NCBI GenBank assembly: GCA_963837035.1
Contig: CAWIMH010000035.1
Coordinates: forward strand, 341,770-405,769
Direction of reading: 5' to 3'
From: an uncultured Pseudomonadota bacterium
GTDB lineage: Bacteria > Desulfobacterota > Binatia > Binatales > Binataceae
DNA: 64,000 nucleotides
The position numbers and the translations under genes were made by a program. The notes beneath the pieces were generated by a model. It was not told the origin of the DNA and did no database searches. It worked only from the letters and a program-made list of their open reading frames with translations. Positions 1-64,000 of this stretch are shown here, piece by piece; positions within the stretch are counted from its first letter, which is position 1; the number at the start of each line of letters is the position of its first letter.

Positions 1-668
1 CGACTTCACGTACCAGCCATGGCCAAGGCCGTAGGAAATGAGCGGCTGAAACTGCAGTTGGCTTTGAGGAGTCGCCACAGAATTCGTATATGCGAACGAG
101 ATGGGGTTCTGGAACAAAAAACCTACCATCAGGTGGGGGATGCCCCGGTAAGCGACGGCGGCTGCGGGTCCGGCTTGCCAGGCGTGCTTGCCCGCCTCGG
201 GAACTCTTCCAGTCGGGAATACAAACGTAGGCCCAATGCCCCAGCCAAACCCCGTCGTCTTCGGATCGGGCCAGTTGGAGACGAACAGATCGAGCAACTC
301 CATGTCGGTGAACTCGGTTATCGTTGAGCTACTACTCTGCGAAATAGCTAGGGTTTGTACCTTGAATGTTGGACGGATGATTTGCTTGAAGGGCAGGAAC
401 GAAAGTGGCTCCACCGGGAGCACCACCTTCAGGTTGACTTCGTTGGTTTGTGCGGGCGTTTTAAAATTCTCCGGCGTGTACTGATCCTGAAGTTTAAATT
501 GCGTCAGAATCGCGGTCGGATCGTCCACTTCCCGGGCCAACTGGTCTTCTTCGGTTTCGCTGACAACGGGATTGGCCACGAGGCCCTGGCCTCGCGCGCT
601 GTTCGTTAAAATCAGAAGGGCGAACACAGGTAGCGAGACCGCGAAGCATTTCGCGCTCAGCATTCGAA

Positions 669-1946
669 TTAAAATTTCCAGATAACATGCAGGGCCAGGA
701 AGTTAAGGTAATTCGTTGAGAAATGCCCCTGCAGTGTTCCAGCAAGCGGCCCGCGGCGATTACTAAACGGTCCCGGGCCCGCATCGAGGAATTCCCACGC
801 GGCGCCAGCCGTTACATTACGATTGACCTCATACTGGATGCCGGTGCCGTATCTCAGCTGGCGATCAAAAGGAAGGACGGCATTACGGTTCGCTTTGGAA
901 ACTGGCGAACTGTCATACGCAAATCCTGCCGACCACAGCCACTTCTCAGCTAACCGAAATTGCTGCCCAATCGCAATCTGCCAAGTGTTCGAAAAATGCA
1001 GATTTGCATCGACCGTGCGCTGAGTTTGCGCTGAGATTCCAACCGGGAACTCTCCGAACTCCGTCCAGTTTTGCCAGCCGACGTTACCCATCAGGCTGAA
1101 GTTGGGTAGGACCTCGTAGACCGCGCTCGCCATCACCTGCTGGGGTTCCGTTAGAGGGACATTAAATTGTGCCCCGCCGATTCGTTTGCTGATCGCGCCG
1201 AGGCCCGGACCGAGATGGGTGAGATGCGGTTTGAACCCAAACTTGTAATACTCGGGTGACTGGTAGGTGAGCCCAATGCGTAGTTTCGGAATCGGCCTGA
1301 GCAATATGCCGGCCCTGCCACCGAACGCTTCGTCCCACGACTCGAGCGAGTAGCCACCATCCCCCAGGCGCGGAAGAGCGTTATTAACCTTTGATTGAAA
1401 CGTCAAGCGTCCGACCGCAAAGCTGAAACCCGCGCCCACTGATAGCCAGTCGTTTACCTCAAAAGCAATTGAGGGGGCGATCTTGCCAGTGAAAAGTGCT
1501 GCGCGGGTTATGTAATAGCGTCCGACCCATTCTTTGCCGTAGTTTCCGGCAAGACCGTAATCTGAATAGAGCGCCACGCCGAGCCACAGCCGCTCGGAAA
1601 ATTTGTGGGCATAGAAGAACGCCCCTATGGGCATAAACACCCCGGCGTTGCCGCCGCCACTGCCCTTGGTTGTCGTTTGTGGGGCGACGTTGAAGTTAAC
1701 CGAGGGCAGGAGTGCACCTGAGGCCCACATCAGTTGCGAGCGATCGAGCAGTGTCATGCCGGCGGGATTGGCAGCCGCAGTCGATGCATCCGCGGCCATT
1801 GCGGCTCGTCCCGCGCTCGCGGTCCCAAGATCAGGCGCACCCGTTTCGTAAAGCTCGAGGGCGGCGCCTCGCGCGGGCGTAACGAATGCCACGAGGACCA
1901 GTGCTGCGAGACACGTAGCTTGGTGAATTTTAGATGCTAGGCGCAT
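669..1946 (-). CDS. FadL/TodX-family outer-membrane transporter for hydrophobic compounds (long-chain fatty acid transport protein-like)
   Basis: 474-aa ORF. The likely true start is the internal Met (MRLASK...), which is followed by a hydrophobic signal peptide ending ARG-AA. The protein is Gly/aromatic-rich in a beta-barrel-like pattern with a C-terminal aromatic residue, typical of the FadL/TodX family. Family assignment is from recall of sequence character; no search was run. Confidence 0.65.
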   Translation of the reverse strand: MRLASKIHQATCLAALVLVAFVTPARGAALELYETGAPDLGTASAGRAAMAADASTAAANPAGMTLLDRSQLMWASGALLPSVNFNVAPQTTTKGSGGGNAGVFMPIGAFFYAHKFSERLWLGVALYSDYGLAGNYGKEWVGRYYITRAALFTGKIAPSIAFEVNDWLSVGAGFSFAVGRLTFQSKVNNALPRLGDGGYSLESWDEAFGGRAGILLRPIPKLRIGLTYQSPEYYKFGFKPHLTHLGPGLGAISKRIGGAQFNVPLTEPQQVMASAVYEVLPNFSLMGNVGWQNWTEFGEFPVGISAQTQRTVDANLHFSNTWQIAIGQQFRLAEKWLWSAGFAYDSSPVSKANRNAVLPFDRQLRYGTGIQYEVNRNVTAGAAWEFLDAGPGPFSNRRGPLAGTLQGHFSTNYLNFLALHVIWKF

Positions 1947-2171
1947 GGTTGCTCCAATTGCTCTGGAAAACGTTAGCGCCGATCCTGCTCCCGTGTCGCC
2001 GATCAATGGACGCACTGCGAACGCCGCGACCATCGCCGCCAGCAGTGCACTGTATCGGTGCGGCGCAAAATGCCGATGGATCGCCGTGCGCATTTCTTCC
2101 AGAGGGTATCTTCGTTTCAGTGCCCGCTGTTTGACTTCCGATTTAGCCTGGTCCCGGATTGGTCGTCGAGC

Positions 2172-3035
2172 TCAGTCACCGAAAAGATTCCCTTTGATGA
2201 GTTTCGGGATAACCGGCGTGATTGCGAATTGCAGATTCCATTTCTGGCCGAACACGTCAGGATGAACCGGCATGTACTGTCCCTGGACCTGCAGTTTCAC
2301 GGGTAGGGGGCCAATTTTTATCACCTTGCTGACATTCAGACCGACTGGAAAAGTGATCATGTTGGCGCTTTTATTCGCGTACCAGTTGACAAGGATATTC
2401 GGGGAGGTTCCGATTCCCCATCCGTCACCGGGGAGGTAGACGAAGAAGTACTGAATGTTCATCTGGCTTGTGGTCTGCGAGCCAGGCCCACCGACCGAGA
2501 ACCACTGCTGTGGGAATACGCCTCCCAGCCATTTTTCGCCCAAATAGCCAAGCACTCCTCCCGGACCTATTTGCCACTTGTTCTGGCCCAAACGTGAATT
2601 GCTTGCAGTGGGAAAGATGAAACTGGGTCCGGCTCCCAGCAGCCAAGGGCCTGATAGCTTCGGACTTGGTGAGATCAGCGTTGCGAGGATAGTGTCCCCA
2701 AATCCGGTGACGCGATGAAGATTGCCGCTCTTGTTCACGTACGGTGTCGAATTCATCACTTGGAAGACGGGACGAGTGATCAGATTCCAATCGTCGGTCA
2801 ACGCAAGAGGCAGAACGGGCTGAAACTGGAGGTTAACAACATTGCGCTCCGGTTTATCGAGCCAATAGGTATTTTCCTGAAGTTGGAGCGCCCAGATGCT
2901 CGAAATCGGGTTCGAGAGTTCCTTATTGACCTCGTCAAGCGATTTGCCGTCGGCCGTCTGCGCCGCGGCACGGGTGACCATGAGGAGGCCAAACACTCCG
3001 ATCAGGGTAATCATCCGTGCGTATCGGTGATTCAT
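2172..3035 (-). CDS. secreted outer-membrane beta-barrel-like protein of unknown function (possibly MetA-pathway/transporter-like OMP)
   Basis: 287-aa ORF with an N-terminal signal peptide (MNHRYARMITLIGVFGLLMVTRAAAQ). It has alternating hydrophobic, Gly-rich strands and a C-terminal aromatic (F-G-D). It lies on the same strand as, and adjacent to, the FadL-like gene. Confidence 0.4.
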   Translation of the reverse strand: MNHRYARMITLIGVFGLLMVTRAAAQTADGKSLDEVNKELSNPISSIWALQLQENTYWLDKPERNVVNLQFQPVLPLALTDDWNLITRPVFQVMNSTPYVNKSGNLHRVTGFGDTILATLISPSPKLSGPWLLGAGPSFIFPTASNSRLGQNKWQIGPGGVLGYLGEKWLGGVFPQQWFSVGGPGSQTTSQMNIQYFFVYLPGDGWGIGTSPNILVNWYANKSANMITFPVGLNVSKVIKIGPLPVKLQVQGQYMPVHPDVFGQKWNLQFAITPVIPKLIKGNLFGD

Positions 3036-3174
3036 GAAACCCGCTCTGAAAATCGCACGCGGACATCGTCACTCCGCCGACGCAAACCGCTGACCGCCAA
3101 CTGCGTTGCGTTCAACAACCTCAAGCCATTGACTCGATGCCATAGTGCGAACAGGCCAACAGTGGGAAACCCGA

Positions 3175-4200
3175 TCAACCAGGACTTGGCACCACGCGAT
3201 AGTAGATGCCGTTCGCACCATATGCCGGTTGGAACCACGTATTACCGCATAAGTAGTAGGTTATGCCCCCGATGCTGGGTTGTGCACACCCCGTTTTCGG
3301 CACCGTTGGATAGATTGCTCCCATCGCATAAGCAGTGTTGACGGTGCCAGCGGTATAGCCGGAGTTGTAAGCACTCGCAGCGGCTGCATTGTTGTTCGCA
3401 TTGGCCACTGTCGCCCCAACGGCCGCCCCGGCAACCGCACCGACCGCCAGGCCAGCGGCTCCCGCGGTGCTCCATCCCCCGCAATTGGAGCAACTGCTGC
3501 CGTAGTAGTTCACGGTCGTAGGTGGATGATAGGTGCTATAGCTGCCGCCATAGTAGGCGCCGGAGCTGTTGTAAGTAGTTGAGGCGTAATGATTAGTGGT
3601 GTTATAGGTGTTCCCGCCGTACGCGGATGTCGTCGGATAAGAGCCATAATGGCCAGCGGAGGTTGTCGCACCATACCCAGTCTTGCCGTACGCAGACTGG
3701 CCGTATTGGTTGGTCGCACCCCATGTACCGCTTCCACCGGCTGCGGAACCTCCGTTGGCACCGTGAGCGTTCCACGAACCCGCTCCACCCGAGGCAGTGC
3801 CGCCATTTGAAGTATGACCGTTCCAAGAGCCTTCCCCGCCCGACGCAGAGCCACCGCTGGCGCCGTGGGCGTTCCACGATCCACTTCCGCCCGATGCAGT
3901 ACCGCCGTTGCCAGAATGACCGCTCCACGAGCCACTTCCGCCCGAAGCGGAGCCGCCATGTCCGCCGCTTCCGCTCCACGAGCCACCACCACCAGATGCT
4001 GATCCACCGCCGGCTCCATGACCGCTCCACGAACCTCCTCCGCCCGAGGCTGATCCTCCGTAGGTTCCAGAATGGTTCCAGGAACCGCCCCCGCCCGATG
4101 AAGAGCCGCCATAGCGGCTCGCGTGCGACCAAGCAGCCGCCGGCCCATTCGAGAGCGCCAAAATCAGGAGGCCAACAAAACCGATGAAGCTGATTTTCAT
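3175..4200 (-). CDS. secreted Gly/Ser-rich repeat protein with Trp/His-containing 17-aa tandem repeats and a glycine-zipper hydrophobic segment
   Basis: 341 aa. Signal peptide MKISFIGFVGLLILALSNGPAAA. It has about 7 tandem repeats of the form SW[NS][GA]H[GST]xxGG[ST]ASGG[GSAE]G, followed by a Tyr/Thr/Asn-rich low-complexity region. Next comes GLAVGAVAGAAVGATVA (glycine-zipper-like), then a C-terminal tail with 4 Cys. The overlapping antisense ORFs (3510-4148, 3602-4270, 3627-4187) are repeat artifacts. Confidence 0.55.
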   Translation of the reverse strand: MKISFIGFVGLLILALSNGPAAAWSHASRYGGSSSGGGGSWNHSGTYGGSASGGGGSWSGHGAGGGSASGGGGSWSGSGGHGGSASGGSGSWSGHSGNGGTASGGSGSWNAHGASGGSASGGEGSWNGHTSNGGTASGGAGSWNAHGANGGSAAGGSGTWGATNQYGQSAYGKTGYGATTSAGHYGSYPTTSAYGGNTYNTTNHYASTTYNSSGAYYGGSYSTYHPPTTVNYYGSSCSNCGGWSTAGAAGLAVGAVAGAAVGATVANANNNAAAASAYNSGYTAGTVNTAYAMGAIYPTVPKTGCAQPSIGGITYYLCGNTWFQPAYGANGIYYRVVPSPG

Positions 4201-4212
4201 AGCAACGTCTCC

Positions 4213-5076
4213 TTAAGGAGTCGTCGAATGCTTGGCTCTTGGTGGTCGCTTCATACCCTGTTGTAACCACGAATCGGGGCGTGCGAACGCGATTCGCTTT
4301 GCGGCCGCTGCTTGAGTAGAAGAGAAGGCGTCCGCCGGGATCTCAGGATCGATCTTCCAGTCCGAGAGATCCAACTGGTTGCGTAGCCGCGAAGGATCGT
4401 CTCGAAACACGGCGCGGAGCATCCGGGGCAGCTTGTCTTCGGTACCGATCCATATCTGCAGGAACACGTTGTCGTTGACATACGCGACCATATCCGTGGT
4501 CGTTCCGCCGACCACAACAGATTGACCGATGTAAAACGCGACCCTTAGCCCCTCGGTAAGATCCTTGTACGGATCGCTGACGATCACGTCGCTGAATGGA
4601 AAATATATCGCGGCGGAGTGGTCGGCTTCCTCCAAGGTAGCGTCGATTGTGGGCGGCGCGGGCGCGATCGCGGCTAGATTCTCGATCGGGGCAAAGGCAG
4701 TCATGGTCTTGCCGTCATAATAGAACTCGGAGCGAGGACCGTCGCCGACCGTGATAACGCGAAGCTTGTCGGGCCGCATCATGGTGACCTCCGATTTGGT
4801 CGTGTAGGCAAGTGGGGGACCGAGCCGGCTAGGATTCTCGTAAGTGACCACCGCCGTGAACTGCATCGAGTGCGCGGCTGCCAAACGGGCGCATGCAGTC
4901 TTGAGAATATCGAGCGCCTTGGGCTCCAGGCTGGGAGCCGCGTTTTTACTCGACTCTTTGGTATGCTTGGAAGCCTGCGGCGGCGCTGGTTGCGGCTGCT
5001 GGGCATTCGCGGGCGCGGTCAGAAAAATACTCAACGTCAGCACCAGCGCGCTTCCTATCAGCTTGGATCGGAACAT
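4213..5076 (-). CDS. periplasmic protein, DUF2092/LolA-fold-like
   Basis: The likely start is the internal Met (MFRSKLIGSALVLTLSIFLTAPANAQQ), giving a signal peptide. The rest resembles DUF2092-type periplasmic proteins that are often encoded near outer-membrane genes. Confidence 0.45.
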   Translation of the reverse strand: MFRSKLIGSALVLTLSIFLTAPANAQQPQPAPPQASKHTKESSKNAAPSLEPKALDILKTACARLAAAHSMQFTAVVTYENPSRLGPPLAYTTKSEVTMMRPDKLRVITVGDGPRSEFYYDGKTMTAFAPIENLAAIAPAPPTIDATLEEADHSAAIYFPFSDVIVSDPYKDLTEGLRVAFYIGQSVVVGGTTTDMVAYVNDNVFLQIWIGTEDKLPRMLRAVFRDDPSRLRNQLDLSDWKIDPEIPADAFSSTQAAAAKRIAFARPDSWLQQGMKRPPRAKHSTTP

Positions 5077-5123
5077 CACCGCGAACGATGATGAACCAAA
5101 TGGAAGCGCTTCTCCTGCGGTGG

Positions 5124-5414
5124 TCATGGGAGCAGCCCGCATTCAAACATTTTGTTGGCGATCGGCGCTGCCACTCGATCGATGAAGGCCGCCCGCATCT
5201 GCGGATCGTCGCGCAAGAGTTGAATGGCTTCCTGTTCTCTCGGTGAATGCGGCTGGCCCCGCCGCTGCCACAACTGCTCGCACGAGGAATTCTGGTATTT
5301 TTGGACGACCTGGTCGGCGATCCGATCCATCACCGGATGCTGCTGCGCGCTGGCTACGCCCCCGGAGCCAAGCAGTGCGGACACAAAGGCCAATACGTAA
5401 ATACGCTTGTTCAT
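5124..5414 (-). CDS. small secreted protein, unknown function
   Basis: The internal Met start gives MNKRIYVLAFVSALLGSGGVASAQQ, a signal peptide. The mature protein is about 70 aa with 2 Cys. It overlaps the downstream gene by 19 nt on the same strand. Confidence 0.35.
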   Translation of the reverse strand: MNKRIYVLAFVSALLGSGGVASAQQHPVMDRIADQVVQKYQNSSCEQLWQRRGQPHSPREQEAIQLLRDDPQMRAAFIDRVAAPIANKMFECGLLP

Positions 5415-5512
5415 AGATTTATCCTGCTCTCGATTAAAGGTGCTCTGCGGGAGCAGCGAGCGAGCCCACCGGAAGGCACCCACCGTTAATTTCATTTCTC
5501 TTACTGGTCTAT

Positions 5513-7138
5513 TTACTGGCCAGTCCCTTTGCTCGCCGCCTCCGCCTCCGCCATCTTTTTCGCCATCTCAGCTTTCAACGCGTCAAGGTTGAAACTAGCC
5601 CCCCGCTGCATCGGCGGGTAATCGAGGAAGGTCTTGATTTCTTTGGCCATCAACTGCTGGACGAACACAAAGCGCCAGAACTGGTACTTGAACCAATCGA
5701 AGTATTGCTGCGCACCGTCTTTCGTTCCATTGCCGGGCCAGCCCGTGCGCTCGAAGGGATCCAGGCGCAGGTTGGTGATGTAGGGCACGTCCGGATGGGT
5801 CTTATCCCCGAGCCAGCCATTGGGCTGGTCGATGAAACGGTACTTATAGTCGTCAATGCGCACCGCGCCGATTGTGCTTTCGCCGAGGTAGAAGATTTCG
5901 TGGCGCGCGGACGGCCCTTTGCCGGTGATCGCAGCCATCTGGTTATAGCCGTCCAGATGGTTCCTGTAGGTTCGGTCGCCGATCGTCTTACCCTTCAGCA
6001 ATTCCTGGGTGATGTTCGGATTGCCCGCCGCTGCCACGAAGGTCGGAAGCCAGTCGAGGCCGGAAAAGATGCCGTTCTGCACCGAGTCCGGGGGGACGTG
6101 GCCGGGCCAGCGAAGGAGCGTGGGAACGCGGAAACCGCCCTCGAGGACTGTTCCCTTGGATTGCGCAAACGGCGTCTGACCGCCATCGGGCCAGGTGAAA
6201 ACTTCCGTGCCGTTGTCAGTCGTGAAGACCACGATGGTGTTGTCGTCGACCCCCATGTCCTTGAGTTTCTTCATAACGAGGCCGACATCATCATCGATCT
6301 GGGCCATGCCGGCTTCCTCTTCCGACCAGCCATTCTCCGAGTTCCGCATCGCTTCGTATTTTGGGGAGAGATGCGTGACGATGTGCATGCGGGTCGGGTT
6401 GAGCCAGACGAAGAACGGTTTGCCGTCCTTTTGGGCCTTGTCCATAAACTTGATGGCGAGGTCGCGAATCTCGTCGTCCACGGTTTCCATCCGTTTCGGA
6501 TAGAGCGTGCCGGCATCCTCGATCTTCTGCTTGCCGATCCTGCCCCAGCGCGGCATCTCGGTGGGGTCATCCTTGTCAGTGGCCCAGCTATGAACCATGT
6601 TGCGCGGGCCGACGACATTCAACAGGTTCTGCGGATAGTTGGGGTGTGCCGGATCTTCCATCGCATCGAGGTGATACAAATAGCCGAAAAATTCGTCGAA
6701 GCCGTGGACGGTGGGCAGGAACTCATTGCGATCGCCAAGGTGATTCTTGCCGAACTGGCCCGTGGCATAGCCCATGGACTTAAGCACCGTGGCGATGGTC
6801 ACCGCTTCCGCCGGTATGCCGATCTTGGCACCAGCTTGGCCGACTGTGGTCATACCCGTGCGGATCGGGAGCTCGCCAGTGATGAAGTTCGCCCGACCCG
6901 CCGTACAGCTTGCCTCGGCGTAGTAGTCGGTGAACAGCATGCCCTCCTTGGCGATCTTGTCGAGGTTCGGCGTCCTGCCAGCCATCATGCCGCGATGATA
7001 GGCCCCGATATTCCACATGCCGATGTCGTCGCCCATGATCACGACGATGTTGGGTTTCTTCTCTTGCGCCTGCGCCCCGCGTGTGAGCGACAAACCGATG
7101 ATCGCGCAGATCGACAAGGCGACGCCGAAATGTCTCAT
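5513..7138 (-). CDS. arylsulfatase (type I sulfatase) with signal peptide
   Basis: Strong sulfatase hallmarks are present: KPNIVVIMGDDIG, the FGE-target motif S-C-T-A-G-R (the C-x-A-x-R variant of CxPxR) followed by ANFITG, GKNHLGD, and the C-terminal sulfatase domain. Starting at MRHFGVALSICAIIGLSLTRGAQA gives a signal peptide. The antisense 536-aa ORF (5705-7315) is rejected. Confidence 0.85.
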   Translation of the reverse strand: MRHFGVALSICAIIGLSLTRGAQAQEKKPNIVVIMGDDIGMWNIGAYHRGMMAGRTPNLDKIAKEGMLFTDYYAEASCTAGRANFITGELPIRTGMTTVGQAGAKIGIPAEAVTIATVLKSMGYATGQFGKNHLGDRNEFLPTVHGFDEFFGYLYHLDAMEDPAHPNYPQNLLNVVGPRNMVHSWATDKDDPTEMPRWGRIGKQKIEDAGTLYPKRMETVDDEIRDLAIKFMDKAQKDGKPFFVWLNPTRMHIVTHLSPKYEAMRNSENGWSEEEAGMAQIDDDVGLVMKKLKDMGVDDNTIVVFTTDNGTEVFTWPDGGQTPFAQSKGTVLEGGFRVPTLLRWPGHVPPDSVQNGIFSGLDWLPTFVAAAGNPNITQELLKGKTIGDRTYRNHLDGYNQMAAITGKGPSARHEIFYLGESTIGAVRIDDYKYRFIDQPNGWLGDKTHPDVPYITNLRLDPFERTGWPGNGTKDGAQQYFDWFKYQFWRFVFVQQLMAKEIKTFLDYPPMQRGASFNLDALKAEMAKKMAEAEAASKGTGQ

Positions 7139-7190
7139 TTTCCAACTAGGCATTGGAACTCGCCTCCCGGATTCAGTGTGTCCGCCTTTC

Positions 7191-7955
7191 TCAATTGGCG
7201 GCGGCTGCCGCGCTCTGCTGAACGCCAAAGCTCACCAGCTTTTGGTCGAGTCCATTGGCCCAGTAGTCGATGGCGTTTTCAGCATCACCCCACTGAAACA
7301 CGTCGACGTTCTTGATCGACGTGCCGCCAACTCGTTTGTCCGCCCAGGCCGCAAGCAATTGTCCGGAAACCGAATCGTTCAGCTTCCCGGCACCCTGCGC
7401 CGAACCTACGAATGCGTACGTGCCAGTCGCCGCCATCTTTATCGCACTGAGCACGCGGGCTTGTGGTACCACCACCGAAATGCTTCGCAGTACCGGGACG
7501 GCTGAGGTGGCGTCGGTCAAAGCGACGGAGAGTTTCATCACACCCGGACCAGGTTGATCCACGATCGTGAAGTTCTTCCCGAGATCCTTCACAAGGGTGC
7601 TGTACATATAGTTGCAAAGCGCCTGTTGATCAGCGGCGGAGACCTTGGAATCGTCCGCGGCCCAAAAAGTGACCGGAGCGATCATGATCTTGTTGTAGCT
7701 GGACCAGGTCACATTCGGGTTGACGTACCGGAGCATAGCCTTTTGGTCGGACCCTTCCGCAGGCGGCGTCATCAGAGAGTAGTCATTGCCGAGAAACCCG
7801 CTGGGCGCCGGCGGAGCCGGGGTTTCGCCTTGCGCTCGCTGGATAAGGTTCGGCTCGGGAGCCGCGGTTTGTGAACATCCGGCCAATAGGAATCCGGCAA
7901 GTAGAATAGGCACCAGACCGCTGGCAAACTTCATGCTTGCGATTTTGTGATTCAT
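7191..7955 (-). CDS. DUF3313-type lipoprotein
   Basis: Start at MNHKIASMKFASGLVPILLAGFLLAGC, giving a lipobox L-A-G-C. A GGAGG ribosome-binding site lies 5 nt upstream of this ATG. The size and composition fit the DUF3313 lipoprotein family. Confidence 0.5.
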   Translation of the reverse strand: MNHKIASMKFASGLVPILLAGFLLAGCSQTAAPEPNLIQRAQGETPAPPAPSGFLGNDYSLMTPPAEGSDQKAMLRYVNPNVTWSSYNKIMIAPVTFWAADDSKVSAADQQALCNYMYSTLVKDLGKNFTIVDQPGPGVMKLSVALTDATSAVPVLRSISVVVPQARVLSAIKMAATGTYAFVGSAQGAGKLNDSVSGQLLAAWADKRVGGTSIKNVDVFQWGDAENAIDYWANGLDQKLVSFGVQQSAAAAAN

Positions 7956-8047
7956 CTTCTCCTCCAATTGCTTTGTCTCTTTGATATTTAATTCTGAGGG
8001 CTTCTTTCGGACTATTCGGCTTTCGCGAGATCGGAACCTCGGTCAAA

Positions 8048-9445
8048 CTAAAGTTGTGGGCCTTCCTGGAGTGTCCAGCCATTCGCGGACAGCTGCTGGC
8101 GCGCGAGCGGTGTCATTTTGCCGGTGATCCAAAGAACGCGATGGTGCAAGGCCATCAACTCGGGAGCGGTCGCAAAACCTGCTATTCGCTGCGTCCACGA
8201 CACATAGTCGACGGGAGCCGGCATTATCGTCGCGCCATTCTGATCGCGCGCAACCAGCACACCGGGTACCCGAATCCTGGTAATCGGACTCCTCTGCCGG
8301 TTCCATTGGTCGAGCATGCTAAGTGACGTAACCATGAAACGCGCCTGGTACTCCGTCATCATGCTGCCCAGCGCAACCGCCGCAGCACGGCGTCCCGGAA
8401 TGTTGCCGAGAGCGTCGAGATCTCTGACCGCGGAAACCTGCAGACTCAACGGAATCGCGCTATTACTGATGAAAGAGGTGATCTCCTCCTGCGACAGCCC
8501 GATGTTCTTCAGTTTCTTCTGAACGAGAAGGATGAGGTCGGCTTTCGGTGTCTGATAGACGAGATCGTCGCTGAACTCGACGCCCGTGATGATCATCGAC
8601 GCGGGTACCGCCATCATTGCGACATCAACCGTCATACGAGCCGAGAACATCACCCACGCAACTTTGTTCAGCCTCTTGGTGAGAATCGGATCGGAAGTGT
8701 AGGGATCGACGTGTAACTTCCGAGCGAGGTCGCGACGGACCTGATCGTAGCCCAAGGCCGTTAGCGTAGCAGTGCCAGTCTCACCGGCGGCTTTTCCACT
8801 CCCGGGAGAACTCGTAGCCGCCGAGTAGATCTCTCCCGCCCCGAGACTCACCCGGCCAAACAATTCGCCGACTCCGCTGGGCAACCCGGTCACGGTGTCC
8901 ATCGGATGTCTTACCATGTTTGCAGCGTCTGTTACCGGGCGCTCGGCACTCGAGGCCAGCGCTTTGGCGAATACGCCGGTCTCACTAATGTTTTCCAACT
9001 GCGCGATCGCTGGTATCTCGGACAGGCGTATCTTCAGCATATCGAGACTTTCGATGTAGTAGGTGCCGGCGTCGCCGCGAAATACCGATGCGTCGGCTAC
9101 TATGGTGTATTGGCCCATCGCACCGTTGGTCGCCACTTGTTGCCCCACCTGATAGCCGGGACCGGATTGTATGTCCGGCGACAGAAGTTGACTAAGGTCC
9201 ACAATCGGCGGTTCCTCGAATTGACCGGTGGTTGCCCAACCCGAGGGCGGCTGAGCCGGTTGCGGTGCAACACTCTCGCCCTGAGCTGCGCCGGACGGTG
9301 GCGGCGCCGGATTACCGGTCTGTGCTTGCGCCATTTGAGGCGTCGCGGGTGCGGACGATTGGGCGCACCCCGCCAGCAGTAATCCGGCGATCAAAAAAGC
9401 CCGTGTTGCGATCCATCCTTTCAGACACCTCGAACTGAGACCCAT
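8048..9445 (-). CDS. lipoprotein, unknown function (465 aa)
   Basis: MGLSSRCLKGWIATRAFLIAGLLLAGC gives a lipobox. It is followed by a Pro/Ala/Gln-rich linker and then a globular domain. It is the first gene of the minus-strand cluster that ends with the FadL-like gene. Confidence 0.5.
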   Translation of the reverse strand: MGLSSRCLKGWIATRAFLIAGLLLAGCAQSSAPATPQMAQAQTGNPAPPPSGAAQGESVAPQPAQPPSGWATTGQFEEPPIVDLSQLLSPDIQSGPGYQVGQQVATNGAMGQYTIVADASVFRGDAGTYYIESLDMLKIRLSEIPAIAQLENISETGVFAKALASSAERPVTDAANMVRHPMDTVTGLPSGVGELFGRVSLGAGEIYSAATSSPGSGKAAGETGTATLTALGYDQVRRDLARKLHVDPYTSDPILTKRLNKVAWVMFSARMTVDVAMMAVPASMIITGVEFSDDLVYQTPKADLILLVQKKLKNIGLSQEEITSFISNSAIPLSLQVSAVRDLDALGNIPGRRAAAVALGSMMTEYQARFMVTSLSMLDQWNRQRSPITRIRVPGVLVARDQNGATIMPAPVDYVSWTQRIAGFATAPELMALHHRVLWITGKMTPLARQQLSANGWTLQEGPQL

Positions 9446-9602
9446 ATGTTCCTCGAAATTTTGTCGTTCGATGTGCGCGGCCGTGCGAGTGCTGCCGCGT
9501 CAACCACCGAGTTCGCCCGCGGTGCGATTAACTCAAAGCCGCGCCGGCGTCTCCACTTCGTCTTTGCGCGAGTATGATTTATCGTTTTTGACAGTGAGGG
9601 AT

Positions 9603-9620
9603 ATTGTACGTTGGTACAAT
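9603..9620. promoter_or_regulatory. 18-bp palindromic candidate operator ATTGTACgTTGGTACAAT in the divergent intergenic region
   Basis: A perfect 7-bp inverted repeat, ATTGTAC/GTACAAT, around a 4-nt spacer. It lies about 160 nt upstream of the lipoprotein-sulfatase operon (minus strand) and 90 nt upstream of the receiver gene (plus strand). A 17/18-identical copy occurs at 17933-17950. Confidence 0.4.
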
Positions 9621-9709
9621 GGCTGAATGATCGCGCATCGCGCAGAATGTATACCAGTCAATGATGCGAATGATTTGAGAACCTTCACTCGCGGAGCAGG
9701 TATCGTTAG

Positions 9710-10096
9710 TTGTGGGAAAAGTCGACGGCCACAGTAATTGTGGTAGATGACGACGTATCCATCCGCCGCGCCCTGGGACGTCAGTTGCAGATTCTGGGCT
9801 TCGACGTATTGGTCTTTCAGAGCGCGGAAGAGCTGCTGGTCTCCGAGCTACCTATTAATAACACTTGCCTACTGTTGGACGTCTATATGCCGGGAATGAG
9901 CGGGATTGAGCTCTGCCAGAGTTTGGTGGCGTCAGGACGGCACTTGCCGACGATCCTGATGAGCGGCCGTGACGACGAGGCAACGAGAGAAATCATGCGC
10001 CAAGCAAAACCGATCGCCGGCTTATTCAAGCCATTCGATCAGAAAACCCTGCTACAAGCGATCCGAAGGGCATTGCGCAATTTGCGAAAGAGCTGA
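9710..10096 (+). CDS. stand-alone response-regulator receiver protein (CheY-like)
   Basis: 128 aa. It has the VVDDD acidic pocket, the LLLDVYMPGMSG phospho-acceptor region and a conserved K near the C-terminus. There is no output domain. Confidence 0.75.
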   Translation: MWEKSTATVIVVDDDVSIRRALGRQLQILGFDVLVFQSAEELLVSELPINNTCLLLDVYMPGMSGIELCQSLVASGRHLPTILMSGRDDEATREIMRQAKPIAGLFKPFDQKTLLQAIRRALRNLRKS

Positions 10097-10237
10097 GCGG
10101 CGGGAAGCCCGCTCACGCCAAGCAACCGAGTCTTTTTGAAATTTTGATTATTCTTGAGTTTGCTCCAAGGCACCCATTGCGCGGCGGTAGCATCGATACG
10201 ACTTTGGCGATAATCTTCGCCATCAGAAAGGGGGCGT

Positions 10238-11675
10238 ATGATGTCCACGGCCCCGCATTCCGCGGGCCAATCCCGGCCTGTTGCTGGGTATTGCCAACTG
10301 GCCGGGTACACGCATTCTCTGATGCGACCAGCAACAGCTGCAAAACTGACCCCACCACTTCTCCGTGCTCGAAGCTTGCGTGGAATCCGTCCACGGCGCG
10401 AAATTGAGCGCTTCGAATTGCTGTTGGACGAATTGTCGGCGGTGATGACCCGGACTCCTGCCGATGCGAGTCGACGGCGAAATCGAAACCTGGCTGGGCA
10501 AGATTTGCCAGGCCTTGGGGTTGGATCGCAGCGGCATCTATGAGCGTGATTCGCCGCTCGATCCCGTGCGCACTACGCATACCTGGAAGCGGCCAAATAT
10601 TCCTCCATTTCCTCGGGATTTCGATCCGGAGAAGTATCTAAAGACGACTACCGACTGGGTTATGGCGGGTAATCAGATTGTGTTCTCGTCGCCGAGCGGA
10701 ATTCCGGCCGAGCTGGCAGGATGCAAGACGCTTCGTCGAGCGATATCGGCCCCAAGGCTTCCGCCGTCATTCCGATGTGGGCCGGAAATCGAGTGATCGG
10801 CGCGGCGAGCTTTGGCAAGTTCCGCGCAGCGCGGGAATGGCCGCCAAAACTCCTCGAACAACTCACTCTCGCGGTCAGGCTCTTCGGCAGCGCGATTGAA
10901 CGCAAGCAGGCAGAGGCGGAGCGCCGCGCAACTCTTGCGCAGCTGCGGACCGCGTCGCGTCGCAACATGATGAGCGAACTCGTCGCCTCACTTTCACATG
11001 AAATCAACCAGCCTCTGGGTGCGATCCTGAGCAACCTGGGAGGTCTCGCGCGGTTGCTCTCGCGGAAAAATCCGGAACCCGCGATGGCCCTTGCTGCGGT
11101 CAACAACGCGATTGAGGATACCAAACGGGCTGCTGAAATCATTCGACGAATCCGTTTCATGTTCAAGGCTCATCCTGAACACAAAACAGCAGTCAGTATT
11201 GGCGCGTTGGCTGACGAAGTGGTGAACTTGATCGCTAGCGAGGCAGCGCTCCGTAAAGTTGAAGTGCTCCTGGAAGTTTCGCCCGCCGTCAAGCGCGTAA
11301 TCGGAGATCGCATTCAGCTGCAGCAATGCTTACTGAATCTGCTCATGAATGGCTTTCGACGCGATCACCGAGAGCAAGTCCGACCAGCGCGAGATAACGA
11401 TCAAAATCGCCCCGGAGAAGCCCGGATGGGTCGGCTTCAGCGTGAGCGATACCGGTGGTGGCATCGACCCTTCGGTCGCCGACCGACTATTCGAACCGTT
11501 TGTTACAACCAAAAGCAATGGTATGGGATTGGGCTTGCTCGTGACCCGATCGATCGTCGAGAATCACGGCGGCAAGATCTGGGCGACGCCGAATCCCGAT
11601 GGCGGAACCACGTTCACCTTCACGCTTCCTTTGGTGCAAAGAAAGCAAGCCAGCGCATCGAAGCGCGGCAATTGA
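10238..11675 (+). pseudogene. sensor histidine kinase (GAF-like, HisKA, HATPase_c) interrupted by at least 3 frameshifts
   Basis: Three overlapping ORFs in different frames read as one protein: an N-terminal region, a GAF-like region (IPMWAGNRVIGAASFGKF), HisKA (LSHEINQPL), and HATPase_c split at LLNLLMNG|AFDAITES. The HATPase_c split is explained by one extra g (aatggcttt versus expected aatgctttc). Confidence 0.6.
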
Positions 11676-11686
11676 CGGCCTGCCGG

Positions 11687-12330
11687 TTAATTTGACCCGC
11701 CTTGAGCGAATCGCGTGGGCGTGGAATTCTCAAGGATTCCAGACATGCGGACGAGACCGGCGAGCGAGTCGGCCTTCATTTTGATCATTACGCGTTCGCG
11801 ATGTGCCTTAACCGTACGCTCCGTGGTTCCCAACTCGGCTCCCACCTGCTTGTTCAACAGACCCCTCGTGATTAGAGCGAAGACTTCGCGTTCGCGAGGG
11901 GTAAGCGCATCCAAGCGACTTTCGAGCTCGATCCGCTGGGCATGCTCGGCACGCCGCTTACGCGATTAGTTCGGCGCCACGAATTATCGAACTCACGAAA
12001 GCTTCTTCGTCGAGCGGCTTTTCAAGAAAATCCACCGCGCCCTTTCTCATCGCATGCATTCCGAGCGACAGATCGCCGTGGCCGCTGATGAACACGATTG
12101 ATGCGAATGGAACCGTGCGGTACAGCTTCGCCTGAAGCTGCAACCCGTTCATTCTCGGCAGAAAATTGTCCACCACGATACAATCAAAGGCGCTTGCGTC
12201 AGTGACATTGAGAAATTCTTCAGCAGAGTCTATGTGGGGCGACCTGAAAGCCTGCAGCACCGAGCTGGAAGACCAACGCTTGCGCGCAACCGCTCGTCGT
12301 CTTCAACGAGCGCCACCTTGATGGCCTCGT
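11687..12330 (-). pseudogene. FixJ/NarL-type response regulator (receiver plus LuxR-type HTH) with 2 frameshifts
   Basis: The receiver N-terminus (IKVALVEDDERLRASV), the receiver core (DCIVVDNFLPRMNGLQL...SGHGD...KGAVDFLEKP) and the LuxR HTH ([12 protein letters not shown]...[19 protein letters not shown]) lie in three different frames. Removing one base near 11958 restores ...[27 protein letters not shown]. Confidence 0.6.
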
Positions 12331-12840
12331 TGGTCGCGCGAGCGTTAGCATCCTGGACGATTCTTTTTCCCGCCGCGTCGAAATCGAACAGGTGTGTTTG
12401 CAGTGACGCATCGGCACCGCCCCCCGAGACATTCGCCGCTGCGAGAGTTGGCAAAACTATAGCCATCGCTCACGGAATCGAGCAAATGGACCTTGGTTCT
12501 CTGCGGCACAAATTTGGACTCCGGTACAAAGGCTCGCACATAGGATGTCGGCATATCGTGGCCTGATTGCATGCTTGGCGCGATGGGACAGATCTCGATA
12601 CTTCTTCGCTGTGACTGTTATACCAGTGGATTTCGAAAATCATTTTTCAAGAGCTGACCGTTGAGCAAGAAGAAAAGGCCCCGGAGCGAGCAGCCGACCT
12701 CCAGTGGAAACAGACGGAAACCGGAGCTGATGCAACGGCCCGGGTGCTACGACAGGCGCATCCTGAACTCCGGATCCTCGCTTGGCTGTTCCCCGTAGCG
12801 ATGCTCGATCATCCTGGCCGTCGCACTCTCGGGACGATCG

Positions 12841-15108
12841 ATGCGTGAGCCCATTCGTCCCGTAATTGCTTCGAAACAATCCCCCGTCCTTAGAGCGAAG
12901 TTCGTGGGATCCGCTGACTGCGCGACCTGTCACGAGCGCGAGAATTCCCTATGGCGTGGCTCGCATCATCAATTGGCGATGCAACCTGCTGCGAATTCCA
13001 CGGTCTTGGGCGATTTCAACAACGCGAGCTTCAGCAACGATGGGATCACTTCAACCTTTTTTCGAAGGGACTCCAAGTTCATGGTCCGCACCGACGGTCC
13101 CGACGGAGCCCTTCAGGGATTACGAAATCAAGTACACGTTTGGCGTCTCACCACTGCAGCAATATCTGATCGCCATGCCGGGCGGACGCTTGCAGGCGCT
13201 AGGAATCGCATGGGACAGCCGCCGGCGCGAGCACGGTGGTCAGCGTTGGTTCTTTCTCTATCCAGGCCAGAGAATCTCGTTTTTACATCCGTTGCACTGG
13301 ACCGGTATCGATCAGACCTGGAACTTCATGTGTGCGGACTGCCATTCGACCAACGTGCGCAAGAACTACGAACCGCGGACGCGTACTTATGCCACCAGCT
13401 ATGCCGAGATCGACGTAGCCTGCGAGGCTTGTCACGGTCCCGGATCGAATCACGACTCGTGGGCGCGGAAGCAAGGCGATTGGCGAAACTTTCGAGATCC
13501 AACCACGGACTGACTATCGCGCTTGACGAACGCAACGGAGTGTCGTGGCCGGTCGACTCCGCCGGCAACACCGTCCACCGTAGCAGGCCGCGCGAATCTG
13601 AACGGGAAATCCAGATGTGCGCGCGATGCCATTCGCGTCGCGGTGAGATTTACGAAGAATACGTCCACGGCCAACCTGTCGGCGACGACTATCGCGTCGC
13701 GCTGCTCGATCAAGACCTCTATTTTCCTGACGGCCAGATCAAGGGAGAAGTTTATGAATACGGCTCATTCGTCCAGAGCAGGATGTTCCATGCTGGGGTA
13801 ACCTGCAGCGATTGCCACGAACCACATAGCCTCAAACTCCGAGCCGATGGCAATAATGTCTGTCTGCAATGCCATTCCGCTCCAAAGTACGATTCAGCGA
13901 AGCATCACTTCCACCAAAAGGGGATCGCCCGGCGCGCAATGCGTCGAATGTCATATGCCGACGCGGACCTACATGGTCATTGATGCGCGACATGATCACA
14001 GCCTCCGCATTCCTCGTCCCGACCTGTCAGTGAAGCTCGGTACGCCCAACGCGTGCACCAATTGCCACAAGGATAAGTCCGCCCAATGGGCCTCGGATTC
14101 CGTGGACAAATGGTACGGGGGCGTACCAGTCGGCTTTCAGCATTTCGCTGTGGCGCTTGACTCGGGAATCCAGCAGGCGCCGGGTGCCCGGCAATCGCTC
14201 ACCGACCTCCTCGCCGATCGCGATCAGCCTGCAATCGCCCGCGCCACCGCCCTTTCAATGCTCGCCGCCTACGCTCCTTATCCGGCCGATGCTACCGTTC
14301 GCGCCGGAATCACGGACGCTTCGCCACTCGTTAGACGTGCCGCCGCTCGAGCGCTTTCGAACTCCGACCTCGCCACCGGCGCATCGATTCTGGCGCCGCT
14401 TCTGAGCGATCCATGCGCTCGGTTCGAATAGAACTTGCCGAGGTGCTCGCCGGCGTGTCTGCGGACATGCTCCCCACCAACGTCGCACAGTCGTTGGATC
14501 GCGCTACAGATGAGTACATCGCCGCTCAGGAATTGAACACCGATCGACCCGAAGCACATATGAATCTGGGGTTGCTCTACGCGCGGGAAAAGCACCTAGA
14601 CCAGGCCGAGGCGGAGCTCAAAAGCGCGTTGTCACTCGACCCAGCTTTTGCACCCGCGGCGGTCAACCTCGCCGACCTTTATCGCGCGCAGAACCGGGAT
14701 GCTGAAGGTGAACAGATCCTCGATGATGCTATCAATCGTTCGCCCAACGACGGGTCACTGCAACACGCGCTCGGTCTGTTGATGGTGCGCCAGAAGCAGG
14801 GCCGAAAAGCTTTAGCTCTATTCGCTGCCGCCGCACAACTCGATCCCGCGAACGCGAGATACGCATATGTATACGCAGTCGCTCTGAATGACACCGGCCA
14901 GACCAGCACTGCAATTGAAACACTCGAGCGCAATCTCAAACTGCATCCTTATGATCGCGATTCACTCACCGCACTGGTTAGCCTTTGCGATCGGGTTGGC
15001 AAATCACTGGAGGCGCTCAGCTATGCCCAACGCCTCTATGAACTTGATCCGGAGGACTTGCAAGTGCGGCAGATGCTCAAAGCGCTGAACGGCCAGATTC
15101 ACAACTGA
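12841..15108 (+). pseudogene. multiheme cytochrome c domain fused to C-terminal TPR repeats, at least 4 frameshifts
   Basis: Several CxxCH heme motifs are present (CATCH, CADCH, CEACH, CARCH, CSDCH, CLQCH, CVECH, CTNCH). They are spread over 3 frames (ORFs 12841-13983, 12866-13513, 13847-14431). These are followed by TPR repeats in ORF 14413-15108. The architecture matches the cytochrome-c-family-plus-TPR proteins common in Acidobacteria and Deltaproteobacteria. Confidence 0.55.
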
Positions 15109-15167
15109 TCGCACCGTATGCATCGAACGAATTCGCAGTCGGTCTGACCAGGTCCGCGGAGGACGCT

Positions 15168-15743
15168 TCAACTCCGCCCGTTCCCTACGGTAATGTTCGA
15201 GTGGCGCCCCGAAACACCGCCAGTTTTGGGGGCTCCGAAAAAGAGTCTCCATAGCTCCCCCTCGCCCATGCGCCCGCTGATCTCGAACAACGCGAAGTAT
15301 AGTGCAAACACTAGAGTGATTCCCAAGACCCAAGCGAGAAGTCGATACATATTCGCCTGGGCAATCACGTATTGTGCCGCCGCGTCGAAATTATGCACCT
15401 TATGTCTGGCTTCCAGAAGTCGTTCCAAAATGCCCAGCAACAGTGTGATAGCGCCATAAATCAGGGCCTTAACTGCGACTGCGACAATCCGGCGATAGTG
15501 CTCAAGGTGGCGGGCGAGCGGCGTCTCATCGAGTATAAGCACCGCTTTTGCGGCAAACAGAGCTCCGATCACAGCCTTGGGAAATGCCGTTACCTCGATG
15601 GAGAAGGTTGCAAGGACCAGCCTTATGATCCAAAGCAAGAGCAGGAAGCCGACCAGGAAAAATACAAATACCGGCCAAGCCGCAACGAACTCACGGTAGA
15701 GCCATCTGCCGACCGCGCGAATTGTGCGCAGGACACTGTCCAA
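15168..15743 (-). CDS. integral membrane protein, unknown function
   Basis: 191 aa with about 4 predicted TM helices. It lies immediately downstream of, and co-oriented with, sulfatase paralog 2. Confidence 0.4.
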   Translation of the reverse strand: MDSVLRTIRAVGRWLYREFVAAWPVFVFFLVGFLLLLWIIRLVLATFSIEVTAFPKAVIGALFAAKAVLILDETPLARHLEHYRRIVAVAVKALIYGAITLLLGILERLLEARHKVHNFDAAAQYVIAQANMYRLLAWVLGITLVFALYFALFEISGRMGEGELWRLFFGAPKTGGVSGRHSNITVGNGRS

Positions 15744-15777
15744 CGTGTTTCCTCTTAATGCGCGACTAAAACCGCCG

Positions 15778-17280
15778 CTAGTGGCTACCGCCCTGCTGTT
15801 GAAGCTTTTCCATCACCTGGTCGATGGTAAAGCTGGCTGCTTTCTGGCGCGGCGGGTACTCCACGAACGTCTTCAGAAAATTTGCCACGAGGCTCTGGGC
15901 GGGCAGAAACATGTAGATGTGATTGATTACCCAATCCCAATAGGTATTCGAAGTAATATCTGCGCGCTCGTACGGGTCCGTGCGCAGATTGAAAAGCTTT
16001 GGAAACCGTAAGGGCACAAGTGGCTCCTGCCAGATTTGCAGCGTGCCTGGTACCCGCTGCTCCATGAAAATTAACTTCCAATTGTCATAGCGCAAGGCCA
16101 TCAGGTCGCCATCATCGGAGAAGTAGAAGTATTCGATGCGCGGACTTGTTTCCTTGCCCCTGAAGTGCGGCAGATAATTGTAACCGTCGAGATGCACCTT
16201 AAAACTCTTCTTGCCCGCCTGATGCCCCTTTAGCAGTTTCTCCTTGATACCGGGCTCGCCCGCGGCAGCCAGCAGAGTGGGGAGCCAGTCCAGATGACTG
16301 ATTATTTCGTTCGATACGGTTCCGGGTTTGATTACACCCGGCCAGCGGACCATGCATGGCACGCGAAATGCGCCTTCCCAGTTGGAATTTTTCTCGTTCC
16401 GGAAGGGTGTCATTCCGGCGTCTGGCCAGGAGTTCATGTGCGGACCGTTGTCAGTGCTGTACATGACGACGGTGTTGTCGGCGATGCCGAGGTCATCGAG
16501 CTTTTTGAGGAGTTTGCCGACGATCTGGTCGTGCTCGATCATGACGTCATGATATTCGGACTGCCAGCGACCCGCCTGGCCCACGATTTCGGGCTTGGCG
16601 TGGGTGCGGAAGTGCATATGGGAGGTGTTGAACCAAACGAAGAAGGGCAGGTTCGCTTTCACCTGCCGCTCGACAAAATCCTCAGTTTTAGCGATGACCT
16701 CGTCGTCGATCGTGCGCATCCGTTCTTTGCCCAGAGGGCCTGTGTCGACAATCAACTGAGTTCCGTCGGGATTGGCCTTGCAGTCAAGCACACCGCGCGG
16801 GCCGAAGTTTTTCTTGAAGTTGGGATAGTCGGAGGCGGGCGGATAGTCGGGGAGCTCCGGCTCCTCCATAGCGTTAAGGTGATAGAGGAAGCCGAAGAAC
16901 TCGTCGAAGCCGTGGCTGGTCGGCAGGAATTCGTCCCTGTCTCCGAAATGGTTCTTGCCGAACTGCCCGGTAGCGTAGCCAAGCGGCTTGAGCAATTCAG
17001 CGATGGTCGGATCCTCCGGGCGCAGACCCAGGTCAGCTCCGGGCACTCCGACCTTGCTTAATCCAGTCCGAAAGACGCTCTGACCGGTAATGAACGCCGA
17101 TCGGCCAGCGGTGCAACTTTGCTCGCCGTAGCTGTCGGTGAACAGGATCCCCTCCGTCGCGACTCGATCGATATTTGGCGTCCGATAGCCCATCATCCCT
17201 TTCGTGAAGATGCTGAGGTTCGCGGTGCCGATGTCGTCACCCCAGATGATCAGAATGTTCGGGTTTTTGTTCGCCGCCAT
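15778..17280 (-). CDS. arylsulfatase paralog (type I sulfatase) lacking a signal peptide
   Basis: It has NPNILIIWGDDIG, SCTAGRSAFITG (the same C-x-A-x-R variant), GKNHFGD and a sulfatase C-terminal domain. It is about 60% identical by eye to the 5513-7138 sulfatase over the N-terminal 140 aa. Neither possible start (MKWYLARETQ... at 17376 or MAANKNP at 17280) gives a hydrophobic signal peptide. Confidence 0.8.
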   Translation of the reverse strand: MAANKNPNILIIWGDDIGTANLSIFTKGMMGYRTPNIDRVATEGILFTDSYGEQSCTAGRSAFITGQSVFRTGLSKVGVPGADLGLRPEDPTIAELLKPLGYATGQFGKNHFGDRDEFLPTSHGFDEFFGFLYHLNAMEEPELPDYPPASDYPNFKKNFGPRGVLDCKANPDGTQLIVDTGPLGKERMRTIDDEVIAKTEDFVERQVKANLPFFVWFNTSHMHFRTHAKPEIVGQAGRWQSEYHDVMIEHDQIVGKLLKKLDDLGIADNTVVMYSTDNGPHMNSWPDAGMTPFRNEKNSNWEGAFRVPCMVRWPGVIKPGTVSNEIISHLDWLPTLLAAAGEPGIKEKLLKGHQAGKKSFKVHLDGYNYLPHFRGKETSPRIEYFYFSDDGDLMALRYDNWKLIFMEQRVPGTLQIWQEPLVPLRFPKLFNLRTDPYERADITSNTYWDWVINHIYMFLPAQSLVANFLKTFVEYPPRQKAASFTIDQVMEKLQQQGGSH

Positions 17281-17372
17281 TGCCTTTCCCTTTTTTAGAA
17301 GCCTTTTCGGCTTGCATTGATCAAGATTGTTAAAATTCGAGGCGGATTGTGTTTCCCTTGCAAGATACCACT

Positions 17373-17762
17373 TCAATTACAGCCGTGACTGTTTGCGGTC
17401 TTGTAACAATTTTTGCCGCTGGGGCTCTTATATACGCCCTTGCCATTCTTGGTCTTGGCTTCTCCTCCCGCGCTCGTGTGCATCGTAATAACTCCATACT
17501 GATTCTTCTGTGAATGCCAAGCGTTGCCAGTATTGCGGTTATATACCCCGGCTTGTTCCCCGTTGTTGCACTCGACGCGGCCATATGCGGTTGTGTAGCA
17601 ACTAGCAAACGCGTCGGTAGAAAACAGCACCACTGTGAATATTCGCAGAGCGATTCTTTTTACTATCCTATGCCGAGATTTTCGATTTGGATCTCGAGTC
17701 AGCCTGCGCTGCAGCGAGGTTTTCAAAACACAAACAAACGTGGTCGTCAGAGGCACACACAA
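17373..17762 (-). CDS. small secreted Cys-containing protein (about 76-aa mature), unknown function
   Basis: The ORF ends 1 nt before the sulfatase-2 ORF. The internal segment KRIALRIFTVVLFSTDAFA|S looks like a signal peptide. The mature part has Cys pairs at both termini (CYTTAYGRVEC ... CYKTANSHGC). The true start is uncertain; a TTG or GTG start is possible. Confidence 0.35.
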   Translation of the reverse strand: MCVPLTTTFVCVLKTSLQRRLTRDPNRKSRHRIVKRIALRIFTVVLFSTDAFASCYTTAYGRVECNNGEQAGVYNRNTGNAWHSQKNQYGVITMHTSAGGEAKTKNGKGVYKSPSGKNCYKTANSHGCN

Positions 17763-17932
17763 CTTTTGCTGATAGCCTTCATCTAAAAACTTCAGTTGGA
17801 GGTAGCCGGCGATCGTCGGTGACCTATTTTCTGCATGGTCGCTTCGTGGTCCGAGCTAGCGCCAGCGAATGGTTCGGTAGGTACGCTGCTGCGCCCTGCT
17901 CCGAGACTGCTCCATTCGTATCAGCAATAACT

Positions 17933-17950
17933 ATTGTACCTTGGTACAAT
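17933..17950. promoter_or_regulatory. second copy of palindromic candidate operator ATTGTACcTTGGTACAAT (extended 9-bp arms TATTGTACC/GGTACAATA)
   Basis: 17/18 identical to the site at 9603-9620. It lies about 170 nt upstream of the minus-strand Cys-peptide/sulfatase-2 module. Confidence 0.4.
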
Positions 17951-18370
17951 AGGGGGCTTTGGTTGACCTGACTAAGCTAAACTCGCGATTCGGTAGGCAG
18001 AAGCCATCGGTGTGAGCGTGAATCATGCAGCGGCGGGTTGCCGACGGAAGCATCCGTCAACAATCGGGACTGCTCGGGCAGAGTACGGACCGCGGCGTCT
18101 CTTGGCTGTCGCACCTTTCGTTGCGCCCGGTTCTCTAGATCATGCGCCGCACCAAAACCGCTCGTCCGACCAGTTTGCAAGCATCCACGCGTGAGCCCAA
18201 TAGTTCGCTGCGCGCATCTTGAGCGAGTTTCGGCCGACCTTCGCTGATTTTGTTGATGTTTTTATTTTGCAAGCCCGCGCTTCATCGGTTTCCGTCAAAC
18301 TTATTAATCCGAATCTGAAGATTGCTGCGCGTAGCGGTAATATGAGCGAACCACCCTCTGGAAGGGCGGC

Positions 18371-18483
18371 GGTGGTTTATGCCATGCGGTGGTTTATGCC
18401 ATGCGGTGGTTTATGCCATGCGGTGGTTTATGCCATGCGGTGGTTTATGCCATGCGGTGGTTTATGCCATGCGGTGGTTTATG
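18371..18483. repeat. 17-bp tandem repeat (GGTGGTTTATGCCATGC) x about 6.6, perfect copies
   Basis: Read directly from the sequence. The unit length is not a multiple of 3. The overlapping 213-aa ORF (18219-18860) with the repeated peptide AVVYAMRWFMPCGGLCH is a repeat artifact. Confidence 0.9.
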
Positions 18484-19166
18484 GAAGACCTGGATCGTCC
18501 GCATCACCGGCTGGTGGCAAATCCAAGTCGGGCCGGTCGGCTATGCGAAGGACCTCCATCAGCGCTTTGAACGGCTCAATGAATAGCGGCAGCGGTTTCG
18601 GTCCAGGTCGAGGTGCAACCCTGACCTCGCCCGACTTGTACCCGTTGATCGCGGCTTTATGGGCGAGAACGCCAACCGCGGCTCGGGTGCTTTGCGGGTC
18701 GCGCAGCATTTCCGCGGAAAGCGCAGTCGGCTGGTTGAGATTGCGAAAGCGTCCGTCCGGGTTTCGCTTCGACATGACCATTACTCGGCTGGAGTTTTGG
18801 CCCCTTTTCCACGGCACTCCTAGTACAGTATACAGAATTATACGGTGTTACGCAATCTAGTTTGGAGAAAACCTCACCTCTCGCGCCAAGAGGGGCGCCG
18901 ACCAAGACCATAATGGTGGCGGGGCTTTTAGTCTCAAGAAATGTCCACTTCAACGGCAGGGGGCAGTTCAGATTTGTTGGGGCGGCAGCCAATACGCTGG
19001 TGGTGCTCGCGTTGATGCGTAGTCTGAAGCAGCCGACGCGACCGATACCACCTAGTGCCTACAAACCTTCCCTACTCAGGGAAGCGAAGATTAGCGCGCC
19101 TGCCAACATTGACCTGCCTACTACTACACAGACAAAACAACAATAACGTCTGTTTACAATCACCCG

Positions 19167-21233
19167 TTACTTGACGAGACCCGTGAATCCTGCAACAAAC
19201 AATGTCGTCAGGATCCAACCAAGACCGATCTCAACCCAAAGCCAGAAACGGAGAGCGCGGCCCCATCCGCCGATATTGGGATTAGGTAGCCACGAGTCTT
19301 TTTGGTGAATATTGATTATCGGCAAAAAAGTGTCGAGTGAGTATGCAAGCGAATTAAATGATTGATAGTATGGTGGTAGGCGTCTTTCGGGTGTGAAGGA
19401 CGAATACGCGTCAGCGGAACAAGGCGAGACAAACCCACACTTGTATCCGCATCGGAAGAGCAGAGCCCCGATCGCTACGACTACCAAACTCCACGGCAGT
19501 GCCCACCAGGGTTCGTAACCATAACGGATAGTTAGCCAAGAAATAAAAAGCCTACAGCGCTCCCACACGCCCAGTTTCACTAGGTTCCAGCGAGAGTTTT
19601 GCAATCCGATGAGGACTTGATATGCCCCTTCGCCCGCTTTCCGCAAGGTTTCTGCCAGTTGGTTGTAGGGTTCGGGTGCGAACTTCGGCTGCTGCAAGGC
19701 AAGCCACGCTAAGCGACTTTTAGCGTCAATAGGACCGCCGGAAATTCGATCATAGGAGAACCCATCTAGATCGAGCTGACCTGGTTTGGGCCAGCTGCTT
19801 TGATCGTCAGCCAGAGAACCGACAGAAGCATCGTTCAGATCGAGCTGCAGCACTGTTCCTTCTTTCGCCTTGATATTTTGCCAGGAGAAAATCCCTTTTA
19901 CTGTGGTTCGCTCGATACTAAGACCACTAAGTGACCGGCCTCCGAACTCCACGTTACTAATAGTTAAATCGTGACTCACAATGGCATCGTTTGCCGTTAA
20001 AACACCGAGCACATAAAGGCCTCCACCCAAGAGCATGCTTTTATCCGTGAAGATTCCGCTCGCCTCCAGGTCACGAATAGTGCCTCCCAGAATAAATAAC
20101 CCGCCACCGAGGTGCGCTCCCGCGAGTCTCATCAGTCCGTCCGTGACTGATAATCCGGTCAGCTGAACGTCTCCCCCTGTCTTGCTATTGTCGAAGTCGA
20201 ACGCTTCACCATCCTTTGGTGAGCTTTTTATAACCATCTGGTTCGCGTATAAACCAAGAGCTATATTGGCGCCAACAAAATGGATCTCGCCTTCGGCGTG
20301 AAAACCATTCAGAAAGACACTTCCTTCGACTTTGGCTCTATCGCCGATTAACGCGTAGTGATGGGGATTCTTGATTGTGCCTTCTTTTATACCTAGCTCG
20401 CCGCCAATTGTTGCGCCGATCAAGGAAATGTAACCGTCCGCGCGGATGCCAGCGAGCCTAATATTTCCCCCAACTTTCGCGCTTTCTAGCATTAACACGA
20501 GCGAATCTACTTGACGTGATTTCGCGCCGCTACGAATCGTTGCACCCATACCCTCAACGTTCCCATTGATCTCTGCAAGTTGAAGGTCCACTACGTCATC
20601 ACTTCGGAATCCTTCATCGAGAAAAAGGCTACCGCGAACCTTTAATCCCTGCGCCGCGATGCCGTTAACCCTACTACCCTTAAGATCGAGAACGTCAACT
20701 TGAGCCCATGGCATCATAATTTGATCGTCGAAATAGGAGTGGCGGATCCCTATGGAAAAAGGGAGGTTCGCAAAATTGAGCAGCAGATTTCCCGTGATTC
20801 GCGCATAGATGAGTCGTATTCCGACCGGGTCAACGCGAGACGCTGCTTTGGGATCGAGCGCGAGCCAGCGAATCAATGAAGCTCGAACCGTGCGGTCCTT
20901 AGGCCAGGTGCCGCCAGTTTCAACGTTATTGAGCGGATCGGAATTGGCTTCGCTTGCTTCACAATGAGCGATGCTTTCGCCTCCATTGACACTTTGGAGC
21001 GCGACTGATTCCAGTAGTCTTACTTCACATTTGGTTAGGTCTCGAAAGCCTGCTCGCCTAGCAAGCGTGATCAACGCGCTCCTTTCTGCTGAATCATCCG
21101 CCCTAGCCAGCCAGGCAGGAAAAAGTGACCGACCTGTTACAAGGAGCACGACCAATATTGTCGCGTAGACCGTGATTCGATGCAGCGATATGTATTCGCT
21201 ATGTTTCAGCATGACCCGAAAGATACGGGGCAA
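19167..21233 (-). CDS. large membrane protein: N-terminal TM anchor, central beta-solenoid-like Gly/Leu repeat region, C-terminal multi-TM domain, unknown function
   Basis: 688 aa. An N-terminal hydrophobic helix (ITVYATILVVLLVTG) is followed by many degenerate repeats of the type G..L.L.G..I.G.L. and a hydrophobic C-terminal region (WALPWSLVVVAIGALLF ... WLWVEIGLGWILTTLFVAGF). The local GC content is lower than the surroundings. Confidence 0.5.
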   Translation of the reverse strand: MPRIFRVMLKHSEYISLHRITVYATILVVLLVTGRSLFPAWLARADDSAERSALITLARRAGFRDLTKCEVRLLESVALQSVNGGESIAHCEASEANSDPLNNVETGGTWPKDRTVRASLIRWLALDPKAASRVDPVGIRLIYARITGNLLLNFANLPFSIGIRHSYFDDQIMMPWAQVDVLDLKGSRVNGIAAQGLKVRGSLFLDEGFRSDDVVDLQLAEINGNVEGMGATIRSGAKSRQVDSLVLMLESAKVGGNIRLAGIRADGYISLIGATIGGELGIKEGTIKNPHHYALIGDRAKVEGSVFLNGFHAEGEIHFVGANIALGLYANQMVIKSSPKDGEAFDFDNSKTGGDVQLTGLSVTDGLMRLAGAHLGGGLFILGGTIRDLEASGIFTDKSMLLGGGLYVLGVLTANDAIVSHDLTISNVEFGGRSLSGLSIERTTVKGIFSWQNIKAKEGTVLQLDLNDASVGSLADDQSSWPKPGQLDLDGFSYDRISGGPIDAKSRLAWLALQQPKFAPEPYNQLAETLRKAGEGAYQVLIGLQNSRWNLVKLGVWERCRLFISWLTIRYGYEPWWALPWSLVVVAIGALLFRCGYKCGFVSPCSADAYSSFTPERRLPPYYQSFNSLAYSLDTFLPIINIHQKDSWLPNPNIGGWGRALRFWLWVEIGLGWILTTLFVAGFTGLVK

Positions 21234-21342
21234 AATCGTATCCTAGCAAGTCCTGACTCGACGCGTCCGCATGCTGGCGTGCTTATGTGGTTTGATAGCA
21301 GTGAACAGAGCGTGGTACCTTGCGGTCTATCCGCTCTCATTG

Positions 21343-22812
21343 ATGGAGACACGCATGGCGGCAAGTACGTCAAGCAGCGGTTCGCTTTCGAAATCGGCAC
21401 TGGTGCGTGCGCGGCTGAAGCATCCGGTGATCGATTCGGACGGCCATACGGTCGAGTTTCAGCCCGCGCTGCGCGATTATATTCGGCAGGTCGCCGGGCC
21501 AGATCTGGCCGGACGCTACCGGACTCGACGGCGCCAACTGGTACCGGATGAGTTGGGATCAGCGGCGCGCGGAGCGGCCGCTGCGCCCGCCCTGGTGGGC
21601 GCTGCCGACGAAGAACACGCTCGACCGCGCCACCGCCACCTTTCCGAAACTCCTGCACGAGCGCCTCGACCAGACCGGAATCGACTTCGCCGTGCTCTAT
21701 CCGACGGCCGGCCTGGGCGCGCCGCATATCCGCGAGGACGAGTTGCGGCGGGCCACCTGCCGCGCCTTCAACACTTCCACGCCGATATCTTCCGCGAATA
21801 TTCTGACCGGCTGACGCCGGCCGCGGTCATCCCGATGCATACGCCGCAGGAGGCCATCGAAGAACTCGAATATCGCGGTGAAGACGCTCGGGCTCAAGGT
21901 CATCATGATGGCGGGGCACGTGCGCCGTCCGGTTCCCGCCGTCGCCGCGGAGCATGCCGCATCCAACTCGCTATGCCTACTGGCTCGACCTGTTCGCGCT
22001 CGACAGCGAATACGACTACGACCCGGTGTGGGCCAAATGTATCGAGCTCGGCGTCGCGCCAAGTTTCCATTCGTCGGGCATGGGCTGGGGCAGCCGTACT
22101 TCGATTTCGAACTACATGTTCAATCACATCGGCCATTTCGCCTCGGCCGGTGAGGCGCTCTGCAAGGCGATGTTTTTCGGCGGCGTCACGCGGCGCTTTC
22201 CGCAACTCCGATGCGCTTTTCTGGAATGCGGGGTCGGATGGGCGGCCAGTCTCTATCGCCGACATGATTGGCCATTGGCAAAAACGCAACGGCAAGGCGA
22301 TGGAGAACTACAATCCCGCCAATCTCGACCGCAAGCTGTTCCAGGATCTTGCGCGCCGTTACGGCGGCAAGCTGGTCACCGACAAGCTCGACGGCCATGG
22401 CGAGGGCTGGGGCATCGGCGGCACCGACGAGGACCCGAACGCGCTCGACGACTGGTCGCGATGCGGAATCGAAAAGGCCGAGGATATCCGCGACTTGTTC
22501 GTGCCCAACTTCTACTTCGGATGCGAGGCCGACGATCCGATCAACGCCATGGCGTTCGACACGCGCAAGCTTCCGTTCGGCGCGAAGCTCAATGCCATCT
22601 TCAGTTCCGATATCGGCCATTGGGACGTGCCCGATATGACCGAGGTGACCGAGGAAGCATACGAGATGGTCGAGCACGGACTTATCAGCGAAGATGACTT
22701 CCGCGATTTCGTCTTCGCAAATCCCGCCCGTCTCTGGACGAGCATGAATCCCGACTTCTTCATCGGTACCGTGGTCGAAGGGGAGGTGAAGAGTCTTCTC
22801 GAGGGCCGCTGA
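21343..22812 (+). pseudogene. amidohydrolase-2 family protein (metal-dependent hydrolase) with at least 4 frameshifts
   Basis: The N-terminal part (VIDSDGHTVEF) and the C-terminal part (GSDIGHWDVPDMTEVTEEAYEMVEHGLISEDDFRDFVFANPARLW) are in one frame. Middle segments are in ORFs 21548-21814, 21878-22153 and 21954-22697 in other frames, and together they reconstruct one continuous amidohydrolase. Confidence 0.5.
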
Positions 22813-23022
22813 TTCTAACCCCCGAACGATCGCCACGGAACAAGCGCGTAGCTTGTAAGGTTTACCGCGACTTCCCTGGAGCCTAGAAGGAGTTCGAATC
22901 CACCTCACCTTGCACTCGACATGGTACAAGACCCGATTCTCCGGCGCCTGAGGTAACGCTTCATGAGGCTGGTCAAAATCGTCGAAGCGCGTGCCGGCCA
23001 CGAGCTATTTGGAATTATGGGC

Positions 23023-23484
23023 CTATCGCCCTTTGACGTGCCGGCCGTGTGACAATTTCGCCGCCATTGCCTTCGGTTTGACCGTGAGGACCGGGCATGC
23101 TGCTTCCCGCACGACGCGTTCGGCAACGCTACCTAGAACTAAACGACTCAGTCCCTTTCGTCCATGCGTCGCCATTACGATTAGGCTGGCTCGCATCCGC
23201 TTCGCGACTCGCAGAATTTCGCTGCTAGGATCACCCATCGCCACGTCGACCTCGTAACGCACCTTCCCGTGGATCCAGCGTTGAGCAAGCTTCTCAAGCT
23301 TGGCGCGCGCTGCGGCATCCATTTGCTCAAACGGCAGTGCTACCTCAGGCCCTGGAGGCATGCCAACGACGTGAAGCAGGTAGAGAGTCGCCTTGCGTTC
23401 CTGAGCGAGTTCGGTAGCGAGCCGCAGTGCCAGAAGTGAGTTCTGGTCGAAATCGACTGGACAGAGAATTTTGTCGAAGATGGG
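23023..23484 (-). CDS. universal stress protein (UspA family)
   Basis: Start at MPIFDKILCPVDFD. It has the typical UspA motifs (ATLYLLHVV..., ATHGRKGLSRLVLGSVAERVVREAACPVLTV). Confidence 0.7.
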   Translation of the reverse strand, partial: PIFDKILCPVDFDQNSLLALRLATELAQERKATLYLLHVVGMPPGPEVALPFEQMDAAARAKLEKLAQRWIHGKVRYEVDVAMGDPSSEILRVAKRMRASLIVMATHGRKGLSRLVLGSVAERVVREAACPVLTVKPKAMAAKLSHGRHVKGR

Positions 23485-23555
23485 CATCTGGTTTTCTTTC
23501 GCCAACTCTTTCGCAATGAATTTTTGCGGCAAGCGGTGTGCTGTTTGGTCGTGAG

Positions 23556-23975
23556 CTAACCGATGGCACCGAGTAAAAAGCCGATAATCAATCCGGCGAG
23601 GACATAGGCAGTGAAACCGACGTAGGCGAAGTCGCGCTTGTTGATAAACAGCGCGAGGCAGAACATGACGCGCGCGAGTGGCACCAAAGCGAGGAGAAAG
23701 AGTCCAACCGTCAACATGGCGTGTGGTTCACCGGCGAGGAGATTAGACCAGATGAGCGCGAAGCTCTCACGACCTATCAGATGGCCGAGTTGAACCTGCC
23801 GATAGCGGTCTACGAAATGGCTCGGCGTAGTAGTCGCGGTTAGTATCAGCCCGGTAATTAGTACGGTCATCGCAACAATGACTATGCTGCGAAGCAGGAC
23901 CGGCGTCCAAAGACGCAGGATACGATCCTCGTCTGCATTCGCAGAGGCACGTACGATTTTTGACAAATCCGCCAT
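23556..23975 (-). CDS. DUF1634-family membrane protein
   Basis: 139 aa with 3-4 TM helices. It lies immediately downstream of the TauE/SafE gene, which is the usual gene-neighbourhood partner of DUF1634. Confidence 0.5.
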   Translation of the reverse strand: MADLSKIVRASANADEDRILRLWTPVLLRSIVIVAMTVLITGLILTATTTPSHFVDRYRQVQLGHLIGRESFALIWSNLLAGEPHAMLTVGLFLLALVPLARVMFCLALFINKRDFAYVGFTAYVLAGLIIGFLLGAIG

Positions 23976-23978
23976 TTT

Positions 23979-24806
23979 TCAGATTCCGCTAAGCGCTCGC
24001 CAGCCCATCTCCAACGCGATCAAGATTAGAATTGCGACGAAGGCTATCCGCAGGTGCTGGACCCTGAGCAGCGGGAGAACGCGGCTGCCGGCGAGCGCCC
24101 CCACCGTCACCCCGACCGCGACCGGTGCCGCGATCGTCGTTGAGACGTCGCCGCGGGACAGGAAGACGAGCGCACCTGCGCCGGCGGTGACACCAATCAT
24201 AAAGTTGCTCGTGGCGCTGGAGACCTTTAGCGGGATGTGCATCACCTGGTCCATGGCGATCACTTTGAGTGCGCCCGACCCGATTCCCAGCAGCCCCGAC
24301 ATCACCCCCGCAATCAGCATAAGGACTCCGCCGTAGCGTAGATTAGTAACTTCGTAATGCTGCAACCGTCCTGATTCATCCGGGATCTCGCCCGCCAAGC
24401 GCAGCTTGCGAGCTAGTACTCCGCCCTCAGCCAGGAGCGTCTCGTCATGCTTCATCAGCGAGAAATATGCGGACTGGAGCATCATCAGAGCGAAAAGCCC
24501 TTCGAGCACATACGTAGGCACCCGTCCGGCCAGATATGCGCCCACGATCGCGCCGGTTACAGTCGCGCATTCGAGCACCATCGCCACCTTGAGATTGGTC
24601 CAGCCGTCACGGACAAAGGCGACACTGGCGCCGGCGCTGGTCGCAACGACCGAGATTAGGCTGGCACCGACAGCGATGCGCATCGGTATCTTAGCTAAAA
24701 CGATTAGTGCCGGCACGATGAACACGCCTCCACCGAGACCGGAGATAGCCCCGACGAAGCCCGCGCCGATAGCAAGTAGTAGTAACCCGGAGAGGATCTC
24801 AATCAT
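23979..24806 (-). CDS. TSUP (TauE/SafE) family sulfite/anion exporter
   Basis: 275 aa with 7-8 TM helices and duplicated Gly-rich motifs (GLGGGVFIVP and GIGSGALKV), characteristic of TauE/SafE. Confidence 0.75.
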   Translation of the reverse strand: MIEILSGLLLLAIGAGFVGAISGLGGGVFIVPALIVLAKIPMRIAVGASLISVVATSAGASVAFVRDGWTNLKVAMVLECATVTGAIVGAYLAGRVPTYVLEGLFALMMLQSAYFSLMKHDETLLAEGGVLARKLRLAGEIPDESGRLQHYEVTNLRYGGVLMLIAGVMSGLLGIGSGALKVIAMDQVMHIPLKVSSATSNFMIGVTAGAGALVFLSRGDVSTTIAAPVAVGVTVGALAGSRVLPLLRVQHLRIAFVAILILIALEMGWRALSGI

Positions 24807-24853
24807 TTCTTATGACCCCGCGAATCGACTCCGGGTCGTGACCGTCGTGAGAA

Positions 24854-25243
24854 TCAACCTCGAATCCCCGCTTTGAGCGCGCCGACCTGCGCTTCGAGCC
24901 GGTCACGCAGCCGCGAACAAATCAGGTCGCAAAGCTCGAGAACCATCTCATCCGCAATCGAGTAATAGACCGTGGTGCCTTGCTGCCGGCGTTTCACCAA
25001 GCCCGCATCCTGGAGAATCTTCAAATGCTTACTGACGTTGGGTTGCGTCGATTCCACCCGTTCGGCGAGCGCCGAAACGCTTCGTTCACCGCCTTCGAGA
25101 TCCTGCAAGATACGTAACCGCAAGGGTTCGCCCATTGCCCGAAAACGCGCGGCAACCAACTCAAGCGCTTCCCGTGTCATCGTTGGGCGCCGTCGTCGCG
25201 AACCGCGTCGAACAGGCGCCTGAATGCTTGCATCCATATCCAT
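24854..25243 (-). CDS. ArsR/SmtB-family transcriptional regulator
   Basis: It has the winged-HTH signature LRLRILQDLEGGERSVSALAERVESTQPNVSKHLKILQDAGLV. The start may be the internal Met (MTREALELV...). Confidence 0.7.
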   Translation of the reverse strand: MDMDASIQAPVRRGSRRRRPTMTREALELVAARFRAMGEPLRLRILQDLEGGERSVSALAERVESTQPNVSKHLKILQDAGLVKRRQQGTTVYYSIADEMVLELCDLICSRLRDRLEAQVGALKAGIRG

Positions 25244-26038
25244 TTACTTATATTCACATGTAGGTAGAGTCAAGTCGCAATTACGGCTCAGCCTCAGGTC
25301 TGTTGCCGCATTTGAACAAAGTGCTCGGACAGATCCTTGATTCCCTGCTGGGCATTGCTGCCTGAGCCCTAGGACTTGATCGTTTTCATCTTACCTTCGC
25401 TCAAGGTTGCTGTTCGCATTTTCAATCTGAACTGCAACCATCGCGTTCGTGTACGTTATTCTCGCCCTTAGCTGGTGTTGAGGAATCAATTTTGAAACGA
25501 GCGCACTAGCGAAACCGTGTCTTAAGCGCGCTAAAAGGCCCTGCATGCGTTTGTAAGCCGGAGTAGGCAACTCAATATCGGTTCGCTTTTGAAAGCAGTC
25601 TCAGCGCGCTTACACCCATCTAAAACGCGGCCTCATTTTCTAATGGGCGATAATCGTGCCTCGCTACAAATGCAGCTGCGGAGATTCTTACCGAGAGACA
25701 AGGCCGCCCTTGACATGGCTCGCGGGTTTTGTGAATTTCTTTATAGGTTCGTCCGTTCCCGTGCGAACCATCTCTCCCTCGCATCGGCTCTAATCTGAGA
25801 CCGAATTCATTCGGGAGGATGACTCATCTTCATAAATCGTTCTTGCGAGAATCATTTTCGAGATCATCTAGCGCAGACGAGTAATCGGGGGGTGGTTCCG
25901 AAGCTGCGCTCAAGAGCCCGAAGAGGTGAACCGAGACCTTCGCGAGAACTTGCAAGTAATGTCACCAGTTTAGCGGAAATTGCTGCGGCGTCAGGGCAGC
26001 AGCGGTAATGAAGAAGCTAACTTGGAAGGAGGCGCACT

Positions 26039-26314
26039 ATGATCACCTTTACCAAAGCGGCGACGGACTTTTTGAAGGTCCTGAAAGACGCGGAAGGTGC
26101 GGCGGAGGATAGCGGAATACGGATTCAAAGGGAGGCCGATGCATCGGGCGTTGCGGTCGGCTTCGCGGTCAGTGATGAACCGGATTTTGATGATGAGGAA
26201 ATCGAGCAGGACGGACTTCGCATCTTTCTAGAGGATGTGCTCGTAGACCCGCTCGACGGGCGCACACTCGACGTTCTTGATGTCGATGGGGAACCGGCAC
26301 TTGTCTTGCGCTAG
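26039..26314 (+). CDS. acidic IscA/HesB-fold-like protein lacking the cluster-ligating cysteines
   Basis: 91 aa: MITFTKAATDFLKVLK...GIRIQ...GVAVGFAVSDEP...GLRIFLEDVLVDPLDGRTLDVLDVDGEPALVL. This matches the spacing of IscA/HesB proteins but contains no Cys. A good RBS (GGAAGGAGG) lies upstream. Confidence 0.35.
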   Translation: MITFTKAATDFLKVLKDAEGAAEDSGIRIQREADASGVAVGFAVSDEPDFDDEEIEQDGLRIFLEDVLVDPLDGRTLDVLDVDGEPALVLR

Positions 26315-26467
26315 TTCACGTCCGGTCCCACGCGAGTAAGTCGGCGGAATTATGCGCGGCGGATGGTGGTGACTCTGGTGCGCCCCGACGTGGCCGGGGT
26401 CGCCACCATTGCGCTCTAGCGCTCGACGACCTGTCGAGAACACTAAAACGAAACACGAGGTCCCGAT

Positions 26468-26893
26468 ATGCGTTTTTCAACCGCAAGGTTTGAGGTGTTT
26501 GCTACGACGCTCGCTCTAATCTTGGCCTTCCAGGTCTCTCCACGCATAGCGTTCGCCCAGGAAGGAGATGGAGGTCGAAGCAGCGGTGGGGATTCGGCTG
26601 CTCCCGCGGTCGTGAGTCCCAAGACGATCGATGATGCCACGCTAGAGCGGACGGCTAAGGCATTTGTGAAGGTCAGACAAATAGTAGAAATAGAAAAGCA
26701 AGATATCGGCAAAGCGACCACTGATGCCGCGAAGCAGCAAATTGCACAGAGGGCAGAATCCCAAAAGATTGCCGCCGTAGAAGCCGAGGGCGTGCACCCG
26801 CAGCAATACAATCAAGTCATAGAGCTGGCCAAGGTCGACAGCACCTTCGATCGAAAGTTCATGTCCTACGTCGATAAGGTGAAGAACTCATGA
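26468..26893 (+). CDS. DUF4168-family periplasmic protein
   Basis: Signal peptide MRFSTARFEVFATTLALILAFQVSPRIAFAQ. Repeated helical TLERTAKAFVKVRQI-like segments are typical of DUF4168. Confidence 0.45.
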   Translation: MRFSTARFEVFATTLALILAFQVSPRIAFAQEGDGGRSSGGDSAAPAVVSPKTIDDATLERTAKAFVKVRQIVEIEKQDIGKATTDAAKQQIAQRAESQKIAAVEAEGVHPQQYNQVIELAKVDSTFDRKFMSYVDKVKNS

Positions 26894-27379
26894 AACTGAG
26901 ATTGATCTTAACTTTGTCCTGTCGCTGGCAATGGCCGAACCGGAATCTCTGTTACTCCCCCGACAGGGATAGACGGTAGCCAGGGACGCCGGCCCGCTGT
27001 CGGAGGCGGGTCGGCGTCATAAGTTCGGACTCCACATGAAAAAGTGCCTCCGCTGACAAGACGATGTCTAGGACAGCAAAGAGGGCTTGGCGTGAAAGAT
27101 GAGGTGAGGAAAGGCTGATGTTTTAGGCACGGCACGTGGTAAGTTTGTTCAGTGTGTGAGCGACCTTACGTATGGCTGTTGCTGTTTATGTGGATTGCTG
27201 CGTCGAACCATCCTAGCTGCTCGAACAGGAAGCCCGCGAGCGCCAGCCGGGTAATTTGGCTTAGCCGTGGACAAGCGCTAGCCGATCCTGTCTTTTCACA
27301 GCGAATTGGTCGGGATGATAACGAGGTCACTAGGTTGCGCTGAGCCCAACGGTGACCCTCCTGCTGTCTTATTCCCGCC

Positions 27380-28192
27380 ATGGTTAGAGGCAATGCGATG
27401 CGGTACGACGATACCCTCCCACCAGCCAAGATGGCCTCGAGGGATGATGCGATCACCAGGGAGCGAGCAAGATCGGTCTTCCCGCGACTATCATCCGGCA
27501 CGCCGCCGATTTCGCATCATAAGGAACATCACCGCACTCAACGGACAGGGTGGCTGCGAGCAGCGGTATTGGGTGCGAACGACGGCATAGTTTCGACAGC
27601 AAGCCTGTTGATTGGTGTCGCCGCAGCACACGCGAGCCACCGCGGCATAATGGTTGCGGGGGTTTCCGGCCTCATCGCGGGCGCCATGGCGATGGCGGCT
27701 GGTGAGTATGTCTCGGTGAGCTCACAGGCAGATACTGAACGAGCCGATCTGGCGATTGAAAGCAAAGGCCTCGAAGATGATGGAGAAGCCGAGCGCGAGG
27801 AGCTGGCTGCAATTTACGTAAAACGCGGGCTGGAGGCTGGACTCGCCAGGGAAGTTGCCGAGCAGCTCATGGCCCGTGACGCGCTAGCCGCGCATGCCCG
27901 CGACGAGCTCGGTATCAGCGAGGCTCTCAAGGCGCGGCCACTTCAAGCCGCCCTGGCGTCGGCGGCATGTTTCACGGTTGGGGCCGCAATACCGTTGCTA
28001 ACCGCGGTCGTCGTTGGTCACGCAAGCCTGATTCCCTCCCTCGGAGCAGTTTCCCTGGCATGTCTGGCACTGCTTGGTGGATTGGCTGCACGCGTAGGTG
28101 GGGCACCCGTGACCGTCGGCGCGGCACGCGTTCTGTTATGGGGTGCCCTAGCGATGGGGCTGACTGCTGGCGTTGGGTCTTTGTTCGGCTAG
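27380..28192 (+). CDS. VIT1/CCC1-family Fe/Mn transporter
   Basis: It has GANDGIVSTASLLIGVA and MAAGEYVSVSSQ motifs, a central cytoplasmic acidic loop and 5 TM helices. Confidence 0.75.
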   Translation: MVRGNAMRYDDTLPPAKMASRDDAITRERARSVFPRLSSGTPPISHHKEHHRTQRTGWLRAAVLGANDGIVSTASLLIGVAAAHASHRGIMVAGVSGLIAGAMAMAAGEYVSVSSQADTERADLAIESKGLEDDGEAEREELAAIYVKRGLEAGLAREVAEQLMARDALAAHARDELGISEALKARPLQAALASAACFTVGAAIPLLTAVVVGHASLIPSLGAVSLACLALLGGLAARVGGAPVTVGAARVLLWGALAMGLTAGVGSLFG

Positions 28193-28357
28193 CCTGGCCG
28201 GTCGAGGTGAGGCTCGGGGAAACTCGCCCACGTCACGAGGCAATTCGAGCCACTCGCCACCATCAAAAGACTAGGCGCAACCGTCCGGATCACTCCGCCT
28301 CGAACCCTCCGGCGCTGCTTTAGGTGCCCGCTGTTCTTCCTGGAGTAGCATCACGCA

Positions 28358-28954
28358 ATGGCTGACATCGAGCCGAGATACGAATTTCGGGTCTGGGGCG
28401 AAAGCCTGGTGGAGCTCAAAGAGAAGTTTGAGCGCCGGGCCACACCGGTCAAAGCGGTGAGCAGGGAGACCTATTTCATTCCTCGGGGGACCGACAGATG
28501 CAATGCCAAGATTCGTGCAGGTTCAATCGATATCAAGATCCTGCTTGCCGAGCACCGTGGACTCGAACAATGGAAACCGGTTCTGAAAGAGGCCTTTCCG
28601 CTCGATCGAACAGTTATCGCCACTCAAATCTTGCCGAGACTGGACATCCGGTCACCACATCTTTCTAAGGCACGGTACGAGAAGGATGAATTTCTAAACG
28701 AGGTCATTGGGCCGGAGCTTGAAATCGTAATCGTGGAGCTTTCCAAAGTGCGCTTTCGATTCAGCCTCCTGACCTGCCTGGCCGAGTTCACCGTGGTTCG
28801 GTTCAATGACATGACGCGCGAAACGGTGGCGGTCGAATCGGCCGATCCTGATGAGTTGCTGCGGCTAATCCATGAAATCGGACTCGATGGTGCGGAGAAC
28901 GTCAGTTATGTTCGCTACATCAAACGCATGCTTGGCATCGGGAAGAACCCTTGA
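28358..28954 (+). CDS. hypothetical protein, possibly a degenerate CYTH-like domain
   Basis: The N-terminal YEFRVWGE aligns with the CYTH ExExK strand, but the Lys is replaced. Later strands (ETYFIP, AKIRAG, IKIL) resemble the CYTH beta-barrel. It lies directly upstream of a canonical CYTH gene. Confidence 0.3.
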   Translation: MADIEPRYEFRVWGESLVELKEKFERRATPVKAVSRETYFIPRGTDRCNAKIRAGSIDIKILLAEHRGLEQWKPVLKEAFPLDRTVIATQILPRLDIRSPHLSKARYEKDEFLNEVIGPELEIVIVELSKVRFRFSLLTCLAEFTVVRFNDMTRETVAVESADPDELLRLIHEIGLDGAENVSYVRYIKRMLGIGKNP

Positions 28955-28997
28955 ACTCGTCGGCTCGGTCGTCCTCAGCCAAATGGTAGGAATCCGG

Positions 28998-29465
28998 ATG
29001 GCCAAAGAAATCGAACGCAAGTTTCTGGTGAAGGGCGACTCCTGGCGCAGCCTGGCCAAAGGCAAACGCTACCGTCAGGGCTACCTCAGCACGGTCAAGG
29101 AACGCACAGTGCGCGTTCGTACTGCTGGCGACAAAGGCTACATCACAGTCAAGGGGATCACAGTCGGCGCGACCAGGTCCGAGTACGAATATGAGATCCC
29201 GTTGGCCGACGCGAACGAGATGCTAGATCAACTGTGCGAACACCCGCTGATCGAGAAAACGCGCTACCGCATCCCAACGGTAGGGGATCTTACGTGGGAA
29301 GTTGACGAATTTGAACGCGAGAACCGCGGCTTGATTACCGCCGAGATCGAGCTAACTGACGAGAATCAGCCGGTTCCACTCCCCGCTTGGATCGGAGAAG
29401 AAGTTACAGGTGATCCGCGCTACTTCAACTCGAACCTGGTAGCACACCCCTTTTCACAGTGGTGA
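28998..29465 (+). CDS. CYTH-domain protein (CyaB/thiamine-triphosphatase-like triphosphate tunnel enzyme)
   Basis: The start MAKEIERKFLV contains the canonical ExExK motif. It also has RVRTAGDKGYITVKG and TAEIELTDE. The ORF-track start at 28872 is a non-ATG upstream extension. Confidence 0.7.
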   Translation: MAKEIERKFLVKGDSWRSLAKGKRYRQGYLSTVKERTVRVRTAGDKGYITVKGITVGATRSEYEYEIPLADANEMLDQLCEHPLIEKTRYRIPTVGDLTWEVDEFERENRGLITAEIELTDENQPVPLPAWIGEEVTGDPRYFNSNLVAHPFSQW

Positions 29466-29727
29466 CACAACGAAAGGCAAAACTAATAACTATCACTGTT
29501 GTCAACTCACGAAGTAAATTGCAATTAAGCTTGGCTCGTCCGCGCGAGGCTTACGCACTGTGATGTAATCTTCGCGCTCCGCGTCCGGCCGCAAGCTGGC
29601 GATTTTCAGCGAGCAGGAACGCTGGCGCAGTGCCGAGGCGGCATCGAAGGTGATCGTTATGCCACAGTTGAGCCACAGTCGGAGTTGAGAGATCTGAAGC
29701 GAAGGAGCGAAAAACCTCTGATTTTAT

Positions 29728-29788
29728 TGGTGCCGAGGGCGGGACTTGAACCCGCATGTCCTTTCGGACGGTGGATTTTGAGTCCACC
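29728..29788 (-). other. 61-nt 3' fragment of tRNA-Leu(CAA), from the anticodon stem to CCA; displaced att-site copy
   Basis: It is nearly identical to the 3' part of the intact tRNA at 43525-43611 across the anticodon arm, T-arm and acceptor 3' strand. It differs in the variable arm. The 5' half (D-arm and acceptor 5' strand) is absent. Confidence 0.7.
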
Positions 29789-30000
29789 GAAAACCGAGGA
29801 CAGCTACAACCAGTTACATAAATCCGTTACGAAATCAGCCTTTTCCGCTACGGCCTATGTCATGGTTTGTATCCCTTTGTCGCTGGCACCTGCACAGAAC
29901 CTGTACATCAACATAATTTTTGGCCTGCGTAAGGAAACACAGTCACCACAATCACCACAGTCACCAATCCGGCGTCGCGCTCTTTTGGCTCGCTTCTTGC

Positions 30001-31236
30001 TTACAATGGTCTTTGGATTGGATATAGAATCCACTGCGCGCAAAAAAAGCCTTGAGTTGCAAGGCTTTTTCGGCTTCTGTGCGGGAATTGTGCGGCCGGA
30101 CGAACGGGGCCGGAAGCGACGATGAGCTTTGGGACCGCTTTTGCGACGTGGTGATTGTGGGCTTGAGTTTGGTGATTGTGCGGTTGGTCGGCCGGGTCTC
30201 TGAGATAGGCGTCGCGTCGCGCGGCTGCAGCGAGAAGGTCGGCTTCGCTCACGATGTTGTACCCATCGAACACGCTGCGCGTTTTGTGCCCAGAGAAGGA
30301 CATGGCCACGCGCTCAGGGACGCCGGCGCGCGTCAGGTTGCGGATCGCGGTGCGACGAAAGTCGTGAACGAGTAGCTTGCCGAGCCCCGCGTTGCCGCAG
30401 GCTGTGTCCCAGGATCCCTGAAGTCTTTGATTGGTTTGCCGCTGACGTTGAAGACAAAGGGGCAATCGAGACGTCGGTTGGCCTGGGCGCGCTCAATCAG
30501 TTCGGCGAGTTCACCTGTCAGCGGCAGTATGCGGCCGTCCTTGGTCTTGCTCACCTCGGGCCGAAGCCGTATGACACCGCCAGCGAGGTCGACATCGCAC
30601 CATTCCAGGCTCTTTGCTTCGCCCACGCGCCAACCTGACAAAGTACAAAAACGCGATGGGGTCGCGCAGGTGCTCGGGTAGCGCCTCGCGCAGAGCAACG
30701 AAGTCAGCATGCTCGAGAAATCCTTGCCTCACGTTGCTCTCTTCTAACATCTGGATATGCGGCGCCCGCGACAGGCGCTCGCCATCGATGGCTATCTGAA
30801 ACATCCGCTTCAGCGCGGCGAGTTCGCGATTGATCGTGGCATTCGCGGCCCCTTTCCCCCTCGCGTCTTTCTTCTGGCGTTGGGCTATGTACGCGACGAC
30901 CCGGTCTGTTGTTATATCGACGGCGCGATCGAGGCCGAAGAACCTGCTGAGTTGCTTGATGCTGGCGTTGGCTCGCCGCAGCGATCGCAAGCCATTGACT
31001 AGATAATCGTTCCGGAAGCCATCGGCGAGGTCCTCGAATTTCAGCCGCTCTTCAACGGGCCCAGGAACTTGGCGCCGCGGCTACCGGTCTCGCGCGTTCG
31101 CTTGGTGAGCAGCTCGGCGCGCGACGGTTTCGGACTCGCTCTCGGAGGATTCGCGGAACTCGCGCCCGCGGTGGGAATAGCGAATCCAGTAGATCGTACC
31201 GCGCAGATAAACGGCGCCTGAACCGCGCTTACTCAT
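30001..31236 (-). pseudogene. tyrosine recombinase/phage integrase with at least 4 frameshifts
   Basis: Three frames carry the parts. The N-terminus is MSKRGSGAVYLRGTIYWIRYSHRGREF. The core-binding domain is in ORF 30511-30990. The catalytic domain is in ORFs 30333-30710 and 30001-30465, including the [14 protein letters not shown] tyrosine region. The real stop is probably near 30180, and the downstream ORF extension is read-through. Confidence 0.65.
30042..30071. terminator. bidirectional rho-independent terminator-like hairpin (A-run, AGCCTTG stem, TTTTT run)
   Basis: caaaaaaaGCCTTGagttgCAAGGCttttt: a 7-bp stem flanked by an A-tract and a T-tract. It lies between the tRNA fragment and the integrase gene. 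Confidence 0.45.
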
Positions 31237-31751
31237 TGTATCTTCCTTTTGCGGAGGGACTGCTTAAATAGGCCGAACTCGAGACGTTCGAGATCCGGAT
31301 TTATTGGCTGCGATACCGCGCCGGCGGGCATCGTCTACGATTTGTTTTGAGTTCCCTGCCACCAATAGGGGGAATCCGAAAGCGCCTGGGCCTTTCGTCG
31401 TTTCGATACTGGCCGCTTCTTCGTAACCGTCAGGTGTCAGATGTATCTCGGCGTCGTTTGTGTCGACGTCCCGCGGCGAGAACACCAGCGCCAGGTCACG
31501 TTTGTGGAGGCGATGGGGCTGCCCTCGAAACGATAGAGATTGATGTTCGCGTAGCGTGCGGTCGTGCTCTTGAAATACCAAGTCGAGTGGCCGGCCAGGC
31601 TGCGGGCCGAGGCAGGCCAAAGAACTCGGCTTTCACCTGCCAATAGAATAGAGGGTAGGGCTGAGAGTCGAGCGCGGCGCGCAGCATCCACTCTTGCAAA
31701 GTCGACATTTTGCCCCCCACTCGTCGATTATAAACATATGACCGCATCATT

Positions 31752-31964
31752 GTGCAACACTTCTGCACTATGATGCACGCACAGGATGCGCGGGATGAAA
31801 CGCGTTTATCAACGGACGCGGTTTTGCGCCGTATTCGTAGGCATAGGTCGACGCTGTCGCGCTGGGTCCAGGACGGCCGCTTTCCGCGCCCGATCCGCTA
31901 CGGGGGCCGTCTGGTTTGGCGAGCCGCGGACGTTCAAGCCTGGCTCGAGAAGAGGCCGGTGTGA
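31752..31964 (+). CDS. AlpA-family phage transcriptional regulator / excisionase-like DNA-binding protein
   Basis: DAVLRRIRRHRSTLSRWVQDGRFPRPIRYGGRLVWRAADVQAWLEKRP is the AlpA (prophage CP4-57 regulatory) signature. It is divergent from the integrase. Confidence 0.65.
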   Translation: MQHFCTMMHAQDARDETRLSTDAVLRRIRRHRSTLSRWVQDGRFPRPIRYGGRLVWRAADVQAWLEKRPV

Positions 31965-32272
31965 TCACGCTCGACGCCATTGTTGCGGGCGCCGATTTGA
32001 CCTCGCTCTCGCGGGACGAGGCCATAGCGCTTCTGCACGCGCTCGCAGCGGCACAAGCACGCGTCGCTGGAGTGCTGGCGGAGTCAACGGGTAAGGGCGC
32101 GGTCGAAGATTGTTCGCTCGGTATCGACGAAGCTGCGCACGTCCTCGGCGAAAGCCGGGATTGGCTCTACAGGCGGACCAAGAGATTGCCTTTCCTGGTC
32201 CGCCTCGACGGGCATCTGCGGTTCAGCGCAGCCGGCATCCAAAAGTTCATCGCAGCACGGACGGGGCGATGA
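31961..32272 (+). CDS. excisionase-family helix-turn-helix DNA-binding protein
   Basis: The C-terminal IDEAAHVLGESRDWLYRRTKRLPFLVRLDGHLRFSAAGIQKFI matches the excisionase-family DNA-binding domain. A GTG start overlaps the AlpA stop, so the start is uncertain. Confidence 0.4.
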   Translation: MITLDAIVAGADLTSLSRDEAIALLHALAAAQARVAGVLAESTGKGAVEDCSLGIDEAAHVLGESRDWLYRRTKRLPFLVRLDGHLRFSAAGIQKFIAARTGR

Positions 32273-32276
32273 CAGA

Positions 32277-33604
32277 GTGGTGAGACTACGGCCCGTGCCG
32301 CGCAAACGGACGATCGCTGCGGCGAAGGGCACTCTTCCACAGATGGTCGATCGCGCCGAGCTCGTCCTTGCCGAGGAATACGAACGTTGGCGCATATTTC
32401 AGTCCAACGATCTGCTGTTTCGCGTGACCACCCTCACCAAAGACGAAGTCGAAGGAGATACGTGGATTCGCCGCCAGCCTGGCTCGGTGGTCGTGTGGCC
32501 ACTAACGCCCGTCATGCTCGACGACGTCCTGTCGCAGGCTATCAATCTGGATCGACAAGAAGATTCGCGACATTGATGTTCCTTCTACGCGTATCGGAGA
32601 TCTTGCTCTCGCGCGCAGGCCTATGGCCGCATCTGCCGCACTTGCGCGGGGTCATCACAGCGCCAACCATGCGACCCAACGGGACCATTTTTTCGACCCC
32701 GGGTTTCGACGACAAACGGGGTTGTTCTTGGTCGATACTGGAACTGCCTGGCTACCGTTACCCGAGCCCTCGCACGAAGCAGCAAAAATCGCGCTCGCGA
32801 CGCTCTACAAGCCGTTCGCCGAATTCCGTTCACGAATCTGGCCGGCGCTAGCGTGCCGATCAGCGCCATTTTAACCGGATTGCAGCGCCGGCAGCTGCCG
32901 ACCGCGCCGGCGCACGCGTTCGACGGTTCTACACAAGGGGCTGGGAAGTCACTACAGGCAAAAGTCATTGGGATAGTCCTTACCGGAACTGAGCCGCCAT
33001 CAATGACCACAGGAAAAGATGACGTGGAGTTTCAAAAGAAACTGACCGCCACGCTCATAGAGGGCGATCCCGTCCCATTTTTTGACAACGTGACCCGTCG
33101 TATCGATTCGGATGCCTTAGCAACAGTGCTCACACAAGAAACTCACCGCGACCGAATTCTTGGGCTCAGCAAACGAGCCACGGTGTCCACGAATGCACTG
33201 TTTCTGTTCAGCGGGAACGATCTCGAACTGTCAGGGGACAATCCGTCGCGCTTCATCGTGTCCCGTATCGAGCCTGCGTGCGAGCGGCCCGAGGAGCGCG
33301 ACAGCTTCATCCAGATCTCATTCAATATGCACACGACCATCGCGCCGAATTGGTGCGCTCAGCACTGACTATCTTGCGGAGCTACCACCATGCGGGACAG
33401 CCCTCGCAAGGTGTGAAGCCGTTTGGCCGCTTCGAAGAATGGTCCAAGCAAATTCGTGAAGCGTTAATCTGGGCCGGCGCGCCCGATCCCGTTTTGACCC
33501 GCGAAGATGTCATCGAAGTCGACTCGAAGCGGGAGAATGCCGCATTGAACCTGTTTCGTGCCTGGAACCGAGCGGTAGTCGGTCCGATAAAGCTAGGGAA
33601 CTGA
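32277..33604 (+). pseudogene. phage/plasmid primase-helicase (P4-type, Walker A GxxGAGKS) with several frameshifts
   Basis: Fragments in ORFs 32277-32576, 32387-32851, 32623-32874, 32853-33368 and 33278-33604 reconstruct a primase C-terminal/D5-like NTPase. A Walker A motif FDGSTQGAGKS is present. Confidence 0.45.
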
Positions 33605-33960
33605 TCAAGGCCAGCAGTCAATTCCGGCCTGAAGGAAGCTTTGCTTGAGGTGGCTCCCGAGAAGAACGATCCAGACCGCGTTAGTTCGTACCGCCTCGGT
33701 GCCTGGGCTCGAACGCACCGCGGAAAAGTATTGGATAACTACAAATTAGAGCGCAAGAAGGACGAACACGCCGGATTCGCGACCTGGCAGGTAATCAGAA
33801 TCGCAACTGTCACAAAGGAAGGATGAAATGACCGAAGAACTCGAGCAAATCGAACACACTCACGATGTAGGTATCTCGTACAACCCTGAGAGCCGCAAAA
33901 TCAAGGGGATCACAGGGCGCGGAAGAGGCCGTCGACGACACGCTAAGAGCGATCGCGCCG

Positions 33961-34980
33961 ATGCGCGCCGAGCTGATAGCGGCGTTGCGCATCCGGCAAG
34001 GCCTCGGGGCATCTGAGACGGTGACGAAAGAAGTAAGCGCGACCTCAGTGCCGCCTTTGGCGGTTCAGCGCGAAAATTACAAGCGCTGGTACACGGCCAG
34101 AGCACCTACTATCACCAACACCGAACAGCTGGATTTGATGCTCGCACAGGCCCTCGAAGAGGGCGACGAAATCATCCCAGATTTTGCGCATTCCTTCGGC
34201 GTCAAAAAGCCAATGGGACTCTCATCGCCGTCGATCGCAAGGGCCGGGTCATCCCACCAGCGGGTTGAGAAACAGAAGGCCGCCTCGCGCGCCAACGCCA
34301 GCGGCCCGGAAAACAAAGGAGTGGTGATGGACACGCAGACGCTAGTCTCAGACCCGGGAATGTCAAACCGCCGCCGATCCGGCCGTGCCGGGGCCCCTCG
34401 CGCACCAGGTTGGGTGTGGCGCTACCTGGAAATGGACTTCTCAATCCCGCGGTCGGAATGGTCCCGCTGCCTATGTGATTTGACCTGTCCCCGCTGCGGC
34501 CTGCCGTTCGGCAACGCACTCGCGCGCGAATCGGTGCGCGTTCCCCACTCGACGGATTCTCCCTGCCGCTTCCCTTATGCTGGTTGCGGTCTATGCGCGC
34601 TCTGCGCTCTCGACGATCAATTTTCGAAAAACACTGCGCTGATCATCGGCAAGATCGTGCGGGTCGGCCTTCCTTGTGCACACGTCTGGGCGAAAATGGC
34701 GATAGCGACCTACGGGCGCGAGATGTTCGCGGTCCGCGATGACGATCGATACGGAGGAGCCCGCGATTTCTGCGTCTTCCTCAACTACCCATTGCTAGTC
34801 AGCTACGCGACCGACTTCTTGTGGTGCAACCCGTTGCTGATCGGGCTCATCCGGACGGGTCGCGCGACCGTCCGATTGGTAGCCGAAACGCTTCTTTCCA
34901 TCACTCGCCCGATCGTGGACCAGCAGCTCGAGCGCCATGAGTGGCGTGAGAACCGGCGGCGCCGGAGGATCGCTGCGTGA
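33961..34980 (+). CDS. hypothetical Cys-rich protein (island cargo)
   Basis: 339-aa ORF with CxxC pairs (CPRCG, CGLCALC). No family was recognised. Confidence 0.3.
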   Translation: MRAELIAALRIRQGLGASETVTKEVSATSVPPLAVQRENYKRWYTARAPTITNTEQLDLMLAQALEEGDEIIPDFAHSFGVKKPMGLSSPSIARAGSSHQRVEKQKAASRANASGPENKGVVMDTQTLVSDPGMSNRRRSGRAGAPRAPGWVWRYLEMDFSIPRSEWSRCLCDLTCPRCGLPFGNALARESVRVPHSTDSPCRFPYAGCGLCALCALDDQFSKNTALIIGKIVRVGLPCAHVWAKMAIATYGREMFAVRDDDRYGGARDFCVFLNYPLLVSYATDFLWCNPLLIGLIRTGRATVRLVAETLLSITRPIVDQQLERHEWRENRRRRRIAA

Positions 34981-35327
34981 GCCACAGCCGCGCCCGCACC
35001 ATCCGCCGCCTGGCCGCTCGCGAGGCAGCCAAAGCAAAGCAGGTCCGTCAATCGCCGCAGGCGCCGGCGACGCTGTGGCCGGGGAAAATCATAGTGGTCG
35101 CTGTCGGACTATCGTTGACGGTCGCCGCCGGAATCGGCATCCAGGGAGCCGCGGCCGAACCGCTGAAGCCGCATCGGACCTGTGCCATCCGTGTAGGCCC
35201 GTACTGCTGCCCGGGCTGCGACAGAATCATCGCCTCGACACCAGGGGGTACAGAGTTTCGCGAAGAAATCGAAGACGGCGACGGACAGGTCCTGGCGACG
35301 GCTATCAATGCGCTGCCAACAGACTGA
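34977..35327 (+). CDS. small membrane protein, unknown function
   Basis: 116 aa with one TM helix (IIVVAVGLSLTVAAGIGI) and a CCPGC motif. The start overlaps the previous stop (ATGA). Confidence 0.3.
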   Translation: MSHSRARTIRRLAAREAAKAKQVRQSPQAPATLWPGKIIVVAVGLSLTVAAGIGIQGAAAEPLKPHRTCAIRVGPYCCPGCDRIIASTPGGTEFREEIEDGDGQVLATAINALPTD

Positions 35328-35393
35328 CATGGCACGCCTAAAGCAGAAAAAGTATCGAAACGTGATCGAAATCGATTAGAAAATCCGCCGAAA

Positions 35394-37579
35394 TTGACCC
35401 CCGCAGCATCGGCCGCGATCGAGCGGTTCGAGGCGATGGCTGAAAAGCTGCGCCAGGCGGTAGAGAGGTTTTTGAGCAAGTCGACGGGTTGCCGTTTGCG
35501 GTCGCGGATCGGGCGGTCGTCGACCGAAGCTTTCGTCGAATCGCGACCGTCGAAGAAGGCTCGGTGGGCAGACTGGCGCGCGGCCTCGCCGCCTTGCAAA
35601 AGCTCAGAGACGACCTGGTCGCTGCAGATTCAGAGGCTGGAGCAGAGGCGTGGCTGAAATTTTCCTGCTCTCAATTCTGCTCAAGGTCAAGGACACCGCG
35701 CAGGCGGTCAGCGAGATCAATCGCGTCCAGCATGCCGTCGTTTCCATGGAGCGCAAGGCAACCGAGACGTCCGCTTCGTCGCTCGCACTCAGGGGTGCCA
35801 TTTATGCTGGCGCCGCTGGAACCATCGCGGCTTCATTGTATGGATTGGTCGAGCCGGCCATTGAGGCGCAAGCATCCCTGGCGCACGTAGCCACCGCTAT
35901 GAACGATGGTGCTCAACAAGCTCAACACCTCGCGGAAGTCCAGAAGTTCACCGAAGAAACCAGCGCCAAAAGCGTCGTCACCGAAGAAGAACTGGCCTCG
36001 GCCTACTACATCGCGCGAAGCAACAACATCGCCCACGCCGCGGCGCTGCAGGCAGTTCAAGCCGCTACGAATCTGGTCACGGGAACGACGAAGGACGCGG
36101 CCGCGGCACAAGCGGCGCTCGAGCCGACGACGCGAACGCTGACGGTACTTTATTCGAACTTTGGCGGCAGTATCTCGGTCTACGCGGATCAGCTCGCGAA
36201 ACTGCAAAGTGCATATTCCTTTCGCGACATCGGCGAGGTCACCAATGCGCTCTCGTATGCCGCGCCAGTCGCGAAAAATGCCGGGATGCGGTGTCGCAGA
36301 TGGCCACCGCCTTGGCGCTGATTAGTCAGTCGGGAAAATATTGGCCGAGGCAGGAACGAGTTTCGAGGAGTTCGTCACAAAATTAGGTTCCGACCGAAAG
36401 CTGCAAGGCTTCATCGCGCGGACCGCCCAGGGCGGCATCGATCTGCAGCAGACGTTGCTGCGCCTGCGCGCGACGTTCGGGGATATACCCAAAGCCGAGC
36501 TCGGCCTGCGGCTCGGGCAGTTTGGATTCAGCGAGCGCAGCGCGGGCGGCATCGCGGAATTAATGGACAAGATGAACGAGTGGCAGAGCATCCAGAAGGA
36601 CCTGCAGAACTCGTCAGGTGAAGCGGCGCGGCTCGCCGCGCTGCGGATGAGCGCGACCGACGAGCAACTGACCGTACTAAATAACAACTTCAGGAATCTG
36701 CGCGAGTCTCTAGGCGCGGCGCTACTGCCGGCGATACAGGCGATCATCCCGCAGTTCGTGTCCCTGATTCAGCGTGCAACAGAATTTGCCAAGGCTCACC
36801 AGGGGCTGGCGCGCGTCGCTCTCACAATCGCGGCCATCGCGGCCGGCGCGCTTGCCCTGGGCGCGGTGTTGTCGTTTGCGGCCGCCGGCTTCGTGGGACT
36901 CGGGGGTGCCATAAGTGGGCTGTTCTCCGCAATCATGTTCATCTCCCGACTCGGTTTGGTCACACAAGCCTGGGCCGCCGCGCAGTGGCTGGTGAACGCC
37001 GCGATGGCGGCAAATCCAGTTGGCGCGGTGATTGTCGGTATCGCCGCACTGATCGCCATCGGCTACGCGGTGTACGAACATTTCGGCGCGCTCAAGGAAT
37101 TCTTCAAAAGCTGGGGCCCCGCGATCGCCGGCTTTATCGTCGCCCCGTTCGCGATGATCCCGCTCGAGATCATCAAGCATCTCGGCCAGATCAAGGACGC
37201 GGCCAAAAATATAGCGCATGGCATCGCAAGCTATTTCGTGGGCCACAGCCCCATACCCGAAGGTCCCTTGCACGAAATGGACCTCGCCCGCGAGATCTCG
37301 CGTTCGATGGCGCCCAGCCAGATAGTGGCAGCTGCTCGCCGCGCGGCCGCCGCAGTAGCGCTCTCGATGCCACTGCTAATGTCGCCTGGCGCAGCGGTGG
37401 CGTCGGCCACGCCGGCGAGCACCGGGGCACCGGTCGTGAATATCCATCAGGAATTTCATTTGTCTGGCGGGACCCCGGCCGACAAGAAGGCGTTACAGAA
37501 GGCGATCGAAGAGTCAGGCCACGAACTCGTGCGCACAATCAACCGAGAACTCGCCAAGCGCGAGCGGAGGAGCTTCTAG
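35394..37579 (+). pseudogene. phage tail tape measure protein with frameshifts
   Basis: A long Ala/Gln-rich helical protein with an internal hydrophobic block (ALTIAAIAAGALALGAVLSFAAAGFVGLGGAISGLFSAIMFI). It is split across ORFs 35394-35657, 35489-35890, 35650-36321 and 36341-37579. Confidence 0.5.
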
Positions 37580-37582
37580 CAA

Positions 37583-37951
37583 ATGAGTCTTTTTTCTCTC
37601 GATATAGAACGAGCGCCCGACTGGCATTTCATCGGCGCCGAGATCGTCGCCCCGACCGCTGGCCAGGTGATGGTAACCTCCCCAGGTTTGATCATGGCCT
37701 CGTCGATCGGAATCTTGGCCGCCGCGCGCCTGGCGGGAGACGACAGCGTACCCACCTTCGAGCTCGTCCATCGCGATGCCGCTAACAGCGTCGATATCGA
37801 TACCACATACGCTGATGCTGCTACGGCCGCCGCCGGCAGTTGGATGAGGATCTTCCTCATCAAATCGAAGGACCTGATCGTATTGCGCGCGAAGACCGCG
37901 GGGACGGTATTGAAAATTTATCAGGCCGAACTTTTTCTTTGGAGAATCTGA
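37583..37951 (+). CDS. hypothetical phage-region protein
   Basis: 122-aa ORF directly after the tape measure gene. It is possibly a distal tail component (position-based guess). Confidence 0.3.
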   Translation: MSLFSLDIERAPDWHFIGAEIVAPTAGQVMVTSPGLIMASSIGILAAARLAGDDSVPTFELVHRDAANSVDIDTTYADAATAAAGSWMRIFLIKSKDLIVLRAKTAGTVLKIYQAELFLWRI

Positions 37952-38578
37952 TGGACCTTACTCAATTCACGGACATCCTCGACGCCGCGGAACTCGATCC
38001 GCGGCCGCGCTGGACGCAAACCGTCCAAGCCATCCTCGACCGGGAATTTGCCCACGTCCCAGCCGATCTCGCGACGGCGTTCGCCCAATCGCGCCTGGCT
38101 GCCCGCCTCACGCCTTCGCACCGCCCTCGAGCAAGGCCGTATCGCGGATGGCGAGAAATACCTGGGCGACTTCGCGCTCGATCTGCGTCGGCTCGTCCAG
38201 GCTGAGCGCCAGCCCCCGTATGGACGATTGGTCCCGGTCTCGGCTGAGAGCCAACTTGAGAAGTTCAAAGAAGTGCTCTACCGCCATGCCTGGCGTGGGC
38301 CCGACCTCTCTGAGTTGCGCTCGATGATTCCTGACAACACCAAGATCGCCGGCATCACGTTCTGGGCGATCACGCTCGAGGGCGGCCGCACGATCACGCG
38401 CGACCAGGTCCGCCAAAACTCAAAGCCAATCTCGTGGTCGAACAAGCAGGGCTCATGGGAAAGTCAGTTCGTCAGCGACGCCACAATCCGCGAGCTTGAA
38501 ACCGCCGCCACGAGAGTTCCGACCCCTGTCGGAAGCGATTCCAGAAATTTGGACTACCCCAACGGCGTCAGGCCGTAA
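37951..38578 (+). pseudogene. hypothetical phage-region protein, one frameshift
   Basis: ORFs 37840/37951 and 38048-38578 join across a frame change near 38100. Confidence 0.3.
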
Positions 38579-38589
38579 GGACAATTCAC

Positions 38590-39056
38590 ATGCTGAACGA
38601 GGAAGAAAAGGATTCCGCCAACTTGACCGCAGAACAAAAAAGATCTGCACACAGATGCAGGTCAGCGAAAAAGAACTCGCCGCGGCTCGAGCCCGGCGGA
38701 CGGCCAATGGGTACAAGCCGTCCCGGGACCTCTACGAAAACTACAGGAAGACCGCGAGCAGCGCTGCGCACCAACAGGAAGTCAGCGTGCGCGACGAAGA
38801 CGCCGGCGACGGCGACGTCGAGCACAGCTATGGCGACGATTTTTCGAATCCGGATACCGAAGCGTGCTACGAATCCATTGGTAAGGCGATGGATGCCGAG
38901 GATTCCGAGCGCCGGGATTACCATTTGAGAGCGGCCAGGGCCTCTCTCGATCGTCACTTTTCGCGACTCCCGGGTGCCTACACGGAGGTCGGATCGACGT
39001 TCCTTAAGCTGCCATACAGCGGTCGCTCAATTGCGATTTTGAGCTTTCGCCGATGA
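38590..39056 (+). pseudogene. hypothetical acidic phage-region protein, frameshifted
   Basis: MLNEEEKDS... (ORF 38590) continues in the frame of ORF 38496-39056. Confidence 0.25.
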
Positions 39057-39423
39057 AGACCTTCGCCGGGACGCAGCGCATCTTGTCCGTGCGTCCCTTC
39101 CGGCCGGGTCGAGGCTTCCATGCTGCCAAAACCCGGTTTGCGTCCGGCAAGAAGCTCCCAGCCCAAGCCACGAAGAGCCAGGCGAAGGCTGGGAGCAACC
39201 AACTCTGAAGTGACCGCCGAAGAAGAAATCGTGCTTCTCGAAACCATCGCTATCGCGCTCGCGGCCAATGAGATCGGCTTCGACCTGGTCCTCTTCATCA
39301 TCGGCCAGGTGCGCAACCGTATTTGTTCATTGTGCGGGGAGGACCGGGCTCGCTCACCTCGGACCCGCACTACGCCACGAACAGAGGCACGACTTCATCG
39401 ATCTCAATCTGTCGAGGAATTGA

Positions 39424-39807
39424 ATGCTACCGACCACCACAAAACCGGCAAACCGCAAGCAGTATAAGCGCGATATGCAGGTGCGCGCGGCCATCCGCCG
39501 GCTACGCAGCCTCGCCGGTCATCTCGAGGATCGCCGCTACCTACCCTTGCTCAGATCTTTTTGCGAGATCAGCCTCTTGATCGAGAAGTCCTATTCGCAC
39601 TTGCGCGACGAGTCCCTGATCAGCGCCGAGACCGGCGAAATTCGGGGCAGCGTCGACGTGTTGAGAAGGCTCATGGACACCCAACGCGGCCTGGCCCGCG
39701 AGCTCGGCCTTTCCCCGACCATATCGGCGAACCTGTTCCCGAAGCTGACCAAGCCCACCATCGACCTGGAAGCGGTCCGTGCCGAGTACAACGACACGCA
39801 GGAATAA
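39424..39807 (+). CDS. phage terminase small subunit (P27-family-like)
   Basis: 127 aa lying immediately upstream of, and overlapping, the terminase large subunit. LRRLMDTQRGLARELGLSPTISANL resembles P27-family TerS. Confidence 0.5.
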   Translation: MLPTTTKPANRKQYKRDMQVRAAIRRLRSLAGHLEDRRYLPLLRSFCEISLLIEKSYSHLRDESLISAETGEIRGSVDVLRRLMDTQRGLARELGLSPTISANLFPKLTKPTIDLEAVRAEYNDTQE

Positions 39808-41305
39808 CGCGCTCGTCGCTTTCGCCGAGAACGCGCTCGGCGTCAACCTGAACCACCATCAGCGGCGGATGCTCGAGGCCATCATGCGAGCGAGACGCAC
39901 CGCCATCGCGTCCTGCCATGCCACGGGGAAGAGCTTCGTCCTGGCATGTGCCGCCCTCGGCTTTGCCGCCCTTCATCGCGATAGCCGGGTCCTCATCGTC
40001 ACCCCCGGGTGGTTAATGAATCGTGCGGTGATCTGGACCGAGATTCACTCGCTGCTCGCGCGCGCGAAGCACCGCTTGCCCATCGTTTCGTCGACGCAAA
40101 CGGAAATCCGGTTGGGTCCGAAGAATCTCGTCATCGGATTATCGGCGGCGGACGCCGGCCGACTGCAGGGTCATCACAGCGAACATCTTTTGCTGATCGT
40201 CGACGAAACCGCAGCGCTCGACCCGACCTTCTGGCCCGCGATCGAAGGCGTGCTCGCCTCGGGCAATTCCCGCTTGCTCATAGCCGGCAACCCGACCACG
40301 ACCACGGGCGTCTTTTACGATGCCTTCGCCCGCAACCGATCCGCGTGGGAATGCCTGCAAACCGGCGCGTTCGATACCGAAAATTTGGAAGGCGTCACGC
40401 TCGAGCAGTTGCTCGCGATGACCGAGGACGGCTCGACACGAACCCGCGGCCGTACCTGGTGACGCGCCGGTGGGTCCGCGAGCGCTATGCGGAATGGTTC
40501 AACGGGTCACCCGAGAATTCGCCGCTGTGGCAGTCCCGGGTGCTCGGCCAGTTTCCGACGTCGTCGAGCAACGCCCTGGTACCGCTATCGGCTCTCGAGC
40601 ATGCTCGGCGGCCGGCCGAGGACCACGCCGAGCGTATCGTCATCGGCGTCGATCCGGCCGGACCTGGCCGGGACCTCACCGCCTGTGTAGCCATCGCCGG
40701 CGGCGCCATCGTCGAGATAGCGACGTTTTCCGATGCGGATGCACGTGGGCCGGTGGTCGCCTTCATCAACCGCCACCGCGACCGCCTGCGCCTCGTCCAG
40801 GTCGATTCTGGGGGCATCGGCTGGTACTTGGCCGAACACTTGCGGACCCTCGGCATCGGGACCCAGGGACTCAATGCTGCGAGTTCGGCCACGGACAAGG
40901 AGCGCTATACCAACTTGAAGGCCGAGCGATATTTCGCCCTAAGGCAACGCTTCCAGCAAGGCGAAATCTCGGGGCTCGACGACTCGACCCTCGGCGAACT
41001 CGCGAGCATTTCCTACCTCGTTGACCCGCACGGAAAGATCCAGATTCGAAGACAAAGCTTCCGTTCGATCCGCGCTCGGTCATAGTCCTGACAGGTCCGA
41101 GGCCCTCATGCTGGCTGCCGGCGAGTCCTACGAGCCCATCGCGTACCGCGCAGCGCCGGACTTTCGACCGAGCATCTCCGGATGGTCATCGTCACCTCGA
41201 GGCCGCGACCTCTCGCCGTCGGCGATCGAAGCCGGCCAGCCCAAGGTACGGCAACTTGGCGACCTCGCGCGATTCAAAAGCCGGCGAGACTGGCGAGGGT
41301 TCTGA
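39779..41305 (+). pseudogene. phage terminase large subunit (ATPase plus nuclease) with at least 2 frameshifts
   Basis: It has Walker A CHATGKS and Walker B LLIVDETA. The nuclease domain shows IGVDPAGPGRDLTAC. The C-terminal SPDRSEALMLA motif is in a third frame (ORF 41021-41305). Frame changes are near 40440 and 41030. Confidence 0.65.
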
Positions 41306-41306
41306 T

Positions 41307-41546
41307 ATGGCCTGGTCCTTCTCCGAAACCGACAACGACTTGCCCTTTGCCCAGTGCCCTGACTGTGGGCGCCGCTTTCCCTGTTCCGTGGCTAACTGCA
41401 GATATGACGACGCGACAACTTGCGTGATCGAAACCCTCGAGAACGGCAACCGCCGCGTGCTTTTGCCGTCCCAAATCACCCAACACCGACGCGACGAACT
41501 GAGCGCTCAAGCAGCCGCGGCACGGCGCCGGCGAGGGCCGGCATGA
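41307..41546 (+). CDS. small Cys4 zinc-ribbon-like protein
   Basis: MAWSFSETDNDLPFAQCPDCGRRFPCSVANCRYDD... contains CPDC and CSVANC. Confidence 0.3.
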   Translation: MAWSFSETDNDLPFAQCPDCGRRFPCSVANCRYDDATTCVIETLENGNRRVLLPSQITQHRRDELSAQAAAARRRRGPA

Positions 41547-41791
41547 AGCTGTCCTGCGACATATACGAATACGAACACGGCGCCGGCGCCCCCGTCGGCC
41601 TGCTCGCGTGCGAAACGTGCGGGCGCCTGCAAAACAATGATTGTTTTTTGGTCGAATGTCGTCGCAGGTGGGTCCGGGTCCGCTCAGCGCGGCATTGGCG
41701 CACGATCATCAAGCTGGCCGACCTCGGGCTCGCTCGACGCGAGAAAAGCGCTACGCCGCCTTCGACCGCGACTTCGACGCGATCCGGCTGA
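41543..41791 (+). CDS. hypothetical small Cys-containing protein
   Basis: MKLSCDIYEYEHGAGAPVGLLACETCGRLQNNDC... The start overlaps the previous stop. Confidence 0.25.
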   Translation: MKLSCDIYEYEHGAGAPVGLLACETCGRLQNNDCFLVECRRRWVRVRSARHWRTIIKLADLGLARREKSATPPSTATSTRSG

Positions 41792-42193
41792 GGACCTTGT
41801 CGGGCCGCTGCTCCGTCCGCGCCAGGCGCAGCCCACGCCGTACGACCGGGAACTGCTCCATCACCCGACCGAGGTCGATCAAGTGCGAGACCAACTCGTC
41901 GCTGGGTGTCGTAATTCGCCGCACCCCAGGGCCGCTTGCCCAAGGTCCGTAAGATCGGGTTGACGATTCAGCAGCTCTTCTTTTTCAGCACCTTCTCACT
42001 GTCCATTTCGTTCCTCCCTGTTGATAACTTTCCCCGGCAATTCGGGGCGTGCCATAACGCGAACCACCCGATGGCGTCAAACACATCTCACGCGTTCTCA
42101 CGCATACACAGTGACAGCCATAGCACCATGGCTATAGACTATCAACACGAACAGCCATGGTGGCACGCCTCGCGTGGGTATAATGGTCAGGCA

Positions 42194-42370
42194 ATGGATA
42201 CGAGAGAGGCGGGCCGGAAGGGCGCCCGTAAGCGTTGGGCCAAGGCCACCCAGGCCGAGAAGTCAGCGAGCGCGGCCCGCGCCGGCCGCGCCTACTGGGC
42301 CCGGCTCAGCCCCGAGCAGCGCAGCGCCGAGATGAAGCGCAGGGCACGGAAGCGAAAAAAGAAGAGGTGA
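42194..42370 (+). CDS. small highly basic protein (KGG/stress-induced-like), unknown function
   Basis: MDTREAGRKGARKRWAKATQAEKSASAARAGRAYWARLSPEQRSAEMKRRARKRKKKR. The start is the internal Met of ORF 41936-42370. Confidence 0.3.
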   Translation: MDTREAGRKGARKRWAKATQAEKSASAARAGRAYWARLSPEQRSAEMKRRARKRKKKR

Positions 42371-43524
42371 GAACCATCATGGATACACAGTTCGATTTCG
42401 CGACGTTTACCGGATCGCTTAAGGACATCTATCACCTGCCGATATCATCCTCGCGATTCGCCGCAAAAAGGCTGAGGCGCTGAGTATTGCCGATGGTCGT
42501 TCAAACCATCGTGGACGAAGAGACAAAGCGGCAGTGCTTAAAGCGCAGATTTCAAATCTTCAATTCTGGATCGAAACGCATACCCGCCCTTCAAGTATGA
42601 GCGACGCCGACACCCGCCTTTGCGTGCCAATAATCGAAAAGTTCTATCCGGAAACATCGCTCGCAGATTGACGGACGCTCAGTCGGCGTGTAGCCTAACG
42701 ATCACGCGGTTCCCGACGAAACAATACAAAACCACACCTTACGCAACAACGTCAGCGGACAATCTGCAAGGTGTTTCTTTGGCGGATTCGGCGGCTATGC
42801 CAAAATCGCCAAAATCAGCGTACCGCGCACCCAAGGCCCCTCCAACCAGAGGGGCCTTTTTTTGGTCAGCGGGCGATGGTCGCCGAGTCGGTAAGGGAAC
42901 GACGGTCCCGGCTGCGGATGCGGGAACAGCGCGCCGAGGCGGCGAACTCGCGATGGCACAAGCCGAAATGCGAACAGGACAACGTGTCCCGCCCGCATAA
43001 GACCGAAACTAGCCGGGCCGAGGTGGCCCGCGAAACCGACCTGCCCGAGCGCAAGCTGCGCTACGCGGCCCGAAGTCAGGATCGTCGGCCCCCGGCTCAG
43101 GGATATCCGACCAGCTTCTGAGCCACAACTGGGGTGAGCACACCGTGTGCGTTACTGGCCGCCTTCAAGAGCTTCCGCACAAGCTGATCGCTGTCATACG
43201 CGACCAGGGCCTCGACGTTCTGGTTCAGCACATTCTTGTCGATCGGGCTCAGACGCTTGTAGTCGCCCCCTTCGCGAGCAGCGTGACGATTGTCAGCACT
43301 ATGTCTTCAAGGGCTTGGTCCATCGTTCGCGCCTCACTTCTTTGGTGATTGTGGTGACTCTGGTGACCCTGTTTCACCCACGGCCCAAATATACGCAAAA
43401 ACACACCCCGAAAATCGCCTACCGCACAAAACCTGTACAATTCACCCGATCCGGCCGCTTTCGCCCACTCACCCGTCCTTACCCCGTAACGCTGTAACCT
43501 ATTGATTCTATTGGCTTATATGTA

Positions 43525-43611
43525 TGGTGCCGAGGGGCGGGACTTGAACCCGCATGTGGTTTCCCACGGTGGATTTTGAGTCCACTGCGTCTGCCGTTTC
43601 GCCACCTCGGC
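43525..43611 (-). tRNA. tRNA-Leu (anticodon CAA), class II with a long variable arm; CCA encoded
   Basis: On the minus strand the gene reads gccgaggtggcgaaacggcagacgcagtggaCTCAAAAtccaccgtgggaaaccacatgcgggttcaagtcccgcccctcggcacca. The anticodon loop is ctCAAaa and the T-loop is TTCAAGT. The G-run at 43533-43536 has one more G than canonical T-stem/acceptor geometry allows. Confidence 0.8.
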
Positions 43612-43708
43612 ATGCTCTAGAGTCAAGAAGATACCGTACTTCTACGCAGGGATGAAGCCGATCGGGCGCAGTTGAGTTCGTTGTCCAGCAGGGAGGGGGC
43701 TCGCGCTT

Positions 43709-44652
43709 TTGACCAGAGCGAGTAGTCTGGCGATTATTCTGACCGTTGCCGGTGCGATGGGTTTTGCAGGCGCTCTGATCGCAAAGCACTGGCTTCCACA
43801 CCGGGACCACGGGCCGTCTACTATATCGGCTTCGCCGCGCAGCTCAGCCGCGCCGCCATCGTCGATCGCCACTTCCTCTGCTGCCCCTTTCGAAGTCGGC
43901 GTCAATTATAGACTGGTCGTTGCGGCCAACAGGGCACGCGAATTCCTAGTCTATGTTCCTTCAAGTCTCAATCGCCACGTAACGGCTCCACTGGTTATCA
44001 TGCTCCATGGGCAGGGAATGTCGAACGGTGAGGTGATCGGCCGACCCGCTGGGACCGGCTGGCCGATGTCAACGGATTCATCGCCGCCTTCCCGCAAGGC
44101 TACAAGGGGAACTGGGATGACGGACATTTCTCGCGCAGCGAAGTGGACGTCGAATTCATCGGCGCCATGATCGACGCCATCTCCAAAGCGGCCCAGATCG
44201 ACCCTCGAAGAATTTTTGTAACCGGTTATTCGATGGGCGCGTCGATGGCCTACCGTCTCGGAGCCGAACTTTCGGACAGAATTGCCGCCATCGCACCCGA
44301 TTCCGGGCAGCTATGGCTGCCCCCTCAGCATCTCAAGAAGCCGGTTTCGCTGATGTACATGATCGGGACTGCTGACTACGTAAACCCAATTGGGGGAGGC
44401 AATGGACGCCCCCCGGCAGAGAAAACCTTGAGTTTGTGGCGTACGATGCTGCGATGCCCCGGCGCTAGCCGTGCGGTGGAGGCATTTGCGGGACCCGGAG
44501 TTAAGGCAATAGCCTGGGCCCCGTGCGACGGAGACACCGCCGTTGCCCTGTACCAGATCGACAGGCTAGGTCACTATTGGGCCGATGCCATCGGATGGTT
44601 TCGACGCCACCGCGGCGATCTGGTGGTTCTTTTCGCATCATCCAAAAGCTGA
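43709..44652 (+). pseudogene. secreted PHB-depolymerase-type esterase (LpqC-like alpha/beta hydrolase), one frameshift
   Basis: It has an N-terminal TM/signal segment, LVIMLHGQG and GYSMGASMA (GxSxG). The frame changes near 44040, between GEVIGR and the DVNGFIAAFPQGYKGNWDDGHF segment. Confidence 0.55.
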
Positions 44653-45680
44653 ATAGCCATCGACGGGAACAACGACCTCGGCCGACTTTAGCAACGCGCG
44701 CGATTTGATCAGGGGTTGTGGGCTGGCAGCACAAACTCAGGAAGCGGCGCTGCAGTCGGCTACAGCGCCAAAGCTATCGGCATGTGCGGCACGCTTAATC
44801 TTTCAATTGCTAATAGATGATTAAAATTGAATATTAAATGATAGAATTGCTAAATCAACTCTTCGTCTATTATACCCTCTTTAGTTATAAGTTGCCAATT
44901 CCTCCAAACTCTTAACAGCGCGCGTCATCCTTCTGTCGAATCAGGTCTGGCTCAAGACTGATTGATGGAGATATCAGTTTCTCCCGCGCGCTCTTTGCGA
45001 ACTAATTCCACCTGTTAACACTTCTCATCAATAATTTACGTTGAATATACTTTTGTACTAGTATTAAACATTGCATAGTGTCAAATTTCTCTTTCGAGCT
45101 GCTGTAAGGACCATTGCAAAGGGGGCGCTATGGAATTTCTTACCCGCAGGTTCGTGACGGCACGCGAATGGCAAAAAGGTCAGGCCACGTTGGCCAAGTG
45201 CGCAATGATACTGGCTGCGGTCGCAATCGCCGTCGAGGTGTTCGTGACCTACGAGGTGCTGTCTTCCCCGCTGCCCCATTTATGATGCATCAGGGCCAAC
45301 GCACTGCGTGGCTACCGGCGCCTGGCAGCATTGAGCGGATAGCTTCCGAGCAGATCGAGCATCTCGCGCGCAGCGCATGCCTCGGCCTTGAACTCCGCCA
45401 CTGTTCGCGCAGTTATCGTCGGCTTCGCAGATTCACATTTACATTCTGCTAAGCAAATCGTTCGCGCATACGGTCCGCCGCCCTTAAAGCCAGCCGCATC
45501 CCATCTGCTCACCACCCGTGCACGTGCCCACGTGCTACCTGACTCCTCTATCTCCCAACCCTACTCTTGTACTGATATATCCTGTTTTCTCAAAGCTTTA
45601 GCAGCTTTTAATAAGGTTTTGCGCTAAATCCATCTTAATAATAGTCTTTGGTGGTCTAAACCACTCAAGGGGAGATATAG

Positions 45681-46196
45681 ATGAAACTAAGGATGGGTCG
45701 CGCTGTCAGTTTGCTTTCGGTGAGCCTCTCTGGGGCTCTTCTTTTGTCGGTGGCCAGCACTCCGAAAGCTTTCGCTCAATCCCAAGAGGTCTACGCGTGC
45801 ATAGGACGTTATGGGCATGTGACGATGGTGTCCAAGCCCAAATGCCCTTCAAAGAAGGCGGTCCTCTACAGCTTCGCCGGTGTCGGCGGGCCCGGCCAGG
45901 TCGGACCGATGGGTCCCGCGGGGCCTCAAGGTCCAGCTGGACCAGGGTTCTTGATAGCGAACGCTGGAATTGCGTCGAAACGGGCGAAACCGCGGAGGGA
46001 CTTTCCGCGGTGTTTGCGTGGCCTCTTAGAGGGAATAAGAGAGGCCAAGAATGAGCCTTCACCACGCAGGTTCTATTTAGACGGCACCGGCGAACGCTCA
46101 GCGTTCGTCGCGACCGCTGCCCGTTCTCATTATCCGCGCGACTCCAGAGGAGTGCAGCCGGCCAGACGTTGGCTCTCTCGCACGAGATGCGGCTGA
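45681..46196 (+). CDS. secreted protein with a short collagen-like Gly-Pro-X tract, probably truncated or degraded after residue 100
   Basis: It has a signal peptide and GGPGQVGPMGPAGPQGPAGPG. The downstream sequence looks non-coding and overlaps an AraC fragment on the opposite strand. Confidence 0.3.
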   Translation: MKLRMGRAVSLLSVSLSGALLLSVASTPKAFAQSQEVYACIGRYGHVTMVSKPKCPSKKAVLYSFAGVGGPGQVGPMGPAGPQGPAGPGFLIANAGIASKRAKPRRDFPRCLRGLLEGIREAKNEPSPRRFYLDGTGERSAFVATAARSHYPRDSRGVQPARRWLSRTRCG

Positions 46197-46351
46197 TCCG
46201 AAAACCCCGCTTCTGCCGCAAGGATTGCAGTAGACGCTGGCGATAAGCGTACCAGGCGGAGGAAGCGCTGACAGCGTAGGATGCGATCCAGCGTTTTCGG
46301 ACCGTACCCGAAGCTCTCATCGAAACGCCGCCGGAGAGTTCTCTCGCTCAT
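46130..46351 (-). pseudogene. AraC/XylS-family HTH domain fragment (5'-truncated)
   Basis: SERTLRRRFDESFGYGPKTLDRILRCQRFLRLVRLSPASTAILAAEAGFSDQPHLVRESQRLAGCTP is the second HTH of the AraC C-terminal domain. An in-frame stop lies 20 codons upstream, and no ligand-binding domain is present. Confidence 0.55.
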
Positions 46352-46465
46352 GGCGAGAGCGCACCCAAGCCATGGAACAAGAGCAATTCCGATTAACGGC
46401 TAAGATTGAATAGTTTGAAAACCTGATTTACCTGAGACGCCCGAGCCATCCGAGACATTCGGCGA

Positions 46466-47610
46466 TCATTTCAGGCCGGCCTTGCGCAGGTCCTTATCAA
46501 TCCGCTCGTTAAACGCTGGGTCCTTGTAATATCCCTTCTCTGGTGGTCGTAAGGCAAACTGCGGATTGATTCGCATGGCCTCGGCGGCTTCAGCTCGGGC
46601 CTCCCGGTCGTGCCCCGACTCCTCGTCGGCAAAAGCCAGGTTTGTGTGGCCGAATAAATTGTTCGGGTATTCTGCTATATATCGCTTTAGAGCAGACGCC
46701 GCGTCCTGATAGCGTCCCATTCCTTCGTAGGTGATTCCAAGCCACAGTGCATAGAAGCTCGGGTGGGCCGGGTCGAGGCGCGCGGCCTCTTGGACAGCGC
46801 GAAGCGCCTCTTCATGCCTTCCAGAGAGGTTCAGCGCTTCCGACAGAACCACATAGCCTTCAGCGTAACTGGGGTTGATCGCAACTGCGCGCTGCGCGTC
46901 GGCTACCGCCTGGTCAAATCGTCGCTGCGCCCAATCATTGTGCGCAAGGAGAGCATGGGCATCGCTGTTGGAGTCATCCAGGGCAAGCGCCTTCTGCGCC
47001 AGTTGGTAGGAGCGTTCAAAGTCCGCCTGAGGATTGTCACTCCATTGGTTTAGCGCCGCATTGCTATAGGTCCACGCTACCAAGGCGTAAGCCTGGGCAA
47101 ATTTCGGATCCAGTTCGATGGCTTTCTCGGCCCATTGCCGCGCTTCCGCGTTATCCTCCTTCGTTATGCCCTGGCGCCACAGGGCCTCAACGGCTCGGAG
47201 GATATCGTCATAGGCCTCGACGTTGTCGGTTGGGCGCGAAGCCGTCCAATGGGGCATATTCAAATCGTGCAGTCTGAAAATCTCACCGAGCGTCGCGACT
47301 ACGCCATGGACGATTTCGTCTTGCAGAGCAAAGATGTCGGTAAGCGGACGGTCGTAGCTGTGCGTCCACATTTCCCTTCCGGTACCTGCATCGACCAACT
47401 CAATGTAGATGCGGACCCGGTCGGCGGACTTTTGCACACTACCCTCCAACACATACCTAATGCCTAGTTCCTTAGCGACTTCCTGCTCCTTAATAGCCTT
47501 GCCCTTGTAGGCAAAGCTGGAGTTGCGAGCGATAACAAAGAGACCGGGAAGCCGGGAGAGGTCGCTGATAAGCTGGTCCGCAATGCCGTCAGCGAAATAC
47601 TCCTGCTGTT
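46466..47610 (-). pseudogene. adenylate/guanylate cyclase-TPR protein, C-terminal part (disrupted by IS21 insertion)
   Basis: Reading upstream of the annotated Met gives ...QQEYFADGIADQLISDLSRLPGLFVIARNSSFAYKGKAIKEQEVAKELGIRYVLEGSVQK, followed by TPR repeats. This is the conserved region downstream of the TM segment in class III cyclase-TPR proteins. Confidence 0.65.
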
Positions 47611-47767
47611 TGCAACGCTTTAAAACTGAGCCACTTTACCGGCGTAAAAGTGAGCCACCCTGGGTTGGTTCTTTCCTCAGTCCCTTTTTGAGATTTTAAC
47701 CGTCTGGTCCTTTCCTCCGTGCGCGTTAGGTGTGGCGCGCCAGCGCGTACCTTGCGCGCAAGCGATA

Positions 47768-48565
47768 CTAATGCGCTTCACTATCGTCGGCATGTGTATC
47801 CTTCTTGGCGCCGCCGGCGGCTCTGATTGCTCGCTGGCTGCGAAAGGAATCGCCGCGAGTTGTCAGGATATGGGCGTGATGGCTGAGGCGATCGAGCAAC
47901 GCCGTTGTGAGCTTTTCATCGCCGAACACCTTGACCCACTCCGAGAACGCCAGATTGGTGGTGATGATGGTCGAGCGGCGTTCGTAGCGCTGGGCAAGCA
48001 GATTGAAGAGCAGCTCGCCGCCGGTGCGCTCGAAAGGCACGAACCCCAGTTCATCCACGATTAACAGCGCGACTTTCTGATACCGCTGTTGCAAGGCGGT
48101 CAGCCGCCGCTCGTCGCGCGCCTCAACCAGACTCTGCACCAGATCCGCTGCGCGGGCGAAGTGAACTCGCAGCCGCCGGCGCGTGGCTTCCACTCCGAGC
48201 GCGATCGCGAGATGAGTCTTGCCGGTGCCGATCGGACCGGCCAGGATTGCGTCCTCGGCGCGTCCGATGAACTCGCCGCTCGCCAGCTCCATGAGCTTTG
48301 GCCGTGACACGCCCTTGAGCACCGCCCAGTCGAGCTGGTCGAAGGTCTTGATATCGGGAAAGCGCGCTTCGCGCAGCAGGCGGCGCGCGGTGCTTTGATG
48401 CCGATTGGTGATCTCGGCTTCTAGCAGCTCGCGCAGCAGGTCTTCGTAAGCCCAGCCACCGTCGCGGGCGCGCCGGCAGAGCCCCGGATAATCCCGCACC
48501 ACCGCCGCGAGCTTGAGTTCGTGGCAGTACTCCTGGATGACCGCCTCGCAGGCCGCGTTACTCAT
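47768..48565 (-). CDS. istB: IS21-family helper ATPase IstB
   Basis: Walker A GPIGTGKTHLA, Walker B LLIVDELG, and the IstB C-terminal motifs are present. The start at MSNAAC overlaps the istA end. Confidence 0.8.
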   Translation of the reverse strand: MSNAACEAVIQEYCHELKLAAVVRDYPGLCRRARDGGWAYEDLLRELLEAEITNRHQSTARRLLREARFPDIKTFDQLDWAVLKGVSRPKLMELASGEFIGRAEDAILAGPIGTGKTHLAIALGVEATRRRLRVHFARAADLVQSLVEARDERRLTALQQRYQKVALLIVDELGFVPFERTGGELLFNLLAQRYERRSTIITTNLAFSEWVKVFGDEKLTTALLDRLSHHAHILTTRGDSFRSQRAIRAAGGAKKDTHADDSEAH

Positions 48566-50038
48566 GGACGGCTCCTTCGGCGAGCAGCAGATGATCGTAA
48601 TCAGACGCGCGTCCGGCTTCGACCACGTAGGCGGCGAGCGCATCGGGAACCGCGACGTTCTCGAGCTTCGGTCCGGGAACGGGGAGATCGAGCACGTCGA
48701 TACGGTGCTGGTTGATCGCCGCTTCCAGCGCCAGGCGCACCCGATCTTCGCCGTGTTCGCAGACCACGCCGAGCAGCCGCGCCACCACTCGCGCTGCTTC
48801 CAATTCGCCGTGCGTGCCGCACAACAGTCTCCACAGTCCGCTCCACGGTGCGCCCAACTCCGCGATCAACTCCGGCGCCACTTGGCGCACCGCGTGCGGC
48901 TTGCGCGCCAGCTCGGGAAGATAATGACGATAGCGGACCTGGCGCGTTCCAAACCGCGCTCGCGGATGCGTCACGCTCTCGCCCATGCAGGTGATGCGGA
49001 CGTCGTCCACGCCGAGGTACGCGGTCGCATCAAGCCGCGCCCAGCGCGACGGCACCGAGTACCAGGCCCGTTCGATCCTGACCATCGCGCGCGAGCTGAT
49101 CTCGACCGGGATTGGCTTGCGCACCTCGAAGCTCGTAGCGGGTGCCGGCAGCAGTTGCACACGTTCCTCCGCCCACAGCTCACTGGCGGACCTTCCAGCA
49201 CGGTGCCGCGCGGGGAACGCGGCGTCGAGTTCGGCGAGCAGCTGGCGCGAGATTGCTTCCAGGCTGTCGCCGCGCGGAATCGGAGTGAGATGCTCAGCCG
49301 GATCGCCTTACCGCGGCTTTCCACTCCGCCCTTGTCGTGCCCTTCGCCGATGCGGGCGAAGTCCGGCTCGAACAGATAGTGGCTGACCAGCGCCAGGAAC
49401 CGGCCCGTGAGTTCGCGCCGCGCACCGACAATCTTGCGCACTGCGGCCGCGAGATTATCGTATACGCAGCGCCGCGCGACTCCGCCCAGGTGGGCAAACG
49501 CCCGCACGTGGCCGTCGAGAAAGGCGAGCTGATCGCAGCGATCGTAGAGCCAGGCGAACTCGCGGCCCGAGTACATCAGCCGCAACAGGAACTCCCAGGC
49601 TTTGCGCCGTTCGCCGCCGACTTCCACCACCACCTCGAAGAAATCGATCTGCGCTTCGCCCGGGCGATTAACCAGTGGCACGTAGACCTCGGCTCGTTGC
49701 CGCCGCCGCTCGCGCCAATAGTCACCCACCAATGTCCTGCCGACCTGATAGCCTTCCGCCTTGAGCTGACGATAAAGCCGCATCGCGGTAATCCGTTGCT
49801 TGCCGGTGGTCCGCGGCTCCCACTCCGCCACCAGCTCCTCCAGCCGCGGCTGCACCGCCTCCCATACCGGCCGCTCCCGCTGTCGCCGCGAACTTCTGAC
49901 CGGCTCGGGCTGATCGAGGTACTTGGCTACCGTGTTGCGGCTTAAGCCGAGTTCACGCGCCACGCGCCGGATGCTCCGTCCCTCGTTCAGCACCTTGTGT
50001 CGCAGTACATGCACTTGATCCATCTTCAGCATCCCCAT
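48558..50038 (-). pseudogene. istA: IS21-family transposase IstA, one frameshift (homopolymer cc to c near 49300)
   Basis: The N-terminal HTH and DDE region are in ORF 48971-50038 (HDKGGVES...). The C-terminal region is in ORF 48558-49160. Inserting one C restores ...RLSHLTPIPRGDSLEAISRQLLAELD.... Confidence 0.7.
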
Positions 50039-50123
50039 CCTCCGGCTTCCAGCCGGAGTCTACGGCTCGGGGTGGCTCACTTTTACAGCGGTAAATGGAT
50101 CAGTTCTTTAGCGGCATATCCAC

Positions 50124-50877
50124 CTGTTGTGGGTCGCTGCTCAGGTTGGCAAAGGGCAACACGGCGATGGAAGGCTTATCGGGCAATGGCAGGGTTGTCC
50201 TGCGGCTGAATGGACGCATGAGTATGCGGTGGCTTGAGCGAGAGATTTTGAACTAACAGGATTGTCCCAATGATGATCGCGATTCCGGTCAACGACAGAA
50301 CGCCACCACGCCAATACCGGCGTGGAATTTCGAGCGTCTCTCGGCGCGCGGGCGTAATCCCTACTGGCGACACCCGAAACACACGCACCGCTTCGGCAAT
50401 ATTCTTAACGTGTTGCTCGCCGAGATCTTCGAAGTTGAGTTGCAGTTTATTCCTTATGTTTTCATGAACAGTCCGGGAGATGCAGATACCGCCTGGCTCC
50501 GCTAAGCTCTCCAGCCTCGCGGCGACGTTTACGCCCTCCCCATAAATCTGCTCGTCCTCGAACATCACGTCGCCGAGGTTGACGCCGATGCGGAAATGCA
50601 TGCAGCGATGCGGCGGAAGTTTCGCATTCTCAACCTTTAGCGCGGTCTGAACCTCGACGGCACAATTCACCGCCTCGACCACGCTGGCGAACTCAGCGAG
50701 GACGCTGTCGCCAGCAGAGTTTACGAAACGCCCATGGTGCTGTTCGATACTCGAATCGATCAACTTGCGATAGGACCTAAGCGTGCGCAGAGTTGCCTCT
50801 TCGTCGTCCCCCATGAGGCGGCTATAGCCGAACACGTCGGCGCAGAGTATGGCGGCGAGCTTGCGTTCCACACCCAC
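50124..50877 (-). pseudogene. adenylate/guanylate cyclase-TPR protein, N-terminal class III cyclase domain plus TM helix (upstream part of the IS21-disrupted gene)
   Basis: The cyclase catalytic domain shows ILCADVFGYSRLMGDDEEATLRTLR...FRIGVNLGDV...GEGVNVAARLE, followed by a TM helix. Beyond the stop, a frame shifted by one reads DKPSIAVLPFANLSSDPQQ. This is the conserved motif that continues as QEYFADG on the other side of the IS. Confidence 0.65.
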
Positions 50878-51229
50878 CTCGACTGAGAGAATCCTCCTGC
50901 CCAGGGTAGACTGCTGTCAATCCAGTCCCAGCCAGCGGCAACAGAGGTACAATAGGGATGCAGAAGGGTTGCACCTTGACGTCAAGTGCTGACGGTGCTA
51001 CATACAGGCGAATTCTGCATGCCTCACTGACCGAAGAGTGGTGGGAAGCTCTTTGGTGCCATCATTGGCTGTGACGGCCCGCTTTTAGCGCAAAACGCGT
51101 CTCAGAGGGGGAATGCGATGTTCGGGGGTCGGCGGTCGGCTAGTCAGCCGATGCTGACGACCATATTTTTCGCTGGAGTGAAATTGCTGCTAGCCCGCGC
51201 GACCTACTCGCGGGAAAAGGGAGTTAGCA

Positions 51230-52891
51230 ATGGGCACGAGCGGGAAGCCGAACAAAGCGGTGAAGCTCTATCGTTTCACTTTCGAAGTCCTCCTCGGGTT
51301 GGCGTCTATCTGTATAGTCGCGCTGGCGGCGGCACCAATCGCCTCCGCGGACCACCCGCCGATTGCTGTCACTGAAAGCGGACTCGTAATTGGCACCACG
51401 GCGAATGGCATAAACGAGTTTCTCGGCATCCCATACGCCGCGCCCCCGATGGGACCTCTGCGCTGGATGCCACCGAAGCCTTATGGGCTGTTTCACGGAT
51501 TTGTCCTCCAGGCGACTCAATTCGGTAGTGAGTGCACGCAACCTGGACCGTTTGGCAGCGAAAACTGCTTGTTCCTGAACGTCTATAGACCGCAGCCGCA
51601 GTTTGGCGGCGGCCCGCCGCGGAGTCTGCCGGTGATGGTCTGGATTCATGGCGGCAGCCTTACGAGTGGAGGCGGTGACTTTTATGATCCGACGCCACTG
51701 GTACAAAAAGGAGTGATCGTCGTCACCATCAATTACCGCCTGGGATATCTTGGCTTCTTCGCCCAATCGGCGCTTGACGCTGAGGGCCATCTCGCCGGTA
51801 ACTACGGGTTGATGGATCAGCAATTCGCGCTCCGTTGGGTTCAGAAAAATATCGTGGGCTTTGGCGGCGATCCGAATCGAGTAACGGTATTCGGTCAATC
51901 CGCAGGCGGATATAGCATCTATGCCCAGCTCGCTTCTCCCACCGCGTCGCATCTGTTTCGCGGTGCGATAGTGGAGAGCGGATCGTTTGATCAATTTCAG
52001 GACTACTTTGATTTCATTGTTCCGCTGGCAACGGGCGAATCCACCGGTACCGCATTCGTACCAGCGGGGGACAGCGTAGCTGCAGGCTTCGGATGTTCAG
52101 GCAGTCCCGGGGAAACCTCCAAGTGTCTGCGCGATTTGTCCGCGCCGGCGCTGGTAGCGATACAAGCCGGCATTCTGTATCCGTTCGTGGATGGAACACT
52201 GCTCACTCAGACACCCGGCGAGGCGTTTGCCAGCGGTCAATTCAACCGCGTGCCGGTGATCCACGGCACCAATCATGACGAATGGCGTCTGTAGGTGGCT
52301 GGAGAATACGATTTTGGGGTCGGACCGCTGACTGACGACGAATATCCGGCTGCGGTGTCAGCACTGTTTTTCGGGCAACCCGAGAGCTTCATACAATCGT
52401 TGATCAATACCGAATATCCGTTGAGCGACTACCCGCCGCCTCCGGGTGTCGTGAGCGCGCCACTGGCCCTAGGCGCACTCGGCACGGACGTCATTTTCGC
52501 GTGTACCGCGCGCAATGCAGATCTGTTGTTGTCGCAGTACGTGCCGACCTATGCGTATGAATTCAATGATGAAAATGCGCCGCCGGCGCAGTCCTCTGTG
52601 CCAGGGTTAACGTTTCCGCTTGGCGCGTATCACACGGCTGAATTTCCATACCTTTTCAATTTTCCCTTAGATGTTTTATCTCCAGCGCAAATCGAGCTCT
52701 CGGATACGATGATCGGATATTGGACACAGTTCGCGAAAACCGGGAATCCTAACTCGGCGGGTGCGACTAGGTGGTCCAAGTACAATGCGGGGGGCTCGCT
52801 CGAATCGCTAGTGCCCCCGACGCCAATGCCGGAGTCGGATGCGAGTTTTGACAAGGATCACAAGTGTTCGGGCTTCTGGAACACGTTCTAA
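51230..52891 (+). pseudogene. carboxylesterase type B (para-nitrobenzyl-esterase-like) interrupted by an in-frame TAG at 52292-52294
   Basis: It has a signal peptide, an oxyanion-hole HGGS motif, and the active-site motif GQSAGG. The two ORFs 51230-52294 and 52295-52891 are in the same frame and separated only by TAG (...NHDEWRL*VAGEYDFGV...). Confidence 0.65.
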
Positions 52892-53108
52892 TGCTGAACT
52901 GTCGCGAGGTGAGTGAGGGGATTCCTACGATAGTCGTCCCCTCCTGAAAACCCTCCGTGGACAGCGTTTTTTCGGACCGTACCCGAAACTCTCATCGAAA
53001 ACGCCGCCGGAGAGTTCTCTCGCTCATGGCGAGAGCGCACCCAGAGTCCAGCCATTTGACCGCGGCACACGACGCGTTGCTGCTGGCCGATCTATGGGAA
53101 ATCGGCCC

Positions 53109-55517
53109 TCAAGGGATACCTCTGCCCTGCAGGCGAACAGTTTGCGGCTGGTTAATCGCATCGCTCTGGATCGTCAGCAAGTCAATCTGCGTGCCGACGG
53201 AAGTAGGTTGGAACTCCAGCACGATGCGGCAACGTCCTCGCTTGCTTAATCTCGCACCAGCGGTGCAAGTCGTCTTGTTTGGATCGATGAGAAACTGCGC
53301 GGTAGTCGTGGCGATGCCGCCGATCGTCAACGATCCATTTTTCCCCGGATTCGCCACTTCGACCACCTTGGCCGTACTCAACTTTCCCAATCTGTGTGGG
53401 CCGAACCGAATGAGCCTCGGCGTCACGATCATTGGTCCTGAGGGCGCAGGCAATGGACTGGGTGCGGGCGTGGGCGTCGCGGCCGGGGTGGGGGACGCAG
53501 GTGTTGTACTTGGCGCCGGCGTGCCGGTCGGAGTGGATGTAGGTGTTCTACTCGGGACCGGAGGCGTCGGACTGGCAATAGGCGTAGGCGTACCGGGAAC
53601 GGGAGTCGACTTGACGGTCGGAACGGGCGTAGTTGTCGTGGTGGGAGAAGGCGTCGGCGTGGGCGTCGGAATCAACCCCGCGCCCAACGCATACCCGCGC
53701 ACAAAGTTCGCCATATCGGCTGTCCCCCAACCGGTACTCTGGTCATATCCTTGCTGGGCGGGGAAACCGGAGACGCCGTTGAAGCTATTGCCGCCGCTGG
53801 TTACGTCACGCAGGCCCGAGCTCGAGACACTGGCAAGCGCCCCGAGTCTATAAATTTCCGGGTTCATATCGCCGAGGCGCGGATTCGCACAGCCGTCGCA
53901 TGTAGGGTCCCTCCCGGTCTGCGCGACGAGCCTCGACAAGCCCGCCCACATCGGGGCGGCGATACTCGTGCCTCCGATAGTCCACAGGATGGGATTGCCA
54001 CCCGAGTCATCGCCGAAAATGAACCCGGGCGCATTTGGGCTGGCCCCGTATGCGATATCGGGAACGTCTCGGGAAGCGTCGTTTGGCGTTGTGCCTTGCT
54101 GATAGGAAGGCTTGGGGAAGACCTGACTCTTGCCGCCGCCAGTTGCTCCCGAGCCGTCGTCCCATGCGCTCTCTGCCACAAAGCCCAGGTCGTTGCCGTT
54201 GGCATCGTAGTTAGGTGTGAACTCGGTGCCGCCTACCGCCGTTACATTCGGGTCCGCCGCAGCCTCGCTGACGTTTCGGCTGGTTCCGGGCACGCAAGCG
54301 GTTCCGTCGTGATTGAGCATCAGCCCCGCAGCACCGTTATCGCCTGACGCTACAAAGACCGACTGACCCTGTGCCGCGGCTTGCGCCAACCAGGGGTCAA
54401 GCGCCTCGATGTAGTAGGAATTCGGAGCACCGCAAGCGCCGAAGCTTATGCTGATGGCCCCGCAGGCGTCGTCGTCAACCGCTCGCCCGATCGCGCGGAG
54501 AATCGGATCCCCCGAAGTGGCGATATAGACCATGATGCCCGCACCCGGCGCGACCGCATGTCCCCACTCGATGTCCAGCAGCGCCTCCTCCTCTAGGGTA
54601 TCGCCGTTTCGAGGGGGGCTCGGGTCAAGCAAAATGCGCGTGATTTCGGGAGCCGGCAGAGAAAACGCCGTATCGAACAGGGTTACTGCCGCGTCGAGAT
54701 AGTCGGACTCCTCGATAAACGCGATCCCGCACTCAACCTGAGGAACCGGTCCGGGGACCGGAGCAGGGCCGCCGTTTCCGTCGATTCCGGCGCTCAACAG
54801 CGGAGTTTCGTCGTAGAACGTATAAAGGTCCGGCGGACCGAATGCTTCCCCAACGATACGCGACGCGGGTTCGCTTGCAGTAGTATCGCCCGAGACCGCG
54901 GCGAGTCTCGTGCTCTGAACCGGCTGGCGATGGGCCGATGACGAACGAAGTCCAAGTGGAAACCAGCGATGGAGATTGTCGAGTCCGTCGATCCAAGCAA
55001 TCAAACCGTCGAATTGCGCTGGAATTCTAACCTCGCTCGAATTTGCAAAGAGCGACGCATCCTGCGACCCGGCGATGCTGATCGAAAATGCATTTTCGAC
55101 CTGTGCCACCGAGCCGGCCGCTTCAATTGTGCGTGGATTCGCGGAATTAATCTGAAAGCCTTGGGCGGCCAGCCATTTGCGGACTGCCATGACTTCAGCT
55201 GGCGTTCGACCGAAACGCGCATTGAAACGCGAGGGAGTGAGCCACCGATGATACTGAGCCGCCGCCGGGTCCTGCAGTTCCGACAGTAGCCTCGTCAGAC
55301 CTTGGCGGTCGCGTAAAGCGAAGGTGATACGGAGATTCAGCTGTAAATCCGCTGGAGCGTGCCAGGTCAGTGCATCGGCTCCCAGCGGACGGCTGCCGGG
55401 GAGCACTATCGTCTGCGCCGAAGACTCGCGCGGCAACAGACTGGAAACGATCAGCAACAATCCGAAACCGAGGGCCTTCAGCAAGTATCGTCGCTCTTTT
55501 TGTTCCGAGCGCGGCAT
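53109..55517 (-). CDS. secreted sedolisin/kumamolisin-type serine protease (S53) with Pro/Thr-rich linker and C-terminal Ig-like domain
   Basis: The start is at [35 protein letters not shown], a signal peptide. It has a pro-kumamolisin activation domain and a subtilase-fold catalytic domain. A PT-rich linker of about 75 aa follows ([18 protein letters not shown]...). The C-terminal beta-rich domain is about 110 aa. Confidence 0.7.
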
Positions 55518-55863
55518 GCGGCGGGCCTCCCTCCATCGATCCGGACGATCGTTGTTTCCTACAGGGGGGAACATAACTTGATGTTCAGAAATATGACAAA
55601 TCGTTGACCGTACTTGTCCACAAGTTTCTCGTTCTCGGAGTGAGCGGCGTTGACTCGTCGAGTTCACGTCGATCCACTTCAGGGCATGCAAGTATGCTAG
55701 CGCGGTGCGGCGTGCTTGAATGGTGCCCGCTGCCCGCGCTCCTGAATCGAGCAATCTAATAAAACCTGCGAATCAGTAGGATTGTCGGCCGGCTGGCATC
55801 GCCATCGCTCGGAGAGTTTTTTTGAACCCACTCGGAACGCGATTTCTACGGAGATAATGGTTT

Positions 55864-56805
55864 ATGAATGACACCGACGGCCTTCGCTATACCAGAATTC
55901 CGCTCAACAACGGCGCCGACGAGATTCCAGCACTCGGCTTTGGCACGCTGATTCCTGACCCGCTCGCGACAAAAGAGGCAACCAGGGTTGCCTTGGAGGC
56001 GGGCTTTTGTCAATTCGATACCGCCGAGCGCTACCGAAATGAAGAACAGGTCGGCGAAGCGATGCGAGGGATATTCCAGGAGGGCAAGGTCAAGCGGGAG
56101 GATGTTTTTATCTGTTCCAAGCTGTGGAACACCAATCATCGTCCCGAACGGGTCAGACCCGCCTTCGAGGCAAGCCGCAGAAGACTGCAGCTGGACTATG
56201 TCGATTTATACTGCATCCATACCCCATTCGCTTTCAAACCCGGGGACGAGCAAGACCCGCGAGATGAGAACGGCAAAGTTATTTATGATGTCGCGACGAC
56301 TCTGACGGATACATGGAAGGCTTTGGAGAGCCTCGTGGACGAAGGCCGCTGCAAGGCTATTGGATTGTCGAACGTCAGTCTGGGACAGCTGAAAGAGGTG
56401 TTCGAAAGCGCACGGGTAAAGCCTGCTGTGCTCCAAGTCGAATCCCACCCATATCTCCCCGAATTGGAACTGCTCGACTATTGCAAGAAGAATGGAATCG
56501 TGATGCAGGCCTTCGCGGCGTTGGGTCATGGTATGGAACCGAGGCTACTCGACGATCCGGTCATCACCACTATCGCCAAGCGCGTCCGCAAAACCAGCGC
56601 CCAAGTCCTGCTGGCTTGGGCTGTACAACGCCTTACGGCGCCTTTAACCACATCTACAAAGACGCGTAACATCAAGGAAAATTTCGATATCTCAACTCTT
56701 CCCGATGAAGCCATGAAGGAAATCAGCGAAGGGATTAGCACGCGAGTCAGGCTCAATTCGGTTGTGCGGACGGGCATCCCCGGGTTCATTCCCAGGGGAA
56801 CATGA
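55864..56805 (+). CDS. aldo/keto reductase family oxidoreductase
   Basis: It has the AKR motifs ALGFGT, FDTAERY, CSKLW, LDYVDLYCIHTP, and IGLSN. Confidence 0.8.
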   Translation: MNDTDGLRYTRIPLNNGADEIPALGFGTLIPDPLATKEATRVALEAGFCQFDTAERYRNEEQVGEAMRGIFQEGKVKREDVFICSKLWNTNHRPERVRPAFEASRRRLQLDYVDLYCIHTPFAFKPGDEQDPRDENGKVIYDVATTLTDTWKALESLVDEGRCKAIGLSNVSLGQLKEVFESARVKPAVLQVESHPYLPELELLDYCKKNGIVMQAFAALGHGMEPRLLDDPVITTIAKRVRKTSAQVLLAWAVQRLTAPLTTSTKTRNIKENFDISTLPDEAMKEISEGISTRVRLNSVVRTGIPGFIPRGT

Positions 56806-57019
56806 ACGTCCAAACCGAGATTCCCCGGATTGATCGCCAGAAAAATGTCCGTATTCATCTCGATTTGATTGCAACTCCACGCTATCCAGGGCGGCCATCT
56901 GTCTCGTGCGCCCGCCTGCGTATCGGGGCCTGACCCGTTTGTAATCCGCCGCGCATTGATCCAATTCTTCATCGGGTCGGCCGCGATGCTGGCCCGAACG
57001 CGCTCAAATTGGAGGGAAA

Positions 57020-57796
57020 ATGGCTCAAGGAAGAATCGCGGATCGGGTGGCAATCGTAACGGGGGGCGGTTCCGGGATAGGGAAGGCGACCGCTGAGTTA
57101 TTCGCCCAGGAAGGCGCCAGGGTAGTTATCGGAGACCTGCCGGGCGGGGACGGAGAACAAGTCGCGAAATCGATTGACGGCACATTCGTGGCGACCGATG
57201 TGAGCGACCCCAAGGCGGTACAAAGCCTGGATCGCGCCGCGTGCGACAAGTTCGGCGGAATCGACATCATGTTCAACAATGCGGGTATCGGTATCGTCGC
57301 GCCGTTACTCGACACCTCCGAGGAAGTCTACTCGAAGACGATTCGTGTCGACCTCGACGGTGTTTACTGGGGACTCAAGTTCGGGGGCCAGGTAATGGTC
57401 CAACAGAAGCGCGGCGCAATCGTGAACACCGCATCGCTCGCGGGTCTCCGCGGCAGTGTCGGATTATCGGCCTACAATGCCGCCAAGCACGGAGTGGTCG
57501 GACTGACACGCAACGCGGCGCTGGAATTCGCGCATGCGGGTGTCCGCGTAAATTGCATATGCCCCGGGATCATCGATACGCCTCTGGTCGCGCGGGCGTT
57601 CGGCGCCACCGAGGAAATCCGTGAGACGATGCATCGGTTCCATCCGCTGGGCCGGATGGGCAAGCCGATCGAAATTGCTCGCTGCGTGCTGTTTCTCGCC
57701 TCCGACGACGCTTCGTTCGTGACCGGGCACGCCCTCGTGATCGACGGTGGAATAGCTGCGGGCACGGGAAGCACCAGCGGGATCACGGACAACTAA
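57020..57796 (+). CDS. short-chain dehydrogenase/reductase (SDR)
   Basis: It has TGGGSGIGKA (the cofactor-binding motif), NNAG, and a YNAAK catalytic Tyr-Lys. Confidence 0.8.
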   Translation: MAQGRIADRVAIVTGGGSGIGKATAELFAQEGARVVIGDLPGGDGEQVAKSIDGTFVATDVSDPKAVQSLDRAACDKFGGIDIMFNNAGIGIVAPLLDTSEEVYSKTIRVDLDGVYWGLKFGGQVMVQQKRGAIVNTASLAGLRGSVGLSAYNAAKHGVVGLTRNAALEFAHAGVRVNCICPGIIDTPLVARAFGATEEIRETMHRFHPLGRMGKPIEIARCVLFLASDDASFVTGHALVIDGGIAAGTGSTSGITDN

Positions 57797-57873
57797 GAGA
57801 AGACGGCCGGATCGGGGTGCGTCCATTCCCGTCGTCGAATGGAGGACGCCCCGCGACCGGTGACCGGTTGACG

Positions 57874-58362
57874 ATGGTGGTTATCATCATGGGGGTTGCG
57901 GGCAGCGGCAAGACCACGGTCGGGCAACTGCTCGCGCACAGCCTGGGCTGGCAATTCCTCGACGCCGACGAGCTTCATCCGCCCGGTAGTCGCGAGAAAA
58001 TGCACAACGGGATCGCCCTCACGGACGAGGACCGCAGGCCCTGGCTTGAGGCCGTTCGTGGCCTGATCGAGCAATACCTCAGGAGCCGAGCAGCCAGCGC
58101 CGTGATCGCATGCTCGGCGCTTAAGCGACGGTACCGCGATCTGCTGGTCGTGAATCCGCAGGAGGTACGCATCGTTTACCTCAAGGGAGAGCGAGCGCTT
58201 ATAGAAGCACGGTTGGCGAAGCGCAGCGGTCATTTTTTCGACCGGCGACTGATTGCGAGCCAGTTCGAGGCGTTGGAGGAGCCCAGCAACGCGATCGTCG
58301 AGGAGGTTTCGCGCGAACCGGAAACGATTGTCGAGTCGATCCGAGCGAAGCTGGAGCCGTGA
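57874..58362 (+). CDS. gluconokinase (GntK-like P-loop kinase)
   Basis: MVVIIMGVAGSGKTTVGQLLAHSLGWQFLDADELHP matches gluconate kinase/shikimate kinase-like enzymes. The upstream in-frame extension of ORF 57817 is probably not translated. Confidence 0.65.
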   Translation: MVVIIMGVAGSGKTTVGQLLAHSLGWQFLDADELHPPGSREKMHNGIALTDEDRRPWLEAVRGLIEQYLRSRAASAVIACSALKRRYRDLLVVNPQEVRIVYLKGERALIEARLAKRSGHFFDRRLIASQFEALEEPSNAIVEEVSREPETIVESIRAKLEP

Positions 58363-58473
58363 ATTTTTGCGTCACCGGCGCCAGCCATTTGAGTCGGAAT
58401 CCCGTTTTTCGCTCCCCGCAGAATGGATTGCCGTAATCTGGCCGTGCCTCGACATAGAGTCAAAGCTTCCGCC

Positions 58474-58722
58474 CTACTGAACGTCATCGGTGGTGGGAGA
58501 CGGCTGCACGTCTATCGGAGACGGCTGCGCGTCCGGTTCTTGGGTCACACCTTGCGGCGGCATTCCCGGCAATTGGCCGGTCTTCTCGTACTCGTAACCT
58601 TCGTACCCAAGGGAACCAAGCATCAGCGCGGGACATCCCGAGAGGCCAAGAGCGAGCACCGCCAGCGCGACCACTCCCAGCCATCGTGGTGAGCAAGTCT
58701 TCCTGAGCCGCATATCCCTCAT
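58474..58722 (-). CDS. small lipoprotein, unknown function
   Basis: MRDMRLRKTCSPRWLGVVALAVLALGLSGC gives a lipobox LSGC. A Pro/Gln-rich tail follows. Confidence 0.35.
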   Translation of the reverse strand: MRDMRLRKTCSPRWLGVVALAVLALGLSGCPALMLGSLGYEGYEYEKTGQLPGMPPQGVTQEPDAQPSPIDVQPSPTTDDVQ

Positions 58723-59268
58723 CGCTGCGCTGAGCCGCTATCAGAACAAGTACGCCAATCCTCGGGGAAGGTATCAGACTGTACATGGGGGTCACGTGAA
58801 CCAGGTCATTTGCATTTGGCCCCCCATGAGGAACTGACGGTTTGTGGCGATGGGTTTGGTGGGGGACATCAACCCCCGGCTACCGCGCCGCTTTTTACTA
58901 GCCTATCTAAATCATGGTGGACGCCCACGCGTGTTGCGCCTTAGACGTATTACAAAAGGTCGGGTACAAAAGGAGGCCAGCAAGCGAGACGCGCATCGTG
59001 CAAGCCTTACTAATACTCCTGGGCGCAATTGTGTCGCTGCTGCTCACTGGCTTCGTGGAGTGGATGAAGAAGCCGAGTTTGTCGCTTGAGATAGAGGCCC
59101 CACCGTTACCGGAATAGCAATATCCCCCAACCGCCCGCATTGGATGTGACGGCGAATGGCGCTGGCTAGTGTAAAACGCACGGTTAGATAGACGCCGGCC
59201 CGATAGGCTCGCCGACTCGATTCCGCGGAGGCCCAACAGGCCGGTCAAAGAGACGGATCCCAGTACAG

Positions 59269-60141
59269 CTACTTTTCGGCGAAGAACGTGAGCAACTGTT
59301 CGAGGAGGTAGTCCGCGCGCTCCTCTACGATCCAGTGGCCCGCGCGTTCGACCACTCCACCGCGGACGTTTTCGGCGAGTTCCCTCATCGCACGCAACGG
59401 AGCCTGGCCGAAACCGCGCTCACCGCCGAGTGCCAACACCGGCATCTTTAGCTTGGTTTTGGCATTTTCCTTGTTGTGCTCGATGTCGTCGAAGATCGCG
59501 CGATAATATTCGAAACCCGCGCGCATCCCGCCGGGCGCCGAGTAGCATCTCGTGTATTCGTCGATCTCCGCTTCGGTGATTGCGGTGGGATTGTAAGCCG
59601 CAACCCGATAGAACCACGAGAGATAGGTGCGCTCGCGACCGTTTACGAGCGCCTCAGGCAAATCGCGAACGCTATGGAAGGCGAGGTGCCAGATGCCTCC
59701 GCGCCGGGTTACCTGCGGGATTTTCTCCCATCCTTCCCCGGGAATTGTCACGTCGAGGATAACGAGCTTGCGGACATCCTGGGGGTGCGCGCAAGCGTAA
59801 GCGTAGGCTACCGGACCGCCCCAGTCATGACCGACCAGGAAAATCTTCTCGAAGCCGAGTTTGCGCACTAGCTGGTATATATCGGCGGCGACCGTGCGCT
59901 TGTCATAACCGGCGGTAGGTTTCGAGGAATCGCCGAGACCCCGCATATCAGGCGCAATCACCGTATAGCGCTCGGCTAGCGCAGGCATGATGCGACGCCA
60001 TTCGTACCAGGTCTGGGGCCATCCATGCAGCAAAACTACCGGATCGCCTTTCCCGCAAGTGACATAGTGCAGACGCACCTGGTCGAGCAGGATCGTGGAA
60101 TGAACGAACTTCGAATCGTCAATTGCTATGGAATTCGCCAT
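59269..60141 (-). CDS. alpha/beta hydrolase (epoxide hydrolase/haloalkane dehalogenase-like)
   Basis: It has the motifs LLHGWPQTWYEW and VGHDWGG (the nucleophile elbow), plus a C-terminal His region. The start is MANSIAIDD, just downstream of the GST stop. Confidence 0.75.
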   Translation of the reverse strand: MANSIAIDDSKFVHSTILLDQVRLHYVTCGKGDPVVLLHGWPQTWYEWRRIMPALAERYTVIAPDMRGLGDSSKPTAGYDKRTVAADIYQLVRKLGFEKIFLVGHDWGGPVAYAYACAHPQDVRKLVILDVTIPGEGWEKIPQVTRRGGIWHLAFHSVRDLPEALVNGRERTYLSWFYRVAAYNPTAITEAEIDEYTRCYSAPGGMRAGFEYYRAIFDDIEHNKENAKTKLKMPVLALGGERGFGQAPLRAMRELAENVRGGVVERAGHWIVEERADYLLEQLLTFFAEK

Positions 60142-60145
60142 TGTT

Positions 60146-60925
60146 CTACAGATCAATCGGTAATTCGAGATAGTCGTTGTAAATAAAGTCGCGATGGGCG
60201 AGGAGTTGCGGAGTCATCGCCTGCATCACGACCGCATCGGTACAGGTATACATGCGGCGGTATCCCTGCGGCATCGGGCACTGCTCCTGGGGCAGCGGCT
60301 GAACCAGCGCGGCGAATGCTGCCCAGTAGATGTCCAGCGCCGACAAGCGCTTGCCGACGAGAAAACGGCTGCCCTTCGCATGCTGTGAGGCAAGCTGGTT
60401 TGCCAACGCCCTCAGGATTTCAGCAACGCGCGCAGGAGCGGCTTCGGCGGCATCGGATGCATATCCGTATTTGTTGCTCATGAAGGCCAGCCCCTTTTTG
60501 GCTGCATCCGCAGCCTTCGGGTCTCCCAGCGTGGCATGAAACAGCATCAGGCGCCGAGCCCATCCGAAGCCATTTTCCCCACACAGCTCGTTGCTTAACC
60601 CGAACATCAGCATACGTTCATCGATAGCCGATGGAATCAACGGCGGCTCAGGCGCGATCCGCTCAGCCAGGTAGAGCTGGTCGATCCAGAGACTGCGCGG
60701 GCGTTCATCGTTGTAAACGAAAGCCGGAGCGGTCGTTTGCGCGGTCCATTTTAACAAGGGCAGATTCTGACCACCGACCTCCTGCCGCACCTTGGTGTAG
60801 GGAATTTTTTTGACGTGCAAAATGCCTTTGGCGGCCTCACTCCAGGGTCCGGGAACGCCGGGTGACAGGACGACGCGGAGTCCCGGAATCTTAAGTGCTT
60901 CTTCAACTTCGACGTATGCGGCCAT
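60146..60925 (-). CDS. glutathione S-transferase-like protein
   Basis: 259 aa with a thioredoxin-like N-terminal domain and a helical C-terminal domain. Assignment is by overall resemblance only. Confidence 0.55.
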   Translation of the reverse strand: MAAYVEVEEALKIPGLRVVLSPGVPGPWSEAAKGILHVKKIPYTKVRQEVGGQNLPLLKWTAQTTAPAFVYNDERPRSLWIDQLYLAERIAPEPPLIPSAIDERMLMFGLSNELCGENGFGWARRLMLFHATLGDPKAADAAKKGLAFMSNKYGYASDAAEAAPARVAEILRALANQLASQHAKGSRFLVGKRLSALDIYWAAFAALVQPLPQEQCPMPQGYRRMYTCTDAVVMQAMTPQLLAHRDFIYNDYLELPIDL

Positions 60926-61182
60926 CTTTGGTCTCTCCTGCCTCGACGAATGGCTCGTGAGCTAATTCCTCAGGCGAACGCTGTCGTGCCCGTTTTAGTG
61001 GATAATAAGATTTTCCGCCAGCAATCGCGGGCTTCGGAAGGCTGACGCCACGCGAATCCAGACTGCGATTGAGCCTCAAAGCTTGTAATAGATGCCCATT
61101 AATGCTAAATTGACTTTAAGCTACGTTAGTTGATGATGTTGGCTCACTAATGTAGCCTATTTTCCAAGGAGCTGAGGCATCG

Positions 61183-62619
61183 GTGCAAAGAAAACTTGTC
61201 GCGAATTCCGGATTTATTTCAATTGCCGCGCTGATTGGAGCTTTTGCTCTCAACGCGAGCATTGCAGCCGCAGGATGCGTGGGAGGATTCGAAGTCGGGC
61301 CCGTTGACGTTCAGGCGATGCCAGGGGTCGCGGCGAGTTCGGACGCTGCGGCAACCGTAGTCTCCTCCAAGCGCCCTCAGATAGGCGACGTACTGATTGC
61401 CGGAGGCGTTGGTGCGACAGGCCAGGCGATCGGCAGTGCGCAGTTGTACAGCGCGTCGGCCGGGACTTTTGTGAGCACGCCGGGAATGGGAATCGCCCGC
61501 GCTGCGCATCAGGCGGTGATGTTCTCCGCCCAGCACGAGGTGCTGGTCGTTGGCGGCTTCAAGGGCAAGGCCAAACCGACCGTTTCTTCCATAGCGTTGC
61601 GCTTCACGACGCAGGCGACGGGCAAAGTTTTCCATACTGACAAAGGCACCTTTGGAACCTTTGGACCAGTCAAGAGCAAGATGCGAAGTAGCAATTCGGA
61701 CGATGACCGCTCCTTCTTCCCGGCGGTGGAATTGCAAACGGGATTGGGTTTTTTGCCGGGCGGGCTGTGCAACGGCGACCTCCGCCCGACCGCGTTTACA
61801 TTTGATTCGAGCCTCAACACATTTCAGTTGGTGGCGAACCCTCTCCTGGCGAGACGCGCCTTCCATACGGCGACGCTGCTTAATAACGGCCGTGTGCTAA
61901 TCACTGGCGGAATCGTGGATTTTGCCGGAGATACTACAAATACGGCGGAGATCTTCGATCCGATCCTCGGGACCTTCACGGCGACGGGAAACATGATCAA
62001 TTCGCGCGCCGGTCACACTGCGACGCTTCTGGCGAGCGGCAAGGTGCTGATCACCGGAGGCGCAACGGGGGTGGCTTCAAGTTCGTCGTCGGGTACGCTT
62101 ACTGCCCTAAATACGACGGAGATCTTCGATCCAACCGCGAACTCGGGGGTCGGAGCCTTTGCGGCCGGCCCGACTATGGGTGCAGCACGTTGGGAGCATA
62201 CCGCAACCTTGCTTGGCGACGGCAGCACGGTGTTGATCGCAGGTGGATTTAACGGGGTCGCGTCCTGGAGCCTGGCACCGTTCGGTAAGTTGGCGGGAGA
62301 CGTCGGTTCATGGATGCCGACTTCGGGTGCGATCGGGAATACCGCGGAGGTCTTCGATCCCACCGCGAATGCGGGGGCGGGCGGCTTCACCCCCACCGCG
62401 ACAAGCATGAACGCGGCGCGTTTCGGACATACCGCGACGTTGTTGGCGACGGCGCCGAATACCGGCGACGTGTTAATCGTGGGCGGTTTCGGCGGAGCGA
62501 ATCCCGGTGCCCCGTTGAACACGGTCGAACTCTATAGTCCGCTGAGCGGCGGGAGTTTTACGCCGACCACGAGTCTCAAGGCCGCCCGTGCGTGGCATAC
62601 GGCCACGCTGATTCAATAA
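61183..62619 (+). CDS. secreted Kelch/galactose-oxidase-like beta-propeller protein
   Basis: It has a signal peptide (MQRKLVANSGFISIAALIGAFALNASIAAAG). At least 6 repeats of the form HTATLLxxGxVLIxGG are present. Confidence 0.6.
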   Translation: MQRKLVANSGFISIAALIGAFALNASIAAAGCVGGFEVGPVDVQAMPGVAASSDAAATVVSSKRPQIGDVLIAGGVGATGQAIGSAQLYSASAGTFVSTPGMGIARAAHQAVMFSAQHEVLVVGGFKGKAKPTVSSIALRFTTQATGKVFHTDKGTFGTFGPVKSKMRSSNSDDDRSFFPAVELQTGLGFLPGGLCNGDLRPTAFTFDSSLNTFQLVANPLLARRAFHTATLLNNGRVLITGGIVDFAGDTTNTAEIFDPILGTFTATGNMINSRAGHTATLLASGKVLITGGATGVASSSSSGTLTALNTTEIFDPTANSGVGAFAAGPTMGAARWEHTATLLGDGSTVLIAGGFNGVASWSLAPFGKLAGDVGSWMPTSGAIGNTAEVFDPTANAGAGGFTPTATSMNAARFGHTATLLATAPNTGDVLIVGGFGGANPGAPLNTVELYSPLSGGSFTPTTSLKAARAWHTATLIQ

Positions 62620-62645
62620 AATTCGTTGACGGAAACTGACTAGTC

Positions 62646-62684
62646 GTACGCGGCGCCCGCGGATTTGTCCGGGGCGCCGCGTAC
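62646..62684. terminator. bidirectional terminator hairpin between convergent genes (13-bp perfect stem GTACGCGGCGCCC, 13-nt loop)
   Basis: gtacgcggcgccc-gcggatttgtccg-gggcgccgcgtac lies between the Kelch stop (62619) and the phosphoketolase stop (62687). Confidence 0.55.
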
Positions 62685-62686
62685 GT

Positions 62687-64000
62687 TCAATACGGCCACC
62701 TCCAGTCGGTGATTTCGGGTTTGTCGATGCCGTTCGCGGTCGCGTAGTCAAGGTTCTCGCAAATCTGATCCTTGAGCCAATCCTTGAGGTGGGCGCCTTT
62801 CTCCTGCAGAGTCGCGACCCGGTCGATCACGTCGATCGCCAACGTGAAGCGGTCGGTCTGATTGTGGATCGCCAGTTGTAGTGGAGTGTTGATGCTGCCG
62901 AATTCCTTGTAGCCGCGTACATGCAGATTTTCATGATTGGCCCGGCGGTAGGCCAGCTTGTGAACCAGCCAAGGATAGCCATGAAAGTTGAAAATGACCG
63001 GCTTGTCGACGGTAAAGAGGCTATCGAAGTCGCGATCACTGAGACCGTGCGGATGCTCCGTGTCGGGCTGCATCTTGAAGAGGTCCACTACGTTGACGAA
63101 GCGAATCTTCAAAGTGGGAAAGCCTTCGCGAAGTAGGGCAACTGCAGCCAGCGCCTCTTGCGTAGCCACGTCTCCAGCACTGGCGACGACGACGTCGGGC
63201 GAAGCACCCTGATCGGTACTAGCCCAGGACCATAATCCGATTCCTTTGGTGCAATGTTTGACCGCCGAATCGATATCGAGGAACTGCAGGTGCGGCTGTT
63301 TATCGGCGACGATAATGTTGACGTAATCGGTGCTACGCAGGCAATGGTCGGCCACACTCAACAAGCAATTGGCGTCGGGGGGCAGATAGATGCGCGTGAC
63401 CATGGGGCTTTTATTCGTCACGACATCGATGAAGCCGGGGTCCTGATGTGTGAAGCCATTATGATCCTGACGCCAGACGGTGGAGCTGATGAGAATGTTG
63501 AGCGAGGAAATCGGAGCCCGCCAGGAGACCTCAGAGTGGGCTTTCTCGAGCCATTTCGCGTGCTGACCCACCATCGAGTCGATTATGTGGGCAAAAGCCT
63601 CGTAAGTGTTGAAGAAGACGTGCCGACCGGTAAGCAGATAGCCTTCCATCCAGCCCTCGAGCGTATGCTCGCTCAGCATCTCCATTACACGGCCATCGGG
63701 AGCGAGGTCGCCGCCGTCAGCATCTTCAGGCCGAAGCTCCGCAAGCCACGTCTTGGGGGTCGCCTCGTAGATGGCGTTCAGACGGTTGGAAGCGGTCTCG
63801 TCCGGACCGAAGACCCGGAAGTTGTCCATGTTCTCGCGCATTACATCGCGCAGAAACTGACCGAGGATGTAGGTATTCTGCCCCTCTGATTGACCGGGCC
63901 GATCGACGGCCGCGGCGTAGTCACGGAATTCCGGCAGGCGCAGCGGTTCGCGGAGCAGGCCGCCGTTCGCATGAGGATTTGCACTGATCCGCCGGTTGCC
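62687..64000 (-). CDS. xfp: phosphoketolase (xylulose-5-P/fructose-6-P phosphoketolase), C-terminal about 435 aa; the N-terminus lies beyond the window end
   Basis: Upstream of the annotated Met, the frame stays open to position 64000 and reads ...[66 protein letters not shown].... Within the window the C-terminal domain ends ...[14 protein letters not shown]. Confidence 0.8.

Follow-up and report, generated by a model that had tools for sequence, protein, structure and literature searches.

Clustered single-base frame breaks in a 64-kb stretch of an uncultured Binataceae genome are almost certainly assembly consensus errors rather than gene decay

A 64-kb stretch of DNA from the genome of an uncultured soil bacterium (Binataceae), hereafter the window, contains many genes that must change frame to read as their homologues, which raises the question of whether the organism carries these frame breaks or the assembly introduced them. 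An earlier note, made from the sequence alone, reported a very high density of frameshifts and counted at least 14 affected genes. Using tblastn frames, junction scoring, three-frame reading and, where relatives were retrieved, DNA alignment to them, we located about 35 frame-breaking lesions spread over 11 genes (Table 1). The high density was thus borne out, although only one (at 38.1 kb) of the two hypothetical proteins in the earlier count was confirmed and the total came to 11 genes. The lesions comprise 21 single-base insertions, one 2-nt insertion and 13 single-base deletions (22 insertions vs. 13 deletions), none being longer than 2 nt. They are almost certainly consensus errors of the assembly, rather than mutations carried by the organism or the products of gene decay.

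Table 1. Features of the window, the basis of their assignment and their frame-breaking lesions (count first; inserted bases in square brackets).
Feature	Position	Strand	Basis	Lesions
GAF/HisKA/HATPase histidine kinase (HK)	10289..11675	+	tblastn frames, junction scoring, DNA alignment to L099/L100	4: private 1-nt insertions at 10469 (GCG[A]), 10718 (GC[A]G), 10746 (TA[T]C), 11357 (TT[T]C)
REC-LuxR response regulator (RR)	11687..12400	-	tblastn frames, junction scoring, DNA alignment	4: private 1-nt insertions at 12360 (AA[T]C), 12284 (CG[C]G), 12229 (AG[A]C), 11965 ([A][T]CG)
Multihaem cytochrome with C-terminal TPR	12841..15108	+	tblastn frames, junction scoring, DNA alignment	4: insertions at 13115 (C[A]GG), near 13493 (+2 nt) and within A4/G4 runs at 13916-13924; 1-nt deletion at 14412 (third position of CCN codon)
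Amidohydrolase	21300..22812	+	DNA alignment to 8 Illumina metagenome contigs, <=90.8% nt identity	5: private 1-nt insertions at 21525 (AC[T]C), 21874 (TAT[C]), 21949 (GC[G]G), 22256 (TA[T]C); private 1-nt deletion after 21776
Tyrosine integrase of integrated element	30004..31263	-	homologues P0016-P0026, L093	4: ~31114 (CG[A]G), ~31061 (deletion), ~30643 (TA[C]T), ~30415 (deletion)
Primase/helicase-like protein	32292..33826	+	homologues P0121-P0130	7: 32546 (AA[T]C), 32586 (TC[T]A); deletions ~32712, 32826, 33311, 33594; insertion ~33613
Tape-measure/minor-tail-like protein	35476..37579	+	three-frame reading; weak PhageMin_Tail match	2: 1-nt deletions near 36289 and near 36333 (second in AAAA), placement inferred
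Hypothetical protein of element	37840..38578	+	one homologue, in L093, split between frames 1 and 2	1: +1 frame change near 38100
Terminase large subunit (TerL)	39779..41302	+	frames and junctions vs. homologues	2: 1-nt deletion near 40429; insertion at 41046 (AT[T]C)
tRNA-Leu(CAA), attachment site of element	43528..43611	-	ARAGORN; Rfam alignment	
PHB-depolymerase-type esterase	43676..44652	+	two overlapping ORFs in different frames; weak Abhydrolase_2 match	1: 1-nt deletion, approximate site near 44035
IS21-family element	47616..50095	-	IstA, IstB and terminal inverted repeats	1: 1-nt deletion in IstA (48561-50059) near 49300
In-frame TAG in carboxylesterase (51194-52891)	52292..52294	+	Pfam COesterase; PDB homologues	

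The lesions are strongly clustered. Some 34 events fall within 15.5 kb, whereas the 28.5 kb of further verified coding sequence in the window holds none (P = 3e-10 under a uniform rate), confirming the remark of the earlier note that the clustering is unexpected for uniform error; the long ORFs it listed (881, 688, 571 and 532 aa) are indeed unbroken. About a third of the coding sequence is affected, with a density of ~2 per kb within clusters. Identical detection gave six frame junctions in the first 20 kb of the window vs. two in 242 kb from 12 syntenic relatives; at the Illumina loci L001, L003 and L010 there were none. Intact orthologues of the broken genes are present in dozens of relatives, including Illumina contigs; for the cytochrome, there are 8000+ intact homologues, the best of which reaches 83% at the amino acid level across 100% of the restored protein. 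The four DNA-aligned genes carry 18 private frameshifting indels in the window (13 in HK, RR and cytochrome, 5 in the amidohydrolase), whereas these genes showed none in the eight amidohydrolase relatives (L013-L026) or in L098-L101, the RR of L099-L101 included. The adjoining control genes in the window, encoding a 191 aa protein and a sulfatase, likewise have zero private frameshifting indels.

The inserted bases follow a pattern. A typical insertion leaves two alternative bases adjacent to each other at one variable site, mostly at the third position of a codon (TA[T]C, GC[A]G, AC[T]C). By protein-level inference, 11 of 19 insertions form a synonymous transition pair in a third-position slot (P = 1e-3), and 12 of 21 do so after DNA-level refinement vs. 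a simulated null of 0.2275 (P = 7e-4), tied placements being scored in favour of allele pairs in both the data and the simulated null. Of 12 transition pairs, 11 lie at third positions (P = 5e-5 to 1e-3). Location in a third-position slot is not significant by itself (17 of 21 vs. 2/3 expected, P = 0.12); what carries the signal is which base was inserted. Relatives carry the corresponding alleles at RR 11965 ([A][T]CG vs. ACG/TCG), cytochrome 13115 (A/G) and HK 10746 (TA[T]C vs. TAC). Three or four insertions do not resemble a synonymous pair, including RR 12229 (AG[A]C), that in the A4/G4 runs of the cytochrome and the 2-nt insertion, and most deletions cannot be phased. The signature recurs at C/G-polymorphic third positions in two sibling long-read assemblies (CC[C][G]GGC in L012, CTC[G] in L098), L012 being a nanopore metagenome-assembled genome (MAG) and L098 an ENA contig_ assembly, which we assume from the record names to share a pipeline with the window. 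In these comparisons, the extra base is as a rule the other allele of the variable base beside it.

In the amidohydrolase, all five private indels hit columns at which the relatives vary (P = 0.006), and at 21525 and 22256 both alleles known from relatives stand side by side in the window. The gene has only six private substitutions in 1.5 kb vs. five private indels, close relatives having 4-9 substitutions. An informative-site test showed no block mosaic, a result which fits site-by-site mixing and, equally, an ordinary intermediate lineage.

Once restored, the broken genes show no sign of decay. In each of the four genes tested, the ratio dN/dS between the window and a relative equals the value for intact orthologues (overall 0.06-0.32): 0.06-0.11 for the amidohydrolase (relatives 0.046-0.082), 0.200 for the cytochrome (0.197-0.236), 0.173 for the HK (0.184) and 0.324 for the RR (0.264-0.305). 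Relaxed selection was looked for, and neither dN/dS in these four genes nor the number of private substitutions in the amidohydrolase was raised; at the protein level, the broken genes have diverged no further than their unbroken neighbours. Taking out the lesions gives full-length proteins: the ~1,400 restored residues of HK, RR and cytochrome, which carry 12 frameshifts, contain no internal stop and retain all catalytic motifs, e.g., the H, N and G boxes of the HK, whose restored ORF is without a stop, and 8 of 8 CXXCH motifs in the cytochrome. For the HK, the change of g to gg proposed in the earlier note is not the best solution; closer relatives give N-G-L-D-A-I, with the extra base in TT[T]C. 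The HK-RR-cytochrome locus is conserved and syntenic in relatives and, judged from these comparisons, is not accessory DNA.

Further along the window lies the integrated element, which is its most damaged part, although it would be expected to be uniform if carried by a single strain. An apparent in-frame stop of the primase at 33602 arises from a compensated pair of shifts. TerL has 15 unbroken homologues of 482-539 aa, and no homologues of the tape-measure-like protein were retrieved. In the tRNA-Leu(CAA), a single additional base sits where the T stem meets the acceptor stem, an inserted c in the Rfam alignment; there the + strand reads GGGG at 43534-43537 vs. GGG in the partial tRNA-Leu copy at 29737-29787 (29.7 kb). 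This extra G had already been noticed, as had the two ~80-bp repeats that differ by T4/T6, A3/A4 and one substitution, and both observations hold. As also proposed earlier, the cyclase-TPR gene is split by an insertion sequence, not by an indel: its halves (50176-50916 and 46466-47635) flank the IS21 element, which contains IstA (Mu-transpos_C_2 match), an unbroken IstB (47771-48643; IstB_IS21, E = 1.7e-72) and 26-nt terminal inverted repeats at 47635-47660 and 50070-50095 (92% identity). This insertion is a real gene disruption, the one such in the window. The frame change of IstA is a 1-nt deletion, as the earlier note had it, but cc to c is no more likely than several other placements. The carboxylesterase TAG is the only plain nonsense codon found in the window; the protein is otherwise colinear, matching COesterase positions 3-316 before the TAG and 382-488 after it, and PDB homologues align through the stop.

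The best explanation of the lesions, and a probable one, is that mixed reads went into the consensus of a long-read MAG. The source would most probably be such a MAG of an uncultured Binataceae, in which the reads collapsed into the consensus are heterogeneous in some stretches, either because strains co-occur or because related copies were recruited from the community. Where the reads offer two bases at a site, we infer that a software step in consensus building keeps both, giving a 1-nt insertion, and less often keeps neither, giving a 1-nt deletion. With variable sites lying mostly at synonymous third positions, the extra base would usually be the synonymous transition partner of its neighbour, and homogeneous or deep pile-ups would come out clean, leaving gene-scale clustering. 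Because errors of this kind would depend on local read heterogeneity or depth, they account for that clustering better than pseudogenisation does. The damage to the integrated element means that an origin from mixed reads needs related elements elsewhere in the community.

Other sources of assembly error are less convincing. The earlier note pointed to homopolymer-sensitive sequencing, in which run lengths are miscounted and indels concentrate in runs of at least 3 nt. A minority of the lesions are indeed ordinary run-length miscounts, namely those in the tRNA G-run, the tape-measure A-run and the 80-bp repeats, and the cytochrome insertion within A4/G4 runs also favours this cause. Of 19 insertions, however, 10 are compatible with no run longer than 1 nt, seven with a run of 2 nt at most, one with 3 nt and one with 4 nt, and the 2 of 19 in runs of at least 3 nt are indistinguishable from random insertion (15.3% by chance). 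In the seven analysed genes, 0 of 14 runs of at least 5 nt and one (possibly two adjacent) of 74 runs of at least 4 nt are affected, and many inserted bases are unlike either neighbour, making run-length miscounting a very unlikely general cause. Systematic indel error stands as to its kind (assembly-private, nearly all of 1 nt, with no decay signal), whereas its supposed homopolymer signature does not. Generic long-read consensus error at very low depth, in which one or two noisy reads would leave ~1 indel per 200-400 bp regardless of polymorphism, would match the density and kb-scale clustering of lesions that are all of 1-2 nt; sibling long-read assemblies carry occasional frameshifts, and more frameshift errors are reported at low coverage and in soil (PMC9262707, PMC13087279). 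We nevertheless consider it unlikely, since random errors would be blind to codon phase and to which allele is inserted, yet synonymous transition partners make up 12 of 21 inserted bases vs. 23% expected, the amidohydrolase indels all lie at polymorphic columns, and private substitutions are not in excess, though raw-read errors include mismatches. Miscalling at a methylated motif such as GATC, with indels adjoining the motif, is extremely improbable. GATC is over-represented in the window (389 vs. 237 expected) and 8 of 29 events have one within 10 nt vs. a 12% background (P = 0.02, uncorrected), but this weak enrichment disappears once the 11 motifs tried are corrected for, GATC is absent from the vicinity of most events, and CG, TCG, TCGA, CCGG and GCGC are not enriched; the codon-phase bias and the small number of the 389 sites affected would be left unexplained.

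A biological origin would be real pseudogenisation, with lesions building up in dead genes (the HK-RR-cytochrome operon, the amidohydrolase, the integrated element and the insertion sequence) while selected genes stay whole. The lesions do cluster by gene, several of them in mobile DNA, and the window has its IS21-split gene and its single nonsense codon. Bacterial pseudogenes are known for deletion bias, and nonsense codons and multi-nucleotide deletions would be expected of them, whereas here insertions are in excess and no indel exceeds 2 nt. Moreover, dN/dS and private substitution counts match those of intact orthologues, the restored residues are free of nonsense codons, the extra bases obey the allele-pair pattern at wobble sites, and a structurally incorrect tRNA is present as well. 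Pseudogenisation of accessory or phage DNA, as suggested earlier, is not supported: there is neither a substitution load nor a rise in dN/dS, and part of the affected DNA is a conserved, syntenic locus. We regard it as highly improbable. Frameshifts physically present in the DNA, with the genes still expressed via recoding (ribosomal or transcriptional slippage) at doubled wobble positions, would explain how many frame breaks can coexist with undiminished purifying selection and a complete lack of nonsense codons, but such recoding is scarcely credible. A consensus built from mixed reads remains the preferred reading.

Indels rank among the chief reasons why ORFs are broken in nanopore metagenome assemblies, with a stronger effect in soil and at low depth (PMC9262707, PMC13087279), and with strain-oblivious assemblers close strains end up in a single consensus identical to none of them (PMC8302730). 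We found no paper on SNVs turned into 1-nt indels or on a consensus that keeps both alleles. Among known systems, the multi-lesion pseudogenes of Mycobacterium leprae and Sodalis likewise have several frameshifts per gene interspersed with unbroken genes, but they also have stops, larger deletions and neutral substitutions, whereas the genes of the window have unchanged dN/dS, are restored without stops and carry lesions of 1-2 nt. Homopolymer errors of 454, Ion Torrent and nanopore R9 sequencing are likewise 1-nt indels that cause frameshifts, and a few lesions of the window are of this kind; the others differ in showing no run-length enrichment. Strain-collapsed consensus (PMC8302730) supplies the condition that an origin from mixed reads requires; it is described in terms of mismatches and loss of identity, and the step from SNV to indel is one that we infer here. 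The lesions also resemble indel-induced ORF truncation in long-read assemblies and MAGs, which the IDEEL test measures and tools such as proovframe correct, and in which assembly-private single-base indels break genes with full-length homologues, as in the window. Its textbook cause is genome-wide miscounting of homopolymers, whereas the window has its runs spared, allele pairs at wobble sites and a third of its coding sequence affected; such truncation is worse in soil and low-depth data and is cured by re-polishing (PMC9262707, PMC13087279, bioRxiv 10.1101/2021.08.23.457338).

About 35 frame-breaking indels (lesions) were placed in 11 genes of the window, in line with the high density of frameshifted genes claimed by an earlier note. 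Lesions were detected by comparing the translated ORFs of relatives with the window, where one gene of a relative appears split across several window frames. Genes split in this way include an 812–851-aa cytochrome-TPR gene, a histidine kinase (HK), a LuxR-type response regulator (RR), and an amidohydrolase of roughly 490 aa, which has five splits in the window and is unbroken across dozens of metagenome contigs, as well as TerL, integrase and primase, the homologues of which were obtained through chimeric protein queries. The tape-measure portion of the second such query returned no homologue, and a scan of IMG/VR with the TerL fragment gave no relative; three-frame reading revealed two further shifts in the tape-measure-like gene and one more each in a hypothetical gene, the PHB-type esterase and IstA. 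Syntenic loci for a window protein at about 8–9 kb were found only in uncultured Candidatus Binataceae MAGs (65–78% aa identity), mostly 'MFD' long-read bins with some Illumina assemblies, and these relatives keep the gene order of window 1–17.6 kb. The primase homologues also carry the Binataceae label. The metagenome loci surrounding the amidohydrolase show no synteny with the window and are thus unusable for its neighbouring genes.

The lesions are clustered, and the long ORFs are intact, both as the earlier note had claimed. Every gene of 1–9.5 kb and 15.1–17.4 kb is single-frame by the same tests, and so is each long ORF and each gene of 50–64 kb; a uniform rate would leave 28.5 kb of CDS clean with P = 3e-10. 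The broken stretches lie at 10.3–15.1, 21.4–22.3, 30–41.3, 43.7–44.1 and 49.3 kb, and clean ones at 0–10.2, 15.1–17.4, 19.2–21.2 and 50–64 kb; lesion sites include 10469, 10718, 10746, 11357, 11965, 12229, 12284, 12360, 13115, 14412, 21525, 21776, 21874, 21949, 22256, 30643, 31114, 32546, 32586 and 41046. A junction detector found 6 junctions in the first 20 kb of the window, against 2 in 242 kb from twelve syntenic relatives. A GC3 frame plot and codon-usage ORF scoring were too noisy for placing frameshifts, above all in the element of foreign composition, and the apparent in-frame stops of the integrase and primase turned out to be paired nearby opposite shifts rather than nonsense codons.

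Features and sites discussed in the text (window positions unless another contig is named)
Feature	Position	Strand	Remark
ORF with internal repeat	3175–4212	−
51-nt period	3734–4090		six to seven copies, 62–73% identity
Protein with syntenic loci	8048–9445
HK, first placement	11351		G to GG; rejected
HK, final placement	11357		TT[T]C
RR, first placement	11965		A to AA; replaced by [A][T]CG
RR, run extension	12245		C-run; rejected
Cytochrome, run extension	13113		GG to GGG; rejected
Intergenic array	18352–18504		17-nt unit
Amidohydrolase indels	21525, 22256		both adjacent bases found among relatives
Integrated element	29737–43611		at tRNA-Leu(CAA)
Integrase, apparent stop	31081
Primase, apparent stops	32574, 33602
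Repeated element, ~80 nt	46294–46367, 52969–53043
Type-B carboxylesterase	51194–52891
In-frame TAG	52292–52294	+	in carboxylesterase
881-aa ORF	53109–55754	−	intact
Element relative, L093	2272–10745
Element relative, L097	333–9931
L098, DUF2950	3220–4033		called in two pieces
L098, RR	4729–5449		called in two pieces
L098, SBP_bac_3	11620–12718		called in two pieces

Real pseudogenization, which the earlier note had entertained for accessory and phage DNA, is a very improbable source of these lesions. DNA alignments showed 5 private indels in the amidohydrolase (relatives up to 91% nt identity) and 13 in HK, RR and cytochrome together (relatives 83–87% nt identity), whereas the relatives in the same alignments, and the adjoining control genes of the window, have zero private frameshifting indels. 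The dN/dS values between the window and its nearest relative (amidohydrolase 0.06–0.11, cytochrome 0.20, HK 0.17, RR 0.32) lie inside the intact-orthologue range or right at its margin, and at the protein level the broken genes have diverged no further than intact neighbours. Four to seven indels from true drift should bring tens of neutral substitutions and some stops, both of which are absent; the private changes of the amidohydrolase, for example, comprise just 6 substitutions alongside its 5 indels. Removing or adding back 11 bases restored about 1,400 residues with zero internal stops, including eight of eight CXXCH motifs and the kinase H, N and G boxes. Finally, all lesions but one, a 2-nt insertion, involve a single base (21 insertions and 13 deletions), whereas real bacterial pseudogenes show a deletion bias and a spread of indel sizes. 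Privacy, the lack of a decay signal, clean restoration and the lesion spectrum all contradict pseudogenization and point to artefact.

The lesions do not follow homopolymers, contrary to what the earlier note had proposed. For 19 insertions, the longest compatible run measured 1 nt (10 cases), 2 nt (7), 3 nt (1) or 4 nt (1), the same distribution as for random insertion, and the 14 runs of at least 5 nt in the genes analysed were all spared. Several run-extension placements look right at first, yet they are not the best solution and are shifted by scoring against homologues. Those in the cytochrome and the RR C-run were overturned by homologue scoring or by closer DNA relatives; the first, protein-level placement in HK gave way to another when relatives of 83–87% nt identity were aligned, and at the other RR site these relatives carry ACG or TCG.

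What recurs instead is a pattern of two alternative bases standing adjacent where relatives carry one, mostly at a codon third position and with the pair synonymous. With the private extra base bracketed, T-insert pairs are TA[T]C (three times), AA[T]C (twice), AC[T]C, TT[T]C, AT[T]C and TC[T]A; other pairs are GCG[A], GC[A]G, CG[A]G and CG[C]G. Each of the five amidohydrolase indels coincides with an alignment column that varies among eight relatives (P = 0.006). When 400 random bases were inserted into intact neighbouring genes and analysed identically, with tied placements scored in the model's favour in observed data and null alike, a synonymous transition pair in a third-position slot arose at a rate of 22.75%. 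The observed count was 11 of 19 by protein-level inference (P = 1e-3) and 12 of 21 after DNA-level refinement (P = 7e-4), and of the 12 insertions that form a transition pair, 11 occupy a third position (P from 5e-5 to 1e-3 according to the null used). Slot position by itself is non-significant (P = 0.12); the signal is the identity of the inserted base, not the slot. The pattern recurs in both frameshifts that were detected among sibling long-read assemblies, CC[C][G]GGC in a nanopore MAG (L012) and CTC[G] in ENA contig_96040 (L098), each at a third position with C or G among relatives. Three L098 genes are called in two pieces, and its RR, the one gene checked, carries a private insertion of 1 nt at a third position that is polymorphic.

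These features suggest that the reads behind the consensus were non-homogeneous in the affected stretches, and that at variable positions the consensus probably retained both alleles or lost both, with a few true run-length miscounts alongside. A mixed-read consensus would account for why the lesions measure 1 nt, favour wobble sites, form synonymous pairs, bring no substitution load and cluster, the last because errors would arise only under a mixed pile-up; as the integrated element is heavily affected, related community elements must then have supplied reads. Most deletions cannot be phased, and a block mosaic of two relative clades, tried on the amidohydrolase, gave runs no fewer than random, so no block haplotype switching is evident. 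Generic low-depth noise would also explain the clustering, but it leaves the allele-pair and codon-phase bias unexplained and is an unlikely source. A link to methylation at GATC, an idea prompted by GATC adjoining three cytochrome junctions, is extremely improbable: the enrichment is weak (P = 0.02–0.05 before correction), and the other methylation motifs tried show none near lesions. The whole window has 389 GATC sites, with about 237 expected by base composition. Strain collapse has been documented for metagenome assembly (PMC8302730) and indel-driven ORF breakage for nanopore metagenomes (PMC9262707, PMC13087279); variant-to-indel conversion is not described in these papers.

The lesion set is almost certainly ordinary assembly error of low biological interest, and its fingerprint is unusual and can be recognised. 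In annotation, the genes for the two-component system, the cytochrome and the amidohydrolase, and those of the element, are best treated as intact with sequence errors, and should count neither as pseudogenes nor as a sign of genome decay or a dead prophage. A practical caution is that an assembly may look 'homopolymer-noisy' by eye though its errors obey another rule: a base is doubled or dropped where a wobble site varies between strains, and these errors gather in certain stretches. If general, this signature would be recognisable without reads and would indicate that the data mix strains; polishing designed for homopolymers would then leave it in place, and strain-aware polishing or homology-guided frame correction would remove it.

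Other features differ from these lesions. The IS21 insertion is real: with its inverted repeats it divides the cyclase-TPR gene, as had been noted, and its target-site duplication is not definable from the element ends. The carboxylesterase TAG, the sole simple nonsense codon seen in the window, lies in an otherwise colinear and well-conserved gene where homologues have F, I or L, and may be either a genuine allele or an erroneous substitution. The two copies of the ~80-nt repeat do differ in run lengths, as claimed; they lie directly downstream of two minus-strand genes (TPR and the 881-aa peptidase), contain a hairpin (TCTCGC TCATG GCGAGA), and resemble a common terminator or a REP-like element more than the junction of a duplication. 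The 881-aa ORF comprises a pro-kumamolisin activation domain, a long Pro/Thr-rich linker and a C-terminal ASH-like domain, and an unrelated 978-aa protein of L093 matches it at 25% identity. The intergenic array has about eight perfect head-to-tail copies of its unit (GCGGTGGTTTATGCCAT), and the 51-nt period is a 17-residue protein repeat in a part of the gene that varies among relatives.

The element integrated at tRNA-Leu is likewise a real feature and not an artefact. The extra base claimed for tRNA-Leu(CAA) is present, its run being one base longer than in the partial copy at 29.7 kb; differences in the variable arm from this displaced copy are compensatory. The element carries an integrase, an HTH gene, a primase, a small terminase-like gene and TerL, and its relatives on two Binataceae-type contigs (L093 and L097) are compact, about 9–10 kb, with this core in common and no capsid genes recognised. 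Such compact units without recognisable capsid genes are reminiscent of phage satellites.

Follow-up and report, generated by a model that had tools for sequence, protein, structure and literature searches.

Arylsulfatase loci for scavenging are known from several lineages: the PAS/AtsA enzyme of Pseudomonas aeruginosa is encoded with atsRBC, Klebsiella carries atsBA, and some polysaccharide utilisation loci of Bacteroidota include sulfatases. In these loci, as in the one considered here, an S1 formylglycine-type sulfatase stands beside uptake components. Unlike them, however, the present cluster has no ABC importer, SusC/SusD pair, anSME or FGE gene; its exported enzyme is accompanied instead by barrels of the FadL and MetA types, a DUF2092 protein and members of three unnamed protein families, and the sulfatase motif reads C-T-A-G-R rather than C-x-P-x-R. 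The cluster lies in a 64,000-nt stretch of DNA, the window, from an uncultured, Binataceae-like soil bacterium. Three of its genes, g4-g5-g6, represent a widespread and unstudied gene set that is found repeatedly beside periplasmic sulfatases in many phyla.

Results

Gene layout

The eight minus-strand ORFs of the original prediction are all present at the coordinates it gave, and its gene identities were correct, with Pfam matches above threshold for DUF3313, Sulfatase, DUF2092 and Toluene_X/FadL. The cluster does not end at position 669, as had been supposed, because a ninth minus-strand gene, g9, starts at 663, 5 nt past the g8 stop, and continues beyond the end of the window. The features are as follows.

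8048..9445, minus strand: g1, lipoprotein of an unnamed family, 465 aa (ORF list)
7191..7955, minus strand: g2, DUF3313 lipoprotein, 254 aa, ATG 7955 (Pfam PF11769)
5513..7153, minus strand: g3, periplasmic S1 (formylglycine-type) sulfatase, about 546 aa (Pfam Sulfatase)
5124..5414, minus strand: g4, secreted protein, 96 aa (position directly upstream of DUF2092)
4213..5127, minus strand: g5, DUF2092 periplasmic protein, ATG 5127 or 5076 (Pfam PF09865)
3175..4200, minus strand: g6, secreted repeat protein, 341 aa (tandem periodicity, family conservation)
2172..3035, minus strand: g7, putative outer-membrane beta-barrel, 287 aa (sub-threshold PF13557)
1947..2093, minus strand: relic, 5' end of an ion-channel-like gene (identity to loci L002 and L061)
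669..1946, minus strand: g8, FadL/TodX-family outer-membrane channel, 425 aa, ATG 1946 (Pfam Toluene_X)
1..663, minus strand: g9, Phenol_MetA_deg-like barrel, 221 N-terminal aa inside the window (translation, identity to g7)

By inspection, every product, g9 included, carries an N-terminal signal peptide, in agreement with the expectation that all are exported; the lipobox LLAG↓C is present in g1 and g2, whereas the remaining products show A-x-A-type sites. The short gaps described earlier mostly stand, whereas several of the overlaps disappear, because the ORF starts had been set too far upstream. Realistic starts are 7955 for g2, preceded by the ribosome-binding site GGAGGAG, 7153 for g3, 5414 for g4, 5127 or 5076 for g5 and 1946 for g8; the 254-aa g2, which is present in the public collection, and the 96-aa g4 are backed by the source gene calls. 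With these corrections the gaps are 12-98 nt (g5-g6, 12 nt), the exceptions being g6/g7 (139 nt) and g7/g8 (225 nt), and the g4 stop is overlapped by the g5 ATG at 5127 as ATGA. No terminator-like hairpin was found in any intergenic spacer, and the scans were neutral on internal promoters and terminators. Nine consecutive co-oriented genes for exported proteins would be far above chance expectation.

Synteny and the division into three modules

We compared 85 related loci, including 79 DUF2092 loci; individual loci are given as L numbers. The comparison does not sustain the idea of a single dedicated eight-gene system, which separates into three modules: A (g1-g3), B (the g4-g5-g6 trio) and C (FadL with a g9-type barrel). 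Among the 85 loci, the g1-to-g7 order recurs in the nearest relatives, L082 and L083, only, where it reads g1-g2-g3-g4-(~725-aa sulfatase, two small ORFs, second g4)-g5-g6-g7, all co-oriented. The inserted sulfatase segment in L082 is flanked by duplicated g4. FadL is near the trio in 5-6 of the 79 loci and DUF3313 in 4; except in the closest relatives, g1 is never found within 2.5 kb of it. None of the three is a general partner of the trio. The one-system claim is further weakened by L080 and L081, where g1-g2-g3 occur without the trio, and by the g7/g8 junction, which bears a rearrangement scar.

Module A

The g1-g2-g3 block is conserved in Binatia-type genomes, usually beside a two-component system. 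No Pfam, NCBIfam or PDB sequence match was found for g1. It has 586 homologues, the best 120 of which are all at least 68% identical, with Binataceae as the sole named source among those 120. The AlphaFold2 model of g1 (mean pLDDT 64) is confident in a core of mixed alpha/beta structure formed by residues 75-155 and 300-460, and a Foldseek search of it against the PDB gave no match (best E 0.03). The g2 protein matches PF11769 at 7e-46. The sulfatase g3 (Pfam Sulfatase, 1.6e-51; signal peptide ...TRGAQA↓Q) has the formylglycine motif S-C-T-A-G-R-A-N-F-I-T-G, and its catalytic motif is intact. Among solved structures its closest relative is 7AJ0, an arylsulfatase (4e-53), and the alignment of the two brings the DD, C-x-x-x-R, GKxH and DNG motifs into register; g3 also aligns to human ARSA at about 1e-47. 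No FGE-like maturase motif was found within the window. In L080 and L081 a g4 relic adjoins pqiA.

Module B

The trio is conserved in nearly all of the 79 DUF2092 loci, which span at least five phylum-level lineages; its carriers include Binatia, Burkholderiales, Accumulibacter, Acidobacteriota, Syntrophobacteraceae and cyanobacteria. It is a widespread, unstudied unit, and a g7-type barrel often comes after it.

The g4 protein, with two conserved Cys, matches no Pfam family above threshold and no NCBIfam family; its 3145 homologous clusters are 'hypothetical' save for a few inconsistent automatic names, and in most of the 79 loci the gene immediately precedes DUF2092. The g5 protein matches PF09865 (DUF2092) at 1.3e-61, its signal peptide beginning at the alternative ATG 5076, and 248 DUF2092 relatives were found in a search of genome contigs. 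The known proteins nearest to it are the LolA/LolB lipoprotein carriers and other LolA-like lipid-binding proteins (RseB, LppX/LprG): DUF2092 is grouped with LolA by Pfam clan and by published modelling that reported remote homology (PMC4520260). By its clan, g5 is probably LolA-like; against E. coli LolA, hhalign gave a weak E of 0.21 with F-T-x-x-V...RP-x-K-x-R...DGKT aligned to the LolA core motif, and a profile of 25 sequences had no PDB match. Unlike housekeeping LolA, g5 is always flanked by g4 and g6, and lolB and lolCDE are absent near it.

The g6 protein has a signal peptide, W-S-H at the predicted mature N-terminus and about eight 17-aa GGxASGGGGSWxxH repeats (tandem periodicity 51 nt and 102 nt). 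Beyond the repeats come the motif YHPP...CxNCGGW, which is invariant, an Ala/Gly zipper and, at the C-terminus, a conserved beta domain of 45 aa that contains Cys. Of 165 family members, 135 have an aromatic-x-His after the signal-peptide site, and residues 222-341 are matched by 427 representatives at 50% identity. AlphaFold2 models the repeats as beta-hairpins (pLDDT ~75), residues 183-288 at below 50 and the C-terminal domain at above 90. There was no match to a Pfam or NCBIfam family, nor of the model to the PDB by Foldseek. Apparent DUF2092-g6 and g6-DUF4410 'fusions' proved to be read-through artefacts with internal signal peptides.

Sulfatases beside the trio

The proposed link between a periplasmic sulfatase and the LolA-like DUF2092 protein is supported. 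The most consistent neighbour of module B is a periplasmic formylglycine sulfatase: across the 79 loci, which are phylogenetically non-independent, there are 46 sulfatase genes, of which 32 lie no more than 2 kb from the trio and 38 share its orientation. In 27/79 loci, module B has a periplasmic sulfatase on its own strand within 2.5 kb, about 7-fold over flank background; per kb there are 0.105 sulfatases up to 2 kb from the trio versus 0.014 farther out. The partners can be ~840-aa CSPTR enzymes, closest to PAS (1HDH, 1.5e-49), or ~540-aa CTAGR enzymes, and two to three subfamilies are represented. Such variety points to sulfatase activity, rather than one gene lineage, as what is linked to the trio. 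About 25 loci of Paraburkholderia, Caballeronia and Cupriavidus have the trio without a sulfatase within 10 kb, so trio function is not strictly dependent on an adjacent one; these Burkholderiaceae loci carry instead an 870-aa protein, a SYLF/BPSL1445 lipoprotein, a bestrophin-like protein and a Phenol_MetA_deg barrel.

Barrels, FadL and the gene relic

We consider g7 a putative outer-membrane beta-barrel, distantly Phenol_MetA_deg-like. It scores 3.8e-4 against PF13557 (21.0 bits, cut-off 22), and 8 of the 14 members of its family match PF13557 and no other family (best 4e-5). The same GD...PTG motif region aligns with bona fide PF13557 neighbours (hhalign E 0.038), and true members of that family adjoin the trio in Burkholderiaceae and L082; g9 and other g7 relatives likewise match PF13557 alone, but g7 and g9 remain under the curated cut-off and the profile-profile match is marginal. 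Orthologues of g7 directly follow the trio in L082 and L083 (69% identity) and in L011 and L079 (about 50%); in all, a barrel gene directly follows g6 in the window, L082, L083, L011, L079, L037, L001 and L002.

Between g7 and g8 lies a 49-codon relic that precedes the true g8 start in the same frame and matches the N-termini of an Ion_trans_2-like family (F16) at 59% over 37 aa (L002) and 65% over 40 aa (L061). The relic does not belong to FadL and marks a rearrangement. Together with the 139-nt and 225-nt spacers, it allows separate transcription of g7 and g8-g9.

The g8 protein (signal peptide ...TPARG↓A; C-terminal ...IWKF) resembles the FadL/TodX/TbuX channels for hydrophobic compounds, matching Toluene_X (PF03349) at 8.5e-52 over nearly the whole model and ending in Phe as they do. 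Its NCBIfam FadL match (8e-30) reaches 104 bits, far short of the equivalog cut-off of 585, which makes it a member of the family rather than an assigned FadL equivalog. It differs from the known channels in being paired with a g9-type barrel and in having no fatty-acid or aromatic catabolic genes beside it. It shares 70-73% identity with FadL of L001 and of L002; g9 is a g7 paralogue (28% identity), 70% identical to the trio-adjacent barrel of L002. The FadL and g9-type pair, also present in L001, L002, L004 and L006, is a recurrent outer-membrane pair.

Discussion

We propose, with a probability of roughly 45%, that three envelope modules have been strung together here in a lineage-specific way, without ancient operon conservation, and that they serve to scavenge, in the periplasm, sulfate esters whose leaving groups are hydrophobic. 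In this model such esters, with leaving groups that may also be aromatic (perhaps aryl, alkyl, sterol or lipid sulfates from soil organic matter), would come in via FadL and the MetA-like barrels. The periplasmic sulfatase would then hydrolyse them, and the DUF2092 protein might hold either the substrate, which is poorly soluble, or the alcohol or phenol set free from it, with g4 and g6 as its obligatory partners and g1 and g2 as accessories of g3. The genes would presumably be co-transcribed and regulated together. Of all the partners, g6 is the most conserved and the most unusual, and the model leaves it without a role.

A somewhat unlikely alternative is that the trio is an envelope stress or maintenance (lipid-homeostasis) module, mechanistically uncoupled from nearby exported hydrolases, the sulfatases being fellows in a regulon under the adjacent two-component system. 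Its recurrent neighbours would fit: PqiA/PqiB/PqiC-like genes (13-18 loci), bestrophin-like genes (21), the SYLF/BPSL1445 lipoprotein (14), histidine kinase and response regulators (about 20), cardiolipin synthase, patatin, OmpA, and DUF4410 and DUF4136 lipoproteins. Many trio loci also have no sulfatase, and one degraded Caballeronia plasmid locus carries a PF04185 phosphoesterase in its stead. Most of these neighbours, however, are more than 2.5 kb away and inconsistently oriented, and the sulfatase is the sole partner concentrated at 0-2 kb on the same strand. That linkage would be left unexplained if g5 were a chaperone carrying the Ala/Gly-zipper protein g6 to the outer membrane or surface, helped by g4, to form a beta-rich fibrous or surface layer with the g7-type barrel as a possible insertion or export pore. 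The near-invariant adjacency and order of the trio, the predicted hairpins, zipper and confident C-terminal domain of g6 and the barrels directly after it all suit such an arrangement, which recalls curli (Csg) and Fap in its secreted Gly-rich imperfect-repeat protein of predicted stacked beta-hairpins, small periplasmic partners and adjacent barrel. This is resemblance only: neither in sequence nor in structure was g6 found to be similar to any known fibre system, curli and Fap included, its repeats are GGGGSW / GGSxTH with a C-terminal Cys domain and Ala/Gly zipper, a CsgG- or FapF-like gene is absent here, and the apparent 'fusions' of g6 with DUF2092 or DUF4410 are artefacts. We judge this idea improbable.

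Still less probable, to the point of being remote, is that g6 binds periplasmic Cu(II)/Ni(II) through an N-terminal X-X-His (ATCUN-type) site freed by signal-peptide cleavage and a His...CxxC site. The frequent aromatic-x-His, the invariant Y-H-P-P and C-x-x-C-G-G-W within a predicted disordered region and the His-rich repeats of some members are consistent with it, but the cleavage site is a prediction, the repeat His is unconserved in most members, copper/nickel resistance or transport genes do not recur near the trio, and conserved periplasmic Cys pairs may be plain disulfides. Finally, the nine genes might form no functional unit, having become adjacent through rearrangement and sharing a strand by chance, with A, B and C as independent transcription units of unrelated roles. 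The ion-channel relic, the two long spacers, module A alone beside the g4 relic in L080 and L081 and the duplicated g4 in L082 would all accord with this, which we nevertheless find quite doubtful: L082 and L083 keep the g1-to-g7 order, no terminator-like structure was found in the spacers, sulfatase-trio adjacency recurs across phyla, and all nine products are exported.

Results

Extent of the cluster and signals within it

All eight minus-strand reading frames that the original prediction had joined into one envelope operon were found again, together with a ninth at the window edge. We refer to them as module A (g1, lipoprotein; g2, DUF3313 lipoprotein; g3, S1 sulfatase), module B or the trio (g4, small secreted protein; g5, DUF2092 protein; g6, repeat protein), g7 (the putative barrel after the trio) and module C (g8, FadL; g9, barrel). 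The added gene is:

1-663, minus strand: g9, ninth co-oriented gene, encoding a Phenol_MetA_deg-like barrel; cut by the window edge

It starts at 663, 5 nt past the g8 stop, and its product is a paralogue of g7 (28% identity) and 70% identical to the barrel that comes after the trio in comparison locus L002. The reading frames of all nine genes are intact; frameshifts occur in many related MAGs, possibly in the window too, and may be sequencing errors. Pfam profiles agree with the identities proposed earlier for g2 (DUF3313, PF11769, 7e-46), g3 (Sulfatase, 1.6e-51), g5 (DUF2092, 1.3e-61) and g8 (Toluene_X/FadL, PF03349, 8.5e-52), and the expectation that every product is exported held as well: by inspection, every N-terminus carries a signal peptide (these and their cleavage sites were assigned by eye), with a lipobox, LLAG|C, on g1 and g2. 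Of the short gaps and overlaps described between the genes, the gaps mostly stand (spacers of 5-98 nt, except 139 nt for g6-g7 and 225 nt for g7-g8), whereas the overlaps disappear once realistic starts are taken (g2 7955, g3 7153, g4 5414, g8 1946), save possibly at g4/g5, where an ATGA at 5127 may form the only overlap in the cluster. Public gene calls back the 254-aa g2 and the 96-aa g4.

A consensus scan, whose consensus may not be that of the host lineage, found fewer promoter-like sites than shuffled sequence yields, none of them in a spacer; there are no terminator-like matches in the spacers, every minus-strand match falling within a gene, and none of five spacers folds with unusual stability against its own shuffles (z -0.4 to +1.6). 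Thus, no signal we found splits the cluster, and nothing proves co-transcription either. Rfam and tRNA scans detected no RNA element inside it.

A conserved trio in a mosaic gene order

Scanning genome contigs with g5 gave 79 loci, which are species representatives and phylogenetically non-independent; we compared them by tblastn with the window proteins and by clustering ORFs called with a simple longest-ORF procedure. Those nearest to the window come from 'uncultured delta proteobacterium' and Binataceae MAGs, and one protein in the 90%-identity cluster of g7 bears the name Candidatus Binataceae. Essentially all 79 loci contain the trio g4-g5-g6 in fixed order and orientation; they come from Binatia, Paraburkholderia, Caballeronia, Cupriavidus, Accumulibacter, Acidobacteriota, Syntrophobacteraceae, a cyanobacterium and others, and the remaining genes vary from locus to locus. 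By ORF clustering, FadL lies near the trio at 5 loci (6 by tblastn), DUF3313 at 4, and g1-like genes at 3, none of the latter closer than 2.5 kb. The pair of FadL and a g9-type barrel recurs in L001, L002, L004 and L006, and a g7- or g9-type barrel directly follows g6 in L001, L002, L011, L037, L079, L082 and L083. In L080 and L081 the g1-g2-g3 block stands without the trio; a kinase and a GerE-type regulator lie upstream of it, and g1 is 77-78% identical. A 40-codon g4 relic (77% identical) lies directly upstream of pqiA in both (L080 19586-19705, L081 19671-19790), and it appears that these genomes have retained g1-g2-g3 and lost the remainder of the trio at this position.

The order g1 to g7 recurs only in the nearest relatives, L082 and L083, where it is interrupted by a 3.3-kb insertion. 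Their entirely co-oriented string runs from g1 (74%), g2 (81%), g3 (66-72%, frameshifted) and g4 (91%) through a ~725-aa sulfatase, two small ORFs and a second g4 (73%) to g5 (85%), g6 (78%), g7 (69%), a Phenol_MetA_deg barrel and PqiAB. The two g4 copies bracket the ~725-aa sulfatase and the small ORFs (L082 10001-13892; also in L083), and one and the same stretch, which takes in the opening codons of g5, comes after each copy. An insertion or deletion with the g4 repeat at its borders therefore separates the window from L082, which implies that this repeat, to judge from the sequences, mediated the event.

Another trace of rearrangement lies between g7 and g8:

1947-2093, minus strand: ion-channel-like gene relic, 49 in-frame codons 5' of the true g8 start

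These codons resemble the N-termini (59-65% identity) of an ion-channel-like family that L002 and L061 encode close to the same genes; they are a gene relic, the scar of a rearrangement between g7 and g8.

Taken across genomes, the idea of one conserved operon does not survive: sub-blocks are kept, and outside L082 and L083 modules A, B and C are found separately, which makes the window string a joining of the three. It is conserved up to g7, among close relatives only, and as an 'operon' the eight genes form a lineage-specific mosaic. The common strand, the mostly short spacers and the absence of visible terminators would be compatible with a single transcription unit; gene order in other genomes does not favour one.

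L084, on plasmid p3 of Caballeronia zhejiangensis (NZ_CP084287.1 415975-430568), is a degraded, IS-flanked copy of the locus, with DUF3313 fragments, a g4-like gene, a shortened DUF2092 gene and no g6; a PF04185 phosphoesterase (phospholipase C / acid phosphatase family) occupies the sulfatase's place. A wider 'head-group hydrolase' theme suggested by this enzyme was dropped, PF04185 being beside the trio in 0 of the 79 loci.

Exported sulfatases lie beside the trio

By domain, motif and catalytic residues, g3 is a putative S1 formylglycine-dependent sulfatase. It matches PF00884 over model positions 1-300 of 301 (175.8 bits, cut-off 25), carries the motif S-C-T-A-G-R-A-N-F-I-T-G at about residue 107 of the long ORF, an Ala variant common to L035, L054 and L071, and its DD, GKxH, DNG and K...EGG residues line up with those of arylsulfatase 7AJ0 (4e-53). 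A motif scan for the FGE-type GNVWEW was negative across the 64-kb window and gave a single instance among the 79 loci; the maturase of g3 could be encoded elsewhere in the genome.

A tblastn survey with three sulfatase types detected sulfatase genes in 36 of the 79 loci, 46 in total, of which 38 are co-oriented with the trio. Their distances from the trio fall into successive 1-kb bins as 19, 13, 2, 2, 1, 2, 2, 2, 3 and 0, with available flank nearly flat (154 to 123 kb per bin; last bin 54 kb), giving 0.105 sulfatases per kb inside 2 kb of the trio versus 0.014 per kb farther out. A co-oriented sulfatase lies within 2.5 kb at 27 loci from several phylum-level lineages. The commonest partner is an exported enzyme of ~840 aa with the canonical motif LCSPTRAALITGRNH, nearest to Pseudomonas arylsulfatase 1HDH (1.5e-49). 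A ~540-aa enzyme of a different subfamily holds the position in L003, L071 and the window, with C-T-A-G-R in the window and the same Ala variant in L071.

Proteins of the trio

The secreted (predicted) 96-aa g4 has two conserved Cys and 3145 homologous clusters. g5 matches PF09865 over positions 3-211 of 212 (208 bits, cut-off 21.2) and may adopt a LolA fold, as the Pfam clan and published modelling of DUF2092 (PMC4520260) suggest. Aligned by hhalign with E. coli LolA, it gave E 0.21, with the ...RPxKxR...DGKT... motif aligned; a g5 profile of 25 sequences had no PDB match. Unlike in the housekeeping Lol setting, g5 is flanked by g4 and g6 at essentially every locus, and neither lolB nor lolCDE is a recurrent neighbour in the 79 loci; the neighbourhood thus does not place g5 in the housekeeping Lol pathway.

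Homologues of g6 are annotated 'hypothetical' or misnamed 'RNA-binding'; its region spanning residues 222-341 matches 427 representative proteins. Behind the signal peptide, the predicted mature protein begins with an aromatic-x-His, here:

4123-4131, minus strand: WSH of g6, residues 24-26, following the predicted signal-peptide cleavage site

This pattern follows a predicted A-x-A cleavage site in 135 of 165 family members (WSH in 71), and is ATCUN-like by sequence. Then come Gly-rich 17-residue repeats (GGxASGGGGSWxxH here, GGSxTHxxGxGTxxTN in other members), modelled by AlphaFold2 as ~19 short strands with pLDDT ~75; the invariant Y-H-P-P and C-x-x-C-G-G-W, in a region predicted to be disordered; an Ala/Gly zipper between CxxCGGW and the C-terminal domain; and this 45-residue domain itself (pLDDT >90), marked by the motif GANGxYY and a pair of near-invariant Cys. 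pLDDT is <50 over residues 183-288. Foldseek found no PDB match for the whole model. Two apparent fusions, P0045 (DUF2092 with g6) and P0012 (g6 with DUF4410), contain internal signal peptides or frameshifted stretches and were set aside as gene-calling read-throughs; a likeness of the C-terminal domain to the repeats of an 870-aa Burkholderia neighbour came down to a YYLxxxWF motif and was not significant.

The remaining products

No Pfam or NCBIfam family covers g1, g4 or g6, and PDB sequence searches with g1, g5 and the g7 family returned nothing. g1 (AlphaFold2 mean pLDDT 64; best Foldseek E against PDB 0.03) is an orphan, like g6; profile and lipobox together make g2 a DUF3313 lipoprotein. 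Against the Phenol_MetA_deg (PF13557) cut-off of 22 bits, g7 scores 21.0 and g9 14; 8 of 14 g7 relatives have weak matches to the profile, and hhalign gave E 0.038. Its profile match (model positions 6-391 of 421), signal peptide and C-terminal aromatic (...IWKF) make g8 a FadL/TodX family member, scoring far under the NCBIfam FadL equivalog cut-off.

Discussion

Of more interest than the eight-gene 'operon', we believe, are the trio, conserved but unstudied, and its link with sulfatases. Sulfate esters are a major pool of organic sulfur in soil, and the locus bears on how uncultured soil lineages such as Binatia may gain access to hydrophobic ones. The best-supported reading of the observed gene content, export signals, catalytic motif and sulfatase-trio linkage, at a probability of roughly 0.45, is that sulfate esters whose leaving groups are hydrophobic or aromatic are scavenged in the periplasm. 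They would enter through the FadL and MetA-like barrels and be hydrolysed by the exported FGly sulfatase, and DUF2092 would take charge of a poorly soluble substrate or product, with g4 and g6 as its obligatory partners and g1 and g2 as accessories of g3; the substrate, the carrier role, co-transcription and regulation are the parts of this model that we infer. The concentration of co-oriented sulfatases near the trio in several lineages gives the strongest support to the earlier idea that sulfatase and LolA-like protein act together.

About 25 trio loci of Burkholderiaceae, however, have no sulfatase, which argues against strict dependence of the trio on one. They hold instead an 870-aa protein of unknown function, a SYLF/BPSL1445-family lipoprotein, a bestrophin-like protein, an ion-channel-like protein, a Phenol_MetA_deg barrel and a patatin; farther from the trio, recurrent neighbours are a kinase and response regulators, PqiABC, a multihaem cytochrome-TPR protein, DUF1254/DUF1214, DUF4410, DUF4136, DUF3300, cardiolipin synthase and OmpA. 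Such company leaves room for an envelope or lipid-homeostasis regulon whose members are not mechanistically coupled, an account that we consider doubtful, set against the sulfatase clustering, yet the nearest competitor. Pure juxtaposition of genes would suit the mosaic assembly of the window and is improbable given how often a sulfatase lies next to the trio.

Other readings turn on g6. We are inclined to doubt, only slightly more than for the regulon, that the trio is an undescribed, widespread periplasmic system working with exported arylsulfatases in which g6, a new family, is perhaps a metal or redox partner or a scaffold; as a scaffold it might present hydrophobic sulfate esters or their products to the DUF2092 carrier. 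That g5 is instead a dedicated chaperone bringing the zipper protein g6 to the outer membrane or surface via the adjacent barrel seems to us as improbable as juxtaposition; a barrel directly follows g6 in the seven loci named, and the sulfatase linkage forms no part of this proposal. Least probable of all is that g6 is a Cu/Ni-binding protein, for which its ATCUN-type N-terminus and His/CxxC site could be cited, the latter lying in the stretch predicted to be disordered.

By sequence, the parts fall into known families (S1 sulfatases, FadL/TodX, DUF2092, DUF3313) or are similar to one (Phenol_MetA_deg). In its general plan the proposed scheme resembles ats loci and sulfatase-bearing PULs, from which the cluster differs by lacking an ABC importer, a SusCD pair and a maturase gene. 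Full-text literature searches found no described system uniting an exported sulfatase, the DUF2092 trio and FadL, and those on DUF2092, DUF3313 and arylsulfatase+FadL+LolA brought up no experimental study of one; the Thalassolituus LolA-like/MMPL protein has a different architecture. If true, the scavenging model would bring a periplasmic carrier module into sulfatase-based scavenging, and would give a first functional context to DUF2092, DUF3313 and the three Pfam-less families g1, g4 (>3000 clusters) and g6. Cultivable Paraburkholderia, Caballeronia and Cupriavidus carry the trio too, so its function is genetically testable even though the window organism is uncultured.

Surroundings of the cluster

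Next to g1 lies a two-component system (receiver, histidine kinase and GerE-type regulator), followed by further genes:

9710-10096, plus strand: receiver, part of the neighbouring two-component system
10464-11695, plus strand: histidine kinase, split over several frames
11687-12260, minus strand: GerE-type regulator, split over several frames
12841-15108, plus strand: multihaem cytochrome-TPR gene, split over several frames
15778-17376, minus strand: second exported sulfatase, 532 aa (Pfam 2.3e-49, with Sulfatase_C)
17376-17648, minus strand: 91-aa ORF abutting the 532-aa sulfatase, 65% identical to ORF family F29
43525-43611, minus strand: tRNA-Leu(CAA), found by ARAGORN and also by Rfam

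The split kinase, regulator and cytochrome-TPR genes (10.4-15.1 kb) either are pseudogenes or owe their split frames to long-read sequencing errors. The tRNA is the sole RNA gene in the window by ARAGORN and the sole Rfam match at gathering thresholds. The 532-aa sulfatase is 56% identical to the trio-adjacent sulfatase of L071, and F29, a family of small secreted Cys-containing proteins, recurs in Paraburkholderia trio loci.

Follow-up and report, generated by a model that had tools for sequence, protein, structure and literature searches.

What binds two nearly identical palindromes that lie upstream of two sulfatase gene strings in the genome of a soil bacterium of the uncultured Binatia, and what would a protein bound there do at the adjoining promoters? 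Both palindromes occur in a stretch of 64 kb, which was analysed as a whole and is referred to here as the window. An earlier note on this DNA had read them as a shared operator through which one dimeric regulator controls a small regulon of sulfatase modules, and had named an orphan receiver encoded beside the first palindrome as a candidate for that regulator. We describe the two sites, their conservation in relatives, the promoters that surround them and the protein that is likely to recognize them, and we weigh this reading against the alternatives.

Two palindromes precede two sulfatase modules

Site 1 is an 18-bp palindrome (ATTGTACGTTGGTACAAT; positions 9603–9620) located between operon 1 on the minus strand and the orphan receiver gene on the plus strand. 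Site 2 (ATTGTACCTTGGTACAAT; 17933–17950) is located upstream of a small Cys-rich gene and the sulfatase-2 module. Reading of both positions confirmed that the two 18-mers are present where the earlier note had placed them and that they are identical at 17 of 18 bases. Their description as inverted repeats is also correct: the arms of site 1 are 7 bp long around a 4-nt centre, and those of site 2 are 8 bp long, or 10 bp once the flanks are counted (CTATTGTACC TT GGTACAATAG; 10+2+10). A search that allowed up to three mismatches returned just these two sites, which agrees with the statement that the window holds no further full copy. The expected number of copies per window is 0.04, and the observed count was reached in 0 of 100 shuffles. 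Two degenerate copies are additionally present on the minus strand (12485–12502 and 12513–12530), upstream of a response-regulator gene. The 200 nt around site 1 show no alignment with those around site 2 outside the palindromes, which indicates that the sites are not pieces of a longer repeat; the flanking DNA is unrelated, and the possibility raised earlier that the two sites belong to a mobile repeat is thereby removed.

Operon 1 (669–9445, minus strand) was delineated by Pfam and by comparison with relatives, and it is kept in loci L001, L002, L122 and L123. It encodes, in order, a 465-aa lipoprotein, a DUF3313 protein, sulfatase 1 (5513–7138), a small secreted protein, a DUF2092 protein, a repeat protein, an outer-membrane protein like that of the MetA pathway and a FadL-like outer-membrane protein. 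The 465-aa lipoprotein matches no Pfam or NCBIfam family and has hundreds of homologues that are 65–80% identical, together with one cluster that is 100% identical; the one homologue with a named source is assigned to Candidatus Binataceae. Module 2 (15168–17762, minus strand) comprises a small Cys-rich secreted protein, sulfatase 2 (15778–17280) and a 191-aa membrane protein. A PF00884 sulfatase is present in both minus-strand gene strings, and the pair is 45% identical. The distance of about 160–170 nt given for both sites holds for site 1, where 158 nt separate the palindrome from the start codon (ATG at 9445) of the first gene, that of the 465-aa protein. For site 2 it holds (171 nt) if the small Cys-rich gene starts at the TTG at 17762, but the true start may be nearer 17660, in which case the distance is ~270 nt.

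In other lineages, the genes of module 2 belong to the main operon. Orthologues of sulfatase 2 and of the 191-aa membrane protein lie within it in L001, L002 and L133, and sulfatase-2 orthologues adjoin their own site in L113 and L171. Upstream of the homologue of the Cys-rich gene in L002, no palindrome was seen. Other genomes have a separate site for the small secreted protein, which in the window corresponds to the 123-aa open reading frame at 5124–5495, inside operon 1. On the right of site 2 (17951–19166), tblastx against all loci revealed no convincing gene, and neither a homologue nor an Rfam family was found.

The site is conserved at the promoters of an envelope gene set

To follow the site in relatives, 80 metagenome loci were fetched by similarity to the 465-aa protein, a sample that is blind to the motif; 70 of them contain enough upstream DNA. 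In 40 of the 70 loci, the orthologous operon is preceded at 50–215 nt by the exact 18-mer, oriented as in the window, and in a further 5 by a site with one or two mismatches. About 14 of the 70 carry dyad-symmetric variants in which both arms are altered together, e.g. GGGACTTTGGTCC, GTCGTACTTTAGTACGAC and ATGGCACCTTGGTGCTAT. The occurrence of the motif upstream of orthologous operons, which the earlier note had proposed to look for, is thus borne out. The site-1 position carries the exact 18-mer in the genomes of at least 15 Binatia species, and 17 of 18 bases are identical across species whose proteins share ~70% identity. Outside a few boxes, the intergenic DNA of the orthologous loci is far less conserved than the palindrome.

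The exact pattern was also searched in a collection with one genome per species, which gave at least 119 loci (site counts are lower bounds); for the 17-base pattern, chance alone predicts mere tens of matches over the entire all-phyla collection. Binatia contribute at least 37 usable exact sites in about 32 or more loci. Among the matches listed, all Binatia sites lie upstream of gene starts, and sites are grouped on 8-kb chunks that are neighbours within a contig. The median open-frame length is 136 codons at the sites and 384 codons at random positions, a stop-to-stop comparison that is a weak control and a blunt one because the frames extend upstream of the true start codons. The occurrences are therefore associated with promoters and are not scattered relative to genes, as the earlier note had required of a regulatory site.

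The genes that adjoin these sites recur. The orphan receiver gene is downstream of the site in at least 16 Binatia genome loci, at about +90 nt, and it is the gene most consistently found there among the matches listed. PqiA, followed by a second PqiA gene and an MCE-domain gene (MlaD family, PqiB-like), is downstream at no fewer than five sites, and the small secreted protein followed by DUF2092 at about seven or more. Other site-adjacent genes in Binatia encode two kinds of sulfatase, DUF3313, DUF4410, a bestrophin-like protein and a metallophosphoesterase. This recurring gene content in relatives suggests that both modules of the window are part of one exported or envelope gene set. The proposal of a small regulon under one dimeric regulator accordingly stands as far as both sulfatase modules share the site, but its membership is wider than sulfatases: the site also precedes PqiA, DUF2092, DUF3313, DUF4410, bestrophin-like, metallophosphoesterase, small secreted protein and signalling genes. 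We conclude that the palindromes are conserved sites that mark a small predicted regulon of sulfatase, lipoprotein and envelope genes, the binder of which is predicted to be of the LuxR/FixJ type.

The site lies at a fixed distance from -10-like hexamers

Both palindromes are flanked by -10-like hexamers at nearly constant distances. At site 1, CAGAAT (9643–9648, plus strand) lies 22 nt to the right, and the receiver gene is predicted to be transcribed from it, starting at ~9655. AATCAT ("box A"; 9574–9579, minus strand), 23 nt to the left, resembles the consensus less closely than CAGAAT does and would serve operon 1, with a start predicted at ~9567. At site 2, TAAGCT (17973–17978, plus strand) is located 22 nt to the right and CAGTCT (17904–17909, minus strand) 23 nt to the left, the latter being the predicted promoter of the Cys-rich/sulfatase-2 module. 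Starts are predicted there at ~17985 (plus strand) and ~17897 (minus strand). A box A-like sequence at site 2, AGACTGCTCCATT, resembles AAGACTGATCCATT of L065. The intergenic region of site 1 contains no canonical -35/-10 pair.

The same boxes are kept in relatives. The right box, cAnAaT, retains its A.A.T positions in 29–35 of 37 orthologous sites and starts 24 nt after the site, while the left box, AgAtTCgTCC, reads GAaTcT on the opposite strand, starting 23 nt from the site; both are common to orthologous and non-orthologous sites. In some relatives, just ~63 nt separate the site from the start codon of the operon; of the conserved -10-like elements, the left box alone can be accommodated there. 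A blind count was made at every offset of hexamers with A at position 2, T at position 6 and at least 4 of 6 matches. Among the matches listed, the spacer in Binatia peaks at 23 nt (37, plus 8 at 22 nt, of 95 promoter sides) and that in other phyla at 22 nt (31, plus 7 at 21 nt, of 66 sides), over a background of mostly 0–5 hexamers per offset. The left box, being GAATCT-like, is a poor -10 and is also kept at PqiA sites that have no divergent gene, an observation that a bidirectional model fails to explain.

The promoter of the response-regulator gene (12456–12530, minus strand) presents the same geometry in a weaker form. It consists of the two degenerate copies, TTTGTACCGGAGTCCAAA (12513–12530) and AGAGAACCAAGGTCCATT (12485–12502), a 23-nt spacer and TATAGT (12456–12461). 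In ~18 species this promoter reads ATG(C/T)GACCAAAGTCCAAT, 23 nt, TACTAT, ~45 nt, GGGAGG and the start codon ATG. The combination of a degenerate site, a 23-nt distance, a good -10 and a normal ribosome-binding site in the regulator's own promoter identifies the right-hand box as a -10.

A spacing of 22–23 nt means that the site ends where a -35 hexamer would begin and that its centre is ~32 bp upstream of the -10. The position next to the -35 is the usual place of a response regulator that recruits RNA polymerase. The fixed distance between site and -10, together with a poor or absent -35, is what an activator-dependent sigma-70 promoter is expected to show. The term "operator" used in the earlier note implies repression; the geometry fits instead an activator site 22–23 bp upstream of the -10, probably a bidirectional one. 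Two other promoter assignments were considered and rejected: a sigma-54 promoter (TGGCAC-N5-TTGC), judged by eye, does not fit in its GG or its spacing, and TTGTAC or TACAAT taken as a -35 would leave spacers of 12 or 23 nt.

A FixJ-type response regulator is the likely better candidate binder

Three signalling genes follow site 1 on its right. The gene at 9710–10096 (plus strand) encodes an orphan single-domain FixJ-like receiver, assigned by Pfam and NCBIfam, which has all the phospho-acceptor residues and no helix-turn-helix. It had been proposed as the regulator that binds the site; Pfam finds the receiver domain only and no DNA-binding domain, and the protein cannot be the DNA binder because it has no DNA-binding or output domain. 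The receiver is more probably a target of the site and a modulator of the pathway. The next gene (10319–11669, plus strand) encodes a GAF-HisKA-HATPase sensor histidine kinase with a FixL-like core; it is interrupted by one or more frameshifts, and its reading frame is open only from 10721 onward. The third gene (11711–12416, minus strand), recognized by tblastn and synteny, encodes a response regulator that resembles FixJ and StyR and has a GerE helix-turn-helix; three frameshifts interrupt the gene. It is located 1.6 kb beyond the orphan receiver and 2 kb from site 1. The earlier note overlooked this gene because the frameshifts split it.

The regulator matches StyR (7e-43), FixJ (2e-36) and DevR (2e-12), with StyR and FixJ as the closest solved structures, and its best NCBIfam model is FixJ, at a score below the curated cut-off. 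Its recognition helix contains ERTVKAH, which is absent among the PDB matches listed (EVTVKVH in StyR, EKTVKMH in EL222 and PRTVEVH in FixJ). The arrangement around it is conserved: in L122 and L123 the operon is divergent from the orphan receiver and the GAF-HisKA-HATPase kinase, and beyond the kinase follow a GerE helix-turn-helix regulator on the opposite strand and then a multihaem cytochrome c-TPR gene, which is the same layout as in the window. The orthologous regulator genes of L123 (7009–7701) and L122 (6425–7237) are intact. The link between regulator and motif is drawn from this conserved synteny, from the degenerate site in the regulator's own promoter and from the pairing of the two across phyla that is described below. 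A GerE regulator is thus encoded 2 kb from site 1, as expected of a binder linked to its site, although the local copy is frameshifted, and the FixJ-type protein at 11711–12416 is likely a better candidate binder than the orphan receiver. Co-variation between the helix-turn-helix and the motif was considered as a further line of evidence and set aside, as it is undermined by L162, where ATTGTAC-type and GTCGTAC-type sites occur with one regulator.

The kinase, the regulator and the cytochrome c-TPR gene together contain about eight frameshifts in 4.8 kb (10.3–15.1 kb), and the 9-kb operon 1 and the flanking genes are intact. The frameshifts are not tied to homopolymers. The observations suggest that the sensing module is truly decayed in this genome, and a local assembly fault could also account for the frameshifts. 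With both regulator and kinase frameshifted, the cognate system may be dead, and the sites would then be served by a paralogue or be (recent) relics.

The same 18-mer is paired with the same helix in other phyla

Outside Binatia, a GerE helix-turn-helix gene ends 58–230 nt from an exact 18-mer in at least 11 loci of four or more lineages: six in Gammaproteobacteria, one in Sulfurospirillum, three in Acidobacteriota/Aminicenantes-like genomes and one in Syntrophomonadaceae; one of the genomes concerned is unclassified. The recognition helix reads ERTVKAH in ten of these loci and IRTVKAH in the Syntrophomonadaceae locus (L083). Three loci (L030, L097 and L017) repeat the Binatia cassette, i.e., the regulator, then the site, then a single receiver. 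In Gammaproteobacteria, the regulators that adjoin the 18-mer have a VpsT/CsgD-like N-terminal domain.

In the Campylobacter concisus group, in Thiodiazotropha/Sedimenticola and in Smithella, the exact 18-mer is found at many non-orthologous places, and it lies there 50–105 nt upstream of giant LapA-like adhesin genes. The motif loci of Campylobacter and Smithella contain no helix-turn-helix gene within the 8-kb chunk. A search of one literature library found the motif in no bacterial context. We tentatively advance, at somewhat short of an even chance, that the 18-mer is a cross-phylum operator code of an uncharacterised GerE subfamily with the ERTVKAH helix, which would act 22–23 bp upstream of the -10, often bidirectionally, on cell-surface programmes. 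The members of such a subfamily may be phospho-accepting FixJ-type regulators in Binatia and Acidobacteriota and VpsT/CsgD-like ones in Gammaproteobacteria. Their targets may be the giant LapA-like adhesins in Campylobacter, Thiodiazotropha and Smithella, and the sulfatase, lipoprotein, outer-membrane-channel and PqiAB genes in Binatia.

Comparison with known LuxR/FixJ-family sites

One parallel in site sequence is the T-box of VpsT, a LuxR/CsgD-family regulator of Vibrio cholerae, which has the consensus WRCYWWRGYW with key bases C at -3 and G at +3 (PMC8754643). The common Binatia centre, TACTTTGGTA, fits this consensus at 10 of 10 positions, as does the centre of site 2 (TACCTTGGTA), and that of site 1 (TACGTTGGTA) fits at 9 of 10. 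The box from which VpsT activates adjoins a promoter whose -35 is poor (PMC8754643). In contrast to the degenerate T-box, the Binatia site is more sharply defined, with 18 conserved bases, and the Binatia regulator is a canonical phospho-accepting FixJ-type receiver. The dyad falls within the 16–20 bp of a GerE-dimer site, and the family core GnAC...GTnC is present in all variants.

The Dev box of DevR/DosR, a NarL/LuxR-family regulator of Mycobacterium tuberculosis, shares the GnACT-W-W-AGTnC core and the same half-site spacing. The C-terminal dimer of DevR contacts GGGACT in each half of the palindrome, and Dev boxes also occur in divergent intergenic regions such as narK2-Rv1738 (PMC3177182). 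Binatia variants such as GGGACTTTGGTCC are almost Dev boxes, and the kinase partners in both systems have GAF domains. However, the main Binatia form has T at two of the G positions (TTGTAC, not GGGAC), the regulator is far closer to StyR/FixJ, and the kinase has HisKA and a FixL-like core. DevR requires two or more boxes in tandem; most Binatia promoters have just one site. The window therefore lacks the marks of a DevR/DosR regulon, namely a DevR orthologue, the Dev box GGGACTTTAGTCCC and tandem boxes.

StyR of the StyS/StyR system of Pseudomonas fluorescens, which binds STY2, is the closest solved homologue of the candidate regulator. Activation by the phosphorylated StyR dimer proceeds from a high-affinity site located ~40 bp before the transcription start, and weaker extra sites are present (PMC2442086). 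The Binatia system differs from it in site sequence, in regulon (styrene catabolism for StyR) and in sensor kinase, and no IHF-dependent upstream element is evident in the window. The orphan receiver recalls the FixLJ-FixT system of Caulobacter crescentus, in which a single-domain receiver induced by the pathway inhibits the kinase (PMC7078487; bioRxiv 10.1101/2024.02.05.579008). That system likewise combines a FixJ-type regulator with a single-domain receiver, which in Binatia stands behind the strongest site. By analogy, the orphan receiver could have a feedback role like that of FixT, with the difference that FixT is induced through FixK and not directly.

Proposed mechanism and alternative explanations

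The motif is real and strongly conserved. It occurs at promoters, keeps a fixed distance to their -10-like hexamers and is linked to genes with the ERTVKAH helix. From these sequence patterns we infer which protein binds, that it activates rather than represses, that it acts in both directions and what role the receiver has. In our preferred reading, to which we assign a probability of about three in four, the palindrome is the binding site of a dimeric LuxR/FixJ-family (GerE) response regulator that is encoded nearby and paired with the GAF kinase. The phosphorylated regulator dimer would occupy the palindrome immediately upstream of the -35 position, at promoters without a -35 consensus. With the centre of the palindrome ~32 bp upstream of the first base of the -10, the bound dimer would recruit RNA polymerase. 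The site is symmetric, with a -10-like hexamer at 22–23 nt on either side, and a single dimer bound there therefore probably activates the two divergent promoters together. The predicted targets of site 1 are operon 1 leftward and the orphan receiver rightward, and that of site 2 is the Cys-rich/sulfatase-2 module leftward. The weaker site at the same distance from the regulator's own -10 suggests positive autoregulation. Once induced, the orphan receiver would probably exert feedback on the kinase by serving as a phosphate sink or by inhibiting it in the manner of FixT.

The palindrome could instead be the operator of a repressor, holding an extended -10 of its own (TGGTACAAT, plus strand) that a bound dimer would block to RNA polymerase. 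The plus strand of both copies in the window reads TGnTAcAAT, most of the Binatia sites listed have a gene downstream in this direction, and StyR-type regulators can repress from secondary sites (PMC2442086). We nevertheless consider repression unlikely, as the asymmetric centre flips relative to the downstream gene in L030, L097 and L017, at the PqiA site of L002, in the regulator promoter and at the operon itself; moreover, a separate -10-like hexamer is kept across phyla at a fixed 22–23 nt, and no -35 stands at the right distance from TACAAT. Recognition by a regulator of a different family, e.g. of the CRP/FNR type, would make the LuxR/FixJ linkage a coincidence of neighbourhood. A CRP/FNR-like gene does start 45 nt from a site in L098, and the local regulator gene of the window is disrupted. 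CRP/FNR sites have a 6-4-6 layout that is similar to that of the palindrome. However, that locus is the only one with a CRP homologue among the window and all loci examined, GerE genes with the same helix adjoin the identical 18-mer in at least four other lineages, and the palindrome centre fits the VpsT and DevR cores. The half-site sequence also differs from TTGAT-N4-ATCAA and TGTGA-N6-TCACA, which leaves a CRP/FNR-type binder quite improbable.

An action of the palindrome in RNA, as a 5´-leader hairpin, a processing site or a terminator, is compatible with the perfect stem of 7–10 bp that it could form and with variants that alter both arms jointly (e.g. GGGACTTTGGTCC), and site 2 comes up as a terminator on the minus strand in a scan. 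Site 1 does not come up as one, and no Rfam match was found. The sequence is conserved beyond what pairing requires, with 17 of 18 bases kept in species whose proteins are ~70% identical; the site in the regulator promoter is kept in ~18 species with only 5 of 7 stem pairs (G-A and C-C mismatches), and one-sided variants yield T-C or G-A mismatches, not G-U. Since, in addition, the site sits between divergent genes with -10-like boxes facing outward, the features of a structured RNA or terminator are lacking and this explanation is very improbable. The idea that the palindrome has no regulatory role and is a chance match or a dispersed repeat, mobile or REP-like, draws on L078, a non-Binatia-like locus that has three copies inside a repeated element of ~90 nt. 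It is effectively refuted by the 0.04 expected copies, by the unrelated flanks and by the orthologous position of the site in dozens of species. All the Binatia sites listed are close to promoters, with shorter open frames (median 136 against 384 codons in the blunt stop-to-stop comparison), and neither the extended shared flanks nor the promoter-blind placement of REP or MITE repeats is observed.

Implications for Binatia and related regulators

Activation by a LuxR/FixJ-type regulator is a conventional gene switch, and the site reveals no new type of mechanism: sites of this type are already known, and for the palindrome "activator site of a LuxR/FixJ-type regulator" is a better name than "operator". 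What is moderately interesting is that distant phyla share both the operator and the recognition helix paired with it, each in identical form. Binatia are uncultured, and to our knowledge nothing is known about gene regulation in this group. The site offers a testable regulon of sulfatases, lipoproteins, FadL-type channels and PqiAB, together with a candidate two-component system and predicted transcription starts. One binding experiment could annotate promoters in many lineages, including those of the giant adhesin genes of Campylobacter and of sulfur-oxidising symbionts.

Association of the 18-mer with giant adhesin genes

In other phyla, a palindrome identical to the 18-mer of the Binatia sites lies 50–105 nt upstream of genes for giant LapA-like adhesins, specifically those that carry an N-terminal retention module. 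Among the loci compared from other genomes (L-numbers), this arrangement occurs in Campylobacter (L016, L022–L025, L036, L063, L076, L103 and L114), Gammaproteobacteria (L004, L008, L009, L031, L039, L069 and L075) and Smithella (L033, L071, L089 and L105). The gammaproteobacterial loci encode, just upstream, a regulator that combines a VpsT/CsgD-like N-terminal domain with the ERTVKAH recognition helix. In Smithella, the 18-mer is flanked by the adhesin gene on one side and by a LapG-like gene on the other; the latter looks, by eye only, like the transglutaminase-like protease LapG.

Elements adjoining the 18-mer

A second, different palindrome of the TTGTTCC-N4-GGAACAA type is located upstream of the regulator gene in several Binatia (L122, approximately 6395–6420; also L131, L185, L102 and L145), directly upstream of the degenerate 18-mer site in the regulator promoter. 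A different regulator may bind this palindrome. Locus L078 contains three copies of an element of approximately 90 nt within 8 kb. Each copy includes a perfect 18-mer (936–953, 1234–1251 and 7679–7696) and, 4 nt further on, a second, degenerate one (ATTGTACTTTGGTGAAGG). In their flanks, these elements do not resemble the Binatia module.

The conserved left-hand box (AGATTCGCCGATTG) is retained at the PqiA sites of L090, L079 and L061, at which the left gene encodes a 363-aa permease-like protein in the same direction and no divergent gene is present. The box at these sites is not explained by the bidirectional-promoter model, in which one dimer on the 18-mer activates -10-like hexamers on both sides.

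Other features of the window

Approximately eight frameshifts occur at 10319–15105, all within three adjacent genes, which encode the kinase, the FixJ-type regulator and a multihaem cytochrome c-TPR protein. The genes flanking the stretch are intact, and the frameshifts are not at homopolymer runs. Either the sensing module has truly become pseudogenised or the assembly is faulty at this place.

Right of site 2, a gene-poor stretch of lower GC content (17951–19166) contains about eight copies of a 17-bp tandem repeat (GCGGTGGTTTATGCCAT; 18352–18504), and the 213-aa ORF spanning this repeat is probably not a real gene. In operon 1, a 341-aa ORF (3175–4200) with no Pfam family includes six to seven 51-nt (17-aa) tandem repeats (3734–4110). 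Two near-exact copies of a repeat roughly 75 nt long, which contains hairpins (e.g. CTCTCGC-TCATG-GCGAGAG), are located at gene ends (46294–46367 and 52969–53043). The minus-strand cluster at 23023–25243, which encodes a universal stress protein, a DUF1634 protein, a TauE/SafE sulfite exporter and an ArsR-family regulator, contains no copy of the 18-mer.

A 51-nt copy of the 3' part of tRNA-Leu(CAA), 92% identical, is present at 29737–29787 and adjoined by a split phage-type integrase (30001–30990). The tRNA-Leu(CAA) gene is located at 43525–43611. This arrangement resembles an integrated island, now decayed, that spans about 14 kb between attachment-site repeats.

Follow-up and report, generated by a model that had tools for sequence, protein, structure and literature searches.

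Organic sulfate esters are a major soil sulfur pool, and the Binatota are abundant, uncultured bacteria. Among formylglycine sulfatases, a classical example of a cytoplasmic enzyme is the Pseudomonas aeruginosa arylsulfatase AtsA (also called PAS; PDB entry 1HDH). Like the sulfatase described here (sulfatase 2), 1HDH is a Cys-type S1 enzyme without a signal peptide, and it aligns from its residue 2; however, it has a CxPxR motif, is distant (E value of 1.7e-18, over the N-terminal part only), and lies in another gene neighborhood. In Escherichia coli, the signal-peptide-less sulfatase YidJ, which begins MKRPNFLFVMTD, is encoded in the yidF-yidK cluster, where its neighbors are the transporter YidK and three small proteins of the inner membrane (YidG, YidH, and YidI). 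This is the same logic of importer or membrane proteins combined with an intracellular sulfatase, although the motif of YidJ is CTPAR and that of sulfatase 2 is CTAGR. The Pseudoalteromonas enzyme PsFucS1 (PDB 7AJ0) resembles sulfatase 2 in having a non-proline motif (CTSSR) but is distant, carries an N-terminal extension of ~45 residues, and is a marine enzyme active on fucoidan. PsFucS1 belongs to sulfatase subfamily S1_13 (PMC8484680), and its comparison with sulfatase 2 is one of structure and sequence.

The closest systems are orthologous FGE-sulfatase-SBF/BASS operons from Paraburkholderia, Cupriavidus, Cyanobium/Synechococcus, and others, in which the sulfatase is annotated simply as an arylsulfatase. 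These enzymes are of the same family as sulfatase 2 (69 to 81% identical, 496 to 503 aa), their CTAGR motif is invariant, and, like sulfatase 2, they mostly lack a signal peptide. Adjacent to them are a maturase gene and a gene for an SBF transporter, a HAD hydrolase, or a DUF1622 protein. In contrast, sulfatase 2 is accompanied by a 4-TM membrane protein and a small secreted protein, and there is no maturase within the window, by which we mean the whole 64-kb stretch of DNA that was analyzed. On balance, we think it probable that this locus is an operator-controlled unit consisting of a cytoplasmic S1 sulfatase, the 4-TM protein, and the small protein, without translational coupling, and that the gene for the maturase is located in another part of the genome. 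The features are listed in Table 1.

Table 1. Features of the sulfatase 2 locus and of related elements in the window
Feature	Position	Strand	Remarks
Paralog 1, exported CTAGR sulfatase	5513-7153/7228	-	46% identical to sulfatase 2
Second operator copy	9603-9620		1 mismatch; ~150 nt upstream of a 465-aa gene
Two-component system	9710-12367		Candidate operator-binding system; between two operator-controlled units
Single-domain response regulator	9710-10093	+	Part of two-component system
GAF/HisKA kinase	10262-11654	+	Part of two-component system; frameshifted
FixJ/NarL-type regulator with GerE domain	11690-12367	-	Part of two-component system; frameshifted
4-TM membrane protein	15168-15743	-	191 aa; TTG start 34 nt after sulfatase stop; AGGA ribosome-binding site
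Sulfatase 2, S1 (formylglycine-type) sulfatase	15778-17280	-	500 aa; start ATG 17280; signal-peptide-less
CTAGR motif	17101-17115	-	Read from sequence; Cys56 is the expected formylglycine site
Noncoding spacer	17281-17372	-	92 nt, small-ORF stop to sulfatase ATG; ~80% conserved in L084 to L086
Small ORF	17373-17762	-	Mechanical limits, 129 codons; conserved protein family
Palindrome, candidate operator	17931-17952		Perfect 10-2-10, CTATTGTACC-AA-GGTACAATAG (minus-strand reading); upstream of small gene

The full sulfatase core that an earlier note on this DNA attributed to sulfatase 2 is present. A Pfam profile search matches PF00884 over residues 7 to 341 (E value of 1.9e-49) as well as Sulfatase_C (E value of 4.2e-08), and 75 sulfatase sequences in the PDB match the protein, the nearest solved structure being 7AJ0 (E value of 1.2e-49, residues 4 to 462 aligned). 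The segments WGDDIG, GKNHFG, and STDNGP align with the equivalent residues of 7AJ0 and of human ARSA, and sulfatase 2 thus has the metal and catalytic residues of S1 sulfatases (N-terminal DD, GKxH, and DNG). Residues 55 to 66 (SCTAGRSAFITG) fit the pattern C/S-x-P/A-x-R followed by xxx-(L/I)-T-G, and CX[P/A]XR has been given as the core sulfatase motif (PMC2459300). The activity of sulfatase 2 would require conversion of Cys56, in the CTAGR motif, to formylglycine, and both this conversion and the hydrolysis of sulfate esters are expected from the sequence. It is very unlikely that sulfatase 2 is instead a promiscuous hydrolase of the alkaline phosphatase superfamily that acts on phosphonate monoesters or phosphodiesters and is not primarily a sulfatase. 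The matches in NCBIfam that would favor such an activity, to PehA and choline sulfatase, are weak and far below the cutoffs, whereas the best matches throughout are S1 sulfatases. Our searches found no characterized member of the sulfatase 2 family, which leaves more room for this alternative, and the FGE and anSME genes that are common neighbors of the family, although they suit a sulfatase, fit a formylglycine-using phosphonate monoester hydrolase equally well.

Judged by its sequence, sulfatase 2 is a type I (S1) sulfatase that has no export signal and is otherwise ordinary. There is no hydrophobic segment in the whole protein or in the 32-codon in-frame stretch upstream of it, in agreement with the earlier description, and no RR (Tat) motif is visible in the N-terminus (MAANKNPNILII). 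The 120 best homologues, as listed, are all 491 to 503 aa in length and begin M-A/T-x-x-K-x-P-N, and relatives have in-frame stops 5 to 13 codons upstream of the ATG equivalent to that at 17280; based on these lengths and stops, we conclude that ATG 17280 is the true start. A missed upstream in-frame start with a signal peptide, which had been considered as a way in which the protein might be exported after all, was not found: the 32 upstream codons are hydrophilic, and stops break the extension in relatives. When it is aligned with paralog 1, the N-terminus of sulfatase 2 falls exactly on the paralog's mature end. As had been reported, paralog 1 also has a CTAGR motif and does carry a clear signal peptide (MPSWKMRHFGVALSICAIIGLSLTRGAQA, ending in AQA and followed by Q). 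Since the paralogs differ in this respect, they most likely work in different compartments, with a cytoplasmic location predicted for sulfatase 2. We find it extremely improbable that sulfatase 2 works extracytoplasmically after export, or attachment to the membrane, by a nonclassical route that uses the 4-TM protein. Its tight pairing with a membrane protein would be consistent with such a route, as would the signal-peptide-like extension in about 17 orthologous sulfatase loci, which suggests that the fold is able to work outside the cytoplasm. However, sulfatase 2 itself has no signal, Tat motif, or hydrophobic segment, and signal-peptide-less orthologues adjoin genes for cytoplasmic FGEs and importers. 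To our knowledge, there is no precedent for nonclassical sulfatase export via a 4-TM protein of this kind.

The sulfatase 2 family is large and highly conserved (~70% identity across many phyla), its CTAGR motif is invariant in 83 of 83 family loci, and signal-peptide-less members are the majority. An FGE gene (PF03781, E value of 1.8e-85) is present in 37 of the 83 loci and is directly adjacent in 23, and a radical-SAM/SPASM maturase of the anSME type is present in 9 or 10; 21 of 24 neighboring FGEs lack an N-terminal hydrophobic segment. An SBF/BASS transporter gene is found in 26 of the 83 loci, in 11 of them immediately downstream of the sulfatase. The earlier note had remarked that no formylglycine-generating system is visible in the window, and tblastn over the 64 kb indeed finds neither FGE nor anSME. 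However, the special maturation problem that this seemed to pose for a cytoplasmic sulfatase is not borne out, because a cytoplasmic maturase is the norm for the family and because the exported CTAGR paralog needs a cytoplasmic maturase too. The puzzle of a "missing maturase" therefore falls away, and a maturase encoded elsewhere in the genome would serve both paralogs. The FGE or anSME genes that adjoin orthologues are also indirect support for the conversion of Cys56. According to one source, it is the anaerobic maturase that acts on CxAxR enzymes (PMC2459300), which makes the frequent adjacency of FGE to this strictly CxAxR sulfatase a useful hint for annotation.

The position of signal-peptide-less family members beside FGE or anSME and an SBF/BASS importer suggests that these enzymes remove sulfate, inside the cell, from an organic sulfate ester that has been imported, and sulfatase 2 would act on the same presumed class of substrate. 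A conserved family of cytoplasmic sulfatases accompanied by a maturase and an importer of its own is a candidate route of organosulfate use; we call it a candidate because no characterized member came to light, and literature searches for CTAGR and aldehyde tags found nothing usable. Nothing in the locus contradicts the current understanding of sulfatases. For specialists, its value lies in the lineage-specific partner membrane protein, the small secreted protein family, and a highly conserved operator that goes with a two-component system.

The 4-TM protein, which follows sulfatase 2 as previously described, has four hydrophobic segments. It has no match in Pfam or NCBIfam, ten divergent members of its family likewise fall into no Pfam family, and hhalign comparison of the family with E. 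coli YidI, YidH (DUF202), and DUF1622 gives probabilities of ≤0.5%; by these three approaches it resembles no transporter family. An AF2 model is of low confidence (pLDDT of 52), and this, like the lack of a transporter match, counts against our overall reading. The protein has 482 relatives, some of them named Binataceae, and the family comprises 804 representative clusters at an E value of ≤0.001 in a search of 1.8 billion proteins. Its gene is directly downstream of the sulfatase in nine related loci with differing surroundings (L001, L081 to L083, L085, L090, and L173 to L175). Because the 4-TM protein stands in the slot held elsewhere by an importer, it may by analogy have a role in membrane transport or as a partner of the sulfatase, and Binataceae-like soil bacteria would pair the sulfatase with this protein in place of an importer.

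On the other side of sulfatase 2, the earlier note had the sulfatase gene beginning 1 nt downstream of the small ORF and translationally abutting it. This proved to be incorrect. TTG 17376, on which the supposed contact depends, is merely the mechanical start of the longest ORF, arising from the AAT-TGA end of the small ORF, and is not a conserved start. The real gap is the spacer listed in Table 1, and the small ORF and sulfatase 2 are not translationally coupled. The spacer differs from those of L084 to L086 by indels of 5, 1, and 3 nt, and a purine-rich ribosome-binding site, AAGGGAAAGG, is found just before the sulfatase ATG. A simple scan detects no terminator-like site in the spacers, in keeping with a common transcript, and no Rfam family matches between 14500 and 19500 at an E value of ≤1.

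The possibility that the small ORF is noncoding, with neither conservation nor a ribosome-binding site, was rejected, since it belongs to a conserved family and its codon changes are biased to the third position. The family has 157 matching database proteins (E values of 3e-44 to 6e-29 for the 120 listed) and 425 metagenome stretches confirmed by tblastn, and the part of the ORF that is homologous to this ~95-aa family is 17373 to 17660. The predicted product has a signal peptide ending in AFA before Ser, followed by a 76-aa mature part with two Cys pairs (C-x9-C and C-x8-C) that are invariant in the family. The description of a secreted Cys-pair peptide of about 76 aa therefore holds for the conserved family and its four Cys residues, but 76 aa is the length of the mature part, and export of the window copy is uncertain for the reasons given below. 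MORN (PF02493) matches are found in 44 of 100 family members, the best with an E value of 0.0024 and all below the Pfam threshold, and the profile does not match the window copy. The AF2 model (pLDDT of 66.6) is an all-beta meander of short beta hairpins. A fold search with it against the PDB finds nothing at an E value of ≤0.001 (best, 0.1), and among the nonsignificant matches are proteins with extended beta sheets (for example, the CPAP G-box) and the MORN protein 6t6q. We describe the family as conserved, predicted secreted proteins of ~95 aa that are weakly MORN-like; they differ from MORN repeat proteins in being secreted, small, and closed by two disulfides.

In the window, the small gene is irregular in two respects. 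At the family start codon position, which is ATG or GTG in about 80 of 82 related loci, it has AAA (17658 to 17660), and an Arg residue interrupts the hydrophobic core of the signal peptide. Both make its translation and export uncertain. The lack of a canonical start codon, which may mean that the gene is not expressed, counts against our overall reading. One explanation is that the small gene has recently become a pseudogene, or that the region has assembly errors, and that only the sulfatase and the 4-TM protein are made. The start codon and the broken signal-peptide core are consistent with this, as are its departure from the family at 4 of 43 highly conserved columns (a count within the top 5% of 100 members) and the nearby genes for the kinase, the GerE regulator, and a multiheme cytochrome/TPR protein, which are frameshifted compared with intact homologues. 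We regard this explanation as possible but somewhat doubtful, because all four Cys residues, the reading frame, and the full length are preserved, most codon changes relative to L084 within the mature part are synonymous (18 synonymous versus 8 nonsynonymous), the AGGA ribosome-binding site is kept, and the frame is open upstream to TTG 17726 and TTG 17762, either of which could be an alternative start.

Comparison of gene order in related loci bears on whether the small gene belongs with the other two. The order peptide-sulfatase-4-TM, with the palindrome upstream, is found in the window, in L084 to L086, and in L090, which is collinear with the window over 3 kb at 80% identity. However, the sulfatase and 4-TM genes occur without the peptide gene in L001, L081 to L083, and L173 to L175, with no operator upstream of the sulfatase in L081 to L083 and L173 to L175, and the peptide and 4-TM genes occur without the sulfatase in L108, L109, L121, and L123 to L126. 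The proposal of a peptide/sulfatase/membrane-protein module is thus right in that the order recurs, but the module is not fixed. The trio is lineage specific, being found in only a handful of closely related Binataceae contigs, and this also weighs against our overall reading. A 71-aa ORF divergent from the peptide gene is present in L084 to L086 and has no counterpart in the window.

Since the pairs are separable and most peptide homologues have no sulfatase nearby, the peptide may be only a neighbor. The unit would then be a sulfatase-4-TM cassette that in one sub-lineage came to lie behind a peptide gene under operator control, and the peptide would be unrelated to sulfate ester metabolism. 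The loci in which the cassette has no peptide gene are consistent with this, and in L081 homology to the window starts just 6 nt before the sulfatase ATG. Most of 86 peptide loci, including those with long flanks (L089, L107, L120, and L165), have no sulfatase in their flanks. On the other hand, the peptide gene adjoins three types of sulfatase in different contigs, namely, the 500-aa type, an 840-aa type (L084, L087, and L091 to L095), and a paralog-1-like type (L110 and L126), it also adjoins the 4-TM gene with no sulfatase between them, and the same operator is present in all these arrangements. We therefore hold the neighbor explanation to be a minority possibility. Most peptide homologues, those from Paraburkholderia among them, have no sulfatase in their flanks, which also counts against our overall reading. 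In the window sub-lineage, a gene for a small secreted protein, disulfide-bonded and weakly MORN-like, precedes the sulfatase-4-TM pair at a distance of 92 nt. In the arrangement that we favor, the three genes, behind the 22-bp palindromic operator, would most likely form one transcript.

The palindrome reported upstream of these genes is perfect. It is located ~270 nt before the family start position of the small gene, and the identical sequence occurs at 30 sites in 26 sources (25 related loci and the window); at each of them, the central AA is on the strand that codes for the gene downstream. The window has 2 operator sites versus 0.11 expected by chance. Operators of the NarL/FixJ type are 7-2-7 inverted repeats, and the palindrome contains the inverted heptamer pair TTGTACC-NN-GGTACAA with a 2-bp spacer. 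It shares with the NarL site this 7-2-7 shape and a GerE regulator, but its half-site differs from the NarL consensus. With these heptamers, its upstream conservation, and the nearby GerE regulator, the palindrome has the features of a conserved NarL/FixJ-type operator and is a candidate binding site. A simple scan finds no promoter-like site near it, which counts against our overall reading. In loci of the L126 type, the operator is directly upstream of the 4-TM gene, while in the window the 4-TM gene would come under its control only via read-through from the operator.

The two-component system accompanies the operator in L081, L090, L108 to L111, and L123 to L126 and is present at most operator loci whose flank on the relevant side is long enough. 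This adjacent FixJ/NarL-type system probably controls the operator promoter, although in the window its kinase and GerE regulator are frameshifted, which is further evidence against our overall reading. A more ambitious proposal, and one that we consider improbable, is that the peptide, the 4-TM protein, and the cytoplasmic sulfatase constitute a new uptake-and-desulfation system in Binataceae. The place of the SBF/BASS importer would be taken by the 4-TM protein, the peptide would be a periplasmic partner or sensor ligand, the FixJ/NarL-type system would switch the unit via the 22-bp palindrome, and the regulon would span the exported and cytoplasmic sulfatases. In the reading that we prefer, the trio would be one part of a larger sulfate ester utilization regulon that includes the exported paralog. 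The 465-aa gene that follows the second operator copy heads a minus-strand run that includes paralog 1, and in L081 a homologue of this second site precedes a 487-aa gene.

The identity of sulfatase 2 as a sulfatase is, on sequence grounds, not in doubt. It contains the Pfam domains Sulfatase (E 1.9e-49) and Sulfatase_C, 75 solved sulfatase sequences match it (best 7AJ0, E 1.2e-49), and its N-terminal DD, CTAGR, GKNH, and DNG motifs align with those of the solved sulfatases. The earlier note placed the gene 1 nt downstream of the small ORF, as translationally abutting, which follows from an ORF list that starts the gene at TTG 17376, overlapping the TGA stop of the small ORF. This TTG is not a conserved start and arises by chance, because the small protein happens to end in Asn-stop (AAT TGA). 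The best 120 homologues are 491 to 503 aa long and cover 92 to 94% of the 532-codon query, which is all of it from MAANKNPN onward, and the ATG at this position is preceded by AAGGGAAAGG. In relatives, in-frame stops lie 5 to 13 codons before the conserved sulfatase ATG, and the spacer between peptide gene and sulfatase gene is ~80% conserved in the closest contigs, with indels of 5, 1, and 3 nt. Based on homologue lengths, the upstream stops in relatives, and the spacer indels, we conclude that the true gap is 92 nt, with translational coupling absent.

Features of the window discussed in the text
Feature	Position	Strand	Remarks
Operator palindrome	17931-17952		Perfect 10-2-10; upstream of peptide gene
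Small ORF (peptide gene)	17373-17762	minus	Mechanical limits
Sulfatase 2 gene	15778-17280	minus	1.5 kb; ATG 17280
4-TM ORF	15168-15743	minus	191 codons; four hydrophobic segments
Paralog 1 gene	5513-7153	minus	CTAGR present
96-aa secreted Cys protein gene	5127-5414	minus	Between paralog 1 gene and DUF2092 gene
465-aa gene	8048-9445	minus	Heads a minus-strand run
Second operator copy	9603-9620		~150 nt upstream of 465-aa gene
Kinase, FixJ/NarL-type regulator, multihaem cytochrome/TPR genes	10262-15108		Split into several frames
Tandem array, 17-nt unit	18369-18483		6.8 copies, 100% matches
Spurious repetitive ORF	18219-18860	plus	Created by tandem array
688-aa ORF	19167-21233	minus	Upstream of operator region
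TauE/SafE sulfite-exporter family gene	23979-24806	minus	~6 kb beyond 688-aa ORF

No hydrophobic segment is present at the real N-terminus of sulfatase 2 or in the 32 codons upstream of it, which bears out the claim that this enzyme has no N-terminal signal peptide. Paralog 1, which is 46% identical to sulfatase 2, has a signal peptide ending in AQA, and the sequence at its mature end lines up, one residue to one, with the start of sulfatase 2. The window thus has, as had been proposed, one paralog with and one without an export signal.

A family scan of one genome per species found 592 relatives of sulfatase 2. The best 80 of these are 67 to 85% identical to it and are spread over Cyanobacteria, Chloroflexota, Burkholderiales, methanotrophic Alphaproteobacteria, Actinomycetota, Planctomycetota, Verrucomicrobiota, and further groups. 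With the addition of three close relatives from metagenomes there are 83 family loci (L001 to L083), all of which have CTAGR and for which flanking ORFs were clustered and then checked with Pfam. An FGE gene (PF03781, E 1.8e-85) lies within 8 kb in 37 of the 83 loci and in 23 is the immediate neighbor on the same strand, while a radical-SAM/SPASM maturase gene is found in 9 or 10 loci (adjacent in 7). SBF/BASS transporter genes occur in 26 loci, in 11 of them immediately downstream of the sulfatase, and genes for an HAD hydrolase and for DUF1622 occur in 17 loci each. The typical operon is FGE-sulfatase-SBF in Paraburkholderia and Cupriavidus and sulfatase-FGE-DUF1622-SBF in Cyanobium. A signal-peptide-like sulfatase extension is found in only ~17 family loci, so signal-less members are the majority; just two of these ~17 have an FGE gene nearby. 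Most neighboring FGEs (21 of 24) lack an N-terminal hydrophobic segment. Signal-less members usually bring along genes for a cytoplasmic maturase and an importer. The earlier note was correct that no FGE or anSME gene lies within the 64-kb window, but since signal-less members usually have maturase genes, the need for cytoplasmic maturation is the normal state of this family and not a special puzzle. Exported paralog 1 also has to be modified before export. CxAxR sulfatases have been attributed to the anaerobic maturase (PMC2459300). The sulfatases that the FGE genes adjoin in the 23 loci, or lie within 8 kb of in the 37, are strictly of the CTAGR (CxAxR) form.

The sulfatase gene is directly followed by the 4-TM gene in the window, in L001 (85% identical sulfatase), in L081 to L083 (89 to 93%), and in L085, L090, and L173 to L175, and the surroundings of this pair differ from locus to locus. 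Wider relatives, at 81% identity or less, lack the 4-TM gene and usually have an SBF or FGE gene directly downstream. The window shares the full order of operator, peptide gene, sulfatase, and 4-TM gene with L084 to L086 and with L090, the latter being collinear over 3 kb at 80%. In seven loci (L108, L109, L121, and L123 to L126) a stretch of ~600 nt that includes the palindrome separates the peptide gene from the 4-TM gene downstream of it, and no sulfatase intervenes. The peptide gene adjoins an 840-aa sulfatase in L084, L086, L087, and L091 to L095, is near a paralog-1-like sulfatase in L110, and occurs in many loci, long ones included, without any sulfatase. From these arrangements, the sulfatase and 4-TM genes appear to be the robust unit, and the peptide gene would be a frequent but optional neighbor within one clade. 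The proposed peptide/sulfatase/membrane-protein module stands as a gene order in the few loci with the full set; its pairs also occur apart in other loci. The 840-aa protein with a sulfatase domain (L084:1382-3904, L087:2407-4926, and L091 to L095) has no counterpart in the window; its gene is followed by one for a 133- to 152-aa membrane protein and is placed next to the peptide gene or in divergent orientation to it, with the operator between the two in L091 to L095 and L084 to L086.

The 4-TM protein has no Pfam or NCBIfam match, and ten divergent members of its family reach no Pfam family either. It has 482 relatives in the database, those listed being at least 61% identical and some named Candidatus Binataceae, and 804 clusters matched at E≤0.001 when 1.8 billion representative proteins were searched with a profile. 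Its structure model is poor (pLDDT 52), and a profile comparison of the family showed no similarity to E. coli YidI, YidH/DUF202, or DUF1622. The gene is also seen next to an RND pump or with other neighbors. In Cupriavidus sp. D384 (L018:14061-17393) a distant homologue (31% identity), ~7 kb from an FGE-sulfatase pair, adjoins a 684-aa protein that, by eye only, looks like a metallo-beta-lactamase-type alkyl/aryl sulfatase (THSHVDHFGG).

The small ORF, by its homologues, belongs to a real gene family. It is matched by 157 database proteins, of which the 120 listed (E 3e-44 to 6e-29, typically 95 aa) include some named Candidatus Binatus and Paraburkholderia, and a metagenome scan confirmed 425 stretches encoding the family. 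In the family alignment, a signal peptide ending in AFA precedes a 76-residue mature part with many invariant Gly, Asn, and Thr residues and with invariant Cys pairs, C-x9-C near the N-terminus and C-x8-C at the C-terminus. None of the 100 members checked reached a Pfam family, although weak MORN-repeat matches were seen in 44 of 100 (best E 0.0024). The AF2 model (pLDDT 66.6) has nine short strands and matches no solved fold significantly. The window gene has AAA at a position where ATG or GTG stands in ~80 of 82 related loci, with the upstream AGGA retained; an Arg interrupts its signal-peptide core, and deviations at 4 of 43 highly conserved columns put it in the top 5% of members. Decay is argued against by the intact frame and four Cys and by the mature-part comparison with L084 (18 synonymous versus 8 nonsynonymous codon changes). 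Upstream, the frame also runs without a stop as far as two TTG codons, at 17726 and 17762.

The palindrome upstream of the peptide gene is present as described. A search for ATTGTACC-AA-GGTACAAT with up to 2 mismatches found 30 sites, spread over the window and 25 related loci (26 sources), nearly always identical and with the central AA on the coding strand of the downstream gene; the window has two sites versus 0.11 expected by chance. The run headed by the 465-aa gene comprises DUF3313, paralog 1, the 96-aa secreted protein, DUF2092, and two outer-membrane channel genes. Most operator loci with enough flank on the side in question have the same two-component system, made up of a GAF/HisKA kinase, a regulator with a single domain, and a FixJ/NarL-type GerE regulator, and the form of the operator, inverted heptamers with a 2-bp spacer, would suit a dimer of such a GerE regulator. 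The operator is immediately upstream of the 4-TM gene in L126-type loci. The window 4-TM gene would come under the same control only via read-through across the peptide gene and sulfatase; no terminator-like site is present in the 92-nt and 34-nt spacers.

As the most likely function, we propose that sulfatase 2 is an intracellular enzyme, that an FGE or anSME from elsewhere in the genome matures it, and that it would hydrolyze an imported sulfate ester. At the membrane, the 4-TM protein may stand in for the SBF transporter of orthologous operons, and the unit is probably part of a regulon for sulfate-ester use in periplasm and cytoplasm. There is precedent for signal-less Cys-type sulfatases in P. 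aeruginosa AtsA, which we take to be 1HDH among the structure matches of sulfatase 2, and in E. coli YidJ (beginning MKRPNFLF, motif CTPAR), whose gene adjoins those for transporter YidK and small inner-membrane proteins. Sulfatase 2 is an ordinary member of a large and well-defined, though uncharacterized, family, and the striking parts of the earlier description, abutment with the small ORF and a cytoplasmic enzyme stranded without its maturase, dissolve. What is left is of specialist value: a lineage-specific Binataceae arrangement with two uncharacterized partner proteins and a sharply conserved operator. Taxonomic placement is based on the source names of homologues, which include Candidatus Binataceae and Candidatus Binatus as well as MAGs under the older label "Deltaproteobacteria bacterium".

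The paralog 1 run also contains a 341-aa ORF, and its channels are MetA-type and FadL; speculatively, these two with DUF2092 and DUF3313 hint at hydrophobic substrates. The 465-aa protein has no Pfam family and shares 75% identity with a 487-aa protein in L081 that has the same operator. The 96-aa protein, the second small secreted Cys protein of the window, is 80% identical to L087:5479-5769, and its homologues are also encoded close to the peptide gene in L087, L101, L103, L105, L113, L159, and L168. Unlike the intact sulfatase 2, 4-TM, and 465-aa genes, the three adjacent kinase, regulator, and cytochrome/TPR genes are broken, whereas their intact homologues are single HSPs in L081, L082, and L090. 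The breaks stem either from indel errors in the assembly or from true decay of the regulatory system, and none of the break points inspected is an obvious homopolymer. Variant operators with half-site changes occur in L129, L139, L141, and L146. In L141 both half-sites are changed symmetrically (ATTGGACC-TT-GGTCCAAT) with the palindrome kept, which fits a dimeric DNA-binding protein with shifted specificity, although a hairpin would behave likewise. The tandem array, with unit GCGGTGGTTTATGCCAT, lies ~420 nt beyond the operator, and farther on are the 688-aa ORF, which has no Pfam family, and the TauE/SafE gene.
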